From Kiritimatiellia bacterium (GTDB lineage Bacteria; Verrucomicrobiota; Kiritimatiellia; JAAZAB01), in NCBI GenBank assembly GCA_040767085.1, contig JAXGPF010000010.1, positions 1 to 64,000 of the forward strand: a stretch of DNA of 64,000 nt, written 5' to 3'. Both the position numbers and the translations under genes were made by a program. The notes beneath the pieces are model-generated. The model searched no databases. It saw only the letters and a list, made by a program, of their open reading frames with translations, and was not told the DNA's origin. This document shows, piece by piece, positions 1-64,000 of this stretch (position 1 is its first letter; each line of letters begins with the position of its first letter).

Positions 1-628
1 AATCAAACGCATTTTGCTTGATCATTAACGGGGTATAGCTTAATTGAAGCACCCAGAGGCCGGTATCATCCAGGCAATCCACAATGTCTGAAACAAACGA
101 TTTTGGATCCTCCAGTCCGTAAAACATTGCAATGGAAGTGATAACACTGGCCTTGCGCCCGCCGCTCAGATACATGAACCGTTCCTTTGTGAAAAAGTCA
201 GAAGTATGAGCTTCACAATGCTGGCGCGCCTGTTCGGCAAGGTTTTCGGCAGGGTCAATCCCTATCCGAAACAGTTTAAGATCGGACGGCAATTGTTTTA
301 ACAGAGTCCCATCGTTACAACCGATATCACACACAATATCGCCAGGGCGCAATCGTATCCAAGCGCGAAATCCAGTTATCACGTCGGCAAGCTGGCGAGT
401 CATGGTGTCATTTGTGCCGGAGCGATACCAATACTGACGATAAAGGGGCGGCCGCGCCACAGAGTCCATCAATTGAAGCAATCCCGACTCAGCCCCAATA
501 CCAATCCGCAGGGGAGCACGCGGCGCATTTAGGTCTGGTTTTGGGAAAAAATTGGAAACATACAAATCGCCTAGGTCAATCACTTGACTAAGTGGTTTGC
601 CGGATAGTCTGCACGTTTTGTGTTGCAT
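1..628 (-). CDS. Class I SAM-dependent methyltransferase, NDP-hexose C-methyltransferase-like (partial, runs off the window start)
   Basis: Manual translation from ATG at 628: MQHKTCRLSG..VIDLGDLYVSNF..YWYRSGTN..VCDIGCNDGTLL..IGIDPAENL..VITSIAMFY. SAM-binding motif DIGCNDG and N-terminus typical of sugar C-methyltransferases. Not in the ORF track because it is truncated. Confidence 0.85.
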   Translation of the reverse strand, partial: MQHKTCRLSGKPLSQVIDLGDLYVSNFFPKPDLNAPRAPLRIGIGAESGLLQLMDSVARPPLYRQYWYRSGTNDTMTRQLADVITGFRAWIRLRPGDIVCDIGCNDGTLLKQLPSDLKLFRIGIDPAENLAEQARQHCEAHTSDFFTKERFMYLSGGRKASVITSIAMFYGLEDPKSFVSDIVDCLDDTGLWVLQLSYTPLMIKQNAFD

Positions 629-648
629 GGGTAATGCCCTTTGTTATT

Positions 649-1902
649 TTAAATTGCCTGAATGACATCCCGATAATAATTTGCAAGTAATTCAGCGCTT
701 TTTGACCAACTGTTCTGACCTTTGTATTGAAGCGTGTATCGAAGTAAAATGTTAAGGTTTTCAAAAGCCCAATCAATTTTTTTGGCAAATGCTTCGGGGG
801 TTGATTCGAAAAGCACGATCGGATCAACATGTCCAGCAAAGGCGGTTGATCCAATAAAAGGGCGTTCATAGGAAGCGGCATGATTCAGAACGGCGCTAAC
901 TGTTTGAGGAATTACATAGGGCAAAACAATCAAGTCGGAAGCTGAAAACAAACCGGGAACATCCTTGTCGGCAACGAACCCGAGATGCCTGATTCGCGGG
1001 CAAGCGGCGATCCTGTCAGCAATACCCTTATACCATTGTTTGTATTCAGGCCGGTCTTTAATGCGTAATGGCTGGCCGCCTCCAATTAGAAGACGATATT
1101 TATTTTCAGGAAGCATTGCAAAAGCGTCAAGTAAAATATCTAAACCTTTACGCCAGTCAATAGTGCCAAAAAACAATAAAACACGGCAGTATGAATCAAA
1201 ACCAAGTATTTCCCGGCTAATTGTCCTGTCAGGAATCAATATATCCGTTTCGGTGCCTATGGGTAGAATTTGCACCTTGCGCTTGATATTTATTTCATTA
1301 ATAAGTCTGGTTTTGATTTTCTGGTGCTGAACACATACCATATTGGCGGAAAATGATGTGATTTTGTAGTAAAGCTTAAAGATCAGCCTGGCCGCAATCG
1401 GCGGAATCGGCAGACAAAATATTTTCATTAGTTCGGGTGTTAATATTTCTTTCCCGACTACTTCATGAAAGGTTATAATTACTTGTTTTTTCAGTATAAA
1501 TCTAATAATAAATAGCATCAAAGGGATCAACGGCACAGTCAAAGTTCCGCCGAATTGGTTGAATTCATGTTGGAGGTGAATAAGCCGTAAAGACGGGATT
1601 GATTTAACAGCACGGATAATTTGTATGAAATATTTTAGACGTCCTTTTTGCCATACTTCTTGTATAGCGATATTATTGTCTTCAAAATATTCAGGAAAAT
1701 TATTTTTGCGGTTGCTAAAAACGACATGGCGTTTTCGCTCAATATCTGGCAGTGCGTGCAACAAAGAACGTGAGTAGGCTGCTAAAGCGCAAAGGTCATT
1801 GGCGCTCGAATGACTATGTCCTTGGGATGGGTAAATTGTGATCGTTGCAACTTCGCGGTTGTTGTTGCAATTATTAGAATGATTGTGGTACGATTTTGGC
1901 AT
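649..1902 (-). CDS. Glycosyltransferase family 4 (GT-B fold)
   Basis: IHLQHEF, ITFHE, LLFFGTIDWRKGLDILLDAF and SDLIVLPY motifs; 417 aa. Confidence 0.9.
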   Translation of the reverse strand: MPKSYHNHSNNCNNNREVATITIYPSQGHSHSSANDLCALAAYSRSLLHALPDIERKRHVVFSNRKNNFPEYFEDNNIAIQEVWQKGRLKYFIQIIRAVKSIPSLRLIHLQHEFNQFGGTLTVPLIPLMLFIIRFILKKQVIITFHEVVGKEILTPELMKIFCLPIPPIAARLIFKLYYKITSFSANMVCVQHQKIKTRLINEINIKRKVQILPIGTETDILIPDRTISREILGFDSYCRVLLFFGTIDWRKGLDILLDAFAMLPENKYRLLIGGGQPLRIKDRPEYKQWYKGIADRIAACPRIRHLGFVADKDVPGLFSASDLIVLPYVIPQTVSAVLNHAASYERPFIGSTAFAGHVDPIVLFESTPEAFAKKIDWAFENLNILLRYTLQYKGQNSWSKSAELLANYYRDVIQAI

Positions 1903-2089
1903 TTAGCGTGTTAATATAGTGTATATGAATGATGGAAGACACTGGCTACAGGCCAACAATTATTATAACTCAAAAAATCAATTTAACAAATTAAGTTTTT
2001 TGGTAAAATAATGTGTCATAAATCAAAAAGTCAATAAAAAAATCCCAAAATTAATCTTTTGAAGTATACGACAGCGTCAAAACAATTAA

Positions 2090-4117
2090 ATGAAACAAAA
2101 TTTATTGAAAAATTATAAAATTGCTGTTTTTATATCAGCTTTATTTATAATAGCTGCTGTTTTTCGCCTGTATCAACTCGGCGCGCCGTCATTCCGCGCC
2201 GATACCATGCTTTTTCAGGGAATATGCAGCCAGCCGATATCCGCTTGGACACTTTTTGTTAACTGGTTGCAAATGCTCGGGAAGACCGCGCAATTCCCGT
2301 TTTCTATGGCATTTACAAAGTTCTGCATTGATTTATTCCATTTTCCGCCCAATCCTTTTTTCATACGCCTGCCAAACGCCTTGTTCGGAATTTTTACAGT
2401 TGGGGCCATGTATCTGCTTGGCCGCCAGTTGGCCGGGCGACGTTGCGGCTTATTTTTGGCACTTTTGCTGGCGGTAAATCCCTTCCATGTGCAGTTGTCG
2501 CGCGAGGCATATTTTTATTCCGCAATGCTGTTGGGCGTGACATTACAGGCCTGGGGCGCGCTCTGGATCTGGCGGCGCCGGAACTCGGCGCAGAAATATC
2601 CCTGGTGGTTTTTCGTATTAATGGCTATTAGCTTTTTCCTGATGACCTACAGCCATGTTTCCGGCTGGTGGGTCGGTGCGCCGATCACTTTGTTTGTCGG
2701 AGGGATACTGGGACGCCGCGCATATTTAAAATGTAATAAAATCCGTGATTTTTGGTCTTGGCTGTCACCGATTGTATTGGTTGGGGCGCCGCTTTTGTTT
2801 TTTGACTGGGCCGTACCGTATTTTTTGGCGGATTCATTGGATCCGGAATCCAAGGCCCAAAGTCGTTTGGTCATGGGGGGCGAGCATGGATCAATATTTG
2901 TTTTTTTATGGCAATTGGCCAGGAGCGCCGCGTGGGGCGCAACTGCGTTGCGTTCTATTTTCCTGGTGCTGGGCGGAGCGTTTGCCCTGGCCGCTTTGAT
3001 ATTGCGCCCGAGACGTTCCCAGCGTGGTTGGATTATTTTAGTGTTTTTAATGGCTGGGTTGGGTATTTATTACATGTCATTCCTGGCGGCAGGGGCTTTC
3101 GATTACGGCCAGCGGCATGTGGCTTTTTTGTTGCCGTTATACACAGCCATTCTTGGCTACGGATTATGGCGGTTGTCCGTTCTGCCGGTGTGGCGGCGCA
3201 TGATCAAAGAACAGTCCTGGCGGCGCGCCCCGGCATATGTGTTATCGGTGACGGCCGTCGCCCTGAATGTCTATCCCGCCTGGGTTGTGACCCAGTTGAC
3301 CGGGAGTCCCACGCCATACAAGGATATCCAGCGCTGGTGCAATACGGAACTGCCGCCAGGCACCCTGGTCCTGACCGACCGCTGGTTCGAACCTTGGAAC
3401 GAACTACGCCTCTATAATTCAACAAATGTTCATTTTACATTTACAATCCCAAATGATCCTCCCAACGTATATACAGGGCATAATTGGCGTGCCACGGCAA
3501 AGGCGTTTTTCGAGAAATATCCTGATTCCGGATATCTGTATTATGGAAACCACGATACGCGGCCGGAAGTAGGGCCATGGTCCTGGCCGGCGGAGTATTT
3601 TAGACAGAAGAAAACCTTTACCAATGTAGCCGGGCTCAAGTTGCGCAATATGGGGTTGGCCTACCGCGACGATTTTTATGATCCATATACAAATCTCGTG
3701 GTGATCAGCCTGTTTTATGATACCCGGGAGGACGCCCTGGCCAAGGCGCGCGACGCGGGACGGGAAACCGCGTTATTTTACGGGGCGGGGTGGGGGTACG
3801 ACAAATTATGGCGCCAACTTAACGATTTCCGCGACTGGCGCGTTTTGACGGATCGGGCGGTGCTGGATGTGTATAACCTGACCGGCCAGCCTCGCAAGGC
3901 GCGGGTACGATTGCGCGGGATGGCCATCAATGGCGGCAAGCGCGCTATGGGCCCTTCCGGTGCCTATCACGATTTCCGTCATTTACAGCTTGAGGAATGG
4001 GCCTTGCCGCCGGTGGATTTGCAGCCCGGGCTGAACCAGATAGCCTTGCATGATCCGATGTGGCGCGTGTCTAAAATTCCTTTGCTGGTGGACGATGCTC
4101 GCGTGGCTCCAGAGTAA
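2090..4117 (+). CDS. Polytopic membrane glycosyltransferase, GT39/ArnT/PMT-like, with a soluble C-terminal domain
   Basis: RLYQLGAPSFRAD, IRLPNALFG and NPFHVQLSREAYFYS motifs; many hydrophobic segments. Confidence 0.75.
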   Translation: MKQNLLKNYKIAVFISALFIIAAVFRLYQLGAPSFRADTMLFQGICSQPISAWTLFVNWLQMLGKTAQFPFSMAFTKFCIDLFHFPPNPFFIRLPNALFGIFTVGAMYLLGRQLAGRRCGLFLALLLAVNPFHVQLSREAYFYSAMLLGVTLQAWGALWIWRRRNSAQKYPWWFFVLMAISFFLMTYSHVSGWWVGAPITLFVGGILGRRAYLKCNKIRDFWSWLSPIVLVGAPLLFFDWAVPYFLADSLDPESKAQSRLVMGGEHGSIFVFLWQLARSAAWGATALRSIFLVLGGAFALAALILRPRRSQRGWIILVFLMAGLGIYYMSFLAAGAFDYGQRHVAFLLPLYTAILGYGLWRLSVLPVWRRMIKEQSWRRAPAYVLSVTAVALNVYPAWVVTQLTGSPTPYKDIQRWCNTELPPGTLVLTDRWFEPWNELRLYNSTNVHFTFTIPNDPPNVYTGHNWRATAKAFFEKYPDSGYLYYGNHDTRPEVGPWSWPAEYFRQKKTFTNVAGLKLRNMGLAYRDDFYDPYTNLVVISLFYDTREDALAKARDAGRETALFYGAGWGYDKLWRQLNDFRDWRVLTDRAVLDVYNLTGQPRKARVRLRGMAINGGKRAMGPSGAYHDFRHLQLEEWALPPVDLQPGLNQIALHDPMWRVSKIPLLVDDARVAPE

Positions 4118-4123
4118 GATAAT

Positions 4124-4322
4124 TTAAGCAGAAGGCGGACGAGAAGTATTTGAACAGAAGACTGAACAAGGCATGGAAGGGTGGCAGAGACGGAGGATTT
4201 GAAAAGAAGCGGAACAAGGGCGGCACAAGGGTTTTTTGGGTATTGAACAGAAGGCGGAGTCCGGCAAAGCCGGACGAAGGGTGGCGGGGACAGAGTTGTT
4301 TTACAGAAGGCGGAACAAGCAA
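4124..4322. repeat. Mosaic intergenic repeat: several degenerate TTGAACAGAAGGCGG(AACAAGG) units plus the hairpin GTCCGGC-AAA-GCCGGAC
   Basis: The unit recurs about 5 times here and at ~7763 (reverse), 15741, 20060 (reverse) and 21483 (reverse). Confidence 0.7.
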
Positions 4323-4596
4323 AGAAATGGCGTGTCTCAAAAACCAGCGCTTTTTCCCGCGCCTCATAAGCTTCCGCCGCGCATGCACCCCGCCTCAAGC
4401 CGGTTTCGCCGTGCTCCTGCGGGTCACCGCCAGATATAAGGAACGGGATATCGACGTACTGTGGCGGGTCGCCGCCTGATACAGATCAATGATGCGGCCC
4501 GGGCAGAATTTGCTCGGTTGTTTCATTTTCAACTAGAATTACGCCCTGATACAATTTTTAAATGCGTTTTAAGCCATTACCTTAAAGGATAAACAC

Positions 4597-5931
4597 ATGA
4601 CTCCAAAAATCACGCTCAGAACTTGGATAATGATATGCGCGGTTTTAATGCTGGCATTTGTTTATCAGCAAAATTTTATGCATAATTTTATGAAGGTTGG
4701 GAAAAAACCAGTTGCCGGCAGATGGCAGGCGGAAGTATTTGAGACCTACCAAAGCGACACCGCCATGCACGTTCCCATTATGTTGCAACAGGTCAAAAAT
4801 GATGGCGCCAAGCGTTTGCTTTATCCGATGCCATGTTACGCCCCTGGAACCGAAACAAATTATTATCCATCATGTTACGGTTTGCAAGGCAAAGTGGCGG
4901 GATTGCTATGGCTGGCGTCGCGCTCCGATTTGGATGTTCATGTCAAAAGAATGCAAACAGGTTTGACTTTTCTTACCGGCTTAATATTGTCTTTGTTTTT
5001 AATTAAAATATCCCGGGAATTCGGCTGGATAACGGGTGGAATATTCTTTTTGTTAAGCCTGTCATCCGTCTGGATGGTCTTTGCCGCCAGAAATCTTTAT
5101 CATGTATTTGCCACATGCCTGATGCCGTTTGCATATACATGGTTAAGATTTGAATGTTATGCTGACCGCCGGCGTTCACCGGCGCCACTGTTTGTCATTA
5201 CCGGGTTGTTAGTGTTTATCCGCGCCTTATGTTCGTATGAATACATAACCAATGTCATACTGGGAGCAACTATCGGCCCGGTTTATTTTTTGATATTGCG
5301 AAAAGCCGGGTTGCGCGCAATCGCCAGGTGGGGCATCGGACTTTGCCTTGCTGGCGCGGCTGGTTTTGGCGCGGCATTAGCGCTGCATTTATTGCAATCC
5401 GCATGGTCATTCGGCTCGTTTGCGGACGGCGTTGCAGCTTTGCGTGATGTCGCGTTCGCAAGAAGTTTCGGTGATGACGGCGGAGTAAGATCAGCCATCT
5501 CAAATGTCCCGCTGTTAGCAATCATTGATGCGTACCTCTTGCAAAACGCCTACAGCATTCCTCTGGCCGGATCCCGCACATCAATTTTATTGATGATTGG
5601 AACCGCTTGTGCGATCACCACATTTTTAACGATTGCCGCGGTGGCATGGTTCATGGAATATTACCCGAAAGTCGGGAATAGTGAAAAATATCAGCGTTTA
5701 TTTGCATTAACGCTGACAACATTCTGGGCAATGTGCTGCACATTTACGTGGCCGTTACTCATGAAAGGTCACATGTATCACCACATACATATGGCGCCAA
5801 AGTTGTTTTATATTCCATTTCTGCTGACATACGGCGTATTGATCGGGAGTATTATAGAAACCGCGATGCGCGCATTCTGGCCTTTCCGCCCTTTGGAAAA
5901 TTCCTGCGCAAAAAAAGCTAAAAAGAAATGA
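4597..5931 (+). CDS. Hypothetical polytopic membrane protein (possibly GT-C-like)
   Basis: 444 aa with many hydrophobic helices; AAGGA RBS upstream; ATGA overlap with the next gene. Confidence 0.7.
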   Translation: MTPKITLRTWIMICAVLMLAFVYQQNFMHNFMKVGKKPVAGRWQAEVFETYQSDTAMHVPIMLQQVKNDGAKRLLYPMPCYAPGTETNYYPSCYGLQGKVAGLLWLASRSDLDVHVKRMQTGLTFLTGLILSLFLIKISREFGWITGGIFFLLSLSSVWMVFAARNLYHVFATCLMPFAYTWLRFECYADRRRSPAPLFVITGLLVFIRALCSYEYITNVILGATIGPVYFLILRKAGLRAIARWGIGLCLAGAAGFGAALALHLLQSAWSFGSFADGVAALRDVAFARSFGDDGGVRSAISNVPLLAIIDAYLLQNAYSIPLAGSRTSILLMIGTACAITTFLTIAAVAWFMEYYPKVGNSEKYQRLFALTLTTFWAMCCTFTWPLLMKGHMYHHIHMAPKLFYIPFLLTYGVLIGSIIETAMRAFWPFRPLENSCAKKAKKK

Positions 5932-7403
5932 GCAACGACAACAAAAACGGAAAAGTAGTAATCCTGGGCGCCGGGCCGGCCGGCTGCGCCGCCGGGTATG
6001 ATCTGACCAAACACAATGCTGATGTCGTGCTGATTGAACGGTTGAGCCAGGTTGGCGGATTATCACGCACAATCAATCGCGGTAACGCCAAATATGATAT
6101 AGGGCCCCACCGTTTTTTTACCACGTCCGCAAAGGTGCGCGCCTTATGGGACGAAGTCGGGGGTAAATCACTGAAAGTGGTGCCGCGCATGACCCGCATT
6201 CTTTTCAACAACCACCTGTTCAATTACCCTTTACAACCTTTAAACGCTTTTATGGGGCTGGGCGTGTTGCGCAGCCTTGCCGCCATTACAAGCTACACCA
6301 AATCCAAGGCGCGCGTCGCATACGCTCCCCGCACGCCGCAGAACTTTGAAGAATGGGTCATCGATCAGTTTGGCAACACGCTGTATCGGACTTTTTTTAA
6401 GACTTACACGGAAAAGGTTTGGGGAATTCCATGTTCGGATATTTCGACAAAATGGGCATCACAACGCATCAAAGGATTAAACCTCAGCCAGGCAATTATC
6501 AACGCGTTACGCAAAACATCCGGTAGCGGGATCAAAACCCTGATAGATCACTTCATTTATCCATCCGATGGTTGTGGTTCAATCTACGAAAAACAAGCTG
6601 AAATAATTCTTCAAAAAAAAGGGCGGCTTCTGAAAAACACAGAGGTTGTTGCCGTCCGCCATGACGGCGCTGGGCGCATAACCGGCGTCGATCTGGCTAC
6701 CGCTGAAGGAATTAGCGCCATAGGTGGTGATTACTTCATTTCCACCATCCCGCTCACCGACCTGGTAAAAGCTATGCGCCCTTTGCCTCAATCACATGTT
6801 TTGAAAGCGGCGGACCAATTGAAATATCGCACCCATATTTCCGTAAATCTGCTGGTAGCCGGAAAATTGTTCACGGACAACTGGATTTACGTGCACAGCC
6901 CGTCGGTCAAAGTGGGACGCATCGCAAATTACCGTAATTTTTCCAACATGATGCATCATGACGCAGACATTACCCCTTTAACATTCGAATACTTCGTTTT
7001 CGATAATGACGCCATTGATAGTTTAACCGACAATGCCCTGATAGAGTTGGCGGTAACAGAAGGCTCAGCATGCAAATTGCTGCCCGGTGGCGTCGAAAAA
7101 ATATTGGACGCATTTGTTGTCAGAAATAAACAAGCATATTGCGTGATGTCCAAGGGCTTCGAGGCTGCCCAAAACATTCTGCGCGAATACACCGCGTCAT
7201 TTTCAAATCTTCAAGTGGCGGGACGGGCGGGAATGTTCAAATACAACAATCAGGATCATTCCATTATGACCGGCCTTTTAGCCGCTGAAAATGCCTTGGG
7301 TGGCAAGCACGACGTCTGGTCCGTTAACATTGATGCAGCATACCAGGAATCCGGCGCGGCGCCCAACCTGTGTGATGCTGATCGCGAGGAAATGAAGGTA
7401 TAA
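5928..7403 (+). CDS. FAD/NAD(P)-dependent oxidoreductase, UDP-galactopyranose mutase/protoporphyrinogen oxidase-like
   Basis: VVILGAGPAG Rossmann motif, DIGPHRFFT, YTEKVWG and GRAGMFKYNNQDHS. Confidence 0.85.
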   Translation: MSNDNKNGKVVILGAGPAGCAAGYDLTKHNADVVLIERLSQVGGLSRTINRGNAKYDIGPHRFFTTSAKVRALWDEVGGKSLKVVPRMTRILFNNHLFNYPLQPLNAFMGLGVLRSLAAITSYTKSKARVAYAPRTPQNFEEWVIDQFGNTLYRTFFKTYTEKVWGIPCSDISTKWASQRIKGLNLSQAIINALRKTSGSGIKTLIDHFIYPSDGCGSIYEKQAEIILQKKGRLLKNTEVVAVRHDGAGRITGVDLATAEGISAIGGDYFISTIPLTDLVKAMRPLPQSHVLKAADQLKYRTHISVNLLVAGKLFTDNWIYVHSPSVKVGRIANYRNFSNMMHHDADITPLTFEYFVFDNDAIDSLTDNALIELAVTEGSACKLLPGGVEKILDAFVVRNKQAYCVMSKGFEAAQNILREYTASFSNLQVAGRAGMFKYNNQDHSIMTGLLAAENALGGKHDVWSVNIDAAYQESGAAPNLCDADREEMKV

Positions 7404-7656
7404 CCTGGATTTTGCACCATGCAAAAAACATGTCCGCCATAGTCAAACGACGGCAAATCACACGGCCGGCTGCCGGTGTGCCCCCATAGCATGCAGCGCG
7501 AAGCCGTATGAATATGTGTGTTTCTGGAACCTGTTCTCGCGTAACTACTTGGGGGACAGCCGATAACCGTGCCAGAGCTGGTTTGCACACTATATCATTG
7601 TTTTAAATCACTTTAACGCCAATTCTTTGTGCAAAATAAGAACGCAAGCCGAGTCC

Positions 7657-7780
7657 CGCCTTCCGCCCTTGTTACGCCTTCCGTGAAGGATCAGAGGGGC
7701 AAAGGGTTCAGTTTTCAGGCGTAAAACCCTAAAACGTTAAACCTTAAAACTTGCAAATTTCTGCCTTCTGTTCAGAATTC
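7657..7780. repeat. Mosaic intergenic repeat (modules D-A plus inverted E)
   Basis: AGGGGCAAAGGGTTCAGTTTTCAGGCGTAAAACCCTAAAACGTTAAACCTTAAAACTTGCAAATTTC, nearly identical to ~10654-10720. Confidence 0.9.
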
Positions 7781-8866
7781 TTAATTCCCCCCTTGCATAC
7801 GTTGCGCCAGGGCCGCGTCCGCCAAAACCAGCGCGGCCATGGCTTCCACTACCGGAACGGCGCGGGGCAGGACGCAGGGGTCGTGCCGGCCGGGTACCTT
7901 TAATTCGATTTCGCGGCCGTCATAACCGGCGGAAGGCTGGGGCCGGGCAATGGTGGCGGTCGGCTTGAAGGCCACGCGCATAACCACCGGCGCGCCGTTG
8001 CTGATCCCGCCCTGGATGCCGCCGCTGCGGTTCGTGGCCGTGCGCAGTTGGCCATTGACCGCGATAAACAGGTCGTTGTGTTCCGAGCCGTGCAGGCGTG
8101 TTCCGGCAAAGCCGGAAGCGATCTCAAACCCCTTGACCGCGGGAATGGAAAACATGGCATGCGCCAGCAGGGCGTTGAGTTTGTCGAATACCGGGTCGCC
8201 CCAGCCGGCTGGCAGGTTGCGGCAGACGCAGGTGACGATTCCGCCCAGCGAATCCCCGTCCTGGCGCGCCTGGAGAATCGCTTCCGCCATGCGCGCGGCG
8301 ATGGCGGCATCCGGGCAGCGCACGGGCGAAGCATCCACCGCGGCGCGGGATATGTCCGACTCGCTCAAGTTCGGCGCCGTGATCTCGCCGATGGCGCTGA
8401 CCCAGGCCGTGATTTGCACTCCGAAAGTATGGACCAGGAATTTTTCCGCCACGGCGCCGGCTGCCACGCGCGCCGCGGTCTCGCGGGCGCTGGCGCGGCC
8501 GCCTCCGCTGGCGGAGGTCAAACCGTATTTGGCCCGGTATGTAAAATCGGCATGCGAGGGGCGGGGCGCCTCTTGCAGGATGGCATAATCCCGCGGGCGC
8601 TGGTCACGGTTCTCCATCAGCAGCGCCACCGGTCCGCCCTGGGTCAAGCCGTCTTCCACGCCGGAAAGAATTTGAACCCTGTCGGCTTCCTGGCGCTGGG
8701 TGGTTAATGCGCTTTGCCCGGGCCGGCGCCGGTCAAGCTGGGGCTGGATGTCCGCCGCGGATAATGGCAGCCGCGCCGGGCAGCCATCCACGACGGCGCC
8801 GATGGCCGGTCCGTGCGATTCGCCGAATGTGGCGACACGGAAAAATCTGCCAAAAATATTGCCCAT
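7781..8866 (-). CDS. aroC: Chorismate synthase
   Basis: TFGESHG, PRPSHAD, GGGRASARETA, GGIQGGISNG and GRHDPCV signatures. Confidence 0.98.
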   Translation of the reverse strand: MGNIFGRFFRVATFGESHGPAIGAVVDGCPARLPLSAADIQPQLDRRRPGQSALTTQRQEADRVQILSGVEDGLTQGGPVALLMENRDQRPRDYAILQEAPRPSHADFTYRAKYGLTSASGGGRASARETAARVAAGAVAEKFLVHTFGVQITAWVSAIGEITAPNLSESDISRAAVDASPVRCPDAAIAARMAEAILQARQDGDSLGGIVTCVCRNLPAGWGDPVFDKLNALLAHAMFSIPAVKGFEIASGFAGTRLHGSEHNDLFIAVNGQLRTATNRSGGIQGGISNGAPVVMRVAFKPTATIARPQPSAGYDGREIELKVPGRHDPCVLPRAVPVVEAMAALVLADAALAQRMQGGN

Positions 8867-8954
8867 AATTCATCTCCAAAGCAAGCAGTGTTCTGTCTTT
8901 GCGTTCAGCCGTAAAACCCAAGGCGGACGCGCGCCCGCAACTCCCGCGGTTTAT

Positions 8955-8990
8955 TTTATCCGCAGATTTCGCAGATTTGCGCAGATTATT
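8955..8990. repeat. 9-10 bp triplet repeat module F (ATCCGCAGATTTCGCAGATTTGCGCAGATT)
   Basis: Near-exact reverse complement at ~12610-12643; degenerate inverse copy at ~9872-9891. Confidence 0.8.
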
Positions 8991-9082
8991 TTACCTGAAT
9001 AAGGCAAACAGGATATGCCCATTGCCCAATCGCCGCGCCGGACCGGCATCTGCCGGTCTGACGGATCGGCTGATACGCTGGT

Positions 9083-9502
9083 TTATGTTATTTCTGGCGT
9101 ATGAATCGTTAATGCGGGAAATATAGGTGTAAAATCTTTGCGGTTACTGGTTAAAAGCCCTTTGCGTTCAGATGCAAAGGCGCCGATTAGAATGTCGGCC
9201 ACGGGCCTGCGCACGGTTTTATGTTCGCGCTTGTAATTTACATAACGCGACCAGGCCTTATGCGCCTGCTGCGTGTCTTCCCATCTCCAGGGTGTTGAAT
9301 AATTTATGCCTACATTTTCCAGAAAATCGTTCTGACGGACACGGTCTCCCAGGAATGCTGGGGCTAATTCCACGTAACTGACGGGACACAACGCCAGTCC
9401 GTCCCTGGCAAATTGATCCAGCAAGGATGCGGACGACTTGCCGAATTCCGGATCGTCATCAAGCACATCAATCACCAGGCACGTATCTACGACCCACGCC
9501 AT
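9083..9502 (-). CDS. vapC: PIN-domain (VapC-like) ribonuclease toxin
   Basis: MAWVVDTC N-terminus, ..YVEL.., ADILIGAFA and LLTSNRKDF PIN motifs; start moved to the ATG at 9502. Confidence 0.88.
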   Translation of the reverse strand: MAWVVDTCLVIDVLDDDPEFGKSSASLLDQFARDGLALCPVSYVELAPAFLGDRVRQNDFLENVGINYSTPWRWEDTQQAHKAWSRYVNYKREHKTVRRPVADILIGAFASERKGLLTSNRKDFTPIFPALTIHTPEIT

Positions 9503-9611
9503 TAAATTTCCCCTGAATTCACTATCATCCCATAGATACGGTTTATCACCGGAAAACGGCAATATTCTTTACGGAAATTGGAGTTTGGCGTAAATCACAG
9601 ATTCAGAAATA

Positions 9612-9952
9612 CACACACAAAGACACGAAGGCACAAAGATTTACACAAAATGATCAGATATATTACCAATTCCATGTCCGCCTGGCGGACAGCGCGGCAT
9701 CCCACTCAATTACTTTACATATATGCTCGTTTCTGTGCCTGTGCTTGCCTGCCGTAGCTTTAGCGAAGGCGGGCTGTGTCCGCCATAGCATCCGAGCGAA
9801 GGCAGATGGCTAATCCCTCCATCCGCTCATCCGTCTCGGTGGTAAAATATCCGCATCTTCTTTATGGCCGAAAATCTGCGTAATCTGTGGACAAAAAAAG
9901 GTTCCGAGGTAAATTATCCTAGTCTTCTTTGTGGCTTAGCGGCTTTGTGAGA
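9612..9952. repeat. Cluster of short repeat and hairpin modules between the antitoxin and toxin genes
   Basis: CACAAAGACACGAAGGCACAAAGA (~9616) with a degenerate inverse at ~9926-9950; palindrome-like CCTGCCGTAGCTTTAGCGAAGGCGGG (~9748); AATCTGCGTAATCTGTGGA (~9873). Confidence 0.65.
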
Positions 9953-10000
9953 GCATAAAGTGATTTTCTGTGGGATGCTACTGAAATTGGCTCCTAGGAT

Positions 10001-10252
10001 TCAGGTTTCCCCTTTACGTATTTCCGCCATCCATTCAGCAGTCGGGCGGACAGGGCGAAAGCGTTTGGCATAACCCCGCATGGCCATGGCGCCTTTGGCG
10101 CACTGGCGGGATTTGAGAAAAATCCTGCATTCGTTGCGGGAAACAGGCTCCCAGACAAGTTGTTGCCCCGGATCAACCTGCATCTGCTTCCGGATTTGTG
10201 CCGGTATGGAAATTTGTCCGCGTTCAGTTACCGTTGTGACTTGTGTTTTCAT
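10001..10252 (-). CDS. AbrB/MazE/SpoVT-family antitoxin
   Basis: TTVTERGQISIPAQIRKQMQVDPGQQLVW is a typical swapped-hairpin AbrB domain; 83 aa; lies upstream of the PIN gene. Confidence 0.9.
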   Translation of the reverse strand: MKTQVTTVTERGQISIPAQIRKQMQVDPGQQLVWEPVSRNECRIFLKSRQCAKGAMAMRGYAKRFRPVRPTAEWMAEIRKGET

Positions 10253-10259
10253 GCATCCG

Positions 10260-10288
10260 ACAATACATCATGTGGGTTAACATGTCAA
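10260..10288 (-). promoter_or_regulatory. Sigma70-type promoter of the antitoxin with an overlapping inverted repeat (putative autoregulatory operator)
   Basis: Minus strand reads TTGACA-17 bp-TATTGT, ending 7 nt before the ATG. CATGT-N6-ACATG inverted repeat overlaps the spacer and -35. Confidence 0.7.
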
Positions 10289-10308
10289 CCATTTCTTCTG
10301 CCAGTGCT

Positions 10309-10775
10309 GAAAGGGGCAAAGGCACAAAGGGGCAGTGTCTGGCCCTTTCGCGTTCTTTGCGTTCTTTTGGGGTGAATTTCTTCCCCTTCGTGCTCTTCGT
10401 GCCCTTCGTGGTTAAATCACAAAGGGGCAAAGGCACAAAGGGGCAGTGTCTGGTCCTTTTGCGTTCTTTGCGTTCTTTTGGGGTGAATTTCTTCCCCTTC
10501 GTGCTCTTCGTGTCCTTCGTGGTTAAATCAGAAAAGGGGCAGAGGATCAAAGGCACAAAGGGGCAGTGTCTGGTCCTTTTGCGTTCTTTGCGTTCTTTTG
10601 CGGTGAATTTCTTCCCCTTCGTGCTCTTCGTGCCCTTCGTGGTTAAATCACAAAGGGGCAAAGTGTTCAGTTTTCAGGCGTAAAACCATAAAACGGAAAC
10701 CCTTAAAACTTACAAAATTCCGCCTTCGCGTTTTTTGCGGTGAATTTCCCCGGTCTTGTTTCGTGGTTATTTCCC
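10309..10775. repeat. Mosaic repeat: three tandem D-B-C units (periods 111 and 120 bp), then A and degenerate B/C
   Basis: GGGCAGTGTCTGG starts at 10330, 10441 and 10561; the units are nearly identical. Confidence 0.95.
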
Positions 10776-10839
10776 GGATTTTGTGAATTTTGCTCTTTTT
10801 TGTGGATTTTTCCAACATTTCCTGTCAATAATCGTAACC

Positions 10840-12279
10840 ATGTCATGGAATCACGTAAAAAAACACTGGCAAGAGCCCAATGGTTATGCGGCGGTATTGC
10901 GCATGGGCATACCGCTGGTCATCAGCATGGGCGCCACGACCTTGATGCTGTTTACCGACCGCGTATTCCTGGGGCGGTACAGCGTGGATGCCATCGCCGC
11001 CGCGGGGCCGGCGGGGGCCATGGCATTTGTCTTTCTCGCCTTTTTCGGCGGCATCGGAAGTTATGCCAGCACTTTCATTGCCCAGTATTCCGGCGCCAGG
11101 CGGCCGCGGCAGATTGGCCGGACCCTGTGGCAGGCGCAATACTTTACCCTGCTGGCCGGCGCCTTGCTCGCCATCGGCGCCGGGATGGCGCGCCCCATGT
11201 TCGAATTAATCGGCCATGCCCCGGCCATCCGCGAACTGGAAATCGTCTATTTCCGCATCCTGATGCTCGGCGGCATCACCCATGTCTGGCATGATGTCCT
11301 GGCGTGTTATTTTTCCGGGCGCGGAGTTACCCGTCCCATCATGCTGGTCAGTATCGCCGGAGCAGTTCTCAATATCCCCCTGGATTATGTCATGATCTAT
11401 GGCTGGGGTCCCATCCCGGAGCTGGGCGTGGGCGGCGCCGCCGGCGCCACGGTCATCAGCCAGACCTTCATCTGCGTTCTACTGGCCGCCATGGTTTTCC
11501 GCCGCCGGAATGACCTCGTCCATGGCGTTATCAGCGAACGCAAACTGGATTTGGAATTATTCCGGCGGCTGATGCGGTTCGGCCTGCCCAGCGGTGTGCA
11601 AGTCGCGGTGGACACCACCGCTTTTTCGTTTTTTCTTTTGATCATCGGACGGCTGGGCCGGATGGAACTGGCGGTGAGCAATATTGTCTTTTCCATCAAC
11701 TCGCTGGTTTTCATGCCCATGCTGGGACTTTCCATCGCCACCGCCACGCTGGTCGGCCAGGCAATCGGCAGGGAAAAGCCCGACGAGGGCGTAACCGCCA
11801 CCCGTAATGCCCTGCATTTGACGATGCTGTATATGGGCGCAATGGCATTGCTGCTGGTGCTGTTTCCCAATCCCCTTTTACGACTGTTTCTGCCGCCCGG
11901 GTCCGCGCCGGCGGAAGCGGCGGAAATTCTGTCCACCGGAGCAATGCTGCTGGTTTTCGTGGCGATTTACAGTCTGCTGGACACCATGAATGTCGTCTAT
12001 TCCGGCGCATTGCGCGGGGCGGGCGATGTGCGATTCGTCACCTGGACGATCGCCATCCTCTCCTTCGGAATCATGGTTGTGCCATCCTGGATTGCCGTGG
12101 AGTGGCTGGGCGGCGGCATTTACACCGTCTGGACCATCGGCTCGTTTTATATCTGCGTGCTCGCACTGGTGTTCTGGCGGCGGTTTCGCCAGGGGCGATG
12201 GAAGTCCATGCGGGTGATTGAACCGGCCGTGGGGCTGGTGCAAGGGGGCGTGGGCCCGGGCCGGAATGTGATGACCTGA
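10840..12279 (+). CDS. MATE family efflux transporter
   Basis: FTDRVFLGRYSVDAIAA, LNIPLDYVMIYG..PELGVGGAAGAT and GALRGAGD motifs; ~12 TM segments; start at MSWNH. Confidence 0.93.
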   Translation: MSWNHVKKHWQEPNGYAAVLRMGIPLVISMGATTLMLFTDRVFLGRYSVDAIAAAGPAGAMAFVFLAFFGGIGSYASTFIAQYSGARRPRQIGRTLWQAQYFTLLAGALLAIGAGMARPMFELIGHAPAIRELEIVYFRILMLGGITHVWHDVLACYFSGRGVTRPIMLVSIAGAVLNIPLDYVMIYGWGPIPELGVGGAAGATVISQTFICVLLAAMVFRRRNDLVHGVISERKLDLELFRRLMRFGLPSGVQVAVDTTAFSFFLLIIGRLGRMELAVSNIVFSINSLVFMPMLGLSIATATLVGQAIGREKPDEGVTATRNALHLTMLYMGAMALLLVLFPNPLLRLFLPPGSAPAEAAEILSTGAMLLVFVAIYSLLDTMNVVYSGALRGAGDVRFVTWTIAILSFGIMVVPSWIAVEWLGGGIYTVWTIGSFYICVLALVFWRRFRQGRWKSMRVIEPAVGLVQGGVGPGRNVMT

Positions 12280-12304
12280 GCGCCATGCGGGACGCATTCT
12301 TCCG

Positions 12305-12675
12305 CTGGAGGGCGAACTTGGGCGGCGCAAGTTTTAAGGTTTTCCGTTTTATGGTTTTACGCCTGAAAACTGAACACTTTGCCCCTTTTCTGATTTAACC
12401 ACGAAGGACACGAAGATCACGAAGGGCGGAAAATTCACCGCAAAAGAACGCAAAGAACGCGAAAGTCCAGACACTGCCCCTCTGATCCTTTGCCCCTTCT
12501 GCCCATTTTGCCGATTTTGCTTGTGTTTGACACTGCGTTTCATAAAGTATGTTGCATTCGCCCGGCGGAAGACCAGCCCAGTCAGGCGCGTCGCCGGCTT
12601 TGGACTTGGAATCTGCGCAAATCTGCGTAATCTGCGGATAAAAATGATCCGCGGATGAAACAGATTCACACAGAT
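12305..12675. repeat. Mosaic repeat in reverse orientation (E' fragment, A', C', B', D') plus module F
   Basis: Reverse complement of modules at 10540-10715; AATCTGCGCAAATCTGCGTAATCTGCGGATAAA at ~12610. Confidence 0.9.
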
Positions 12676-12733
12676 GAGATGGAAGGCCTCAATTAGGATT
12701 GCGGGCTTGCGCCTGCTTCAGGAAGGAACATGC

Positions 12734-14719
12734 ATGAAAGCAGTGGTTTTGGCCTATCACAATATCGGATGCGCCGGACTGGAAGCCCTCTTGCGCCATG
12801 GATTCGATATCCAGGCGGTGTTCACACACAAGGACGATACCAGGGAAAAAATCTGGTTCGGTTCCGTAGCGGAACAGGCGGCGCGGCATCGTTTGCCGGC
12901 ATTTGCCCCGGACAACATCAATCATCCCATCTGGCGCGACCGTATCCGGGCTTTGCAGCCCGATGTGATTTTTTCGTTTTATTACCGCCACATGGTTAAG
13001 CCGGATATCCTGGAAATCCCGCCCCTGGGCTGCCTGAATCTGCACGGATCGCTGTTGCCCAAGTACCGCGGCCGCTGCCCGGTCAACTGGGTGCTGGTAA
13101 ACGGCGAACGCGAGACGGGGATGACCTTGCACTACATGACGCCGAAACCCGACGATGGCGATATTGCCGCGCAGGTCAAGGTGCCGATAGCGCCGGATGA
13201 CACTGCCGCCACCCTGTTCGACAAGATGACCAGCGCCGCCGTGGAACTGCTCGACGACGCCCTGCCGCGCCTGCTCCAGGGCAAGTTGCCGCGCCGGCCG
13301 CAGGACCACTCCCAAGCCACGTATTTCGGCGGCCGCCGGCCGGAAGACGGCGCTATTGACTGGAACAAGGACGCTGCATCCATTGACAACCTCGTGCGCG
13401 CCGTGACGCTGCCCTATCCGGGCGCCTTTACCTTCCTCGGCAGCCGCCGCCTGCTGGTCTGGCGCGTCGCCGTGGCGCCGGCTCCATCGGCATCCGCTGC
13501 GCCGGGAACCATCCTGAGCGCGAATCCGCTGGTGGTCGCCGCCGGGAAACAGGCTTTGCGCATCGAGCAGGCGCAGCCCGAAGACGATATCCTGATGGAC
13601 GGCGCCCAGGCGGCCGCCGCCATGGGCTTGAAGCCCGGTATCGTCCTGGGCCGGCGCGCGGCGCCGGCGCAGCGCAAGACCAGCGTCCTGATCCTGGGCG
13701 TCAACGGCTTTATCGGCAATGCCTTGAGCGAACGGCTGCTGCAGTCGAAAAAATACGTGGTGCATGGCATGGACCTGCACTCCGATAAGATCGCGCGCCT
13801 GATCGGGCAGCCGGATTTCTTTTTTGATGAGGGCGATATCTCCATCCACCGCGAGTGGATCGAGTACCATGTCCGCAAGTGCGACGTGATCCTGCCCCTG
13901 GTGGCCATCGCCACGCCCATCGAATACACGCGCAATCCGTTGCGGGTATTCAACCTGGATTTCGAGGAAAACCTCCGCGTGGTGCGGTATTGCGTCAAGT
14001 ACGGCAAACGCATCATCTTTCCCTCCACCTCGGAAGTGTATGGCATGTGCGACGATGAGGAGTTCGACGAGGACCATTCCCGGCTGATCCTGGGACCTAT
14101 CCGGATGCAGCGCTGGATTTATTCCTGCTCGAAACAGCTTTTGGACCGCGTGATCTGGGCGTATGGCCAGAAGGAAGGGCTGCGCTTTTCGCTGTTCCGT
14201 CCATTCAACTGGATCGGACCGCGCCTGGACAGCCTGACTTCCGCCCGCATCGGCAGCTCCCGCGCCATTACCCAGTTAATCCTGAACCTGGTGGAAGGCA
14301 CGCCGATCCGGCTCGTGGACGGCGGTGCGCAGAAACGCTGTTTTACCGACGTCAAGGACGGGGTGGAGGGATTGTTCCGGATCATTGAAAACGCCAACGG
14401 CGGCAGCGATGGCGAGATTTTCAACCTGGGCAACCCCGACAACGAAGCCAGCATCCGCGAATTAGCCGACCTGCTGGTGGCCAAGTTTGCCAGGCATCCC
14501 TTGCGGCCAAAATTCCCGCCCTTCGCCGGCATCCAGGAAGTGGAAAGCAGACTGTACTACGGCAAGGGCTACCAGGATGTCGTGCATCGCCGCCCGAGCA
14601 TCCGCAAGGCCCGGCGCATCCTGGGCTGGAATCCCGCCATCGGCCTGGAACAATCGGTGGACGAGACGCTCGATTTCTTCCTGCAGGAGGCCGTGGCATC
14701 CGGCGAATTCGGGCGGTGA
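12734..14719 (+). CDS. arnA: Bifunctional UDP-L-Ara4N formyltransferase / UDP-glucuronate dehydrogenase (decarboxylating)
   Basis: [13 protein letters not shown] and [13 protein letters not shown] in the formyltransferase half; [29 protein letters not shown] and [12 protein letters not shown] in the dehydrogenase half. Confidence 0.97.
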
Positions 14720-14751
14720 CATCCTAAAATCCCGTCACGGATTCAGGTGAA

Positions 14752-15633
14752 ATGCAAATCGGGCTAAGGGTAGATGTGGACACATTGCGCGGCACGCGCC
14801 TGGGCGTGCCGGTAATTTGCCGGACGCTGGCCGAATATGGCTGGCGCGCGTCATTCTTCTTTTCCGTGGGCCCGGATAACATGGGCCGGCACCTCTGGCG
14901 GCTGGTGCGGCCGCGGTTCCTGATCAAAATGCTCCGCAGCAACGCGCCGGCGCTTTACGGCTGGGATATCCTCCTGCGGGGCGTCTTCTGGCCCGGTCCG
15001 CTGATCGGGCCGCGTTGCGCGGCCGTAATCCGCGATACTGCCGCCGCCGGCCATGAAATCGGCCTGCATGCCTGGGATCACCAGGCCTGGCAGGCGCGCG
15101 TGGATCGTTGGCCGGACCATATTCTGCGGCGTCAACTCCGCCGGGGATACGACCTGCTGAGCGGCATTCTCGGCCGCCCGCCCACCGCCTCCGCCGCGCC
15201 GGGCTGGCGGTGCACGCCGCGGGCGCTGTCGGTCAAGGATGAGTTCGGCTTCGCCTATAACAGCGATTGCCGGGGCGAGACGGTTTTTTGTCCCCGCGTC
15301 GATGGGCGCCGGCTGCGGACGCCCCAGGTTTCGGTCAACCTGCCGACCTACGACGAATTGGTCGGACGCGATGACGTTACCGCCGCGAATTACAACCAGC
15401 GCCTGCTGGACCTGATCCAGCCGGACCGTTACAACGTCTTAACAATTCATGCCGAGGTGGAAGGCATTGCCGCCGCGGAACTTTTCCGCGAGTTTGCCGC
15501 CGCACTGGCCGCGCGCGGCGGACATTGCTGCCCGCTGGGCGAGTTGGCTGGCCAACCGGAAGATTTGCCATCCGGCATCCTGGCTCCCGGCCGGGTGCCC
15601 GGCCGGGAGGGCTGGGTGGCGGTCGCGCATTGA
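14752..15633 (+). CDS. arnD: Undecaprenyl-phosphate L-Ara4FN deformylase
   Basis: IGLRVDVDTLRGTRLGVP, SVGPDNMGRHLWRL, GLHAWDH and TIHAEVEG motifs; follows arnA. Confidence 0.95.
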   Translation: MQIGLRVDVDTLRGTRLGVPVICRTLAEYGWRASFFFSVGPDNMGRHLWRLVRPRFLIKMLRSNAPALYGWDILLRGVFWPGPLIGPRCAAVIRDTAAAGHEIGLHAWDHQAWQARVDRWPDHILRRQLRRGYDLLSGILGRPPTASAAPGWRCTPRALSVKDEFGFAYNSDCRGETVFCPRVDGRRLRTPQVSVNLPTYDELVGRDDVTAANYNQRLLDLIQPDRYNVLTIHAEVEGIAAAELFREFAAALAARGGHCCPLGELAGQPEDLPSGILAPGRVPGREGWVAVAH

Positions 15634-15699
15634 TTGGCGCCGCGCCGGTGGGCGGGAACGTACCGGCAGATCAGGTGGGAAGCGGATGTTTTTACCACG

Positions 15700-15960
15700 G
15701 AGTCCGGCAAAGCCGGATGAAGGCGGCGGAATCGGAGGATTTGAACAGAAGACTCACCACAGGTTCGCCCTCCAGGGATCAAAGTGTTCAGTTTCAGGCG
15801 TAAACCCATAAAACGGAAAACCTTAAAACGTACAAATTTCCGCTTTCGCGTTCTTTGCGTTCTTTTGCGGTGAATTTTCCGCCCTTCGTGATCTTCGTGT
15901 CCTTCGTGGTTAAATCAGAAAAGAGGCAAAGTGTTCAGTTTTCAGGCGTAAAACCATAAT
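15700..15960. repeat. Mosaic repeat, forward (hairpin, E-A-B-C-A fragment)
   Basis: CACAGGTTCGCCCTCCAGGGATCAAAGTGTTCAG... through CTTCGTGTCCTTCGTGGTTAAATC; ends just before the ATG at 15965. Confidence 0.92.
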
Positions 15961-15964
15961 CTGG

Positions 15965-16861
15965 ATGCCGGATATGTCGGAATTGCAACAAATATTACGC
16001 GTGGCGGATGCCTGGCGCGATTACGAATTGATCGATTGCGGCGCTGGACGCCGCCTGGAACGCTGGGGCAAGTTCAAACTGATCCGGCCCGACCCCCAGG
16101 CCATCTGGCCCTGCGCCGCGCCGGAGCAGTGGCGCGGCGCGGACGCCTGTTACCACCGCAGCGCCGAGGGCGGCGGGCATTGGGAAATGTCGCAGCCGTT
16201 GCCGGAATTCTGGACGGTGGCTTACCGCCGCCTGACTTTCAAAGTGCGCCCGACCGGATTCAAACACATGGGGTTGTTCCCCGAGCAGGCGGTAAACTGG
16301 GACTGGATTGACGCGCAAATCCGCGGCGCGGGGCGGCCGGTCAGATTGCTCAACCTTTTTGGCTATACCGGCGCGGCCACCGCCGCCGCCGCCGCCGCCG
16401 GGGCGCAGGTCTGCCACGTGGACGCGGCGCGCGGCATGGTGCAATGGTGCCGGGAAAATCTGGCGCTCTCCGGCCTGGGAGCGGCGCCGGTGCGGTATAT
16501 CGTGGACGATTGCCTGGCTTTCATCCGCCGGGAACAGCGGCGCGGCCGGCGCTATGACGCCCTGGTGATGGATCCGCCTTCCTACGGCCGCGGCAGCCGG
16601 GGTGAAGTATGGAAACTGGAAGACCAACTGGCGCTGCTGCTGGGCGAATGCCGGAAACTGCTTTCGGATACCCCCCTGTTTTTCCTGGTCAACGCTTACA
16701 CCACCGGCTTGTCGCCCATCGTGCTGGTGAACCTGCTGCGCGATCTCATGCCCGCGCCAGCCGGCCGGATCGCCGGGGGCGAGTTGGGCTTGCCCGCCAG
16801 TGCGGGCGGCCGGATTCTGCCCTGCGGGATTTACGCGGCCTGGGAAATAGGCAGCGGATAA
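15965..16861 (+). CDS. Class I SAM-dependent methyltransferase (RlmI/RlmK-related)
   Basis: DYELIDCG..RRLERWG, FKHMGLFPEQAVNW, LLNLFGYTG and MDPPSYG motifs. Confidence 0.9.
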   Translation: MPDMSELQQILRVADAWRDYELIDCGAGRRLERWGKFKLIRPDPQAIWPCAAPEQWRGADACYHRSAEGGGHWEMSQPLPEFWTVAYRRLTFKVRPTGFKHMGLFPEQAVNWDWIDAQIRGAGRPVRLLNLFGYTGAATAAAAAAGAQVCHVDAARGMVQWCRENLALSGLGAAPVRYIVDDCLAFIRREQRRGRRYDALVMDPPSYGRGSRGEVWKLEDQLALLLGECRKLLSDTPLFFLVNAYTTGLSPIVLVNLLRDLMPAPAGRIAGGELGLPASAGGRILPCGIYAAWEIGSG

Positions 16862-16869
16862 ATGAACGG

Positions 16870-17050
16870 AGCGGAAATCGGAATTTAACCACGAAGGACA
16901 CGAAGATCACGAAGGCGGGGAAAATTCACCGCAAAAGAACGCAAAGAACGCGAAAGCGGAAATTTGTAAGTTTTAAGGTTTAACGTTTTATGGTTTTACG
17001 CCTGAAAACTGAACACTATGATCCCTGGAGGGCGAACCTGCGGTGAGCTG
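16870..17050. repeat. Mosaic repeat, reverse (C'-B'-A'-E')
   Basis: 16883-17047 is a near-perfect reverse complement of ~15753-15914. Confidence 0.92.
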
Positions 17051-17155
17051 ACCCGGAAATTAGCCACAAGATAAAGAAGGTTCACACAAAGGTAGTATTT
17101 TAGTAGGGCGGAAGGTGTGTGAGTGCGGAAGTTGCCATAGAATACGCAGCGACTA

Positions 17156-19756
17156 ATGAAAAACGACTCCCAAACCCCCAAACTCAAGCATTCACCAACA
17201 CCCATCCAATCACCCCCCCCACACTCACGCGCGATCCAACAGGTGCAATTCCGCCCGGAATTGATGGCTCCGGCAGGCGGACCGGATGCCGGCTATGCCG
17301 CGCTGCATTTCGGCGCGGATGCCATTTACCTCGGGTTGGCCGGCTTTTCGGCGCGTGCTGATGCGGAAAATTTTTCACTGGAAACGCTTTCGTCAATCAC
17401 GGCTTACGCGCATTCCCTGCTGCCGCGCCGGCGCGTTTACGTCGCTTTCAATACCCTCGTGCAGGACGCCGAACTGCCGGCCGCCGCTGACAGATTGCAG
17501 GCGCTGGCGGAATTGCAGGTGGACGCCCTGATTATCCAGGACCTGGGCGTGTTGCGGCTGGCGCGGGAATATGCGCCGGAGTTGGCCCGGCATGCCAGCA
17601 CCCAGTTGGCCGTGCATAACCTGCCGGGCGCGCGCGCGGCGCGGGCGCTCGGATTCCAGCGGGTGACGCTGGCGCGGGAGTTGACTTTACCCGAAATCCG
17701 GGCAATCGCGCGGGATGGCGGGGTGGAAGTCGAAACTTTCGTGCATGGCGCGCTCTGTTACAGTTACAGCGGGTTATGCCTTTTTTCTTCGCATTTGCTG
17801 GGACGCAGCGGCAACCGCGGCCGGTGCGCTTATCTCTGCCGTGAAATATTCCAGCCGCCGGACGCGCCGGCGAAGGCCGCGCCGGATTTTCCTTTTTCGA
17901 TGAAAGACCTGGCCCTGGACGAATTGACGCCGCAGTTGGCGCGTGCGGGCGTCAGCGCCTTGAAAATCGAAGGCCGGAAAAAATCATCCCTGTACGTGGC
18001 CATGGTGACGCGCTTGTATCGGCGGCTGCTGGACGGGCCTGTGCGGTCCGCGGAACTGCAGGCGCTGGCGGATGATGTGCGGGTGGTTTTCAGCCGCCCT
18101 TGGACGGAATTGTATGCGCGCTCCGCCGGGGCCGCAACGCCGGTGGAACGTTGCGGCGTCGGACACCGCGGCTGCCCGATCGGCGCGGCGGCGGGCATCC
18201 GGCGCAGCGGCAGGTGCGATTGGCTGGCCTTCCAAACCGGCCGCGCCCTGGAATTGCACGATGGCTTGCAGGTGGATTTGCCCGGCGTGCCGCGCCCGTA
18301 TGGTTTTGCCGTCGCCGCCATGCGTCAGGCTGGCAAGTCCACCCCGCGGCCGCCGGTGCGCGTGGATGCCGGCGCGCGGATCGAGGTGCGGCTGCCGGAC
18401 GATCATCCGTCAATTCCAGCCGGAGCGCGCATCTCTTGCGCCGCTTCGCAGGCGGTGAAACGCGCCGGGCAGTTTCCGCGTCCGCGCCCCGGGCAATACC
18501 GGGTGCGTCATCCGGTTACAGTGACTCTGGCAATCGGCAACGATGGCATCCGCGTCCAGGCCCGGTCGCATTGGCCGGGCGCGCCGGCGCCGGCCACGGT
18601 GTCGTTTTGCCTGGAGTACGCCGCCCCGCCGGCGCGCGGGGAAGGGCTGACGCCCGACGCCGCGCGGCAAGCCATTGCGCAAATGCAGGATACCGATTGG
18701 CGGCTGACGGAATTTAATCTTTCCAATCCCGAACGCCGGTTTGTGCCGGTTTCCGTCCTGAAAAATGCCAGGCGGCAAATGTTGGCGGCGTTGGAAGCCT
18801 GCCGGGCCGCCCGGCGGGAGGATACCCGGGAGCGCGTGTCTGTCTGGTTGGGCGATGTTTGCGGCAGGGCAACGCCTCCCTGCTGTGTCAGGACTACGCA
18901 GGGCATGCCGGCGGAGCCGTCCGTCAAGCAATGGTTATGGTCATTAAAAACCGACCAGCCTGAGTGCCTGGAATCATTCGAGACGCAGGATTGCGTTGAC
19001 CTGGAAGAATTGGTGCTCGACATCGCCGGGTGGGATTTGGCGGAAGGGCGCCGATGTCTGGCGGCCTGGCGCGAGAGGCTGGGGCCGGACCGGCTGCGGT
19101 TAGCCTTGCCGATTATCGTCCGCGCTGCGGATGAATTGAAATTACGGCCGGTTATCCGGGCGCTGTGTCAGGCTGGCTGGCGCCGCTGGGAGATTTCCAA
19201 TATCGGCGGCATGGAATTGCTGCGGGCGGCCGGGGCGGATCCGGCGGCCCTGGATTTGGCCGCCGATTGGCCGCTTTACGCCGTCAACCGCGCCGCCAGC
19301 CGGCAATTGGCGGATATGGGGATCACCCGGTTGACACTGTCGCCGGAAGATGGCCGGGATAACTGGCGCGCATTATTACTGCATCTGGCTGTGCCGGCCG
19401 TGGCGATCGTTTACCAGGATACGCCGTTGATGTTGTCGGAAACCTGCATCCTGCGTTCGCCCCGCTGTTCCGGCAAGGGCGGGTGCCGCCGGCCGGAAAT
19501 GGATTTAAAATCGGCGCATGGCGATTTGCTCCATGTCTGCCGCCGCGGATGCCGGAACGTGTTGATCAACCAGCAGCCTTTGAATTTATGGCCGCGCCGC
19601 CGTGAGCTTTGGGAGATCGGCGTCCGGCGCGTTCGTGCCGACTTTATCTGGCGGACTTATTCCCCGGCCGCCACGCGGGAAATCTGGCGCAGTTTGCGCG
19701 CCGGAACCGATGGTCCGGCCGGCCATTGCGGCAATTTCAACCGGGGCATGGCGTAA
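17156..19756 (+). CDS. Peptidase U32 family protein, long form (RlhA-like RNA hydroxylation family)
   Basis: PELMAPAG, GADAIYLG, HASTQ, ETFVHGALCYSYSGLCLFS..RSGNRGRCAYLCR and LKIEGR motifs. Start uncertain: ATG 17156 or GTG 17243. Confidence 0.9.
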   Translation: MKNDSQTPKLKHSPTPIQSPPPHSRAIQQVQFRPELMAPAGGPDAGYAALHFGADAIYLGLAGFSARADAENFSLETLSSITAYAHSLLPRRRVYVAFNTLVQDAELPAAADRLQALAELQVDALIIQDLGVLRLAREYAPELARHASTQLAVHNLPGARAARALGFQRVTLARELTLPEIRAIARDGGVEVETFVHGALCYSYSGLCLFSSHLLGRSGNRGRCAYLCREIFQPPDAPAKAAPDFPFSMKDLALDELTPQLARAGVSALKIEGRKKSSLYVAMVTRLYRRLLDGPVRSAELQALADDVRVVFSRPWTELYARSAGAATPVERCGVGHRGCPIGAAAGIRRSGRCDWLAFQTGRALELHDGLQVDLPGVPRPYGFAVAAMRQAGKSTPRPPVRVDAGARIEVRLPDDHPSIPAGARISCAASQAVKRAGQFPRPRPGQYRVRHPVTVTLAIGNDGIRVQARSHWPGAPAPATVSFCLEYAAPPARGEGLTPDAARQAIAQMQDTDWRLTEFNLSNPERRFVPVSVLKNARRQMLAALEACRAARREDTRERVSVWLGDVCGRATPPCCVRTTQGMPAEPSVKQWLWSLKTDQPECLESFETQDCVDLEELVLDIAGWDLAEGRRCLAAWRERLGPDRLRLALPIIVRAADELKLRPVIRALCQAGWRRWEISNIGGMELLRAAGADPAALDLAADWPLYAVNRAASRQLADMGITRLTLSPEDGRDNWRALLLHLAVPAVAIVYQDTPLMLSETCILRSPRCSGKGGCRRPEMDLKSAHGDLLHVCRRGCRNVLINQQPLNLWPRRRELWEIGVRRVRADFIWRTYSPAATREIWRSLRAGTDGPAGHCGNFNRGMA

Positions 19757-19767
19757 CCAGGCAATGA

Positions 19768-20075
19768 CGCGAAGCGGAAATTTATACGTTTTAAGGTTTA
19801 CCGTTTTATGGTTTTACGCCTGAAAACTCAACACTTTGCCCCTTTCCTGATTTAACCACGAAGGACACGAAGAGCACGAAGCAAACAATATTCACCACAA
19901 AAGAACGCAAAGAACGCGAAAGCGGAAATTTGTACATTTTAAGGTTTTCCGTTTTATGGTTTTACGTCTCAGAACTGAACAATTTGATTCCTGGAGGGCG
20001 AACCTGTGGTGAGCCTTCTGTTTGCCCCCCCAAAAAAAACCTTATTCTGCCCTTGTTCCGCCTTCTGTTCAAACA
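19768..20075. repeat. Mosaic repeat, reverse (A'-C'-B'-A'-E'), internal period ~148 bp
   Basis: GCGGAAATTT(A/G)TAC..TTTTAAGGTTT..GTTTTATGGTTTTACG occurs twice (~19774 and ~19922). Confidence 0.92.
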
Positions 20076-20103
20076 AACGGAACCATGCTTCACGTCCCGG
20101 CTC

Positions 20104-20847
20104 TCAAGAGCGGGTGGAAGACGGTCGTGATTCGCCGGCGGCCGCTGCGAGCATGGCGCGCAACTCTCCGGGCAGTTCCGGCCATGGCGGGTGATGGATG
20201 GACACCGGCCGTCGGCATACTGCGCTGAAATGTTCCGTCATCCTGGCGCGCACCGCCTCCGGGGCAGGGCACGTTTCCGGCAATAGCAGTTCCAGCGATG
20301 TCACGGCCTCCCCAACCAGGCCGCAGGGCACGATCGTCTGGAATCCGCCCAAATCCGGCCGGACATTGAAACTCATGCCATGCGAGGTAACCCAGCGCTT
20401 GAGGCGGATGCCGATGGCGGCTAATTTGCCCCGGTGGGTCCAGGCCCCGGTTTTGCCGGGGCGCCGAAACGCCGCGACGCCGAAATCCGCCGCGGTGCGG
20501 ATGGCGATTTCCTCCAGGTTATGCAAATAGCCATGCGCGTCGGCTTCATTTACGCCCAGGCGGATGATGGGGTAGATGATTACCTGGCCCAGCCCGTGAT
20601 AAGTGACGTCGCCGCCGCGGGTGGCATGCGCCATATCAATACCGCGCCGCGCCAATTCCGCGGGTGAGGCCAGCAGATGCCTGGCCTGCCCGCGGTTGCC
20701 CAGGGTGACGACAGGCGTATGCTCCAGGAAAAGCGCCATGTCCGGCAGTGTTTCGGCAATCCGCCGGCGCACCAGTTCGTCCTGCAAGCGCATTGCCGCC
20801 GGGTAGGGGACCGGAGCGTCAAACCAGATGGCCAGGGCGCTGTTCAT
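20104..20847 (-). CDS. lipB: Lipoyl(octanoyl) transferase
   Basis: LEHTPVVTLG, TRGGDVTYHG, KLAAIG, HGMSFNV and IVPCG motifs. Confidence 0.96.
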   Translation of the reverse strand: MNSALAIWFDAPVPYPAAMRLQDELVRRRIAETLPDMALFLEHTPVVTLGNRGQARHLLASPAELARRGIDMAHATRGGDVTYHGLGQVIIYPIIRLGVNEADAHGYLHNLEEIAIRTAADFGVAAFRRPGKTGAWTHRGKLAAIGIRLKRWVTSHGMSFNVRPDLGGFQTIVPCGLVGEAVTSLELLLPETCPAPEAVRARMTEHFSAVCRRPVSIHHPPWPELPGELRAMLAAAAGESRPSSTRS

Positions 20848-21224
20848 TCCGCCACGGCAATGACTTCCACTTCCACCAGGGCGCCCAACGGCAGGCCGGC
20901 TTGGACGGTGGTGCGCACGGGAGGCGGATTTGTGGCGAAATGGAGGTTATACACCTCGTTAAAGGTCGGGTAATCGGCAAGGTTGGCCAGAAACGCCGCC
21001 ACGCGCACAACGTGTTCAAATCCCATGCCCGCCGCGGCCAGCACTGCCGCAATGCTTTGGAATACCCGCTCGGATTGCTCGCGGATGCCGCCGGGTACGA
21101 TAGTGTGTTTTTCGGGATCCAAGGCAATCATGCCTTGCACGTACAGGGTGTTCCCCACCCGGATGCCCTGGGAATAACGCGCCACCGGCCGCGGCGCCTG
21201 GCTGGTTTGAATGACTGTTTTCAT
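20844..21224 (-). CDS. ridA: RidA/YjgF/UK114 enamine deaminase
   Basis: APRPVARYSQGI, FNEVY and PVRTTVQAGLPLGALVEVE motifs; start at MKTVIQ. Confidence 0.9.
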   Translation of the reverse strand: MKTVIQTSQAPRPVARYSQGIRVGNTLYVQGMIALDPEKHTIVPGGIREQSERVFQSIAAVLAAAGMGFEHVVRVAAFLANLADYPTFNEVYNLHFATNPPPVRTTVQAGLPLGALVEVEVIAVAE

Positions 21225-21244
21225 GCTTTTCCTTTCATAAATTG

Positions 21245-21500
21245 GAAAATTTACCGCAAAAGAACGCAAAGAACGCGAAAGGTCCAGATATTACCCCTCT
21301 GATCCTTTGCCCCTTTTCTGATTAACCACGAAGGACACGAAGAGCACGAAGCAAGCAATATCCACCACAAAAGAACGCAAAGAACGCGAAAGCGGAAATT
21401 TGCAAGTTTTAAGGTTTTCCGTTTTATGGTTTTACGACTGAAAACTGAACACTTTGATCCCTGGAGGGCGAATCTGTGGTGAGCCTTCTGTTCAAAATAT
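21245..21500. repeat. Mosaic repeat, reverse (B'-D'-C'-B'-A'-E')
   Basis: ~21320-21490 closely matches ~19850-20020. Confidence 0.92.
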
Positions 21501-22526
21501 TTAACTCTCAAATATCACCTTAATGGCCTGGCCGTTTTGGAACAAGTCGAATGCTTCCTGCCAGGCGCTGAGCGGGAACACGTGCGTAATCAACGGTTCC
21601 GTGCGGACTTTGCCGGAGGCGCAGAGTTCCAGGGCTTTTTCCCAACCGGTGAACTTTTGACTGAATGATCCCAGCAGCCGGATTTCCCGGTACAGCACCC
21701 GATCCAGATCGAAGGTGATTGGTTTGCCGAAAATGCCAATCTGGGTATAACTGCCTTCGCTTTTCAAAAGCGCCAGGCCCTGCTGCGCGGCGGCCGCCGC
21801 GCCGGAACATTCCAAAACACGGTCCAGACCGGCCCCGCCGCTGAGTTCGTTGACCAAGTCTTCCACCTGGCCGGCGGCGCAGACATGATCCGCGCCTAAA
21901 GCGCGGCCGATTTCCAGCCGGGCGCGGTCGCGTTCGGCGCCGGACAGGATCACCGTGCCGCCGTTGGCCTTGACGTATTGCAGGCAGAATAAACCCATCG
22001 GGCCGGGACCGCTCACGAGGACCAGGTCGCCGGCATTAATGCCGGTCAGTTCCTGGACGGCGTGGTATGCGCAGGCGGATGGATCAGTCAGCGCGCCGGA
22101 ACGGAAATCCACTATGTCCGGCAAGCGGTGAATGCGCGCGCGGGGCACAACCACATGGCTGGCGAAGGCGCCGTCGAAAGCGTAGCCGGTGGCAAGTCGC
22201 TTGCGGCACAAGTTGTAGCTGCCGTTGGCGCATTGCGGGCAGATGCCGCAATTATACCTGGTGTTTTCCGCCGTCACCCGCGCGCCGATTTCCAGGTCCG
22301 CCACGCCCGGCCCGAGGGCCGTCACCACACCGGCGAATTCATGCCCCGGAATGACCGGAAAGCGCATCGGAATGCCGATGTCGCCCTTGCGGATGTGCAG
22401 GTCCGAGCCGCAGATGGAAGCGGCGCGCACGGCGATTTGCACCTCGCCGGCGCCGGGTTGCGGCACCGGGACTTCACGCAATTCCATGTTGCCCTGGCCG
22501 GGGGCGAATTTGACCAATGCCTGCAT
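21501..22526 (-). CDS. Zinc-binding alcohol/polyol dehydrogenase (sorbitol dehydrogenase-like)
   Basis: ICGSDLH, GHEFAG, CxxCxxCx7C zinc site and GPGPMG motif; start at MQALVKF. Confidence 0.92.
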   Translation of the reverse strand: MQALVKFAPGQGNMELREVPVPQPGAGEVQIAVRAASICGSDLHIRKGDIGIPMRFPVIPGHEFAGVVTALGPGVADLEIGARVTAENTRYNCGICPQCANGSYNLCRKRLATGYAFDGAFASHVVVPRARIHRLPDIVDFRSGALTDPSACAYHAVQELTGINAGDLVLVSGPGPMGLFCLQYVKANGGTVILSGAERDRARLEIGRALGADHVCAAGQVEDLVNELSGGAGLDRVLECSGAAAAAQQGLALLKSEGSYTQIGIFGKPITFDLDRVLYREIRLLGSFSQKFTGWEKALELCASGKVRTEPLITHVFPLSAWQEAFDLFQNGQAIKVIFES

Positions 22527-22644
22527 ATGGGTCTCCTGCAGTTCGAATTGTTCCTGGTTTTGCCGCCGGCGCGATTCTGTCCAAATCGGCATGTTTACCA
22601 TAACCTGAGCAAGCCCGGGTGTCAACGGAGAACGCAATTGCGGG

Positions 22645-22830
22645 ATACAGAGGGCACGAAGGGCGGGAAATTCACCGCAAATGAACGCAAAGATCGCGAA
22701 AGCGGAAATTCAGAATTTAACCACGAAGGACACGAAGATCACGAAGGGTGGGAAAGTCACCGCAAAGAAGGCAAAGATCGCGAAAGGTCCAGATACTGTG
22801 CCTCTGTGCCTTTGCCCTCTCCCGCCCCTC
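22645..22830. repeat. Mosaic repeat, reverse (degenerate C'-B'-C'-B'-D')
   Basis: TTTAACCACGAAGGACACGAAGATCACGAAGGG at ~22716; two CACCGCAAA..GCAAAGATCGCGAAAG copies. Confidence 0.88.
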
Positions 22831-22835
22831 TTCCC

Positions 22836-23507
22836 TCAGTTGACTTCGTCGTAAAACGCGTGCGCCAGCAACTGGCAGCCGGCATCGTTCGGATGCAGGC
22901 CGTCAATGGACATATAGCCCGGGTCATGGTTGAATTCGGCCGCCGCGTCCACCAGCCAGGCGCCTTCCTCATTCGCCAGGTTGCGGATGGCGTTGCTCAG
23001 GCGCTGTTCGCCGCTGTCCCAGAGATCGTAATTGCCGGTCATGGGCGTCAATGTGGAAATCACCGGCACGGTCTTGTTGTTCTTCGCCGCCTGGATGATG
23101 TAACGCAGATTGCCGATGGTGGTCGCCTGGTCCCGGCCGTGCAGCAGATCGTTGGCACCGTAAAGGATCAACAGGTATCCCGGTTTATGGCGGGCGAGCA
23201 CGCTGTTCACCCGGCCGGCGCCGCCGCCGCTGGTTTCGCCGCCGTTGCCTTCATTGATGACCGTCTGACCCAACATCCCGGCCAGCCGGGGCGGGTAGGG
23301 CGCGACCCCGTAATTGATGTCGCCGGTAATGCTGTCGCCCAACGCCACGTAAACGTTCGGATCGTTATCGCCGAAATCAACCGAGGCTTTATCGTGCTTG
23401 CTGCCGCCTCCGCTGCTTTCGCATCCGGCGCCGCCCAGCAACAGCATGGCGGCGAGGCATGTTACTCCAATCAAACTGAAATTAACCATCCGGCGCCCAG
23501 ACTTCAT
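22836..23507 (-). CDS. SGNH/GDSL hydrolase, probable lipoprotein
   Basis: ALGDSIT, INEGNGG, YGANDL and DGLHPN catalytic blocks; hydrophobic N-terminus ending in GAGC. Confidence 0.88.
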   Translation of the reverse strand: MKSGRRMVNFSLIGVTCLAAMLLLGGAGCESSGGGSKHDKASVDFGDNDPNVYVALGDSITGDINYGVAPYPPRLAGMLGQTVINEGNGGETSGGGAGRVNSVLARHKPGYLLILYGANDLLHGRDQATTIGNLRYIIQAAKNNKTVPVISTLTPMTGNYDLWDSGEQRLSNAIRNLANEEGAWLVDAAAEFNHDPGYMSIDGLHPNDAGCQLLAHAFYDEVN

Positions 23508-23640
23508 ATGTTCTCCATTCGATGAGATTTTTTCCAGTAGAGACTTGCAAGACTGCCGCCGCCTGCTACGTTTACGCTTCAAACTTAACAGGCGTTAATT
23601 AATAAAATTGCATTTTATTGTCAAGCAATTTGTATGTAGC

Positions 23641-25026
23641 TGTCGTAAACAAATGACTTGGCCGCATAATTAACAAATGATTTGTCCGCTTAAAGCTGTC
23701 AGGATGGTGCATTCAAAGGGGGGTTATATGGATGAATATCCGAAGGCAGCACTGGAGCGGGCAATGAAGGTACAGGAAGTGATCTTGCGTGCGATTGAAG
23801 GGCGGTTAATGTGGTGGGAGGCGGCGGAGATACTAGGTGTGAGCTACCGGACCATGCGGCGCTGGAAAGGGCGCTACGAGCGGTATGGTTACGACGGGCT
23901 GCTGGATCGTCGGCGGAAGATACCGGGGCCGCGGCGCGTGCCCCTTGCGACGGTGAAGCAGGTGCTGAGGTTGTACCGAGAAGAATACATGGATTTCAAT
24001 GTGAGGCATTTTCACGAGAAGCTGCAGGCGGAGCATGGGATCGAGCTCAGTTATCAGTGGGTCAAGAGCGCCTTGCAGACGGCCGGGTTGGTGGCGAAGG
24101 CCCGGAAACGAGGGCCGCATCGGCAGCAGCGGGAACGGCGACCAATGGCGGGGATGATGTTGATGGTGGATGGCAGCACCCATGCCTGGTTGCCCCTGCT
24201 GGCGGGCCAGAAGCAGGATCTGATCCTGGTGATGGACGATGCCACCAGCGAAGTCTACACGGCCTATCTTGTGCCCCAGGAAGGGACATTAACGGTGATG
24301 AAGGGGTTGAAAGAAGTCATTATTAAACATGGGGTTTTCTGCAGTCTGTACACGGATCGTGGCAGTCATTTCTTTTATACGCCCAAAGAAGGCGGGGCGG
24401 TGGACCGGCGTCAATTGACGCAAATTGGACGGGCGTTGCAACAGTTGGGGATCGAACATATTCCGAGCTATAGCCCCCAGGGACGTGGGCGAATAGAGCG
24501 GATGTTTAAGACCTGGCAAGGGCGCCTGCCGCAGGAATTAAGGCAGGCGGGAATCCGGACGATGGCCGAGGCCAACGTCTATATTCAACAACAGTTTCTG
24601 CCTTCCTTCAATCGCAACATGAAGGTGAAGGCGCGGGAAACAGGAACGTGTTTCGTGCCTTGCGGTGAGCAGGATTTGGACAGCATTTTCTGTGTGCAGC
24701 ATGCGCGAGAGGTTCAAAATGACAATACCGTGGCTGTCGGGAGTCGCCGCTTGCAGATTGGACCATCAAAATGGCGTTTCAGCTTCGCCAAGTGCCGGGT
24801 TAAAGTCTGCGAGCACCTCGATGGCACGGTGTCCATCCGTTATGGCCCGCATGTGGTTGGCCGCTACCAAGGACCGTTGAACATTTCGGCGTCGCTGGAG
24901 GACGTCGCATAAACTTTTTCCTCCCCCGCGGGGGAGGAAAATCCTCACCCCAGGAGCAACAACACACAATAACAAATCGGACAGATCACTTGTTACAAAA
25001 AGCGGACACTTGACTTGTTACGAACA
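23641..25026 (+). mobile_element. Insertion sequence, IS1202-like (formerly ISNCY), 1386 bp, with a 16-bp target site duplication
   Basis: Ends TGT...ACA. Each end carries two TAACAARTGA..TGTCCG-like motifs in inverted orientation. GCAATTTGTATGTAGC is duplicated at 23625-23640 and 25027-25042. Confidence 0.9.
23728..24912 (+). CDS. DDE transposase (IS1202/IS481-related)
   Basis: N-terminal HTH (EAAEILGVSYRTMRRW); MVDGSTHAW, MDDATS, LYTDRGSHF and PQGRGRIERMFKTWQGRL motifs; start probably MDEYPK after a GGGGG RBS-like run. Confidence 0.93.
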   Translation: MDEYPKAALERAMKVQEVILRAIEGRLMWWEAAEILGVSYRTMRRWKGRYERYGYDGLLDRRRKIPGPRRVPLATVKQVLRLYREEYMDFNVRHFHEKLQAEHGIELSYQWVKSALQTAGLVAKARKRGPHRQQRERRPMAGMMLMVDGSTHAWLPLLAGQKQDLILVMDDATSEVYTAYLVPQEGTLTVMKGLKEVIIKHGVFCSLYTDRGSHFFYTPKEGGAVDRRQLTQIGRALQQLGIEHIPSYSPQGRGRIERMFKTWQGRLPQELRQAGIRTMAEANVYIQQQFLPSFNRNMKVKARETGTCFVPCGEQDLDSIFCVQHAREVQNDNTVAVGSRRLQIGPSKWRFSFAKCRVKVCEHLDGTVSIRYGPHVVGRYQGPLNISASLEDVA

Positions 25027-25070
25027 GCAATTTGTATGTAGCAATTTGCATGAAGGCAATCTGTAGAGCC

Positions 25071-26105
25071 TCACGGACTCAGGACTATCCGGAGCCGTTC
25101 GACTTCCGCCGGCGGCAGCGGCAACACTTCCAGGGGCCTGGCCGCTTCACCCGGCGACTGCACCAGCATGGCCGCCGGCTGTCCCGTCGGATGATCGCTG
25201 TAACGCGCGCAAACCGCGGCGGCCAGGGATATTTCCGCCGGCCCGGCGCCCGCCGCTAAAATGCCGGAGGCGCCCGGCGCCCCGGCGGGGCGGATCAGGA
25301 TTTCACCGGGATGGATGCCTTGTTCCAGCCGTCGGTTTTCCTCCTGGTTGCGGCCGATGATTAACCGCAGTCCATGGGAACACTCACCGGCAGGCAGCCG
25401 GAAATGGCGGCCAAGCTGCAGCCGCCGGATGAAAGCCAGGTTGTGCAATCCCTCATGATCGCGCAAATCCCGTAATTTTCCGGCATAGGTCCGATCCGTC
25501 AGCAGGCAGCCGCCGGCCGGCTGCGGGTAGGAACGGATGCCGAATTTCTCGGCCAGGGCCATCTGGGGCTTGCGATTGCGTCCTTCCAATCCCAGCAGGC
25601 GTGCACGGTCAACTAAACCGGTTGTTTCCGGCCGGGTCGGCGGCAGGAGCAGGGCGCTGAGCGGACGCAGCAACACGTCGGCGTGGCCGGATTCCCGGGC
25701 GACAATCTGCAGCGCCTGCCGGTTCTGCGACATGGGGCGCTGGTTCAAAACCTCGCCGGAAACCAGGAAATCCAGGCCGCGTTCGCGCATGATCGCGCCG
25801 GCTTGCCGGAACATGGCGGCATGGCAATCAATGCACGGATTCAGTCCGCTGCCGAATCCATGCGGGGGATGATCCAGCAGCTTGACAATCTGCGGTGTAA
25901 AATCTTCAACCTGTAACGGCAAATCCAGTTGCTGCGCCGCCTTGATGGCTGCGTTGGCATTAAAAAACGGGCTGGTAAAAGAAATGCCCGCGACTGCCAC
26001 GCCCTGGGCGCGCAGGAGGCAGACGGCCAGTTGGCTGTCCAGGCCCCCCGAAAATAAGGCCAGCGCCCGCGCCGGCAGCCGATGTTCTGGATGATTTGAA
26101 ATCAT
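25071..26105 (-). CDS. PP-loop tRNA sulfurtransferase-like protein (ThiI/MnmA-related, with a DUF814-like C-terminus)
   Basis: LFSGGLDS PP-loop, NPCIDCH, GEVLNQRPMSQ, PAGGCLLT and IIGRNQEEN motifs. Confidence 0.85.
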   Translation of the reverse strand: MISNHPEHRLPARALALFSGGLDSQLAVCLLRAQGVAVAGISFTSPFFNANAAIKAAQQLDLPLQVEDFTPQIVKLLDHPPHGFGSGLNPCIDCHAAMFRQAGAIMRERGLDFLVSGEVLNQRPMSQNRQALQIVARESGHADVLLRPLSALLLPPTRPETTGLVDRARLLGLEGRNRKPQMALAEKFGIRSYPQPAGGCLLTDRTYAGKLRDLRDHEGLHNLAFIRRLQLGRHFRLPAGECSHGLRLIIGRNQEENRRLEQGIHPGEILIRPAGAPGASGILAAGAGPAEISLAAAVCARYSDHPTGQPAAMLVQSPGEAARPLEVLPLPPAEVERLRIVLSP

Positions 26106-26269
26106 TGCATGAGATTATAACGCATGACGTGAAAAGTCACAGTTTAATTTGCTTGCCTTGCCGGCAATTCTAATTAGTATTATAACTTTAATGAATGGCA
26201 TGCCGATGTCGTTCTGAAATTACGGGTGCATTGGCGGGCGATCCAGCGGCTATTAACGCGTGGAGTTAC

Positions 26270-27382
26270 ATGTCAAAAAAAATTGTTAATGTGGGATTTG
26301 TGGGCGTGGGGAATTTCGTGGCCGGGCATCATTTGCCGAATGTGCAGGCCAATCCTGGATTGCATATCCGGGCGTTGTGCGATTTGAACCGGGACTTGCT
26401 GGCGCAGCGCCAGGCGCAATTCGGCGGGGATTATGTCACCACTGACGCCGACCGCGTATTCCAGGATCCGTCGGTGGACCTGGTGATCATCGGCACCCGG
26501 CACGATCAGCATGCCCCGCTCAGCATCCGCGCCGCGCAGGCCGGCAAGGATGTTTTTTGCGAGAAACCCATGGCGCATACCCTCGACCAGATGGCCGAGG
26601 TGGTGCGGGTGATGCGCCAGACTGGACGGCGTTACATGGTAGGGCACAACCGGCGCTTTGCCCCGGCCATGCAGGCGGCTAAAAAAATCATTGCCGGCCG
26701 GCCCCGTCCGGTCATGGCGCTGTACCGGATCGTGGACAATGCGGAATTATGGCCGGCCTGGCCGATGCAGCCGGAAAACGGCGGCAAAATATTGAATGAA
26801 TGCTGCCATATCTTCGATCTGCTGGCCTGGCTGCTGGATACCGAGCCGGTGCGCGTCCATTGCCTGGGCGAGTTAAGCGACAACAACATTGTGGCGCTGA
26901 ATTACAGCGACGGCAGCATTGCCACCGTGGTTTCCGGCGGCCTGGGGAGCGACCAGTACCCCAAGGAGTTGTTGGAAGTGTTCTGCGGCGGCGCGACCGT
27001 GGCGGTGGATAACTTTTTACAGTTGAAGGTGAACGGGATCGAAGGGGCGGGGGCCGACCAGTTCTTCCCGTACAAGGAGGACCGCTGGGGCGATGGCATC
27101 AGCGATCGCGGCTCGGAGGGGTTCCGCCAGCGGATGAGCGTCTGGCGGCAAAACATGAACCCCGAGGATTTTGCCAAAAAATATTATTACAACCTGCCGG
27201 CCTTGGATAAAGGGCATTACCACGAAATTGACTGTTTCGCCGATTGCATCCGGCGCAATGCGCCGTTGCCGGTGTCGGCGGTGGATGGGGCGCGCGCCAC
27301 GATCTGCAGTCTGAAGGCCATTGAATCCATCAAATCCGGACTGCCGGTGGCGATTGTGCCGGCGGATTATTTCATGGAATAA
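26270..27382 (+). CDS. Gfo/Idh/MocA family oxidoreductase
   Basis: VGFVGVG, GKDVFCEKPMA, VGHNRRF and ECCHIFD motifs; GGAG RBS before MSKK. Confidence 0.93.
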   Translation: MSKKIVNVGFVGVGNFVAGHHLPNVQANPGLHIRALCDLNRDLLAQRQAQFGGDYVTTDADRVFQDPSVDLVIIGTRHDQHAPLSIRAAQAGKDVFCEKPMAHTLDQMAEVVRVMRQTGRRYMVGHNRRFAPAMQAAKKIIAGRPRPVMALYRIVDNAELWPAWPMQPENGGKILNECCHIFDLLAWLLDTEPVRVHCLGELSDNNIVALNYSDGSIATVVSGGLGSDQYPKELLEVFCGGATVAVDNFLQLKVNGIEGAGADQFFPYKEDRWGDGISDRGSEGFRQRMSVWRQNMNPEDFAKKYYYNLPALDKGHYHEIDCFADCIRRNAPLPVSAVDGARATICSLKAIESIKSGLPVAIVPADYFME

Positions 27383-27431
27383 GGAATGACCCGGAAGGCG
27401 CGCTACAAATTCGCCTTCCAGTTGTTTGAAT

Positions 27432-29651
27432 ATGTTCAAGCAACCCTTTAATTTAGCGCGCGGGCTGGCCGTGGCGCTGGCCGTGGCCGGCAACGCCGGC
27501 GCTTTGGCCGCCATGCCGGACCTGGTGCCGATGCCCAAGTTGTACGAGCCGACAGCCGGCGAATTTATCGTCAGCGGCGTGCCGGTTTATGCCGAACCCG
27601 GGAGCCGGCAGTGTGAGATCGGAGCAGCGGATGTAATCGCGCGGATCGGCGAACTGGGTGGGGCGCCGGGTATATTGGCTCCGGCAACGGAGATGGCAGC
27701 GCCAGGAATATATGTCTTGGCTGCCGGAGGTGCGGCGGGCGCCGCTTGCATCCGGGAACTGGATTTAAAGGTCACAGCGAAGGATCCCGGCCCGCAGGGC
27801 TACATCATTCATCCGGCGGGTAACCGGCTCCTGGTCATCGGCAGCGATGCCGTTGGCGCGCTTTACGGCGCCATGACCCTGCGGCAGATGCTGCGGGCGG
27901 CCGGCAGCGGCCGCGTGGAGATTGCCGCGGCCCGCGTTTACGACAAGCCGGATTACCGTTACCGGTCGGCCATGTCCTGCGGCCGCGGCCTGCGTCAATG
28001 GACCTTCGGCGAAACAAACGCGCTGGCGGGTTACCGGGCGGGGCTGGACTGGCTGATGCGTTTCAAGATCAACCTGCTGACGGACTACGAATCCTTGATC
28101 AGTTCCCGCGCCGACCCGCGTGCGATCAGCCCGGAAACCCGGACATTCGTCCGAGAACTGAATCGTTACGCGGCGGAGCGCGGCATTTACCCGCTCCTGT
28201 GGCGCACGACCAGCATCGGCGTCGGCCGGTTCGACGCTGAAAGCCTGGAATTCCGGAATTGGGATTGCCTGGCCCAGGCCGGTCCCGCCGGCGATATATA
28301 TTACTGCTGGTCGCGCGACGACCAGGCGCGCCGGAACATCGCGCGGGTCATGCAGCTTTTCAACGATTGCGGTTTTAAAATCCTGGCGCTGCATCCGGTG
28401 GACGGCGGCGGCATCGTGGACCCGGAAACCTGGAGCCGGCGCTGCCGGGAATGCCGCCGCCGGTTCGGCAACGACCGTTGGCGCGGGAGCGTGCACCAGT
28501 ACGGTTTGTGGCTGGAGGCTTTTAAGAATGCCGCCCCGCCCGATGCGCTGTTCACCTCCTGCATTTATCCCTACAACGCCAATTATGCCGATTTTGGCAA
28601 TTTCAAGGCGCCCGAGGCATTGTGGCGCAAAAACAGCCTGGAGTACTGGCGGCAGGTGCATGCGGGCATCGATCCGGCGGCGATCCCGATGAGTTGGATG
28701 GCGCACCCGGCGCATATGCGGGTTTACCGCGATATTTTCGCCGGGCGGCCTCTGTTCATTTATGCCCATAGTTTCATCCCCGCCGGGTATTTCGGGGCGT
28801 GGCACCGCCTTAATGGCAGTAATTACACCGGCGATCCGCACGACCTGTTCTATATCGCCGCCGGCAATTACCAGCACGATCGCTGGCTGAATGTAATTTG
28901 TTCTGGCGAATACGCCTGGAACACCGCGGCGCCGGGCAGCGCTGTCTTCCGCGGCTGGTATTACGATATGGAGCGCGACCACCGCGAACCGCGTGTCATC
29001 TTCGAGGAGTGGGTCCCGCGCGCCTGCCGCGCGTTTTTCGGGACGGAATTAGGTGAATTGCTGGCGCCGGTATTCCAGGCCGGCGTTTTGCATGCCTATA
29101 TCATGAATCCGTACGCCGCCCTGGCGAACGCCAACAAGCAGCGCCGGCGGCCGCTGGCCGATGTTAACCCGGAAGAGCCGGACAGCGCCGGCGATGCGGC
29201 GTCGGCCCCGGAATTGCGCGACAGCGCCGGGCGCATGGCGGAGCAGATTGATGCCACTGCCCGCGCCTGGACCGCCCTGCAGTCGGCTTATCTCCGCCGC
29301 GCCGAGGTGGATGCGTACCGCCGCCGCATCCTGGTGCATTATTACCGGCGCATGCCGCTCTGGCGGCTGACGGCCCGCGCGCGGCACGCAATCAATGCCG
29401 CCGATGAGTGCGAGAAGGCCGGCAACCCGGCCGGCGCGCGTCGGGCGCTCTCGGAAGGATTGATCAATTTCGAGGAAGATTGGCGGGTGGCGGAGCAGGC
29501 GCTGGAGCAGACCCGCGATGAAAAGGATATGACGCCCGTGCCGCCTCTGCACAAGCGCGGCGACATCCGGCCGACGCCGGCGGAATTGAAGCGCGCGCTG
29601 GAAAAGCGGCTGGCGGGCGTGGCGGCAGCGTTAAAGCCAGCCGGCCAGTGA
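27432..29651 (+). CDS. Secreted protein with a GH20 zincin-like N-terminal domain (possible GH84/GH20-related glycoside hydrolase)
   Basis: Signal peptide; LVPMPK, PQGYII, VIGSDAVGALYGAMTLRQML and DKPDYRYR motifs, EYAWN later. Start uncertain (27426 or 27432). Confidence 0.7.
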   Translation: MFKQPFNLARGLAVALAVAGNAGALAAMPDLVPMPKLYEPTAGEFIVSGVPVYAEPGSRQCEIGAADVIARIGELGGAPGILAPATEMAAPGIYVLAAGGAAGAACIRELDLKVTAKDPGPQGYIIHPAGNRLLVIGSDAVGALYGAMTLRQMLRAAGSGRVEIAAARVYDKPDYRYRSAMSCGRGLRQWTFGETNALAGYRAGLDWLMRFKINLLTDYESLISSRADPRAISPETRTFVRELNRYAAERGIYPLLWRTTSIGVGRFDAESLEFRNWDCLAQAGPAGDIYYCWSRDDQARRNIARVMQLFNDCGFKILALHPVDGGGIVDPETWSRRCRECRRRFGNDRWRGSVHQYGLWLEAFKNAAPPDALFTSCIYPYNANYADFGNFKAPEALWRKNSLEYWRQVHAGIDPAAIPMSWMAHPAHMRVYRDIFAGRPLFIYAHSFIPAGYFGAWHRLNGSNYTGDPHDLFYIAAGNYQHDRWLNVICSGEYAWNTAAPGSAVFRGWYYDMERDHREPRVIFEEWVPRACRAFFGTELGELLAPVFQAGVLHAYIMNPYAALANANKQRRRPLADVNPEEPDSAGDAASAPELRDSAGRMAEQIDATARAWTALQSAYLRRAEVDAYRRRILVHYYRRMPLWRLTARARHAINAADECEKAGNPAGARRALSEGLINFEEDWRVAEQALEQTRDEKDMTPVPPLHKRGDIRPTPAELKRALEKRLAGVAAALKPAGQ

Positions 29652-29738
29652 CCACGTCGGGTGAGACTGGCGTCGTGTTTGCCCTCTGTTTTAATCTGTC
29701 AGATAAATTAAACGTGCGGTGCAACTTAAGGTGACAAT

Positions 29739-30548
29739 ATGCGTCTCTCGCAAAACCTGGGCTGGTGTTTGGGATGCGCCAGCCTCGCGGCGGCGGCATA
29801 CTGCGCCGCCGCCGATGCGCCGCAAGTCGGGATCGTGGCCAGTTGGCAATTCAACCAGAATGCGCGCAGCGCTCCATATCAACAGACCGTCTGGCAGAAC
29901 CTGCTGGGCCGGTACCGGATGTTTGAAACGGTTGTGGTGGACGATGCCGTTTTAAATAATCCGCCAGCCTTGCGGCAATACCGCTGCCTGGTCCTGCCGT
30001 CCTCCCGCCAGGCGCTGACCAGTTCCCAGTTGGATAACCTGGCAGCCTACGTCCGCGGCGGCGGCAAGCTGGTACGCGACCAGCATGCCGGGACGCTGCT
30101 GGGGGCCCTCGGTGAAAATCGCTGGGAGTTGGAGGCCGGCCCGGCAGCGCGCCCGGCGGCGGCGGATTTCTGGCGGACGGTTGGCGGTGTGGAGGATGCC
30201 GGCCGGCTGTTGGCGGCGGCCGTCCGGTTCCCGCCGGTGCAGGGCGTGCTATCCGAACTGCTGCCGCCGGAATTCACGCCGCTGGAAGCACTCTGCCATG
30301 CGGATTTTGCGGCCTTGCGCCAGACTGCATGTTATAACCTGGCCGGGGCGCAACTCGTCATGGAAGCGCGGCCGGACCCGGCGGAAGATGGGCAATCCGC
30401 ACCGCAAGCCGCGGCGGCCATTCATCAATACGGCGATGGGCAATGCCTTTGCCTGGGCATCAATGTACGCGGCCTGGCGGGGCTGCAGAGCCCCATGGCG
30501 ATGTACCGTGACTTCTTTGCCAACCTGGCGTTCTGGATGGCGGAATGA
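29739..30548 (+). CDS. Secreted hypothetical protein with a class I glutamine amidotransferase-like (beta-galactosidase trimerisation-type) domain
   Basis: Signal-like N-terminus; LRQYRCLVLPS...LAAYVRGGGKLV and HQYGDGQC motifs. Confidence 0.6.
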   Translation: MRLSQNLGWCLGCASLAAAAYCAAADAPQVGIVASWQFNQNARSAPYQQTVWQNLLGRYRMFETVVVDDAVLNNPPALRQYRCLVLPSSRQALTSSQLDNLAAYVRGGGKLVRDQHAGTLLGALGENRWELEAGPAARPAAADFWRTVGGVEDAGRLLAAAVRFPPVQGVLSELLPPEFTPLEALCHADFAALRQTACYNLAGAQLVMEARPDPAEDGQSAPQAAAAIHQYGDGQCLCLGINVRGLAGLQSPMAMYRDFFANLAFWMAE

Positions 30549-30629
30549 TTCCCGAGTGCACAAACAGCCAACGGCTGCATACGCTGCCGCCTCCGAATCC
30601 GGCGAGTCATAATCCGAGCGAGGAATACC

Positions 30630-31132
30630 ATGACTAATGCCAAGTTTTGCCAGCGGCGGATATTAATTTGTATAAGGGACCGGAGGTTCGCGTGCAGGCG
30701 GCGCTGGAGTCTTTGACAATCATGGTGCGGCGCGATCCGTCCTTGTATTACGGCTTATGCATCCTGAGCGCCGGGTGGCCGCCGCGCCGGGCTGCTACAA
30801 CGCCGATGGGATCAAGATCGACGGTATGACCGGCACGCCCGCCGGCCCCGGACTGCGCACCTGCGGCGGCGCCAGCGGGTTTGAACTCGCGCGTTGCCTG
30901 CTGGAATTATTTTGCCGCGAGACCCACGCGGTCAAGCCGGATTGCGCCATCGGACAATTCGCCGGGTTTCCTTATTTCGCCGATTTGTGCGACCTGGCTC
31001 GCACCGGCGACCTTGAAGGCCGAACATCTGCTGGAGCATCGCGATTTCTACCTGCCGCGCTTCCGCGCCATGACGGACGCCGATTACCGGGCCATTCGGG
31101 AATATTGGGCGGCATACCGGCGCCGGCTGTAG
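30630..31132 (+). pseudogene. Fragmented remnant of a TIM-barrel glycoside hydrolase (GH36/GH31-like)
   Basis: One frame gives GCYNADGIKIDG...HAVKPDCAI...PYFADLCDLARTGDL. A second frame gives a plausible C-terminus ..MTDADYRAIREYWAAYRRRL*. No intact ORF. Confidence 0.5.
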
Positions 31133-31133
31133 T

Positions 31134-32291
31134 TCAGGCCAGCAGCGCCAGGTTGTCGCGGTGGATCACTTCTTCGTAATGCGCCGCGCCGAGCAACTGG
31201 GCGACGGCATCGGAATGCCGGCCCATGATCCGACGCAGGTCATGGCTGGAATAGGATACCAGTCCACGGGCGATCAGCGTCTGGTCCGGGGCGCGCACAT
31301 CCACTGCCGCGCCGGCGGAAAATTCCCCGGCCACGGCCTTGACTCCGATCGGCAGCAGGCTGCGCCCCTGGCGCGCCACCGCCCGGCAGGCGCCATCGTC
31401 AATCGTCAACGCGCCCTGCGGTTTGTGGAAGAAGGCAATCCAGCGCTTGCGATGGTTCAGGTTATCGCAGGTCCGGCCGCCGGCGGGCAGGATCAGTGTG
31501 CCGGTATCGCGTCCTGCCAGGATTTCCTCCAGGATGCCGGCCTTGCGGCCGTCGGCGATGACCACCATGGCGCCCGTGCGCGCCACGGCGCGGGCGGACT
31601 CGAGCTTGCTGACCATGCCGCCGCTGGACAATTCCCCGCCTTTGCCGCGGGCCAGCGCGGTGATTTCGCGGGTGATGCCCGGCACCACGGGAATGCGCCG
31701 GGAGCGGCCGGATGGGAAAAACTCGCGCAAACCGTCGGTGGCGGTCAGGAGGATCAGCAGGTCGGCGCCGACCAGGTGCACCACCAGGGAAGCCAGCAGG
31801 TCGTTGTCGCCGAAGCGGATTTCATCCACGGCCACCACGTCGTTTTCGTTCACCACCGGGATCACGCCCGCGCGCAGCATGGTCAGCATGGTGTTGCGCG
31901 CATTGAGGTGGCGCACTCGCTGTTTTAAGTCGTCGTGCGTCAGCAGCACTTGTCCGATCAGGCAGTTTTCCATGCCGAACAGGCGTCCATAACGGGTCAT
32001 GAGGCGGCTTTGTCCGATGGCGGCGGCCATTTGCAGGTCCGGCAGATGGCCGGGCCGCCGGGTCAATCCCAGCGCCGACATGCCCGCGCCGATGGCGCCC
32101 GAGGTTACGAAAATCAGTTCCTTGCCGCTGTGTTTCAGTTGGGCCATGGAATGGACCAGTCCGCGGATGCGGCGCGCGTTCGGCCGGCCCGTATCCTGCA
32201 TCAGGACGCGGCTGCCGATTTTGACCACAATCCGCCGGGCGCGGCCAAGGGCCAGGCGTTCGGCGGGCATTTGTTCCAGATTTGCTTGCAT
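31134..32291 (-). CDS. proB: Glutamate 5-kinase
   Basis: IVVKIGS, VTSGAI, AAAIGQ, VVNENDVV, FGDND and GGMVSKL motifs; C-terminal PUA domain. Confidence 0.97.
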   Translation of the reverse strand: MQANLEQMPAERLALGRARRIVVKIGSRVLMQDTGRPNARRIRGLVHSMAQLKHSGKELIFVTSGAIGAGMSALGLTRRPGHLPDLQMAAAIGQSRLMTRYGRLFGMENCLIGQVLLTHDDLKQRVRHLNARNTMLTMLRAGVIPVVNENDVVAVDEIRFGDNDLLASLVVHLVGADLLILLTATDGLREFFPSGRSRRIPVVPGITREITALARGKGGELSSGGMVSKLESARAVARTGAMVVIADGRKAGILEEILAGRDTGTLILPAGGRTCDNLNHRKRWIAFFHKPQGALTIDDGACRAVARQGRSLLPIGVKAVAGEFSAGAAVDVRAPDQTLIARGLVSYSSHDLRRIMGRHSDAVAQLLGAAHYEEVIHRDNLALLA

Positions 32292-32324
32292 GGGCGAAAA
32301 ATATATGCGCTTAGCCAGGCCGCG

Positions 32325-33602
32325 TCAAGCGGGGAGAATTTCGCAATCCAGCAATACGCCGCCATCCGCGCCGCGCGGCCTGCATTTAACAATGCGGTTG
32401 GGCGGAATTTTGCCCGCCGGGCCGGGGGGGATGCGCGCGGAAAGGTATTCGCCGGTCCAGCCGGCGGCGTCCGGACTGTCCGGCGGCGTCTGTTCCACCA
32501 GCACTTCCACCGTCCGGCCCACCCATGACCGGGCGAAGGCCGCACGCTGGGCGGCCCCTAGTTCGCGCAGGCGGGCGGCGCGTTCCCGGGCAACGGACGC
32601 GGGAACCTGGCCCGGCATGGCGGCGGCGGGCGTGCCGGGGCGCGGACTGAAAACGAACACGTGCAGATTGCTGAACGGCAAAGCGCTTGCCAGGCGCAGG
32701 GTATCCTCGAAATCGGCGTCGGTTTCACCGGGAAATCCCACGAGCACATCCGCGCCCAGACCGCAGACGCCGAGCTTGTTCAGCGCGTAGGCGGCCGTTT
32801 CCATGTAGCGGCGGCGGTCGTAACGGCGGCGCATGGCGCGCAGCACGGCATCCGAACCGCTTTGGAACGGCAGGTGCAGGAAGCGGCAGATCGCCGGATT
32901 GTCCGCCATGCAGTCAATCGCATCGCGTTCCGCCGTGGACAATTCAATCGAACTCAACCGCACGCGCCGTATGCCGGACCGGCGCGCGATGTCCTCCAGC
33001 AGGTGCCGCAGACGCCGGCCCTGCCAGGCGTAACAGCCGAGATTGGCGCCGGTCAATACGATTTCCTGGTAGCCGCCGTCCTCCAGGCGCCGGATCTCTT
33101 CCATGATCTCGGGCAATGGCCGGCTGCACGGGGCGCCCCGTGTAAAAGGCACAATGCAATAGGCGCAATGAAAATCGCAGCCATCCTGCACGCGCACCAG
33201 CGCGCGTGTGCCCGGCGTCAGCCTTGTAGCGGTCGAACTGTGTTCGGCATCCGCGCCCGCCGTCAGCCCCAACGCCTGCCACAGCCGGCCGGCGTCCAGT
33301 TTGTCGGCCTGTCGCACCAGCCGCGCGGCGCCGGCCGGCCGCCGCTGGCGGACGGCCAATTCGACCGGGCAGCCGGCCACCGCCACCTGGCGAGCCCGGC
33401 CGGACGCCTGCGCGGCGCGCGCCAGGCGCCAGGTGTTTTTTTCTGCCCGGGCGGTGACAACGCAGCCGTGGACGACGCAGATATCGCACGGCTCGCCGAA
33501 TTCCACGATGCGGCCGCCGGCGGCGGCCACCAGGGCGCGCATGGCGGCGGTTTCCGCCTGGTTCAGACGGCACCCGATGGTTTTGAAGGAAAAAGTTGTC
33601 AT
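32325..33602 (-). CDS. mtaB: tRNA t6A37 methylthiotransferase (radical SAM, MiaB/MtaB family)
   Basis: KTIGCRLNQAE, VQDGCDFHCAYCIVP, HLPFQSGSD and VGFPGET motifs. Confidence 0.9.
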   Translation of the reverse strand: MTTFSFKTIGCRLNQAETAAMRALVAAAGGRIVEFGEPCDICVVHGCVVTARAEKNTWRLARAAQASGRARQVAVAGCPVELAVRQRRPAGAARLVRQADKLDAGRLWQALGLTAGADAEHSSTATRLTPGTRALVRVQDGCDFHCAYCIVPFTRGAPCSRPLPEIMEEIRRLEDGGYQEIVLTGANLGCYAWQGRRLRHLLEDIARRSGIRRVRLSSIELSTAERDAIDCMADNPAICRFLHLPFQSGSDAVLRAMRRRYDRRRYMETAAYALNKLGVCGLGADVLVGFPGETDADFEDTLRLASALPFSNLHVFVFSPRPGTPAAAMPGQVPASVARERAARLRELGAAQRAAFARSWVGRTVEVLVEQTPPDSPDAAGWTGEYLSARIPPGPAGKIPPNRIVKCRPRGADGGVLLDCEILPA

Positions 33603-33675
33603 GCTTTCCGTCAGATGATATATTTAGAGCCTTGGTAAGGCAAGGGAATCCGAACGCCGGAGCGGAGCCGTGAAA

Positions 33676-34086
33676 ATGCGTAAAAAAATTTACTTGTGCG
33701 GCCCGATCATGGACGAACACAGCGGCGCGGCGCGCCGTTGGCGGCAGGCTGCCGCACGCCTGTTGGGCCGGCATTACCTGCTGTTGGATCCCCTGCGCCG
33801 GAATTTCACCGACCGCGCGGTGGACAGCGCCAACGAGGTGGTGGAGTTCGACCTCCAGGATATCCGGGATGCCGACATCATCCTGGTGAATTACAACAAA
33901 CCATCCATCGGCACCGCGATGGAAGTCTTTTACGCCGCGCACGATCTCGGCAAGTTCGTCGTGGCTTTCTCGCCGTTCAAGTTCAAGGATTGCAGCCCCT
34001 GGATGGTGCGCTATTGCACGAAAATCCTGCCGTCGTTGGAGGCGGCCGCCAAATACATCCGGTCGCATTTTAAATCGGAGCGTTGA
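33676..34086 (+). CDS. Nucleoside 2-deoxyribosyltransferase-like protein
   Basis: KIYLCGPI and DLQDIRDADIILVN..SIGTAMEVFYA motifs. Confidence 0.8.
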   Translation: MRKKIYLCGPIMDEHSGAARRWRQAAARLLGRHYLLLDPLRRNFTDRAVDSANEVVEFDLQDIRDADIILVNYNKPSIGTAMEVFYAAHDLGKFVVAFSPFKFKDCSPWMVRYCTKILPSLEAAAKYIRSHFKSER

Positions 34087-34091
34087 CAGTC

Positions 34092-35999
34092 ATGAAACTA
34101 TATAAAATCATGTTGCTCGTATGCGCCGCCGCGGCCTCCGCTGCCCCTTGGACGCGGGGCGGGCTGGTGGTGGAGCCGGCGAGTTTTTCGCGGGCGGTGA
34201 TGGCGGGGATAAATTTGGAAGAGGACGAGCTGCGGCTGACGAACGCGAGCGTGAGCGGGACGGTGTATTACGGGGCCGCGGTGACGGCGGGCGTGGGCTG
34301 GCTGGGTCTGGGGGCGCCGGCGCAGTGGTCGTTGGCGCCGGGCGGGGAGGGGACGCTGGCGGTGACGTACAGCACGGCGGGGCTGGCGACGGGGCAATAC
34401 AGCGGCAAAATACTTTTGACGAACGCGGTGGTGGAAGGCTTGGAGACGAATGAAGGCGCGCCGCGGGAGGTGCCGGTGCTGTTGCAGGTGAATCCGCGGC
34501 CGGAGTTGCAGGTGAGCGCGACGGTGATCAGCAACATGGCGAGCGAGGGAGAGGATGCGGAGCCGCGGATCTTCCAGGTATGGAACGGGAGCGGGTATTA
34601 CACATTGAACTACAGCATTGCCGACGATGCGCCGTGGGTGATTCCGAGCGTGAGCGCCGGGAGTTGCACGACGGAGCACGATGTGATCGGCCTGGATTAC
34701 AGCACGGCGGGCCTGGCGGCGGGGAGTTACACGGGGCGTGTGACGGTGACGGCGGCGGAGCCGGTGGGGGGGGTGAAGTCGCGGGTGATCGTGCTGCGGC
34801 TGGAGGTCACGGGTCTGGCGGGATTGGGTTGCGACGGGTCGGCGCAGGCGTACGATCTGCGGCTGGGCGAAGGCGCGGCGGAAGGTAGTTTCAAGGTATG
34901 GAATACGGGGATGAGCGCTGGGACGTCGCTGCGGTGGAGCGCGGCGTTGGCCTCGGGGGCCGCGCCGTGGTTGAGTCTGAGTCCGAGCGCGGGGGAAGCG
35001 GGGGCGGGTGGGGCGAAGCAGACGGTGCGGGTGCGGTGCGATCCGGCGGGGATGGAGCCTGGGAGTTACAGTGCGCTGGTGCGGGTTTCCGGGGTGGACA
35101 CGCTGACGGGGCAGGCGGCGCGTGGTTCGCCGCATGACATTTACGTGAGCCTGCTGGTGCGGGCGGGGGACCGGCTGCATTTTGGCGGGGATTACGGTTC
35201 GTCGCTGATCGTGTACGGCGCAGAAACGGGCTACTGGGGGTTGGGCGATTTGAGCGGGGAACAGTATTGGACGTGGTTTGGCGGGTACGGGTACGCGCCG
35301 GCGCCCGGTGATTACGATGGTGACGGGGTGGCGGAACTGGGGGTGTACCGGGCATCCAGCGGGGGATGGTATTGGCGGAAAGCGGGGAGCGAGAACATAT
35401 ACCTGCTGGGGAACTGGGGCGGGCCCGGGTGCCAGCCGGTGCAGGGCGACTTTGACGGGGATGGGCGGCAGGATTTCGTATTGTACCACGAGGGGCAGGG
35501 GCAGTGGTATGCGCTGTTGTCGGCGTACGGGTACCAGGGGGTGCAGGTGTCCTTCGGCGGGCCGGGATACGCGGCGGTGCATGGCGACTTTGACGGGGAC
35601 GGGCTGGCGGACCCGGCATTGTACCATGCAGGGCAGGGCGTCTGGCAAGGGCTGGTGTCGAGCCTGGGCTACAAGTATGTGCAGGGGGCGTTCGGCGGGC
35701 CGGGGTACCAGGGGCTGGCGGGCGACTTTGACGGCGACGGCCGGACGGACTTGTGCTTGTACCACGTGAGCGGCCGGTGGTATATCCTGTCGGTGGACGG
35801 CCGGGTGCTGTTGAATGGCGACTGGTGGGGCGGACCGGGCTGGACGCCGGCGGTGGCGGACTACGACGGCGACGGCGCGGATGACCTGGCGGTGTACGAT
35901 GAGGCGGGCGGCCGCTGGCGCATCCGCCGGCGCAACGGGACAACTCTCGCCTGGGACATGCCCCTTGGCGGCTACGGCTACCAGGCCGTCGGTAAATAG
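34092..35999 (+). CDS. Exported protein with three BACON/Ig-like repeats and a C-terminal FG-GAP/VCBS repeat domain
   Basis: Signal peptide; repeated W(L/V)..S....(Y)STAGL..G.Y.G modules; five GD(Y/F)DGDG..D-type repeats. Start 34083 or 34092. Confidence 0.85.
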   Translation: MKLYKIMLLVCAAAASAAPWTRGGLVVEPASFSRAVMAGINLEEDELRLTNASVSGTVYYGAAVTAGVGWLGLGAPAQWSLAPGGEGTLAVTYSTAGLATGQYSGKILLTNAVVEGLETNEGAPREVPVLLQVNPRPELQVSATVISNMASEGEDAEPRIFQVWNGSGYYTLNYSIADDAPWVIPSVSAGSCTTEHDVIGLDYSTAGLAAGSYTGRVTVTAAEPVGGVKSRVIVLRLEVTGLAGLGCDGSAQAYDLRLGEGAAEGSFKVWNTGMSAGTSLRWSAALASGAAPWLSLSPSAGEAGAGGAKQTVRVRCDPAGMEPGSYSALVRVSGVDTLTGQAARGSPHDIYVSLLVRAGDRLHFGGDYGSSLIVYGAETGYWGLGDLSGEQYWTWFGGYGYAPAPGDYDGDGVAELGVYRASSGGWYWRKAGSENIYLLGNWGGPGCQPVQGDFDGDGRQDFVLYHEGQGQWYALLSAYGYQGVQVSFGGPGYAAVHGDFDGDGLADPALYHAGQGVWQGLVSSLGYKYVQGAFGGPGYQGLAGDFDGDGRTDLCLYHVSGRWYILSVDGRVLLNGDWWGGPGWTPAVADYDGDGADDLAVYDEAGGRWRIRRRNGTTLAWDMPLGGYGYQAVGK

Positions 36000-36001
36000 T
36001 C

Positions 36002-37696
36002 ATGATTAATTCCAGCATAACCGGAGTTTTGAAGCGCACCGGTTTGTTGACCGACGAACAGATTCTCGCCATCCTGGACGCCAAGGCCGAGACGCCGTCT
36101 TCCATCATCCGCCGGGTCATAGAGCAAGGCCTGGCGCCCGAGGAGCCTTTCCTGCAGGCGCTGGCCAGAACTTTGAACCTGGCATACGTGCGCTTGAACG
36201 ATTTGACGGTGGATAAGGAAATCCTGGGGCTGCTGCCCGCCAAGGTGGTCTTCCAGCACAATGCCATCCCGCTGTCCCTGGAAAAAAACGTCCTGCTGGT
36301 GGCGGTGAACGATCCGTTCAATTCCTCCCTGCCGGATGTCCTGCGTCTGGTTTCCGGCAAGCGGGTGCGCCTGGCGCTTTGCCCGGCGGCCGACATTGCC
36401 CGGGCTATTAACCGCTTTTACGGGGTCGGCGCGGACACGATGGAGCGCTTGATCCAGGACAACCGGATCGAAGTCGCTCCGGAAGAAACCCTGGGCAAAG
36501 TTGATTTGAACGACCTGGACCAGGAAGCGTCCATCGTCAAATTCGTCAACCAGATCATCTGGGAAGCCTACAAGGACCGGGCGACGGACATTCATTTCGA
36601 GCCGATGGAGGACGAGTTGCGCATCCGGTACCGGGTGGACGGCGTCCTGCACCAGACTTCCATGCCGCCGCAGTTGAAGCGGTTCCAGGCGGCGATCGTT
36701 TCGCGCATCAAGGTGATGGCGAACGTGGATATCGCCGAAAAACGCCTGCCGCAGGATGGCCGCATCAGCCTCACCGTCCATGGCGAGGAGTTGGACATCC
36801 GCGTGTCCACCATGCCGACGGTTTACGGCGAGAGCATCAGCCTGCGCCTCCTGACCCGCGGGGGCGGCCTGGTGGGACTGGACCGGATCGGCATGAGCGG
36901 GCGCGATGAAGAAATGATGCGGCGGCTGATCCGCAAGCCCCACGGCATTCTGTTGGTCACCGGCCCCACCGGCTCCGGCAAGTCCACCACCTTGTATTCC
37001 TGCCTGCACCATATCAATACCATTGATAAGCGCATCATCACGATCGAGGATCCGATCGAATATGAAATCGCCGGGGTAAACCAGATCAATGTACGCCCGG
37101 AAATCGGCCTGTCGTTCGCCATGGGCTTGCGGCACATCCTGCGCCAGGATCCTGACGTGATCATGGTGGGTGAAATCCGCGATTTCGAAACGGCGGAAAT
37201 CGCCATCCGCGCCTCGCTGACCGGCCACCTGGTTTTGAGCACGCTGCACACCAACGATTCCGCCGGGGCGGTGACCCGCCTGGTGGACATGGGCGTCGAG
37301 CCCTTCCTGGTGGCTTCTTCCGTGGAGGCCATCATGGCGCAACGCCTGGTGCGCGTCCTGTGCAATGCCTGCAAGCGCCCGTGGCAAATTGACCATGAAT
37401 TTCTCCGCGGCGTGAACTTCCCGGTGGAGCGCCTGGCAGACCGGGCCATTTATGAGCCGGCCGGCTGCGAAAAGTGCCGGCATTCCGGCTTCCTGGGGCG
37501 CCAGGGTATTTTCGAAGGCTTGATGATCACCGAGGCCATCCGGCCGATGATTATTGCGCGGGATTCCGCCAACGCGATCAAGCAGGCCGGCCTCCGGCAG
37601 GGCATGCGCACGCTGCGGGACGATGGTTGGGAAAAAGTGCTCAACGGCGTCACCACGATCGAAGAAGTGCTCCGCGTGGCGGAAGACGACGAATAA
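36002..37696 (+). CDS. GspE/PilB family secretion/pilus assembly ATPase
   Basis: ATDIHFEP, EKRLPQDGR, GPTGSGKSTT, LRQDPDVIMVGEIRD and TGHLVLSTLHTN motifs; two CxxC pairs. Confidence 0.95.
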   Translation: MINSSITGVLKRTGLLTDEQILAILDAKAETPSSIIRRVIEQGLAPEEPFLQALARTLNLAYVRLNDLTVDKEILGLLPAKVVFQHNAIPLSLEKNVLLVAVNDPFNSSLPDVLRLVSGKRVRLALCPAADIARAINRFYGVGADTMERLIQDNRIEVAPEETLGKVDLNDLDQEASIVKFVNQIIWEAYKDRATDIHFEPMEDELRIRYRVDGVLHQTSMPPQLKRFQAAIVSRIKVMANVDIAEKRLPQDGRISLTVHGEELDIRVSTMPTVYGESISLRLLTRGGGLVGLDRIGMSGRDEEMMRRLIRKPHGILLVTGPTGSGKSTTLYSCLHHINTIDKRIITIEDPIEYEIAGVNQINVRPEIGLSFAMGLRHILRQDPDVIMVGEIRDFETAEIAIRASLTGHLVLSTLHTNDSAGAVTRLVDMGVEPFLVASSVEAIMAQRLVRVLCNACKRPWQIDHEFLRGVNFPVERLADRAIYEPAGCEKCRHSGFLGRQGIFEGLMITEAIRPMIIARDSANAIKQAGLRQGMRTLRDDGWEKVLNGVTTIEEVLRVAEDDE

Positions 37697-37704
37697 CCCG
37701 CCGT

Positions 37705-38142
37705 TCAGGGCGCCCGGTAACGGCTTTCCAGCGGGAAGGCGTTTTCGATATGCCGGATGATCGGCGGCGGCCCGCCGGGCGCGCCGACCACTTCCACCAC
37801 ATCGAACCGGAAATACTGCGGCGCCAATTTCAGGCGGCGCATATAGCGGACGGCGGCGCGGCTGAGATAATGGCGCTTGCGGCGGGTAACTGCCGCCGCC
37901 GGGCGGCCGAATGTTTCGTTCCGCCTGGTTTTGACTTCCACGAACACCAGCACGCTGCCGCGCCGGGCCACCAGATCGATTTCATCGCGCCGGCCGACGC
38001 GCACGCGCCGGCCGATAATGGCATAGCCCCGGCGCCGCAGTTCCGCCGCCGCCAGCGTTTCACCCCAGAAACCCGAAGCAGGATTGCCGGAGCGCGCGGC
38101 GGGCAGCAGACCATCCAGGACGGCGCGTAGTTTCCGCCACAT
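37705..38142 (-). CDS. yraN: YraN family (UPF0102) PD-(D/E)XK nuclease-like protein
   Basis: [26 protein letters not shown] and HIENAF motifs; GGAGG RBS before the ATG at 38142. Confidence 0.92.
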
Positions 38143-38806
38143 GGCCTGGTCCTCCCGATAGTTGCATGGAGTTGCGGATGACTTCGATTTCGCGCACCGG
38201 CCGGAAGGAACGGCGATGGAGTTGGGTCGGGCCTTCGCGCAAAAGGGCCTGGATATGGGCTTGGGTGCCATAGCCCTTGTGCCGGGCAAAACCGTAGGCG
38301 GGAAACTTTTTGCCCAGTTCCGTCATCAAGGCGTCGCGTGCAACCTTGGCGATGACGCTGGCGGCGGCAATCGAGAGGCTGCGCCCGTCGCCGTGGACAA
38401 TCGCGGTGTAGGGGCAGGGGAGATCATCCACCGGCAGTCCGTCCACCAGCGCGTACTCCGGCAGCGCCGGCAATTGGAGCAGGGCCCGGCGCATGGCCAG
38501 ATGCGTGGCCTGGCGGATATTGTGGCGGTCAATTTCCGCGGCGTCCGCCAGGCCCACGCCGATTTCCACGCCGGGGGAGGCATGGAGGAGGTCGGAAAAA
38601 TGCTGCCGCTGGCGGGCCGTCAATTGCTTGGAGTCGGTCAGACTTGCCAGGCTTTCCGCCGCTTCCGCCTCCAGCCAGGGGCGGGGGCAAACTACCGCGG
38701 CGGCCACTACCGGGCCGGCCAGGGGGCCGCGTCCGGCTTCGTCCACGCCGGCCAGGCGGCGGTAACCGCGTTCCCACCATTGGCGTTCAAAAGTCAGCAA
38801 GTTCAA
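38060..38806 (-). CDS. rnhB: Ribonuclease HII
   Basis: [31 protein letters not shown] and HKGYGT motifs. Confidence 0.97.
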
Positions 38807-39156
38807 CTCTGCATGGTTTTTAACCGGGCGTGTTTGCCGGTGCGCTCGCGCAGGTAATACAATTTGGCCCGGCGCACCGCGCCGCGGCTTTCCACTTCCA
38901 CCCGCGCGACGTTGGGGGAATGCAGCGGAAATATCCGTTCTACGCCTTCGCCGAATGAAATGCGGCGGACCGTGAAGGTTTCCGTGGCGCCGGCGCCCTT
39001 GCGGGCAATGACGTTGCCGGCATAAACCTGCAGGCGTTCCTTGCCGCCTTCCTTGATACGCACGTAGACCTTGACGGAATCGCCTACTTTAAAATCCGGG
39101 ATGTCCTTCGTCTGGCGCTGTTCCTGATCGATTTTTTTCAGAATTTCCATGCCCAT
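38803..39156 (-). CDS. rplS: 50S ribosomal protein L19
   Basis: [34 protein letters not shown] and [10 protein letters not shown] motifs. Start 39156 or 39150. Confidence 0.97.
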
Positions 39157-39188
39157 GTCGTCTGCTCCTTCCAAAAAAGTTTCCGCAT

Positions 39189-39908
39189 TCAGTTTTCCGA
39201 TTCGCCGGCGTCCGGCGCCTGCGCCAGCATGTCCGGCCGGCGCGCAAGCGTACGGCGGCGCGATTCTTCCGCCCGCCATCGGGCGATGGCCCGGTGGTCG
39301 CCGGACCGCAACACATCCGGCACGCGCAGGTTGCAAAATACTTCCGGACGCGTGAATTGGGGGTATTCCAGGCGGTTGCCGCAGAACGATTCCTCCACGG
39401 TCCCGTCCGGCGCGCCCAGCACGCCCGGCAGCAGGCGCACCACCGCGTCAATCACCACGGCCGCCGCCAGGGTGCCGTTGGTCAACACGTAGTCGCCGAT
39501 CGAAATCTCGTCGGTCGCCAGTGTCTGGGCCACCCGGTCGTCAATCCCCTCGTAATGGCCGCACAGAAAAATCAGGTGCCGCGCGCCGGCCAGTTCGCGC
39601 GCCATGGCCTGGTTGAAGGTTTTGCCTTGCGGCGAAGGCATCACCACCCGGGCCGCCGGTGTGCGCAGGGCCGAAACGGCCTTGAAAAACGGCTCCGGCT
39701 TCATGATCATGCCCGGCCCGCCGCCGTAAGGGCGGTCATCCACCGTGCGATGCCGGTCGCTGGTGAAGTCGCGCAGGTTGACCAGGTTGAAATGCACCGC
39801 CTGCATCTGGGCGGCGCGCTTCAGCATGCTGGCGCCGATAAAGCCCTCCAGCATTTCCGGGAAAATCGTGATGATGTCAATCTGCAGCGGTGTGGGCATG
39901 CTGTGCAT
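39189..39908 (-). CDS. trmD: tRNA (guanine37-N1)-methyltransferase
   Basis: [28 protein letters not shown] and LEYPQFTRP motifs. Confidence 0.97.
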
Positions 39909-39918
39909 AAGGGGCGGC

Positions 39919-40149
39919 TTATTCGACCACTTCTAAAACGGCCTTGCGCTTGTGCTTGGCCGCCAGGCCGGCCAGCAACATGCGCATGGCGCTGATGGTT
40001 TTGCCGTTCTTGCCGATGATGCGCCCCATATCCTCGGCATGGCAGCGCACCTCGATGATGATGTTGGTCCGGCCGGCAATCTCGGCGATCTGCACGCGCT
40101 CCGGATGGTCCACCAGGGCCTTGACAATGTATGCGATGAAATTTTTCAT
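39919..40149 (-). CDS. khpA: KH-domain RNA-binding protein
   Basis: IVKALVDHPE and EDMGRIIGKNGKTI motifs; follows rpsP with an ATGA overlap. Confidence 0.92.
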   Translation of the reverse strand: MKNFIAYIVKALVDHPERVQIAEIAGRTNIIIEVRCHAEDMGRIIGKNGKTISAMRMLLAGLAAKHKRKAVLEVVE

Positions 40150-40418
40150 GCGGTAGTCGTCGGAGCCGCCGCCGGCGCCGCGGCCTTGGCGCGCCGGACC
40201 AGGCTGCGCACCGTATCGGAAATCTGCGCGCCGTTGGCGCGCCATTTTTCAATGCGTTCCAGGTCGAGTTTAAAATTGCCGCCCTTGCGCTTGGGATCGT
40301 ACCAGCCCAGGGTTTCCAGGCATTGCCCGTCGCGGGCCGAGCGCATGTCCGTCGCCACAATACGAAACGCCGGGTCATTGTTGGCGCCCATGCGCCGGCA
40401 TCTGATTTTTACCGCCAT
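40146..40418 (-). CDS. rpsP: 30S ribosomal protein S16
   Basis: MAVKIR..RMG, FRIVATD.R..RDG, ETLGWYDP and GAQISDTV motifs; AGGAG RBS. Confidence 0.97.
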   Translation of the reverse strand: MAVKIRCRRMGANNDPAFRIVATDMRSARDGQCLETLGWYDPKRKGGNFKLDLERIEKWRANGAQISDTVRSLVRRAKAAAPAAAPTTTA

Positions 40419-40548
40419 ACTAGCACTCCTTCCTGCGGGTTTGGCCGGCCAGCCTTTTGCAGGCATGGTCGCGGCCTTCAAAAAACTGCCTTAAAACTAT
40501 TACCATTAACCGAATGCCAGGCAAAATTCAAGCATAATTTAACGGGAA

Positions 40549-40576
40549 TTGCAAAAAAAATGCCGTTCTGTATAAT
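40549..40576 (+). promoter_or_regulatory. Putative sigma70 promoter
   Basis: TTGCAA-16 bp-TATAAT, 30 nt upstream of the ATG at 40606. Confidence 0.55.
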
Positions 40577-40605
40577 GCATGCCTTTTTCCAGACTGGAGG
40601 CGATC

Positions 40606-41385
40606 ATGTGCAGGTTGCTGGCGGTGAAATGTGCCGCGCCGGCGGCGCTGGAGTATTACATGCTGCGTGCGCCCGTGCCGTTCCTGTCTTACGGCGATCG
40701 GCGCAATCCGGACGGGTGGGGGGTGGCCTGGTACGAGGACGGCCAGCCGCAGCTTTTCAAGGACCCGCAGCCGGCGCCGGCTTCCCGGGTGCTGCCCATC
40801 CTGGCCGCCGAGGCCGTTTCCCCGATGCTGGTGGCCCATCTGCGCAAGGCCAGCCAGGGTGTGTTGCGCCGGCGCAATTGCCACCCGTTCGTTTACGGCA
40901 AATGGACTTTCGCCCATAACGGCACGGTGCGCGACGCCCGGGAATGGCGCCGCCGGCTGCGCGGCCGGTTCCGCGCCGCCATCAACGGCGAAACGGATTC
41001 GGAAATTTATTTCTTAATCCTGCTGCAGGCGATTGAGCTGCGCGGGGGGGATGTCATTGCCGGCATCCGCGACGTGACGGCGGAATTGCGGAATTTCACC
41101 GGGGCCAATTTCCTGCTGACGGACGGCGATCGCCTCTATGCTTACCGCAATTGCAGCCATAAAGTCAGGCATTTTTCGCTGTCCTACCGCTGCGTCCGGC
41201 GTCCCGCGCGAACGCCGGCCGGCGCGCGCCTGGCGGCTACTGACCTGCGGCGGATTCCCCATGTCGCCGTCTGTTCGAACAAACTGACCACGGGCGGCTG
41301 GCACCCGATTCCACTGCGGCATCTCCTGGTGGTGGAAGCGGATCTTTCCGTCAGGCTGGTTAAGGTTTTGACCTTCCCCCTTTGA
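40606..41385 (+). CDS. Class II glutamine amidotransferase (YafJ/EgtC-like Ntn hydrolase)
   Basis: N-terminal MCRLL; NPDGWG, AHLRKAS, NCHPF, FAHNG and GETDSE motifs. Confidence 0.92.
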   Translation: MCRLLAVKCAAPAALEYYMLRAPVPFLSYGDRRNPDGWGVAWYEDGQPQLFKDPQPAPASRVLPILAAEAVSPMLVAHLRKASQGVLRRRNCHPFVYGKWTFAHNGTVRDAREWRRRLRGRFRAAINGETDSEIYFLILLQAIELRGGDVIAGIRDVTAELRNFTGANFLLTDGDRLYAYRNCSHKVRHFSLSYRCVRRPARTPAGARLAATDLRRIPHVAVCSNKLTTGGWHPIPLRHLLVVEADLSVRLVKVLTFPL

Positions 41386-41397
41386 CTGATCCATCCG

Positions 41398-42321
41398 CTA
41401 AGAGAGTCCAACAGAGAGCATCATAGCCCCGTTTTTTTGGTTGTCCACCCCTCTTTGTGCTTCCATACCGGCCCCCTTGGGGGGAATGGGGGCCGGCGCA
41501 ACCGCCTGAGCTTCCGCAAATTCGATTGGCGTCAGGTGTCCCAGGGCGCTGTGGGGGCGGCACTCATTAAAATCCCAGCGCCAATTCTCGATAATACTCC
41601 TGGCATCCGGCAAACTGACGAAATAGTTCCCGTTGAGGCATTCATCGCGAAACCGGCCGTTGAAACTTTCGATGTATCCATTTTGGGAGGGCTTCCCTGG
41701 TTCAATGAAATACAGTTTCACGTCCCGTGTATATGCCCAGGCATCCAAGGCTGCACTGGTAAACTCCGGTCCATTATCCATCATGATTTGCCGGGGGTAA
41801 CCCCGCTGACACCCTAGTTCCTCGAGCGTACGGGCTACCCGACCGCCTCCGATAGAGGTGTCCGGCACGAGCGCCAGGCACTCCCGGTTAAAGCAGTCCA
41901 TGATCGCCAGCACCTTGAGCTTGTGTCCGTTGGTCATCGTGTCACTGACAAAATCCATCGCCCACAACTCGTTCCTGACTGTTGGCTTTGCCAGCGGCTC
42001 GCGCTCACCGTGACTGACACGCTTGCGGTTGCGCCGCCGAACTTGCAATCCCTCCTCCCGATACAGCCGCTCGATCCGCTTGTGGTTGTCTTTCCAGCCT
42101 TCCCGCCGCAGTTGCACCACGACCCGCGGGCTGCCCCAGCGGACCCGCTTCTGTGCGACCGCTCGGATCGCCGCCCGCAATGGCTCGTCCGTCCTCGCTC
42201 TGCCCTTGTAGTAGAAACTACTGCAGCGGATCTGCATCAACCCACAGCTACGCCGCGCGCTGACCTGGTAGGACTCGACCAGGTAGTGCGCGGCGCCCCG
42301 CCGTGCCGTGGGCGTTACCAT
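41398..42321 (-). CDS. IS3 transposase OrfB (rve integrase core)
   Basis: [51 protein letters not shown] and RPHSALG motifs. Confidence 0.95.
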
Positions 42322-42581
42322 TTTTTTGAGACGACATCCTTCAGCATCTGGATGTCCAGCGCCTGGTCGGCTACCAGCCGCTTCAGCCGCCGGTTCTCTT
42401 CTTCCAGGCCTTTGAGCCGCTTGGCCTCGCTGATCTCCATCCCGCCATACTTCGCCTTCCAGCGGTAAAATGTGCCTTGCGCAATGCCGTGTTTACGCAA
42501 CACCTCCGGCATCGGCATCCCGGCTTCCGCCTCCTTCAGCACCCCGATAATCTGTTCCTCACTGAACTGTTTTCCTCGCAT
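42315..42581 (-). CDS. IS3 transposase OrfA (HTH plus leucine zipper)
   Basis: [24 protein letters not shown] and [14 protein letters not shown] motifs; ends in an A7 run (AAAAAAATGGTAA), a candidate -1 frameshift site. Confidence 0.95.
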
Positions 42582-42661
42582 CTTTGTCCTCCTCGGGCTA
42601 CTCTACCCAATTGAGGACTCTCTTTCAATACGGTCCAGTTTTTAGGGAGAACGTCAGTTTA

Positions 42662-42810
42662 GGGAAAAAGGGGCAGAGTCACAGAGGGGCAGAGTCACAG
42701 AGGGGCAAAGGCGGAGAGGGGCAGAGGATCAAAGGGGCAGAGAGAAAAGCAATCTGTCTATGATCCTTTGATCCTTTGTGCCTTGGTCACTGCTGAGGGG
42801 GCAAAGGCCC
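42662..42810. repeat. Module D array (8-bp units AGAGGGGC/AAAGGATC/AGAGTCAC) with a short inverse copy
   Basis: About ten 8-bp units, followed by TGATCCTTTGATCCTTTGTGCC. Confidence 0.8.
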
Positions 42811-42832
42811 CGCACACTGAACACTTCCATCG

Positions 42833-43255
42833 TCAGCCGGACGTGATCTGAATCCGGCGCCGGCGCGGTCCAACGCATTCCAGGCGCACCCGGATGGCGG
42901 ATGGCGGGAGCAGTTCTTCCGCGCGTTCGGCCCACTCGATGACCGTGATGCCCGGGCGGTCGAAATATTCCTCCAGTCCGGCTGCCAGGGCGTCCGCCGC
43001 CGCCGGCAGCCGGTATAAATCCATGTGATACAGAGGCACCGGCCCCGGATATTCGTTGATGATGACGAAGGTGGGGCTGGTGACCGGCTCGCGCAGGCCC
43101 AGGCCGGCGGCCAGGCCCTGGACGAAGCAGGTTTTGCCCGCGCCGATGTCGCCGAACAACGCCACCACCGCGGGCGGCTGCAGTTGCCGCGCCAGCGCGG
43201 CGGCCATCCGGCGCGTTTCCGCCGGGCTATTTGTGACGCATTCGGAAGTGTTCAT
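42833..43255 (-). CDS. tsaE: tRNA threonylcarbamoyladenosine biosynthesis ATPase
   Basis: GDIGAGKT, VTSPTF, YHMDLYRL and VIEWAE motifs. Confidence 0.96.
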   Translation of the reverse strand: MNTSECVTNSPAETRRMAAALARQLQPPAVVALFGDIGAGKTCFVQGLAAGLGLREPVTSPTFVIINEYPGPVPLYHMDLYRLPAAADALAAGLEEYFDRPGITVIEWAERAEELLPPSAIRVRLECVGPRRRRIQITSG

Positions 43256-44213
43256 AACCTTTGGCTTTCAGGCTGACTTTGCCGCCGTCGGCGCGGAGCA
43301 GCTTGAGGCCTTTACTCTCCGGCATGACGGCGCCGATGACGGTGCAGGGCGTTTCCAGCGACACCGGCCATTCCCGGAGCATGTCCGGCAGGCGGGCGGC
43401 GGGCACGGCAAACAGCAATTCAAAATCTTCGCCATCGGACAAGGCATGCTGCAGCGGGGTCCGCCGGCCGTCCGCAGTCTGCGCGGCCGGCGCGACAGGG
43501 ATTTTTTCCGCTGCGATTACGGCGCCGGTCCCGCTGGCTTCGGCCAGATGGCGTAAATCCGCCGCCAGGCCGTCGCTGATGTCAATCATGGCCGTGGCCC
43601 ACCCGCCGCGCATCAGCCATTGTCCGGCTGCCAGACGCGGTTCAAAATGCAGGTGCTTGCCCGCGCGGCTGCCGCCGAGGGTGCCGGTGACGCAGAGGCT
43701 GTCCCCGGGCCGCGCGCCGGAACGGAGCACGGCCCGTCCGTGCGGCACGCGTCCGACGCCGAAGATGTGCAGCGCCAGGTGCGGTGCGGCGGAAATATCT
43801 CCGCCGGCGATGCCCGCGCCATGACGACGCGCCAGCGCCTTGATGCCGTCGTATAACCCCGTAATGCGGGTCACGGGGGTGTTGGGCGGCGCGGCCAGGT
43901 TAATGTTAATCCAGAGCGGCTCGCCGCCCATGGCCGCGATATCGCTCAGCACCCGGCCGAGGGCCTTGTGGCCGACCGCCGCCGGTTGGTCGCCGGGGCC
44001 GAAATGCACGCCTTCGATGACCGGATCGGATTTGAGCAGCCAGTCCCACCCGGCCGCGCCGTCGGGCCGCACCACGGCGCAATCGTCGCCCGGGCCAACC
44101 AGCAATTCCGGATGTTTCGGCAAATCGCCGCACAGGCCGCGCAGCATTTCGTGTTCCCCGACATCGCGCAGGCGTTGCGGGTGGTATGCTATCGATGAAA
44201 ATTGCGGGCTCAT
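43227..44213 (-). CDS. thiL: Thiamine-monophosphate kinase
   Basis: GPGDDCA, EGVHF, LSDIAAMGG, AGGD, MIDISDGL, GEDFELLF and GYEHF motifs. Confidence 0.95.
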   Translation of the reverse strand: MSPQFSSIAYHPQRLRDVGEHEMLRGLCGDLPKHPELLVGPGDDCAVVRPDGAAGWDWLLKSDPVIEGVHFGPGDQPAAVGHKALGRVLSDIAAMGGEPLWININLAAPPNTPVTRITGLYDGIKALARRHGAGIAGGDISAAPHLALHIFGVGRVPHGRAVLRSGARPGDSLCVTGTLGGSRAGKHLHFEPRLAAGQWLMRGGWATAMIDISDGLAADLRHLAEASGTGAVIAAEKIPVAPAAQTADGRRTPLQHALSDGEDFELLFAVPAARLPDMLREWPVSLETPCTVIGAVMPESKGLKLLRADGGKVSLKAKGYEHFRMRHK

Positions 44214-45292
44214 GCGGAAAATGCCAGCAACGGCTGTGGAAACGGGTGTTTGATGACGCCCCGCTCGCTGATGATGCCGGTGATGAGTGCGGCGGGAGTG
44301 ACATCGAAGGCGGGGGCATAGACCTTGACGCCTTCCGGCGCGGTGGGCGCGCCGAAGCCGCGGGTGATTTCCTCCGCGCCGCGCTCTTCGATCGGGATGG
44401 AAGCGCCATCGGGCGTATCCAAATCGAAAGTGGAGGTAGGCGCGAGGACGTAAAACGGCACCTGGTGCGCCCGCGCCAGCAGCGCCAGCCCGTAAGTGCC
44501 GATCTTGTTGGCGGTGTCGCCGTTGGCGGCAATCCGGTCGGCGCCGACCATGACTGCGTCAATCCGGCCTTCGCGCATGACCTGGGCCGCCATGTTGTCG
44601 CAGATCAGGGTGACCTCCACGCCGGCCTGCATCAGTTCCCAGGCGGTGAGCCGGGCGCCCTGGAGCAGGGGGCGGGTTTCATCGGCGTAAACGCGGATGG
44701 TTTTGCCCTGCTCGCGGGCGATGTAAATCGGCGCCAGGGCCGTGCCGTAACCCGAGGTCGCCAGGCCGCCGGCATTGCAATGAGTCAGCACGGTCTGCCC
44801 GTCCTGGAGCAAGGAGGCGCCATGGCGGCCGATGGCGCGGCACATTTCCATATCTTCGTTGTAAATCCTGAGCGCTTCCGCCAGCAACCGGTCCTTGAAG
44901 GCGGCCGGCTCGAGGTTGGCGGCGAACTGGGCCGTCTGGCGCATGCGCGTCAGGGCCCAGAAGAGGTTGACGGCGGTGGGGCGGGCGGTGCCCAGGTAAT
45001 CGGCAGCCTGGCAGGCGGCCTCGATCAGGCCGTTGGTGTCGGCGGTGTTTTTCTGGATGGCCAGCACCACGCCCATGGCGGCGGCGATGCCGATGGCGGG
45101 CGCGCCGCGCACCTGGAGGTCTTTAATTGCCTGCCACAGCGGCGGCAGATCGCGGATTTCCAGGAAACTGGCGGAACCGGGCAGGCGGGTCTGGTCCAGA
45201 ATGCGAATGCAGCCGGGCCGGGAGCCGCCGGCATGGTCCGGCTGCCAGGCGATGGTGGGGATCGGCAGTTTGGCGTGCGGATCGGTTTTCAT
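44210..45292 (-). CDS. mtnA: S-methyl-5-thioribose-1-phosphate isomerase
   Basis: LDQTRLP, VRGAPAIG, RPTAVNL, LTHCNAG, ETRPLLQGARLTAWEL and NKIGTY motifs. Confidence 0.97.
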   Translation of the reverse strand: MKTDPHAKLPIPTIAWQPDHAGGSRPGCIRILDQTRLPGSASFLEIRDLPPLWQAIKDLQVRGAPAIGIAAAMGVVLAIQKNTADTNGLIEAACQAADYLGTARPTAVNLFWALTRMRQTAQFAANLEPAAFKDRLLAEALRIYNEDMEMCRAIGRHGASLLQDGQTVLTHCNAGGLATSGYGTALAPIYIAREQGKTIRVYADETRPLLQGARLTAWELMQAGVEVTLICDNMAAQVMREGRIDAVMVGADRIAANGDTANKIGTYGLALLARAHQVPFYVLAPTSTFDLDTPDGASIPIEERGAEEITRGFGAPTAPEGVKVYAPAFDVTPAALITGIISERGVIKHPFPQPLLAFSA

Positions 45293-45295
45293 GGA

Positions 45296-46111
45296 TTAAA
45301 ACAACAGTAATAACAAGGCGATGTTAACGAGGTTGAACAACGCGTGCATTATAATCGCCGCGCCGAGCGACCGCGTATAAATATATGCCAAGGAAAGGAA
45401 AACCGCCAGCACAAACAGCGGCAAAAGCGCCGCCGGGTGCAGGTGGATCAAGGCGAATGCGGCGGCGGTGGCGAGAATGGCCGGTATCGCTCCTCCGCTG
45501 CGCGCCGCCAGCGGCAAAGCCATGCCCCGGAAGAGCAACTCTTCGAATACCGGCGCGGTCACGCCGGCGGCCGCGATCAGCACCAGGCGTACGGCCAGGT
45601 TTTCCGTGGTCAATAATTCCAGGGCCGCGTCCTGCAAGGCAGTCGGACGGCCAGCCAGGCGCAACAGCGCATGGTTCAGGAAACCGGCGGCCATGACGAA
45701 GGGCAGGGCCGCCAGGTAAAAGACCACGCCCCACCGCCAGGGATGGCGCGCCGGCAGCCGCCGCGGCAATCGGCGCGGATGGCGCCGCCGCCGCAGCAGC
45801 AGGACCAGTAAAATGCCGCCGCCATGGAGCAGGAGCACGCGGGCGGCTAAAACCCATACCGGCGGCAGGCAGCGGCCGGCCAGCAGGTTGGCCGCTGCAA
45901 CGGCGGCCCCGATGTACGCCAGGATCAGGGCCAGATCCGGCCAGGTCCAGCCCGGGCGGGGGAGGCGGCGCAGCCGGCGGCGCCAGACCCAGGGCCGGCG
46001 CCGGAAACCGCGCCACAGGCGGCGCGCCGCCGCCAGTCCGCCCGCCATCAGTACCGCGCCGGCAATGGCCGCGGCGGCTGCTTGCGCCAGGGATGGATTG
46101 AATTCAGCCAA
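45296..46111 (-). CDS. CPBP (Abi/CAAX) intramembrane glutamic endopeptidase
   Basis: PVFEELLFRG, FALIH and HALFN motifs; TTG start uncertain. Confidence 0.88.
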   Translation of the reverse strand: MAEFNPSLAQAAAAAIAGAVLMAGGLAAARRLWRGFRRRPWVWRRRLRRLPRPGWTWPDLALILAYIGAAVAAANLLAGRCLPPVWVLAARVLLLHGGGILLVLLLRRRRHPRRLPRRLPARHPWRWGVVFYLAALPFVMAAGFLNHALLRLAGRPTALQDAALELLTTENLAVRLVLIAAAGVTAPVFEELLFRGMALPLAARSGGAIPAILATAAAFALIHLHPAALLPLFVLAVFLSLAYIYTRSLGAAIIMHALFNLVNIALLLLLF

Positions 46112-46113
46112 AC

Positions 46114-47091
46114 TCAGCCCGCGTCCGGATCGAGGGTTTCGCGGATCACGTAAATCGGCTTGTTTTGCGATTCGTGGTAAGTGCGAATCTGGATTTCCGC
46201 CAGCAGTCCCATGCTTATGAAATGCAGGCCGAAGAACACCAGCATGAAAGACGTCATCACCCAGAATGGCCGTTTCAGCAGGGTGGCGGCGAAAGCGGTG
46301 CCGAAGAGATTGGCCGAGAGGTTGCCCAGCACCATGCCCGCCAGCAGCAAAATGCCGGCCGCGCCGAGGAAAAGTCCGATCCTGCCGAAAATCTGGATTG
46401 GACTTTTGCTGTAACGCAGAAGGAAGGTCACGGTGAACAAGTCCAGGATCACGCGTGTAATCCGGGAAAGCCCGTACTTCGAGCGCCCCATGCGACGGGG
46501 ATGGTGATTGACCACCACTTCCGCCACCGACCCGCCCACCCAGTGGGCCAGGGCGGGGATGAAACGGTGCATTTCGCCGTACAGATGCACGTTCTGCATG
46601 ACATCCCGGCGGTAGGCTTTCAGTGTGCAGCCGAAATCGTGCAAGGCCACGCCGGTCAACCGGCTGATCAGGCGGTTGGCGACCATGGATGGGAGGCGGC
46701 GGTGGATGAAGGCGTCCTGGCGGTCTTTGCGCCAGCCGCTGACGACGTCGAAGCCCTGGTCAATCTGCGCGAGCAGCAGCGGGATGTCGTCGGGGTCGTT
46801 TTGCAGATCGGCATCCATGGTGATGATGACCTTGCCGCGGGCATGATGCATGCCGGCCGACATGGCGGCGGTCTGTCCGAAATTCCGGCGGAAGCGGATC
46901 AAACGCAAGCCCCGCAGCCGGGCGGACTCTGCCTTGAGCTTGCTCCAGGTGCCATCGGTGCTGCCGTCGTCCACCATGATGATTTCATAAGACTGGGGCA
47001 GTTTGGACAATGCTTCGCCCAGCTTGGCGCATAACGGCGCAACACATTCTTCCTCGTTGAAAATCGGCACGATAATGGATATGTCCGGCAT
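46114..47091 (-). CDS. GT2 polyprenol-phosphate glycosyltransferase (ArnC/GtrB/DPM1-like)
   Basis: ISIIVPIFNEE, VDDGSTD, RRNFGQTAA, MDADLQNDP and MHRFIP motifs; two C-terminal TM segments. Confidence 0.92.
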   Translation of the reverse strand: MPDISIIVPIFNEEECVAPLCAKLGEALSKLPQSYEIIMVDDGSTDGTWSKLKAESARLRGLRLIRFRRNFGQTAAMSAGMHHARGKVIITMDADLQNDPDDIPLLLAQIDQGFDVVSGWRKDRQDAFIHRRLPSMVANRLISRLTGVALHDFGCTLKAYRRDVMQNVHLYGEMHRFIPALAHWVGGSVAEVVVNHHPRRMGRSKYGLSRITRVILDLFTVTFLLRYSKSPIQIFGRIGLFLGAAGILLLAGMVLGNLSANLFGTAFAATLLKRPFWVMTSFMLVFFGLHFISMGLLAEIQIRTYHESQNKPIYVIRETLDPDAG

Positions 47092-47181
47092 ATGTTTTCC
47101 TTCCGTCTGCGTCTTCCCCGGCATGGGGTGTCAATACCGATAGTCTAGATGATTTTATAAGGGAGTCAAGCCGAACAGGGA

Positions 47182-47335
47182 CCGCAGAGGCGGAGAGGGG
47201 CAAAGGATCAAAGGGGCAAAGGGGTAGAGTGAAGAGATGAGGCAATCCGTCTCTGATCCTTTGATCCTCTGTGCCTTTGTCACGGCTGAGCTGTTTTGCC
47301 TTTCGCGTTCCTTGCGTTCTTTGCGGTGAATTTAC
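47182..47335. repeat. Mosaic repeat (D, D', B)
   Basis: AGAGGGGCAAAGGATCAAAGGGGC...TGATCCTTTGATCCTCTGTGCC...TTTCGCGTTCCTTGCGTTCTTTGCGGTGAATTT; resembles 42700-42790. Confidence 0.82.
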
Positions 47336-47483
47336 CGTGTCCGCCTATTCCGCGGTGCGTGCCCCCGGCACGCCCCGGCGAAAAATAATTTGCGCGCTGT
47401 GCCGGTTTCTGTTAAACACTCCTGCTTTTTGTATTGGACCGGTCCGTATCAGCGGTTCCGGCCGGCGCCGGAAGATTGTTTTT

Positions 47484-49271
47484 ATGCATGACAGCGGTAA
47501 AATTCGCAACGTTGCGGTCATCGCCCATGTGGACCATGGCAAAACCACGCTGGTGGACCAGCTTTTCCGCCAGAGCGGGATGTTCCGTGAAAACCAGGCC
47601 GTGGCGGAGCGTTTGATGGATTCCATGGATCTCGAGCGCGAGCGCGGCATTACCATCGCTGCGAAAAACGGCGCCTTGCGTTACCGCGGCTACACCGTCA
47701 ATATCATTGACACCCCCGGCCATGCCGATTTCGGCGGCCAGGTGGAACGGGTGCTGCAAATGGCCGACGGCGCGTTGCTCCTGGTGGATGCGCAGGAAGG
47801 ACCGATGCCGCAGACATTTTTTGTGCTCAAAAAAGCTCTGGCGCGGCGGCTGCCGATCATCGTCGTCATCAACAAGATTGACAAACCCGCCGCCCGGCCG
47901 CATTGGGCGGTGGACCAGGTATTCGACTTGTTCGTCAAGCTGGACGCGCCGCACGAGATCCTGGATTTCCACGCGCTGTATGCCTCTGCCACCGGGGGCT
48001 ATGCCGGGGAAGACCCGGCCCGGCCGGGGACGGATATGCAGCCGCTGTTCGACGCCATCATCCAGCGCATTCCCGCGCCGGCCGGCAATTCGCGCGGGCC
48101 TTTGCAAATGCAGGTCAGCACGATCGATCATTCGCCGTTCCTCGGCCGGCTGGGTATCGGCAAGATCACTTCCGGCGGCATGCAGGTGGGGATGCCGGCG
48201 GCGGTGGCTGACACTGCCGGACGGCTGCGCCTGACGCGCATCACCAAGATTTACCGGTTCGACTGCACGCGCAAGGTCGAAACCGGCCGCGCCGGGCTGG
48301 GGGAAATCGTGGCGGTGGCCGGCCAGGACGATCTGTCCGTCGGCGAAACGTTTACCGATCCCGACCAGCCTCTGCCGCTGCCTTCGCCGCCCATCGATCC
48401 GCCGACGGTTTCCATGTTGTTTCTCCCCAACAATTCTCCGTTTGCCGGCACGGAAGGCGAATTCATCACTTCCACCCACCTGGCCGAACGCCTGCGCCGG
48501 GAAGCTTTGGTGGATGTGGCCCTGGTCGTGGAAGAATTGGCCGGGGCGCCCGGGTTTAAGGTGTCCGGCCGGGGCGAGTTGCACCTGTCCATTCTCATCG
48601 AAAAAATGCGCCGGGAAGGCTACGAATTTCAGGTCAGCTGCCCGCGGGTGATCTTCAAGGAAGAGGCGGGGCAACGGCTGGAGCCTTACGAGGAATTGCT
48701 GGTGGAAATGGCGGAGGAATATTCCGGCACGGTTATTGAGAAACTGGGCATGCGCAAGGGACAGTTGCTGGAGATGCGCCGCGAAAACGGATTGATGCGG
48801 CTGAAATACAAAATTCCCACGCGCGGACTCCTGGGGTTCAAGTCCGAATTCATGTCCGACGTCAAAGGCATGGGCATGCTGACCTACATTTTCCTGGAAT
48901 ATGACGCGTTCGCCGGCGACATGCGGCAGCGCAAGAACGGCGTGCTGGTATCTACGGAAACCTGCATGACCGTGGCCTACGCGCTTTTCAACCTGCAGAA
49001 ACGCGGCCGGCTTTTCCTGGAGCCGGGCGTGCGCATTTACCGCGGGCAGATCATCGGCGAACATTGCCGGAGCAACGACCTGACGGTCAACCCCGCTAAG
49101 GGCAAAAAACTGACCAACGTGCGGGCCGCCGGGTCCGACGAAAACATCATCCTGACGCCGGTTGTCAGGATGAGCCTGGAAGATTGTATCACCTACATCA
49201 ACGACGATGAGTTGGTGGAAGTCACCCCGAAAAATATCCGCCTGCGCAAGCGCGCGGGGGTGCGTGTTTAA
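47484..49271 (+). CDS. typA: Translational GTPase TypA/BipA
   Basis: [36 protein letters not shown] and [12 protein letters not shown] motifs. Confidence 0.97.
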
Positions 49272-49620
49272 AAGCGGCTCCTTCCGGCATGGCGGGCAGG
49301 GCTGCGTCATTCAGGAAAAAGACGGCTCGGTACGGCTTGCCCTGCATAGCTGCAGCGAAGTCCGTCAAAGCCGGACGTAGCCCGCATGGAGACCGCGCCC
49401 TACCATTTTTGATAATTTTGCCTTTGGTAGGGCACGTCCCCGCTCATAGCGGGGTAAACCGCCGGCTTGTCCCGTCTGGCGCGGGAGCGAGCCGATGAGC
49501 ATGACGCAGCCCTGGCATGGCGAGGAAAAGTATAGGTCTTTTGTGTATAGGTCTTTTGTTGCATTTGCGCGTCATTTAATTTAGAATGCACAAAAAAATT
49601 TAGCATGGGTGTGTGAAATA

Positions 49621-50685
49621 ATGGAAATTCCGAATCTTGTCATTGGAAATCTGACGTTAAATATCCCCATTATCCAGGGCGGGATGGGGGTGGCAGTGTC
49701 CAAAAGTTCGCTGGCGGGCGCGGTGTCCGCCGAAGGCGGCCTGGGGGTAATTGCCAGTGTCGGCCTGGGCGAGGATATCGCGTCCAGCGATTCGTATGCC
49801 GATCGCTCCAGCGCGGCCTTGCGCGCTGAAATTCTGGCGGTGAAGCGGCGGCGCCTGCCGGTGGGCGTGAATGTCATGGTGGCCCTGACCAACTACGCCA
49901 GCCTGGTGCGCACCTGTATCGAGGCCGGCGCCGACGCCATTATTTCTGGCGCCGGACTGCCCTTGCGCCTGCCGGAAATTGCCGGCGTGACCGACACCAA
50001 ACTCATACCGATCGTTTCCTCCGGCCGGGCGGCCGACATTGTCTGCCGCACCTGGTGGAAACGCGCCGGCCGCCTGCCCGATGCGCTGGTGGTGGAGGGG
50101 CCGCTGGCCGGCGGGCACCTGGGATTTAAATTCGAGGAATTGCTGGATGGCACGGTAAAGCCGCTGGAAACGCTGGTGGCGGAGGTCCTGGAAGTGGCGG
50201 CGGAATGGAGCGCGCGCGGCCGCCGGCCGATCCCGGTCATTGCCGCCGGGGGAATCTACACCGGCCGGGATATCGCCCGGTTTCTGAAAATGGGCGCCGC
50301 CGGCGTGCAGATGGGCACGCGTTTTGTCGCCACCCACGAGTGCGACGCCGCGGATGCCTACAAGCAGCGCTACGTGCAGGCCACCCGCGATGATGTCATT
50401 TTAATCAAGTCGCCCGTTGGTCTGCCGGCCCGGGTTTTGAAAAACGCCTTGACCGAAGCCAGCCAGCATGGCGCCAAAGTGAAATTTGCCTGCCCTTACA
50501 AGTGCCTGCTGACCTGCGACGCCGGCGTCGCCAATTACTGCATCGCCAAGGTTCTGCTCCAGGCCAGCCGCGGCGATTTCGACCAGGGGTTTGCCATGTG
50601 CGGGGCGAACGCCTGGCGCGTCGATCGCATCGTCAGCGTCCACGAACTGATCCGGGAACTCCTGGCGGAGATGTCGGAAGCCTGA
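49621..50685 (+). CDS. Nitronate monooxygenase / FabK-like FMN-dependent oxidoreductase
   Basis: PIIQGGMGV, SGAGLP, EGPLAGGHLG, IAAGGI and GVQMGTRF motifs. Confidence 0.9.
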   Translation: MEIPNLVIGNLTLNIPIIQGGMGVAVSKSSLAGAVSAEGGLGVIASVGLGEDIASSDSYADRSSAALRAEILAVKRRRLPVGVNVMVALTNYASLVRTCIEAGADAIISGAGLPLRLPEIAGVTDTKLIPIVSSGRAADIVCRTWWKRAGRLPDALVVEGPLAGGHLGFKFEELLDGTVKPLETLVAEVLEVAAEWSARGRRPIPVIAAGGIYTGRDIARFLKMGAAGVQMGTRFVATHECDAADAYKQRYVQATRDDVILIKSPVGLPARVLKNALTEASQHGAKVKFACPYKCLLTCDAGVANYCIAKVLLQASRGDFDQGFAMCGANAWRVDRIVSVHELIRELLAEMSEA

Positions 50686-50842
50686 ACGCCCCGTCTCCGC
50701 CGGGTCCGGAATTCCCGCTTGACTTTAGCGGCGGCGGAACACAATATTATGCCGGAATGCGGTTTGGGGCCGACGTGCGGCATCCCAACCGGCGGCGCGG
50801 TTATAATCCTGCGTTTTAATTAACATTCATGGGAGATGCATC

Positions 50843-51454
50843 ATGGCACAGCAGGAATTAAAAATCGGTCCTTGGCTGCAGGCTGGGTTCAACATCTACA
50901 AGGAGAATTTTCTCTTGCTGATCGTGGTCAATCTACTGGCCCTGGTGCTGGGAAAATTAACCCTGGGCATCCTGGCCGGACCGCTGTTGGCAGGAGTGGC
51001 GCTGATCAACCTCAGGCTGCTGGACCAAAGCGAGCCCAAGCCGGAAATCGGCGATGTCTTCAAGGGATTCGATTTCTTCCTGGATGCCTTTTTGCTCTGC
51101 CTGGGCTGCGTCGTGGTATCCATCCTCGCGGGGATTTTATCGTTGGTGATCTTTACCAAGCTGATTGCCGTTGTGTTCCTGATCGTGTTCGGCATCCTGC
51201 TGCACACGCTGGCCGCTTTCGCCCTGTTTTACATCGTCGACAAAAAAATGGATTGCTGGCCGGCGGTCATGGCGGCCTTCGGCGCCCTGCGCACCATGTT
51301 CCTGCCGCTGGCGGCGATCGTGGTGGTTACGGGCATCATCAGCATGGCGGGCGCCCTGGTCTGCGGTTTCGGTGTGATTGTGACTTTCCCGCTCTATTTC
51401 AGCGTCCTGGCGGTTGTTTACCGCGACCTGCTGCGCCCGCCGGCGCAGGCTTAG
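50843..51454 (+). CDS. Hypothetical integral membrane protein
   Basis: 203 aa with several hydrophobic helices; GGAG upstream; followed by a terminator. Confidence 0.75.
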   Translation: MAQQELKIGPWLQAGFNIYKENFLLLIVVNLLALVLGKLTLGILAGPLLAGVALINLRLLDQSEPKPEIGDVFKGFDFFLDAFLLCLGCVVVSILAGILSLVIFTKLIAVVFLIVFGILLHTLAAFALFYIVDKKMDCWPAVMAAFGALRTMFLPLAAIVVVTGIISMAGALVCGFGVIVTFPLYFSVLAVVYRDLLRPPAQA

Positions 51455-51483
51455 TCGGAAGGCCTGGATGATATGCGATCAAT

Positions 51484-51525
51484 GCGCCCGCCGGCTTGAT
51501 TCCAGCCGCGCGGGCGCTTTTTTTT
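51484..51525 (+). terminator. Rho-independent terminator
   Basis: GCGCCCGC-CGGCT...AGCCG-C-GCGGGCGC hairpin followed by T8. Confidence 0.8.
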
Positions 51526-51536
51526 GAGACGGGACG

Positions 51537-53267
51537 ATGGATAATATGTCAACTTTAAACAGCCTGCTGACGGACTGGATGCGCGCGGCGTTTCAGGCCG
51601 CCTTCCCCGGGCAGGACCAGGCGCTGGCGGCAGTGGCGGTGGAGCCGGCCGCGTCGCCGGAATTCGGAGATTACCAGTGCAATGCCGCCATGGGGCTGGC
51701 GCGGACGCTGCGCCAGGCGCCGCGGGCCATCGCCGCCGCCGCGATTGCCCATGCGCCGCCGCAGCCGGCGGTAGCGCGCCTGGAACAGGCCGGCCCGGGC
51801 TTCATTAACCTTACCCTCGACGATGCCTGGCTGGCAGCCCGCCTGGAAGGCATGCTGTCCGATCCCCGCCTGGGCGCGCCGCTGGCGGGCGCCGGCCGCA
51901 CCGTGGTGATTGATTATTCCAGTCCCAACGTCGCCAAGCCGATGCATATCGGCCACATCCGCTCCACGGTGATCGGCAACGCCCTCGACCGTCTGCACCG
52001 GTTCCTGGGGTACCGGGTGATTGCCGACAACCATCTCGGCGACTGGGGCACCCAGTTCGGCATCCTGATCCAGGGCTACCGCCATTTTCTCGACCGCGCC
52101 GCGCTGGCGGCCGCGCCGGTGGAAGAATTGGAGCGGCTTTACGTGCGCAGCTACGAACGCGCGCGGGCGGAGGAAGACTGGATGGCGCAATGCCGGAAGG
52201 AACTGGTTAAATTACAGGCCGGCGACCCGGAAAACCTGGCGCTCTGGCAGGAATTCATCCGGCTCTCCCGGGGCGAATTCGACCGGATTTACGCCCGCCT
52301 GAACGTTACCTTCGACTTGACGCGCGGCGAGAGCCATTACCATGACCGCCTGCCCGGCGTCATTGAACGCCTGGAGTCCACCGGCCTGGCCCGCGAAAGC
52401 GAAGGGGCGCTGGTGGCCTTTTTTGACGGCGATAAACTGCCGCCCTGCATCGTGCGCAAGTCGGACGGCGCATTCAATTACGCGGCCACCGATGTGGCCA
52501 CGGTCTTAAGCCGCGTGGAGGAATTCAATCCGGCCGCCATCATCTATGTCACCGACGAACGCCAACAACTGCATTTCCGGCAGGTGTTTGCGCTGGCGCG
52601 CCAACTGGGGGTCGGCGCCGAACTGGTGCATGTCTGGTTCGGCTTGATGCGCCTGCCGGAAGGCACTTTCTCCACCCGCCAGGGCAATGTCATCAAGCTG
52701 GAAATGCTCCTGGACGAGGCGGAAACGCGCGCTCTGGCCATGGTCCGCGAAAGCAGCCCGAACATGCCCGCCGAACAGCAGCGCGCCGTGGCGCGGGCTG
52801 TCGGCATCGGCGCGGTGAAATACGCCGATTTGAGCCAGAACCCCCAGAGCCTGGTGACGTTTTCCTGGGACAAGGCCCTGGCCTTGACCGGCAACTCCGC
52901 GCCTTACCTGCAATATGCCCACGCGCGCATTTGCAGTGTTTTGGACAAATACCGGGAACGCCACCCGGGCGTCCGCCTGGAAAATTATCCTTTGCGGCCG
53001 GAGCTCCCGGTGGAACGCGCGCTGTCACTGCACCTGGCGCGCTTCCCCGACATCCTGCTGGGCGCCGCCCGGCTTTACCGGCCCAGCATCCTGGCCGATT
53101 ACCTCTACGCGCTGGCCGGGCATTACAGTAATTTTTATCAGAATGTGCCTTTTTTGAAGGAAGCGGAAGGCATCCGCGAAAGCCGTGTGCGGCTTTGCGC
53201 CGCCGTGGCCGGCGTGCTCCGCCAGGGACTGGATTTGCTGGGCATCGAAGCCCCGGAACGCATTTGA
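51537..53267 (+). CDS. argS: Arginine--tRNA ligase
   Basis: FGDYQCN, DYSSPNVAKPMHIGHIRST, HLGDWGTQFG and GNSAPYLQYAHARI motifs. Confidence 0.98.
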   Translation: MDNMSTLNSLLTDWMRAAFQAAFPGQDQALAAVAVEPAASPEFGDYQCNAAMGLARTLRQAPRAIAAAAIAHAPPQPAVARLEQAGPGFINLTLDDAWLAARLEGMLSDPRLGAPLAGAGRTVVIDYSSPNVAKPMHIGHIRSTVIGNALDRLHRFLGYRVIADNHLGDWGTQFGILIQGYRHFLDRAALAAAPVEELERLYVRSYERARAEEDWMAQCRKELVKLQAGDPENLALWQEFIRLSRGEFDRIYARLNVTFDLTRGESHYHDRLPGVIERLESTGLARESEGALVAFFDGDKLPPCIVRKSDGAFNYAATDVATVLSRVEEFNPAAIIYVTDERQQLHFRQVFALARQLGVGAELVHVWFGLMRLPEGTFSTRQGNVIKLEMLLDEAETRALAMVRESSPNMPAEQQRAVARAVGIGAVKYADLSQNPQSLVTFSWDKALALTGNSAPYLQYAHARICSVLDKYRERHPGVRLENYPLRPELPVERALSLHLARFPDILLGAARLYRPSILADYLYALAGHYSNFYQNVPFLKEAEGIRESRVRLCAAVAGVLRQGLDLLGIEAPERI

Positions 53268-53268
53268 C

Positions 53269-54528
53269 ATGAAAACGAATTCCCGCGCCGCCGCCATCCG
53301 TATCATTGCCCGCTGGCTGCAGACCGGGGCTTTCCCGGGGCGGCTGCTGGAGGAAGTCGCCGACGACCGCGCGTTCGTCACGGAACTGGTTTACGGCGCG
53401 GTGCGCTGGCGCCGGCAATTGGAGTGGGTGGCGCGGAAATACGCGCCCCATCCCCCCGCGCCGGAAATTTCCGCGGCCTTGTGCATCGGCCTCTATCAGA
53501 TTCTGCACCTGACTGATGTGGCGGAATACGCGGCGGTCAATGAAACGGTCGCCGCGGTGCGGGAAACCGGCGCCCCAGGCGTCGCCGGCTTTGTCAATGC
53601 CTTGCTGCGCCGGACGTTGCGCGAGCGCCAGGCGCTCGCGGAGGAGTTGCAGCGCCTGCCGGCCGGCATCCGCCTTTCGCATCCCGATTGCCTGTTGCAG
53701 CGTTGGAGCGCTAATTTTTCTCCCGCGCGGGCGGAACAGATTGCCGCCTGGAACAACCAGCGGGCGGAAGTCACGGTGACGGCGAACAGTTTGAAAATCG
53801 CCGACCAGTCCCTGCAATCGGCCTTCCAGGAACAGGGCCTGATCGCGCGCGCCGCGGAGTCCGCCGGGAAAAAGTTTTTCGCCATTAAACGGGGCGTATC
53901 CGTGCCGGACTTGCCCGGGTATGACAAGGGCTGGTTCCTGGCGGCCGATCCGGCTGTGGCCCACGCGGTAATCCTGCTCGGCGCGGAACCCGGCATGCGC
54001 GTGCTGGATGCCTGCGCCGCGCCGGGCGGTAAAACCGCGCTGCTGGCCGGCGCCATGCAAGGCCAGGGCAGCTTGACTGCCTGGGAGCCGCAGGGCGCCC
54101 GCCGGGCGCGCATGGCCGCCAATCTCGAGCGGCTGGGCCTGGCGGAGTTTGTCGGACTCCAGGGGGTGAACGCGCTGCATCCGCCGCCTGACAGCGGTCC
54201 GTTCGACCGGATTCTGCTGGATGCGCCTTGTTCGAATACCGGCGTGATCCGGCACAAACCGGATGTTCGCTGGAATTTTGATCCGCGCCGGCTGGATGAA
54301 TCGGTCCGTCTCCAGACGGAGCTTTTGACCAGGCTGGCCGGGCTGCTGGCGCCGGGCGGCCGGCTGGTTTACAGCACCTGCAGCCTGGAGCCGGAAGAAA
54401 ACGGCGGCGTGGTGCGCGCCGGCCTGTCCCGCTTGTCAGGGTATGTGTTGCTGAAGAAATGCCAGGGCGTGCCGCCGGAGTCGGGGATGGACGGGTTTTA
54501 TGCCGCCTGCCTGGCACGGCGCGGATGA
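53269..54528 (+). CDS. rsmB: 16S rRNA m5C967 methyltransferase RsmB/Sun (NusB-like N-terminus)
   Basis: YAAVNETV, VLDACAAPGGKT, ILLDAPCSNTG and LVYSTCS motifs. Confidence 0.9.
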   Translation: MKTNSRAAAIRIIARWLQTGAFPGRLLEEVADDRAFVTELVYGAVRWRRQLEWVARKYAPHPPAPEISAALCIGLYQILHLTDVAEYAAVNETVAAVRETGAPGVAGFVNALLRRTLRERQALAEELQRLPAGIRLSHPDCLLQRWSANFSPARAEQIAAWNNQRAEVTVTANSLKIADQSLQSAFQEQGLIARAAESAGKKFFAIKRGVSVPDLPGYDKGWFLAADPAVAHAVILLGAEPGMRVLDACAAPGGKTALLAGAMQGQGSLTAWEPQGARRARMAANLERLGLAEFVGLQGVNALHPPPDSGPFDRILLDAPCSNTGVIRHKPDVRWNFDPRRLDESVRLQTELLTRLAGLLAPGGRLVYSTCSLEPEENGGVVRAGLSRLSGYVLLKKCQGVPPESGMDGFYAACLARRG

Positions 54529-54683
54529 ATGCGATTCCCGGCAGCAGGCGCCCGCGGACATTTGCCGCCTCCTTGCCCATGTTTCATCGTATTTTGTGTT
54601 TCATCGTATTTTGTTGAAACTGGCGGGTAAATTTGATATTTTCATTGATCGCATCTTGAGAAATACTGTTTGCACAGGTGTTT

Positions 54684-55976
54684 ATGAAAGAAATCGGGGT
54701 AGGATTGCTGGGGTTGGGGACCATCGGCGCCGGCGTGGCGCACACCTTGCCGGCCAAGGCCGGCTTGCTGACTAACCGGCTGGGAATCCGGTTGACACTG
54801 AGACGGGCGGCCGACCTTTCCGCCGAACGGCGGGCGGCGGCGCCGGCGGGAATTTTAACGACGGATGATGCGGCGTCAGTCGTGGATGCCGAAGATGTGG
54901 ATGTGGTGGTGGAGTTGATTGGCGGCACGGGCGCGGCGCGGGAATTGGTGACGCGGGCGCTGCGCCGGGGCAAGCCGGTGGTGACGGCCAACAAGGCCCT
55001 GTTGGCCGCCCATGGCGCCGAGTTGTTTCAACTGGCGCGGGAGCATGGCGCGGAGATTTACTTTGAAGCCAGCGTCGGCGGCGGCATCCCGGTCATCCGC
55101 GCCTTGCGCGAGGGGCTGGTGGCGGACAATATCCGCCGGATTTACGGCATTTTGAATGGCACGTGCAACTTCATCCTGACCAGCATGGAACAGACCGGGC
55201 AATCCTTCGAACAGGCTCTGCAGGCGGCGCAGGCCGCCGGGTATGCCGAGGCGAATCCGGCGCTGGATATTGACGGCAAAGATACCGCGCACAAGGCGGT
55301 GATCCTGGCTTCGCTGATTTACGGCCAGCATTTTCCATTGGAGGCCGTCTCGGTGGAGGGCATCCGCGGCCTGGCCGAGTTGGACATGGCTTACGCCCGC
55401 GAGTTGGGGTATTGCATCCGGCTGCTGGCGGTCATCCGGGATGCGGGGCCGGAAGTCGAGGTGCGGGTCCATCCCGCGCTGGTGCCCTCCCGCCATATCC
55501 TGGCGTCCGTCAAGGGTGTTTTCAACGCCATGCTGATCGAAAGCGACGGGGCGGGTGAATTGCTGTTTTACGGCCGCGGCGCCGGCCGCGAGCCGACCGC
55601 CAGCGCGGTGATCAGCAACGTGGCGGACGCCGCCATGGCCCTGGCGTCCGCCGCCGCCCGCCGTCCGTTCCTGGGCATGCCCGCCGCCGCCCGCCGCCTG
55701 CGCGATATCAACCAGACGGAAGTGCGTTATTACCTGCGTTTGAACTTGCTCGACCGGCCGGGCGTATTCGGCGAAATCGGCACCGTGCTGGGCCGGCACG
55801 GCATCAGCATCGCCTCGCTGCTGCAGAAGGAAGACCGGGCGGGCGCGCAGGTGCCCGTGGTAATCATCACGCACACGGCGCCGGAGCGGGCCTTCCGGGA
55901 AGCCCTGGCGGAAATTGACGCACTGCCGATCGTCGGTGCGGGCTCGATGCGCCTGCGCATTGTCAATGAGATTTAA
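54684..55976 (+). CDS. hom: Homoserine dehydrogenase with ACT domain
   Basis: GLLGLGTIG, VVTANKA, FEASVGGGIP, GILNGTCNFIL and GYAEANP motifs. Confidence 0.96.
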   Translation: MKEIGVGLLGLGTIGAGVAHTLPAKAGLLTNRLGIRLTLRRAADLSAERRAAAPAGILTTDDAASVVDAEDVDVVVELIGGTGAARELVTRALRRGKPVVTANKALLAAHGAELFQLAREHGAEIYFEASVGGGIPVIRALREGLVADNIRRIYGILNGTCNFILTSMEQTGQSFEQALQAAQAAGYAEANPALDIDGKDTAHKAVILASLIYGQHFPLEAVSVEGIRGLAELDMAYARELGYCIRLLAVIRDAGPEVEVRVHPALVPSRHILASVKGVFNAMLIESDGAGELLFYGRGAGREPTASAVISNVADAAMALASAAARRPFLGMPAAARRLRDINQTEVRYYLRLNLLDRPGVFGEIGTVLGRHGISIASLLQKEDRAGAQVPVVIITHTAPERAFREALAEIDALPIVGAGSMRLRIVNEI

Positions 55977-55977
55977 C

Positions 55978-57267
55978 ATGGCGGGATCGAAAAAAATAAT
56001 CGTGCAGAAATTCGGCGGCAGTTCCGTCGCCGACCCGGACTGCGTACGGCGGGTGGCGCGGCGGGTGTTGGAAACCCAGCGGCAGGGCCACGCCGTGGTG
56101 GTGATCGTCAGCGCCATGGGGGACGCGACGGATCACCTGGTCGCGCTGGCCCACCGGATCACACCCAATCCCAGCGGGCGCGAAATGGACATGTTGATGG
56201 CCACCGGCGAGCAGGTTTCCGTGGCCGTCCTGGCCATGGCCTTGCACGCCCTGGGCGCCCGGGCGGTCTCCCTGACCGGGCCGCAAGCCGGGATTTTCAC
56301 GGATGCGATGCACCGCAAGGCGAAGATCATGCGCATCCAGCCGGCGCGCATCCGGCGCCATTTGCGGGAAGGCGCGATCGTTATTGTTGCCGGCTTCCAG
56401 GGCGCGACGCCGCGGGACGATATCGCCACGCTGGGGCGCGGCGGCTCCGACACCACGGCCGTCGCCCTCGCCGCGGCGCTGCGGGCCGGCCGCTGCCAGA
56501 TTTTCACGGATGTGGACGGCATCTATTCCGCCGACCCGCGCCTGGTGCCGGACGCGCGCAAACTGAATGAAATTGCCTGTGATGAAATGCTGGAACTGGC
56601 CAGTCTCGGCGCCCGGGTGCTGATGCCGCGCGCGGTGGAATTTGCCAAGAAATACGGAGTGGAAATAGAAGTGCTGTCGAGTTTTACACGGAAACCCGGC
56701 ACGGTGGTGAAGGAAGAGGTGGCGCATATGGAAGACATCGTCGTTCGCGGGGTTACGGTCGAAGAAGAGCATGTCAAGTTGACTATGGCCGGTGTGCCGG
56801 ACAAGCCCGGCATGGCGGCGCGCCTCTTCGGCCGGTTGGCCGCCGCCGGCATCAACGTGGACATGATTGTCCAGAATACCAGCGCCCGGGGCTTGACGGA
56901 CATCTCGTTTACCCTGCACCAGGACGATGAAGGGCCGGCGCGCGAAGTGCTGTCCCAACTGGTGCGGCAGACGCAGGGCGAGCAGGTGACGGCGGATGCT
57001 GATATCGCCAAGGTGAGCGTGGTAGGGGTGGGGATGCGGGGACATGCCGGCGTGGCGTACCGGATGTTCCACGAACTGGCCCGACAGCACATCAATATCC
57101 TGATGATCGCCACATCGGAAATCAAGATCACCGTAGTCGTGCGCAAGCGGCATGCGGCGCGGGCCTTGCGATCCCTGCACCGAACCTTCGGCTTGCATCA
57201 ATCCCCGCGGCGCCGGCGGACGCCGCGGCCCAGCAAAGGCGGGCATCATGCAAAAACAACGCGTTGA
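55978..57267 (+). CDS. lysC: Aspartate kinase
   Basis: VQKFGGSSV, VSAMG, TLGRGGSDTTA and TDVDG motifs; two ACT domains. Confidence 0.96.
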   Translation: MAGSKKIIVQKFGGSSVADPDCVRRVARRVLETQRQGHAVVVIVSAMGDATDHLVALAHRITPNPSGREMDMLMATGEQVSVAVLAMALHALGARAVSLTGPQAGIFTDAMHRKAKIMRIQPARIRRHLREGAIVIVAGFQGATPRDDIATLGRGGSDTTAVALAAALRAGRCQIFTDVDGIYSADPRLVPDARKLNEIACDEMLELASLGARVLMPRAVEFAKKYGVEIEVLSSFTRKPGTVVKEEVAHMEDIVVRGVTVEEEHVKLTMAGVPDKPGMAARLFGRLAAAGINVDMIVQNTSARGLTDISFTLHQDDEGPAREVLSQLVRQTQGEQVTADADIAKVSVVGVGMRGHAGVAYRMFHELARQHINILMIATSEIKITVVVRKRHAARALRSLHRTFGLHQSPRRRRTPRPSKGGHHAKTTR

Positions 57268-58843
57268 AATCTACGACACCACGTTGCGCGACGGCATGCA
57301 ATGCGAAGGCGTTTCACTGTCGTTGACCGGCAAAGTGCGCCTGGCGCGCAAGCTGGATGAATTCGGCGTGGATTACATCGAAGGCGGTTATGCCGCCTCC
57401 AATCCCAAGGACATGGAATTCTTCGCCGAAATGCGGCGCCAGCCGCTGCGGCACGCGCAGGTCGTGGCCTTCGGCAGCACCCGCCGCGCCAATGTCAGCG
57501 CCGCCGAGGATCCCGGCACCATCAAGCTGCTGGAATCGGGCATGCCGGTGGCCGCCATTTTCGGCAAGGCCTGGCAGTTGCATGTCCGGGACGTCCTGCG
57601 CACGACGCCCGCGGAAAACCTGGCCATGGTCCGCGACACGGTCAGCCACCTGAAAGCCAACGGATGCCGGGTGATTTTCGATGCCGAGCATTTCTTCGAC
57701 GGCTACCGCGACAGCCCGGACGCCGCCCTGGCCGTTCTGAAGGCCGCCGCGGCAGGCGGCGCGAGCGTGCTGGTGCTCTGCGACACCCGCGGCGGATTGC
57801 TCCCCCATGATGTTTACGAGATCACGCGCCTGGTGGTCCGGTCCTTCCCGCTGCCGATCGGCATCCATTGCCACAACGACTGCGAAGTGGCAGTGGCAAA
57901 TTCGCTCGAAGCCGTCCGCGCCGGCGCCGTGCATGTGCAGGGCACTATTAACGGCTACGGCGAGCGCTGCGGCAATGCCAACCTCTGTTCGATTGTCCCC
58001 GGCCTGCTGTTGAAAATGAACCGCGAGTGCGGCCGTCCGGACTGTCTGTCCAAACTGGCGGAGTTGTCGCGTTTCACGGACGATCTGCTGGATCGCCAGT
58101 ACAACCGCCATGCGCCCTATGTCGGGGAAAGCGCCTTTGCCCACAAGGCCGGCATGCACGTCAATGCCGTGGAAAAAAATCCGCTCAGTTTCGAGCATAT
58201 TCCGCCGGAGAGCGTCGGCAACACCCGGCGCATCCTGGTGTCCGAGTTGTCCGGCGGCAGCAACGTGCTGCTCAAGGCCGTGGAAATGGGCGTGGCTCTC
58301 ACCAAGTCGTCGCCCGAAGTGCGCCAGGTCCTGCGGAGCCTCGAGGAACTGGAACGCAAGGGGTACGAGTTCGAGGCGGCCGACGCCTCCTTCAAGCTGC
58401 TGATGAAGAAAGTGCTGAAAAAACACAAGCCGTTTTTTACCCTGGAAGGATTCCGCGTGATCGTGGAAAAACGCGGGGTGGGCGAGCGTTGCATTTCCGA
58501 GGCGACCGTCAAGCTGAAAATCAACGGCGAGGTGGCGCATACGGTGGGGGAAGGCGACGGCCCGGTCAACGCCCTGGACAGCGCGCTGCGCAAGGCCCTG
58601 GTCCGGTTTTATCCGGCCATCAACGACGTGTCGCTGACGGATTACCATGTCCGGATCCTCGACCCCAAGGAAGCCACCGCCGCCAAAACCAGGGTGATCA
58701 TCGAGTCGTCGGACGGCCGCGACACCTGGGGCACCGTGGGCGTTTCGGAAAACATCATCGAGGCCTCCTGGGAAGCCCTGGTGGACAGCGTGGAATACAA
58801 ACTCTTCAAGCAGGCGGATGAACAAACGGGCGGAACGGAGTGA
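57248..58843 (+). CDS. cimA: Citramalate synthase (LeuA-like, CimA type)
   Basis: [41 protein letters not shown] and [15 protein letters not shown] motifs. Confidence 0.92.
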
Positions 58844-58848
58844 TTGCC

Positions 58849-61533
58849 ATGCCGGAAATCGAAAAGAACTATGACGCGCGCGCGGTGGAAGAACGCTGGA
58901 GCCAGCGCTGGCTGGAGCGGCGCGCCTTTCATGCTGACCCGGCGCGCGGCGGCAAGCCTTACACGATCGTCATTCCCCCGCCGAACGTCACCGGCATGCT
59001 GCACATGGGGCATGCCCTGAATGCCACGCTCCAGGATATCCTGGTGCGCTGGCGGCGGATGCAGGGTTATAACACACTCTGGGCGCCGGGCACGGACCAC
59101 GCCGGCATTGCCACCCAGAACGTCGTGGAACGCGCGCTGCGCAAGGAGCGCCTGGACCGCGAAACCCTGGGCCGCGAAAAATTCGTTCAGCGCGTCTGGG
59201 AATGGCGCGAGCAGTATGGCCGCACCATCATCCGGCAACTGAAGCGCCTGGGCGCGTCCTGCGACTGGGAACGCGAGCGTTTTACCATGGATGCCGGCCT
59301 GAGCGCGGCCGTGACCGAGGTCTTCGTCCGCCTGTACGAGAAGCAATTGATCTACCGCGGCAACTACATCATCAACTGGTGCCCGCGCTGCCGCACGGCG
59401 CTCTCCGACGAGGAAAGCGAACACGTGGAGACGGCCGGGAAACTTTATTACCTGCGCTATCCGGGGCTGGGCGGCGGCAAGAAGGCCGCGCTGATCGTGG
59501 CCACCACCCGCCCGGAAACCATGCTCGGGGATGTCGCCCTGGCGGTCAACCCGCGCGACGTGCGCTATCGCCAATGGGCCGGGCGCCAGTGCCTGCTGCC
59601 CATCCTGAAGCGCCCCTTGCCGGTGATCGAGGACGATTTCGTCGATCCGGAATTCGGCACCGGCGTGGTCAAGATCACCCCCGCCCACGATCCCAATGAT
59701 TTTGAAATGGGGCGGCGGCACGGACTGGAACCGGTCAATGTCATGGATGACAGCGGGATCATGAACGAACAGGCCGGCCCTTACGCCGGGTTGGACCGTT
59801 TCGAATGCCGCAAGCGTCTGCTGGCGGACTTGGCGGCCGCCGGCCTGGTCGAAAAAATCGAAGACCATGCCCATGCCGTCGGCCATTGTTACCGCTGCCA
59901 GACGGTGGTGGAGCCGCGGCTTTCCATGCAATGGTTCGTCCGCATGGCGCCGCTGGCCCGCGCCGCCATTGCCGCGGTCAAGGATGGGAGCATCCAGTTC
60001 ATCCCCGAACGCTGGACCAAGGTTTACCTTGATTGGATGGAAAATATCCGCGATTGGTGCATCTCGCGGCAAATCTGGTGGGGGCACCGCATTCCCGTGT
60101 TCAATTGCCGCGCCTGCCGGCACACCTGGGCCGCGCGCGGCCAGCCGGCGGCCTGCCCGGCCTGCCATGCCGCTGAAATCGAGCAGGATCCCGATGTGTT
60201 GGACACTTGGTTCTCCTCCTGGCTCTGGCCGTTCAGCGTCCTCGGCTGGCCCCAGCGGACGCCGGAACTGGAATTTTATTACCCCACCCACTCCTTGGTG
60301 ACGGCGGCGGAAATCATTTTCTTCTGGGTGGCGCGCATGATCGTCGCCGGCCTGGAAGTCATGGGCAAGATTCCCTTCGAACGGGTCTATATCCATGGGA
60401 CGGTGCGCGACGATGCCGGGCGCAAGATGAGCAAAAGCCTCGGCAATTCGATCGATCCGCTGACAGTGATCGACGAGTTCAGCGCCGACGCCCTGCGGTT
60501 CAGCATGGTGATGGTGGCGGCCGTCGGACAGGATGTGTTCCTGTCGAAGGATAAATTCGCCGTTGGCCGGAATTTCCTGACCAAGATCTGGAATGCCGCC
60601 CGCTTCCTGCAGATGAATACTGACGGTCCGGCGCGGGCGGAGGAGTTGCCGGCAGTGCTGGCGCTGGCGCTGTCGCCGGATGACAAGCACATCCTGGTGC
60701 GCCTGAACGACACCATTGCCGCCTGCACGGAAAACCTTGAGCGGTTCCGCTTCAACGATGCGGCCCGGGAGTTGTACGAGTTCGTCTGGCATCAGTATTG
60801 CGACTGGTATATCGAGTATGCCAAGGGCGTGCTGTCCAACGGCGACGGGGAAGCGCGCCGGCGGGTGGTGGCGGTCATGCATTGCATCTTCTCGCATTTT
60901 CTCCGCCTGCTGCATCCCATGGCGCCTTTCATCACCGAGGAATTATGGCATGGGCTGGGGTACGGCGGCGAAAACGACCTGATCATGCTCGCCGCCTGGC
61001 CCAAACCCGTCGAAACGGAAGAGATCGCGGGCTGGAGCGATTTCCAGCGCCTGGCCGCCTACGTGGAAGACAAGCACGAACTCATCCGCATCGGGCGCAC
61101 CCTGCGGACGGATTACGGCATCCCGCCGGCGATGCAGATCGCCTTCGTCATCAAGCCGGAATCCGAGGAAATCGCTCACCTGCTGGCGGCCGATGAAAGC
61201 GCCATCGCCGCTCCGCTGCGCGCCAAATCTCTGCTCGTGGCGCTGGATTACCAGCCGCCGCGCGCGATGCCCAACGGCATCTCGCGCCTGGGGACGGTGT
61301 TCATGCCGGTGGAAGGCGTGATTGACATACCGGAGGAACGCCGGCGGCTGGCCGAACAGTCGGACAAGGCGGCCGGCGACCTCGCCGTCGTCAACCGCAA
61401 GTTGGATAACCTTGATTTCGTCCGTAAGGCGCCGCCGGCTGTCGTTGAACAGCAGCGCGTACGCAAGCAGGAATTGCTGGAAAAAATCGATAAATTAAAG
61501 CGGATGCTGGCGGTTTTAACCGATGCCGGATAA
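58849..61533 (+). CDS. valS: Valine--tRNA ligase
   Basis: [32 protein letters not shown] and KMSKS motifs. Start 58840 or 58849. Confidence 0.98.
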
Positions 61534-61804
61534 TCCAGCCATCTCGATCGTCGTTGGCGGCATGGTGCAGGGCGTGGGCTTCCGCTGGTCATGCCGGGCG
61601 GAGGCGCGGCGGTTGGGCCTGCGCGGCTGGGTGCGCAACCGCCCGGACGGGCGCGTTGAAGCCGCCGCTGCCGGCCTGCCGGACGCCCTGGCCTCCTTCG
61701 CGGATTGGTGCCGCCATGGTCCGCCGGGCGCGGCGGTGCGGGAATGCCGCATCGAAAAAATACCACCAAACCCTGACTGGACCACCTTTGAAATCCGCCC
61801 TTAA
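61523..61804 (+). CDS. acyP: Acylphosphatase
   Basis: [21 protein letters not shown] and HGPPGA motifs. Confidence 0.93.
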
Positions 61805-61825
61805 CACCTGAAAGAATATTGATTC

Positions 61826-64000
61826 ATGAATTTATCCGCGCGCTATGCCGAAAAACATCATGACGCGGTGCTGGAACTGCTGCAACGTCCAGGCATCGAA
61901 CCGCTGGATGAGGCCGCCATCGCCCGGGCCCTGGGCCTGCGGGGAGCGGCCCGTAAACGCCTGCGCTTGCTGCTGAATGCCATGACGGTGCAGGGGGAAA
62001 TTGTCCGCCTGCGCCAGGACCGCTATTCCCTCGGCTCGCCGGCGGACCTGGCGCCCGGCCGCCTGGAAATGCTCCGCTCCGGCGACGCCATCGTGCAGCC
62101 AACCGATAATTCCAGGGAAATTTTCGTGCCGCGCGACAACCTGGGCACGGCCCTGCCGCACGACAATGTGGTGGTCCGGCTGGACCCGCCCGGCGCCGCC
62201 GGCGCGGGCCGCCGGCGCACCGGCAAGGTGATCCGCATCCTCGAACGTTCCCGGCGGGCCATCACCGGCACGCTGCGTTCCACGGGCCGTTTTTTTTACG
62301 TTGTGCCGATTGATCCGGTTTACAACCAGGACTTCTACGTGGCCGATCCGCGCCAGGCGCGGGTGAACGACCGCGTGGTCGTTCAAATCACCGTCTGGCC
62401 CCACCGCCATGTCAATCCGGAAGCCGAAATCATCGAAGTTATCGGTCCGGCCGACGATCCCTCGCTGGACACCCTGGCGGTCATCCGGCATTTCGGATTG
62501 CCCGAGGCCTTTCCCGCCGCCGCCCTTCGCGAAGCCGAAAGCGCCCCGGCCCGCCTGGCGGAGTCCGGCCGCCGGCGCGACGCGCGGGACTTGTTCGTTT
62601 TCACGATCGATCCGGCCACCGCGCGCGATTTCGACGACGCGCTCTCCCTGCAGACGGATGACCAGGGGCGGCGCGTGCTGGGCGTGCATATCGCCGATGT
62701 GGCGCATTTCGTCCGCCCCGGCCATCCCCTGGACGCGGAAGCCCGCCGCCGCGGCAACAGCGTGTACCTGCCCGACAAGGTAATCCCCATGCTGCCGGAA
62801 CAGCTTTCCAACGGCCTGTGCAGTCTCCGTCCGGACGCCGACCGCCTGGTGTTTTCGGCCTGGTTGACCTTTGACGATGCCGGCGCGCCGGTGCGCGCCG
62901 AATTTTCACGCAGCATTATTCGCTCCCGGCTTCGCCTGACCTACGAGCAGGGGCTGGAAATCCTGCAGGGCGGCTGTCCGGCAGTCTGCCGGCCGGCCGG
63001 CGTCGGCGAGGCCGGCCTGGGCGTGATCCGCCGGATTCACGAATTGGCGCAGCAACTTCGCCGCCGGCGCTTCCTCAAGGATTACGCGCTGGAATTGGAT
63101 GTGCCGGAGCACGAAGTCATTATGGGCCCGGCCGGCATGATTGTGGATATCCGGCGGCAGTTCAACGATATTGCGCACCAGATGATCGAGGAGTGCATGG
63201 TCGCCGCCAATGAAGCGGTGGACCGCGAGTTAAGCGCGCGGGGCCTTGCGATCCTGCACCGCGTGCACGAGCCGCCGGACCCGGCCAAGTTTGAACAACT
63301 GGCCGCCCAACTCGCGGAAATGGGCCTCCAACCCGGCGATCTCTCCAAGCGGCCCAACCTGGCGGCGTTTTTGAAAAAACTCGTCGGGCATCCCTTCGAG
63401 TACGACGCCAAGGTGGCCGTGCTGAAGAGCATGAAACGCGCCGTGTATTCCCCGGAACCGCTGGGCCATTACGGGCTGGCGAAAAAATATTACGCGCATT
63501 TCACCTCGCCGATCCGCCGTTATCCCGACCTGGTGGCGCACCGGGTGCTGGCGGAGCGGTTGCTTAACCGGCGCAATCCCTATAACGCCGCCGAGTTGAA
63601 AGCCCTGGGCGTGCATTGTTCGCATACCGAGCAGACGGCGGAGCAGGCGGAAAAGGCTTTGCTGGAAATCAAGAAATACCGGTTCCTGGAGCAGCAGCTC
63701 CGCCAGAAGCAACCCGTGGTTTACGATGCCGTCGTGGTGCATGTCCGCAATTTCGGCATGTTTGTCGAACTGGTGGAATTGCAAATTCAGGGGCTGGTGC
63801 GTGTCTCCGCCATCGCCGACAGTTTTGTGCAGTACGACCCCGCGCGCGAATCCCTGCGCGCCGGCCGCGCCGTCTTCCAGCGCGGCGGCCGGGTGCGCGT
63901 CCGCGTGGGCCGTGTTGATTTCGACAAGCGGCAGATTGATTTTGTGCTGGAGGGCGGCCCCGCCGCGGCGCTAAAAGACCGCCGCCCGCGGCCGGACGCG
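61826..64000 (+). CDS. rnr: Ribonuclease R (RNB family), truncated by the window end
   Basis: Manual translation from ATG 61826: FTIDPATARDFDDA, GVHIADV, RGNSVYLPD..PMLP, IEECMVAAN, HFTSPIRRYPDL, then an S1 domain (FGMFVEL). No stop seen before 64000. Confidence 0.95.
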   Translation, partial: MNLSARYAEKHHDAVLELLQRPGIEPLDEAAIARALGLRGAARKRLRLLLNAMTVQGEIVRLRQDRYSLGSPADLAPGRLEMLRSGDAIVQPTDNSREIFVPRDNLGTALPHDNVVVRLDPPGAAGAGRRRTGKVIRILERSRRAITGTLRSTGRFFYVVPIDPVYNQDFYVADPRQARVNDRVVVQITVWPHRHVNPEAEIIEVIGPADDPSLDTLAVIRHFGLPEAFPAAALREAESAPARLAESGRRRDARDLFVFTIDPATARDFDDALSLQTDDQGRRVLGVHIADVAHFVRPGHPLDAEARRRGNSVYLPDKVIPMLPEQLSNGLCSLRPDADRLVFSAWLTFDDAGAPVRAEFSRSIIRSRLRLTYEQGLEILQGGCPAVCRPAGVGEAGLGVIRRIHELAQQLRRRRFLKDYALELDVPEHEVIMGPAGMIVDIRRQFNDIAHQMIEECMVAANEAVDRELSARGLAILHRVHEPPDPAKFEQLAAQLAEMGLQPGDLSKRPNLAAFLKKLVGHPFEYDAKVAVLKSMKRAVYSPEPLGHYGLAKKYYAHFTSPIRRYPDLVAHRVLAERLLNRRNPYNAAELKALGVHCSHTEQTAEQAEKALLEIKKYRFLEQQLRQKQPVVYDAVVVHVRNFGMFVELVELQIQGLVRVSAIADSFVQYDPARESLRAGRAVFQRGGRVRVRVGRVDFDKRQIDFVLEGGPAAALKDRRPRPDA

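What the first reader, a model, noticed from the sequence alone, without database searches (positions are those of the whole stretch)
4118..47335. Modular mosaic intergenic repeat system built from 7-9 bp tandem modules
Seen directly: about 13 intergenic loci (4124, 7657, 8955, 9612, 10309, 12305, 15700, 16870, 19768, 21245, 22645, 42662, 47182) are assembled from a small set of modules. A = TGTTCAGTTTTCAGGCGTAAAACCATAAAACGGAAAACCTTAAAAC. B = TTTCGCGTTCTTTGCGTTCTTTTGCGGTGAA. C = CTTCGTGCTCTTCGTGTCCTTCGTGGTTAAA. D = 8-bp AAAGGGGC/AGAGGATC/AAAGGCAC arrays. E = TTGAACAGAAGGC..CACAGGTTCGCCCTCCAGG. F = AATCTGCGCAAATCTGCGTAATCTGCGGATA. Most modules are short-period doublets or triplets, not palindromes. 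B, C and F share one design on the purine-rich strand: a T-rich lead, then (A/T)CC, then three ~9-nt units. Modules join in preferred orders (E-A-B-C, C-A, C-D-B) in either orientation. Classical REP/BIME elements are palindromic and tied to RAYT transposases; this family is not palindromic and no cognate mobiliser is encoded in the window. Inference: either a non-autonomous mobile/recombination cassette system or an array of protein-binding sites. I recall similar short triplets flanking small accessory genes such as GxxExxY or four-helix-bundle genes in other genomes, but cannot verify that here.
Basis: partly seen in the sequence, partly recalled or inferred. Interest (0 to 1): 0.8.

Follow-up and report, generated by a model that had tools for sequence, protein, structure and literature searches.

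The report
Orphan arms of small-gene cassettes
The repeated intergenic modules are gene-less copies of the short tandem-repeat "arms" that elsewhere flank two families of tiny accessory genes, which points to an undescribed and very widespread kind of selfish gene cassette.

Summary
Modules A, B and C occur 5, 10 and 9 times in the window, against 0 expected. The same stretch is found in metagenomes of 8 studies. No Rfam family matches.

The modules are not free-standing. B, C, F and the 9612 unit share one design: a T-rich lead, NACC, then three 9-10 nt units. They match the inverted arms that flank GxxExxY (TIGR04256, PD-(D/E)XK) genes in this genome and its congeners. The 8-nt D arrays match the arms of four-helix-bundle (TIGR02436, '23S rRNA IVS protein') genes.

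Inverted arms are general: 21 of 29 GxxExxY loci and 8 of 10 four-helix-bundle loci. Module C occurs as an exact 26-mer in many phyla, mostly as a gene-less hairpin or a solo copy.

Orthologous intergenic sites are empty, hold a different cassette, or hold a gene-less hairpin in sister genomes.

Best reading: these are orphan arms of IVS-like selfish cassettes, joined into composites and copied between intergenic sites by recombination. How they move is not shown. I rate it a new variant of a known kind, of moderate to high interest.

The parts
4118..4330 (+). Purine-rich GAACAGAAGG / GGAACAAGG units plus a small hairpin (GAGTCCGGCAAAGCCGGAC, 4255-4280). This is the left border of two genes that congener G004 lacks.
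   Evidence: synteny
7657..7780 (-). Reverse-orientation GAACAGAAGG-type units, a short D piece and a module A copy (7705-7750). This is the right border of the same two extra genes.
8955..8989 (+). Module F, purine-strand form (TTATCCGCAGATTTCGCAGATTTGCGCAGATT). It matches the upstream arm of a GxxExxY gene in G001.
   Evidence: 91% over 35 nt
9606..9643 (+). CACAAAG/CACGAAG triplet. It matches both arms of the GxxExxY gene at C11:47045-47395 of this genome.
   Evidence: 95% over 38 nt
9863..9900 (+). Module F copy (CGAAAATCTGCGTAATCTGTGGACAAAAA), a genome-wide family of about 28 copies.
10310..10663 (+). Three tandem (D-B-C) higher-order units of 111-120 nt. Copy number varies between metagenomes.
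   Evidence: joint 10542->10649 in runs X1 and X4
10664..10745 (+). Module A (10664-10709), the linker and a partial B, directly upstream of the MatE gene.
12304..12520 (-). Partial E, A (12331-12376), C (12394-12424), B (12434-12464) and a D array, all inverted relative to 10310-10745. Together the two blocks bracket the MatE gene.
12610..12644 (+). Module F (AATCTGCGCAAATCTGCGTAATCTGCGGATAAAAA). It is shared by many other genomic contexts in the metagenomes.
   Evidence: depth 478 and many loose ends
15698..15959 (+). Hairpin, E (15740-15784), A (15785-15829), linker, B (15844-15874), C (15884-15914), short D and a partial A (15932-15959). It fills an intergenic region that is about 12 bp long in G004.
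16884..17050 (-). C (16884-16914), B (16925-16955), A (16970-17015) and E (core 17024-17045).
19788..20075 (-). A (19788-19833), short D, C (19851-19881), B (19891-19921), linker, A (19936-19981), E (core 19990-20011) and GAACAGAAGG units.
   Evidence: an RNA-library contig covers 19849-20051
21250..21495 (-). B (21250-21280), D, C (21321-21351), B (21361-21391), A (21406-21451) and E (core 21460-21481), between the ADH and RidA genes.
22643..22817 (-). Degenerate C plus B (22671-22701), C (22716-22746), degenerate B and D (22796-22817).
42662..42800 (+). D-array hairpin: a purine-rich 8-nt array, a loop containing CAATCTGTCTATG, then the inverted array. No gene lies inside.
   Evidence: fold z = -3.8; D matches the four-helix-bundle gene arms of G003
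47182..47333 (+). A second D-array hairpin (47182-47290) and a B-type triplet (47300-47333).

Best explanation
The modules are gene-less ('orphan') copies of the terminal arms of two kinds of very small gene cassette.

A complete cassette is about 0.45 kb. It has a left arm, an ORF of about 110-125 codons and a right arm that is the inverted copy of the left. Each arm is built of short tandem units.

- Cassettes with a GxxExxY protein (TIGR04256, an intact PD-(D/E)XK nuclease core) have arms of the form T-rich lead, NACC, then three 9-10 nt units. Modules B, C, F and the 9612 unit are of this type.
- Cassettes with a four-helix-bundle protein (TIGR02436, the '23S rRNA intervening-sequence protein' family) have arms made of 7-8 nt unit arrays. 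Module D is of this type, and the TAAAACC half of A resembles it.
- E is one half of a separate palindromic REP-like element.

In this lineage orphan arms greatly outnumber gene-bearing cassettes. They have been joined into composites (E-A-B-C-D...). The composites have been copied into many intergenic sites and amplified in tandem.

Shown: the sequence identity of modules and arms; the inverted-arm architecture; empty, filled and swapped states at orthologous sites; and presence across phyla. Inferred: that spread occurs by homologous recombination or gene conversion between arms, perhaps started by the GxxExxY nuclease. Also inferred: that the arms of a full cassette pair in the transcript, as in an rRNA intervening sequence, so that the element is tolerated. 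On this reading the window's copies need no host function of their own. Their visible effect is to serve as recombination substrates.
For: 1. In this genome, 4 of 4 PF13366 genes and 2 of 2 PF05635 genes are flanked by inverted arrays, each gene with its own unit type. The gene at C2:160165-160515 has 5 C-type arms upstream and 4 downstream. NCBIfam names the families TIGR04256 and TIGR02436.

2. BLAST of cassette arms against the window gives these matches. The C arm hits 9 sites at 93-100%. The B arm of a G002 GxxExxY gene hits 9 sites at 88-94%. F arms hit 8955 and 12610. The C11 gene's arm hits 9606-9643 at 95%. D arms of four-helix-bundle genes of G001 and G003 hit 10312, 10423, 10535, 22796, 42688 and 47209.

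3. Inverted flank similarity reaches z >= 5 in 21 of 29 GxxExxY loci from one-per-genome sampling of the phylum (1 of 30 dropped for Ns). It does so in 8 of 10 four-helix-bundle loci of relatives.

The phyla include Planctomycetota, Verrucomicrobiota, Chloroflexota, Cyanobacteria, several Proteobacteria classes, Desulfobacterota, Acidobacteriota and others, and some are isolate genomes. Of 136 matches, 11 abut a GxxExxY gene, 58 are gene-less hairpins and 67 are solo or other.

5. GxxExxY proteins next to C arms in loci L069 and L087 (both titled Planctomycetota) and L135 (title not shown in the table) are 74-83% identical to this genome's C-type protein. Three paralogues with other arm types in this genome were compared and are 34-44% identical to one another.

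6. The deacetylase|methyltransferase spacer is about 12 bp in congener G004. It is 331 bp of E-A-B-C-D-A here and 348 bp of different modules in G002.

7. One orthologous site was compared across six genomes. It holds a GxxExxY cassette in G002 and G011. In G004 it holds a decayed remnant with a nested F module. In G001 and G003 it holds a four-helix-bundle cassette with D arms. In this genome it holds a gene-less D hairpin.

8. The MatE gene lies on the opposite strand in 3 of 3 congeners where it could be compared. In the window it is bracketed by inverted module blocks.

9. When the C-type cassette is folded as RNA, a 24-bp stem between the two arms closes the whole ORF, in both the MFE and the centroid structure (z = -2.6). 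The Coxiella IVS is described as a 428-nt selfish element. It has an S23p ORF and a 28-bp terminal inverted-repeat stem cut by RNase III (PMC4990558, passages read).
Against: - Module A gave no hit to any gene arm at E <= 1e-3. Six A-bearing loci of relatives showed D-A-E composites when read by eye, with no ORF or family scan run on them. E belongs to a different, palindromic family. So part of the mosaic is not explained by the two cassette types.
- No transposition or homing event, target duplication or clean excision was seen. The 'filled' and 'empty' states come from genomes about 11-18% diverged, so the direction of change is inferred.
- Hairpin loops of C elements carry a conserved palindrome of their own (TTCGGAG..TTAAT..CTCCGAA). 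It is not derived from the gene ends, so orphan hairpins are not simple deletion derivatives.
- A four-helix-bundle protein is not an enzyme, so a nuclease-driven mechanism cannot be common to both cassette types.
- An exact 26-mer held across phyla could mean selection for a function that I have not identified.
- An RNA-library contig covers 19849-20051, so a role for the transcript is not excluded.
Confidence: 0.7

Rival explanations
1. The arrays come first. On this view they are an autonomous repeat class, like cyanobacterial STRR, that spreads or is kept for its own reasons. The small genes are secondary colonists that insert ('home') into the centre of palindromic array pairs.
For: Gene-less forms far outnumber gene-bearing ones: 255 array loci against 6 cassettes in this genome, and 125 of 136 C matches across phyla. 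C hairpins have their own conserved loop, which is not derived from the gene. The GxxExxY protein keeps the catalytic residues D67, E77 and K79 and gives a confident nuclease-fold model (pLDDT 96.3).
Against: Each protein subtype travels with its own arm type, across phyla as well. That is expected if gene and arms move as one unit. The four-helix-bundle genes show the same architecture without being nucleases. This rival differs from the best explanation mainly in the direction of events, and the data do not decide that.
Confidence: 0.2
2. The modules are binding-site arrays for a host DNA-binding protein (a nucleoid-associated protein or a regulator). The phased A/T tracts and the 8-10 bp unit spacing would serve the neighbouring genes.
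For: The units repeat at about one helical turn and contain short A or T runs. Module sequences are conserved between genera.
Against: The same genes sit about 12 bp apart with no modules in G004, and carry different modules in G002. Both orientations occur. The flanking-gene arrangement of 218 arrays (co-directional 125, divergent 53, convergent 40) resembles that of all 1398 gaps (773, 358, 267). The neighbours are unrelated housekeeping genes.
Confidence: 0.07
3. The modules act as RNA. They could be processing, stability or translation-coupling elements in polycistronic transcripts, or protein-sponging small RNAs built on their repeated GGA/AAGG motifs.
For: A contig from an RNA library covers 19849-20051 with 2 differences, and F-module contigs occur in RNA libraries. 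Full cassettes and D hairpins fold significantly. STRRs have been suggested to affect transcript stability (PMC2670836, passage read).
Against: The composite has no significant structure on either strand. No Rfam family matches at E <= 1. The modules occur in both orientations relative to transcription. An RNA library can hold DNA, and contigs show neither strand nor ends (caveats printed).
Confidence: 0.1
4. The modules are a REP/BIME-like or MITE family, mobilised in trans by a RAYT (Y1) or IS transposase encoded elsewhere in the genome.
For: The genome has 7 Y1_Tnp matches and an IS present in about 32 copies. E is half of a palindromic REP-like element.
Against: The B, C, F, A composites are not palindromic. 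The six Y1-like genes that I examined are flanked by a different inverted repeat (GGGTCA...TGACCC), not by these modules. The IS ends are unrelated. No terminal inverted repeats or target duplications bound the composites.
Confidence: 0.03

Closest known systems
23S rRNA intervening sequences that carry an S23p ORF (Coxiella, Leptospira)
   Same: A selfish element of about 430-440 nt. One small ORF of the four-helix-bundle family lies between terminal inverted repeats that form a stem of about 28 bp, and the distribution is sporadic and horizontal (PMC4990558, passages read). The cassettes seen here have the same size and plan.
   Different: The cassettes here lie between protein genes, not in rRNA. 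Their arms are built of short tandem units. GxxExxY genes share the plan. The window holds only orphan arms. RNase III cutting was not tested.
Cyanobacterial STRR (short tandemly repeated repetitive sequences)
   Same: Intergenic arrays of short tandem units that can form hairpins, with function still unknown (PMC2670836, passage read). In a Sphaerospermopsis genome, 4 of 4 four-helix-bundle genes lie between inverted heptamer arrays.
   Different: The units here are 8-10 nt, not 7, and the host is not a cyanobacterium. I found no paper linking STRRs to these genes. The published STRR consensus sequences are recalled, not checked.
BIME/REP of enterobacteria and BOX elements of pneumococci (recalled from memory, no paper read)
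   Same: Mosaic intergenic repeats assembled from a small set of modules in preferred orders, with content varying at conserved sites.
   Different: Those modules are palindromic units or boxA-B-C. REPs are tied to RAYT transposases. No tandem 9-nt triplets or small-gene cassettes are involved.
MITEs and solo ends derived from autonomous elements
   Same: Many gene-less derivatives per autonomous copy. Hairpin forms have inverted arms.
   Different: No recognised transposase, no target duplication seen, and the hairpin loops are not deletion remnants of the gene.
Free-standing PD-(D/E)XK homing endonuclease genes (for example I-Bth0305I, PDB 3r3p)
   Same: A small nuclease-fold ORF with intact catalytic residues sits inside a symmetric site, and gene-less versions of that site exist.
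   Different: Only weak structural similarity: no PDB hit at E <= 0.001, 3r3p at rank 42, best hit Cas4 SSO0001 at E 3.8e-3. No cleavage data.

Membership tests
REP/BIME (RAYT-associated palindromic repeats) | The unit is an imperfect palindrome able to form a hairpin. | tested here: not met
   The composite 15734-15964 folds no better than shuffles (z +1.1 and -1.3). Only E-type elements elsewhere and the D hairpins are palindromic.
REP/BIME (RAYT-associated palindromic repeats) | A cognate RAYT (Y1 transposase) gene is flanked by the repeats. | tested here: not met
   There are 7 Y1_Tnp matches in the genome. The 6 that I examined are flanked by a different inverted repeat.
MITE | Terminal inverted repeats and a target-site duplication. 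| tested here: inconclusive
   The composites have no terminal inverted repeats. C and D hairpins do. Target duplications could not be read at 11-18% divergence.
STRR-type short tandem intergenic repeats | Intergenic arrays of 2 or more tandem copies of a unit of about 7 nt, dispersed in many copies. | tested here: met
   There are 359 arrays of period 7-10 nt. 219 of the 359 lie outside crude ORFs that cover 90% of the genome. The unit length here is 8-10 nt rather than 7.
IVS-type selfish element (S23p ORF within inverted repeats) | A small ORF of the PF05635/TIGR02436 family lies between terminal inverted repeats of about 25-30 bp. | tested here: met
   Met for the cassettes at C23:84278 and C25:253844 of this genome and for 8 of 10 loci in relatives. 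The window's own copies lack the ORF.
IVS-type selfish element (S23p ORF within inverted repeats) | Located in a 23S rRNA helix and excised by RNase III. | tested here: not met
   All copies examined lie between protein-coding genes. RNase III cutting cannot be tested with these tools.
GxxExxY cassette (proposed here, not a described family) | A TIGR04256 gene flanked by inverted arms of the form T-rich lead, NACC, about three 9-10 nt units. | tested here: met
   4 of 4 genes in this genome and 21 of 29 in the phylum sample. Window modules B, C, F and the 9612 unit match such arms, but without the gene.
Homing endonuclease gene | A catalytically intact nuclease. | tested here: met
   D67 and K79 are invariant and E77 is at least 90% conserved in 30 sequences. 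The model has pLDDT 96.3 with a PD-(D/E)XK core.
Homing endonuclease gene | It cuts the gene-less allele and is copied into it. | not testable with these tools
   Gene-less hairpins exist and one orthologous site shows gene-bearing and gene-less states. No cleavage or conversion event was observed.
Any Rfam RNA family | A covariance-model match. | tested here: not met
   0 matches at E <= 1 over 4000-48000 on both strands.

The most novel reading that the evidence does not exclude
The tandem-unit arms may be portable recognition and homology pads shared across bacterial phyla. A GxxExxY nuclease would cut gene-less palindromic arm pairs of its own type. The cassette would then be copied in through the roughly 30-nt arms, so that any genome already seeded with orphan arms can receive cassettes from distant phyla. 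Four-helix-bundle cassettes would use the same pads. On this reading the classical cyanobacterial STRRs, unexplained since 1990, are the orphan arms of such cassettes, and the ORF-bearing rRNA intervening sequences are the same elements landed in rRNA.
Probability: 0.25. Interest if true: 0.85.

Novelty: new variant of a known kind. Interest (0 to 1): 0.68.

Why it matters
GxxExxY and four-helix-bundle ('23S rRNA IVS') proteins are among the commonest small genes of unknown function in bacterial genomes. Short tandem intergenic repeats such as STRRs have lacked an explanation for decades.

This window ties the two together. The repeats are the arms of the genes' cassettes, and one arm type is held as an exact 26-mer across many phyla. 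That gives concrete tests:
- Does the nuclease bind or cut its own arms?
- Does RNase III excise the cassette from transcripts?

It also gives a practical annotation rule for a large class of intergenic repeats. These repeats break short-read assemblies and cause inversions and intergenic expansion.

Tried and rejected
- Rfam over 4000-48000 found nothing.
- An exact-seed search for inverted repeats 200-900 nt apart was too strict and found only 5 loci. I replaced it with TRF and flank alignments.
- Of the 21 gaps of 200-900 nt between neighbouring arrays, 4 hold the known GxxExxY or four-helix-bundle genes. The other 17 best ORFs were not scanned against family libraries.
- PDB sequence search and PADLOC returned no match for the cassette proteins.
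- Foldseek against the PDB gave only weak nuclease-fold hits, which adds nothing beyond the Pfam assignment.
- I looked for a gene next to module A at six loci of relatives. By eye they show only D-A-E composites; no ORF or family scan was run on them.
- I considered Y1/RAYT genes as mobilisers and rejected them.
- From the read laying, RNA-library contigs cover 22 of 30 bins (X19) and 17 of 30 bins (X20). Contigs cannot show strand, ends or level, and parts without cover say nothing. Several long 'skip' joints between module copies are most likely repeat-induced mis-joins or come from other organisms.
- Literature searches found no paper on repeats flanking these genes: 'GxxExxY', PDDEXK_3/PF13366/TIGR04256, four-helix-bundle/PF05635 terms and STRR terms. 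Subscription journals are outside the library.


Full report
**Observation**

With up to 3 mismatches, A occurs 5 times, B 10 times and C 9 times in the window. None was expected in 100 dinucleotide-preserving shuffles. I read all 13 loci, and each holds modules.

TRF reports the 9-nt triplets, the 8-nt arrays and a 111-nt higher-order unit present 3.1 times at 10310-10663. The larger pattern is a cyclic order: E, A, a 14-nt linker, B, C, a short D, then A again. Composite copies are 89-93% identical over 135-217 nt. No Rfam family matches at E <= 1. The composite has no significant secondary structure on either strand (z +1.1 and -1.3). The D arrays at 42662 and 47182 are hairpins (z -3.8).

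**Reality and spread**

The window is C2:1-64000 of a 4.08-Mb assembly in 28 contigs. Genome-wide, at up to 4 substitutions, A has 11 copies, B 26 and C 34. Of these, 7, 11 and 16 lie on the window's contig.

A self-comparison finds 573 short repeated regions covering 70 kb. K-mer assembly shows many further unit types, for example GAACACTG and AGGGTGTT arrays, beside IS elements, REP-like hairpins and a CRISPR repeat. TRF finds 359 low-GC arrays of period 7-10 nt in 255 loci. Of the 359, 219 lie outside crude ORFs that cover 90% of the genome. The orientation of their neighbouring genes matches that of all intergenic gaps.

The stretch 12301-22300 is held by 20 public runs from 8 studies: sludge, landfill, digester and biofilm metagenomes. 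Contigs from two of these studies match the unique parts with 0 differences. They enter the arrays and break inside them, at the same places in both studies. The arrays are therefore not an assembly artefact.

**What the modules are**

The hits come from many phyla and include isolate genomes such as Herpetosiphon aurantiacus DSM 785 and Stieleria bergensis.

In several of these loci the module runs straight into ATGGAATTCGA..., which is the start of a GxxExxY protein. An inverted copy follows directly after the stop codon. Of 136 matches, 11 abut such a gene, 58 are gene-less hairpins and 67 are solo or other.

The window's own genome has four PF13366 genes, all outside the window, and each lies between inverted arrays of its own unit type:
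- C2:160165-160515 has C-type arms, 5 copies upstream and 4 downstream.
- C11:47045 has a CACAAAG/CACGAAG type, the same as the window's 9612 locus.
- C4:130376 has a CACGGAT type.
- C22:124815, which is frameshifted, has an F-like CGCAGAT type.

Its two PF05635 genes lie between inverted 8-nt arrays, of AGGTGTTA/TAACACCC and GTGTTCAG/CTGAACAC units. NCBIfam names the two families TIGR04256 (GxxExxY protein) and TIGR02436 (four helix bundle protein).

In congeners, B-type arms flank GxxExxY genes (G001:C6, G002:C55) and F-type arms flank others (G001:C52, G004:C31). D-type arrays flank four-helix-bundle genes (G001:C27, G003:C263).

BLAST of all these arms against the window maps the modules as follows:
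- 9 C sites at 93-100%.
- 9 B sites at 88-94%.
- The F sites at 8955 and 12610.
- 9606-9643 at 95%.
- 6 D sites.

A gave no hit at this threshold. Its TAAAACC half only resembles the arrays around the C23 gene, and six A loci in relatives showed D-A-E composites when read by eye; I ran no ORF or family scan on them. E is one half of a palindromic element, GGCTCACCACAGGTTCGCCCTCCA, a loop, then the inverse.

**Generality**

PF13366 genes were found in 31 of 61 genomes sampled across the phylum, this genome included. For 30 loci, about one per genome, the 180 nt upstream and downstream were compared. The inverted alignment beats shuffles at z >= 5 in 21 of the 29 that could be scored (one was dropped for Ns). 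The median score is 36 for the inverted alignment and 18 for the direct one. For four-helix-bundle genes of relatives the figure is 8 of 10.

The arms share a skeleton of a T-rich lead, (A)ACC and about three C-R-C-purine-rich units. The unit sequence differs from gene to gene. The last unit usually supplies the ribosome-binding site next to the ATG.

In a Sphaerospermopsis genome, 4 of 4 four-helix-bundle genes lie between inverted heptamer arrays. The one in Herpetosiphon lies between 8-9 nt arrays. Heptamer arrays of this kind are what the cyanobacterial literature calls STRR, whose function is described as unknown (PMC2670836, passage read).

**Gene and arms travel together**

GxxExxY proteins next to C arms in three loci are 74-83% identical to this genome's C-type protein. 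Two of the loci, L069 and L087, are titled Planctomycetota; the title of L135 was not shown in the table. Three paralogues with other arm types in this genome are 34-44% identical to one another. Thirty aligned proteins keep G24, E27, Y30, E37, D67 and K79 invariant, and E77 nearly so. The AlphaFold model is confident (pLDDT 96.3) and has a PD-(D/E)XK core. Matches to solved structures are only weak: the best is Cas4 SSO0001 at E 3.8e-3, and none reaches E <= 0.001.

**Turnover at orthologous sites**

Congener G004 carries the same genes, with the ArnA-like protein 89% identical. There the deacetylase and methyltransferase genes are about 12 bp apart. The spacer is 331 bp of E-A-B-C-D-A in the window, and 348 bp of other modules in G002.

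G004 gave no match to the window's composite. It is not free of arrays, however.

At the site between an aminotransferase-like gene and a GFO-family oxidoreductase, the content differs genome by genome:
- G002, and G011 of another genus, hold an orthologous GxxExxY cassette with CACAAAG units.
- G004 holds a gene-less remnant of those units with an F module nested in it.
- G001 and G003 hold a four-helix-bundle cassette with D arms.
- This genome holds a D hairpin without a gene (C27:204553-204730).

In every case the element starts at the stop codon of the upstream gene.

The MatE gene lies on the opposite strand relative to the ArnA-like gene in G001, G003 and G004, but not in the window. 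In the window it is bracketed by module blocks in inverted orientation. This fits an inversion by recombination between the blocks. Copy number of the 111-120 nt unit at 10310-10663 varies in two studies (joint 10542->10649).

**How it most likely works**

Shown:
- The window's B, C, F, 9612-type and D modules belong to the same sequence families as cassette arms.
- Cassettes have inverted tandem-unit arms.
- Gene-less arms are the majority.
- Sites gain, lose and swap content.

Inferred:
1. Orphan arms and composites spread by homologous recombination or gene conversion between arm copies. This would explain why content changes at fixed sites, why composites of unrelated modules are copied as blocks, and why arrays amplify in tandem.
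2. In a full cassette the two arms pair in the transcript. Folding the C-type cassette closes the ORF with a 24-bp arm-arm stem in both the MFE and the centroid structure (z -2.6). This is the plan of the Coxiella 23S rRNA intervening sequence: a 428-nt selfish element with an ORF of this same four-helix-bundle family, and a 28-bp terminal stem cut by RNase III (PMC4990558, passages read).
3. The GxxExxY nuclease may start the exchange by cutting gene-less sites.

I hold the identity claim at about 0.7. The specific mobility mechanism is much less certain.

**Against this reading**

- A and E are not explained by the two cassette types.
- No insertion event, target duplication or excision was seen.
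- C hairpin loops carry their own conserved palindrome and are not gene remnants. This fits 'arms first, genes later' as well as the reverse.
- The four-helix-bundle protein is no enzyme.
- Exact conservation of a non-coding 26-mer across phyla may reflect a function that I have not found.
- An RNA-library contig covers 19849-20051. The tool warns that such libraries can hold DNA, and that contigs show neither strand nor ends.

**Rivals**

- A host binding-site or regulatory role is unlikely, given the empty and differently filled orthologous sites, both orientations and no positional preference.
- A REP/RAYT or IS-driven origin is unlikely. The composites are not palindromic, and the six Y1-like genes examined (of 7 matches) carry different flanking repeats.
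- An RNA-level role is not excluded.

**Novelty**

Full-text searches found no paper describing repeats that flank these genes:
- 'GxxExxY' gave 3 papers. The search listed two; I read the passage in one, and it concerns other matters.
- PDDEXK_3 / PF13366 / TIGR04256 gave 2 papers, one of which only lists the family as 'unknown', with multiple transfers.
- The four-helix-bundle, PF05635 and TIGR02436 terms gave 22 papers, of which I read passages from two.
- STRR terms were searched.

Subscription journals are outside the library, so the link may be in print where I could not see it. I file the finding as a new variant of a known kind. It combines dispersed modular intergenic repeats with IVS-type selfish cassettes, and that combination has not, to my knowledge, been described.

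Noticed in passing
window 4597-7403, bordered by 4118-4330 and 7657-7780: Two genes (an unknown 444-aa ORF and an amine-oxidase-like flavoprotein) are missing in congener G004, where the PMT_2-like gene and aroC lie about 30 bp apart. In the window the insert is bracketed by GAACAGAAGG-type modules in inverted orientation, and the first 10 kb have low GC (0.38-0.50).
   Followed up: partly
window 10756-12279 (MatE): The gene is inverted relative to its neighbours compared with three congeners. It lies between inverted module blocks, which points to a repeat-mediated inversion.
   Followed up: partly
window about 9990-10250, minus strand: By eye, a small ORF of about 85 codons looks like an AbrB/MazE-type antitoxin (GQISIPAQIRKQM...). 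It lies upstream of the unassigned 159-aa ORF at 9083-9562. It was not scanned against family libraries.
   Followed up: no
window 23648-25070: An IS copy with an HTH_28/HTH_32 transposase gene (23677-24912). Its end sequences occur about 32 times in the genome. One end carries the palindrome TTTTCCTCCCCCGCGGGGGAGGAAAA (about 57 copies).
   Followed up: partly
window 35395-35766: Three 138-nt coding repeats with a GDFDGDG motif (FG-GAP/VCBS-like by eye) lie inside a large ORF. GC skew is strong at 34-36 kb (0.31).
   Followed up: no
window 12610-12644 (module F): In the landfill metagenome this bin has summed contig depth 478, against 6-20 in neighbouring bins. It also has dozens of loose ends with unrelated flanks, including in RNA libraries. 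The F module is therefore shared by many other genomes in those communities.
   Followed up: partly
G000 outside the window (for example C25:228356, C26:85994, C22:154636): Seven Y1-transposase-like matches. The six that I examined are flanked by GGGTCA...TGACCC inverted repeats, a separate element family.
   Followed up: partly
G000 genome-wide (k-mer consensus): A 119-nt palindromic MITE-like element (CTGCGTCATTCTC...GAGAATGACGCAG, about 28-40 copies). There is also a repeat resembling a type I-E CRISPR repeat (GTTTTCCCCACGCCCGTGGGGATGGTCCCC, about 37 copies).
   Followed up: no
IMG/VR loci L205-L223: Module C occurs as an exact pattern in 19 viral or proviral contig stretches (21 matches: 8 hairpins and 13 solo, none next to the gene). 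These are possible vehicles for transfer between hosts.
   Followed up: partly
L024, L091, L047, L075 (other phyla): C-type and B-type triplets sit side by side in Desulfobacterota and Binatia genomes too. The B-C adjacency seen in the window is therefore not peculiar to this lineage.
   Followed up: no
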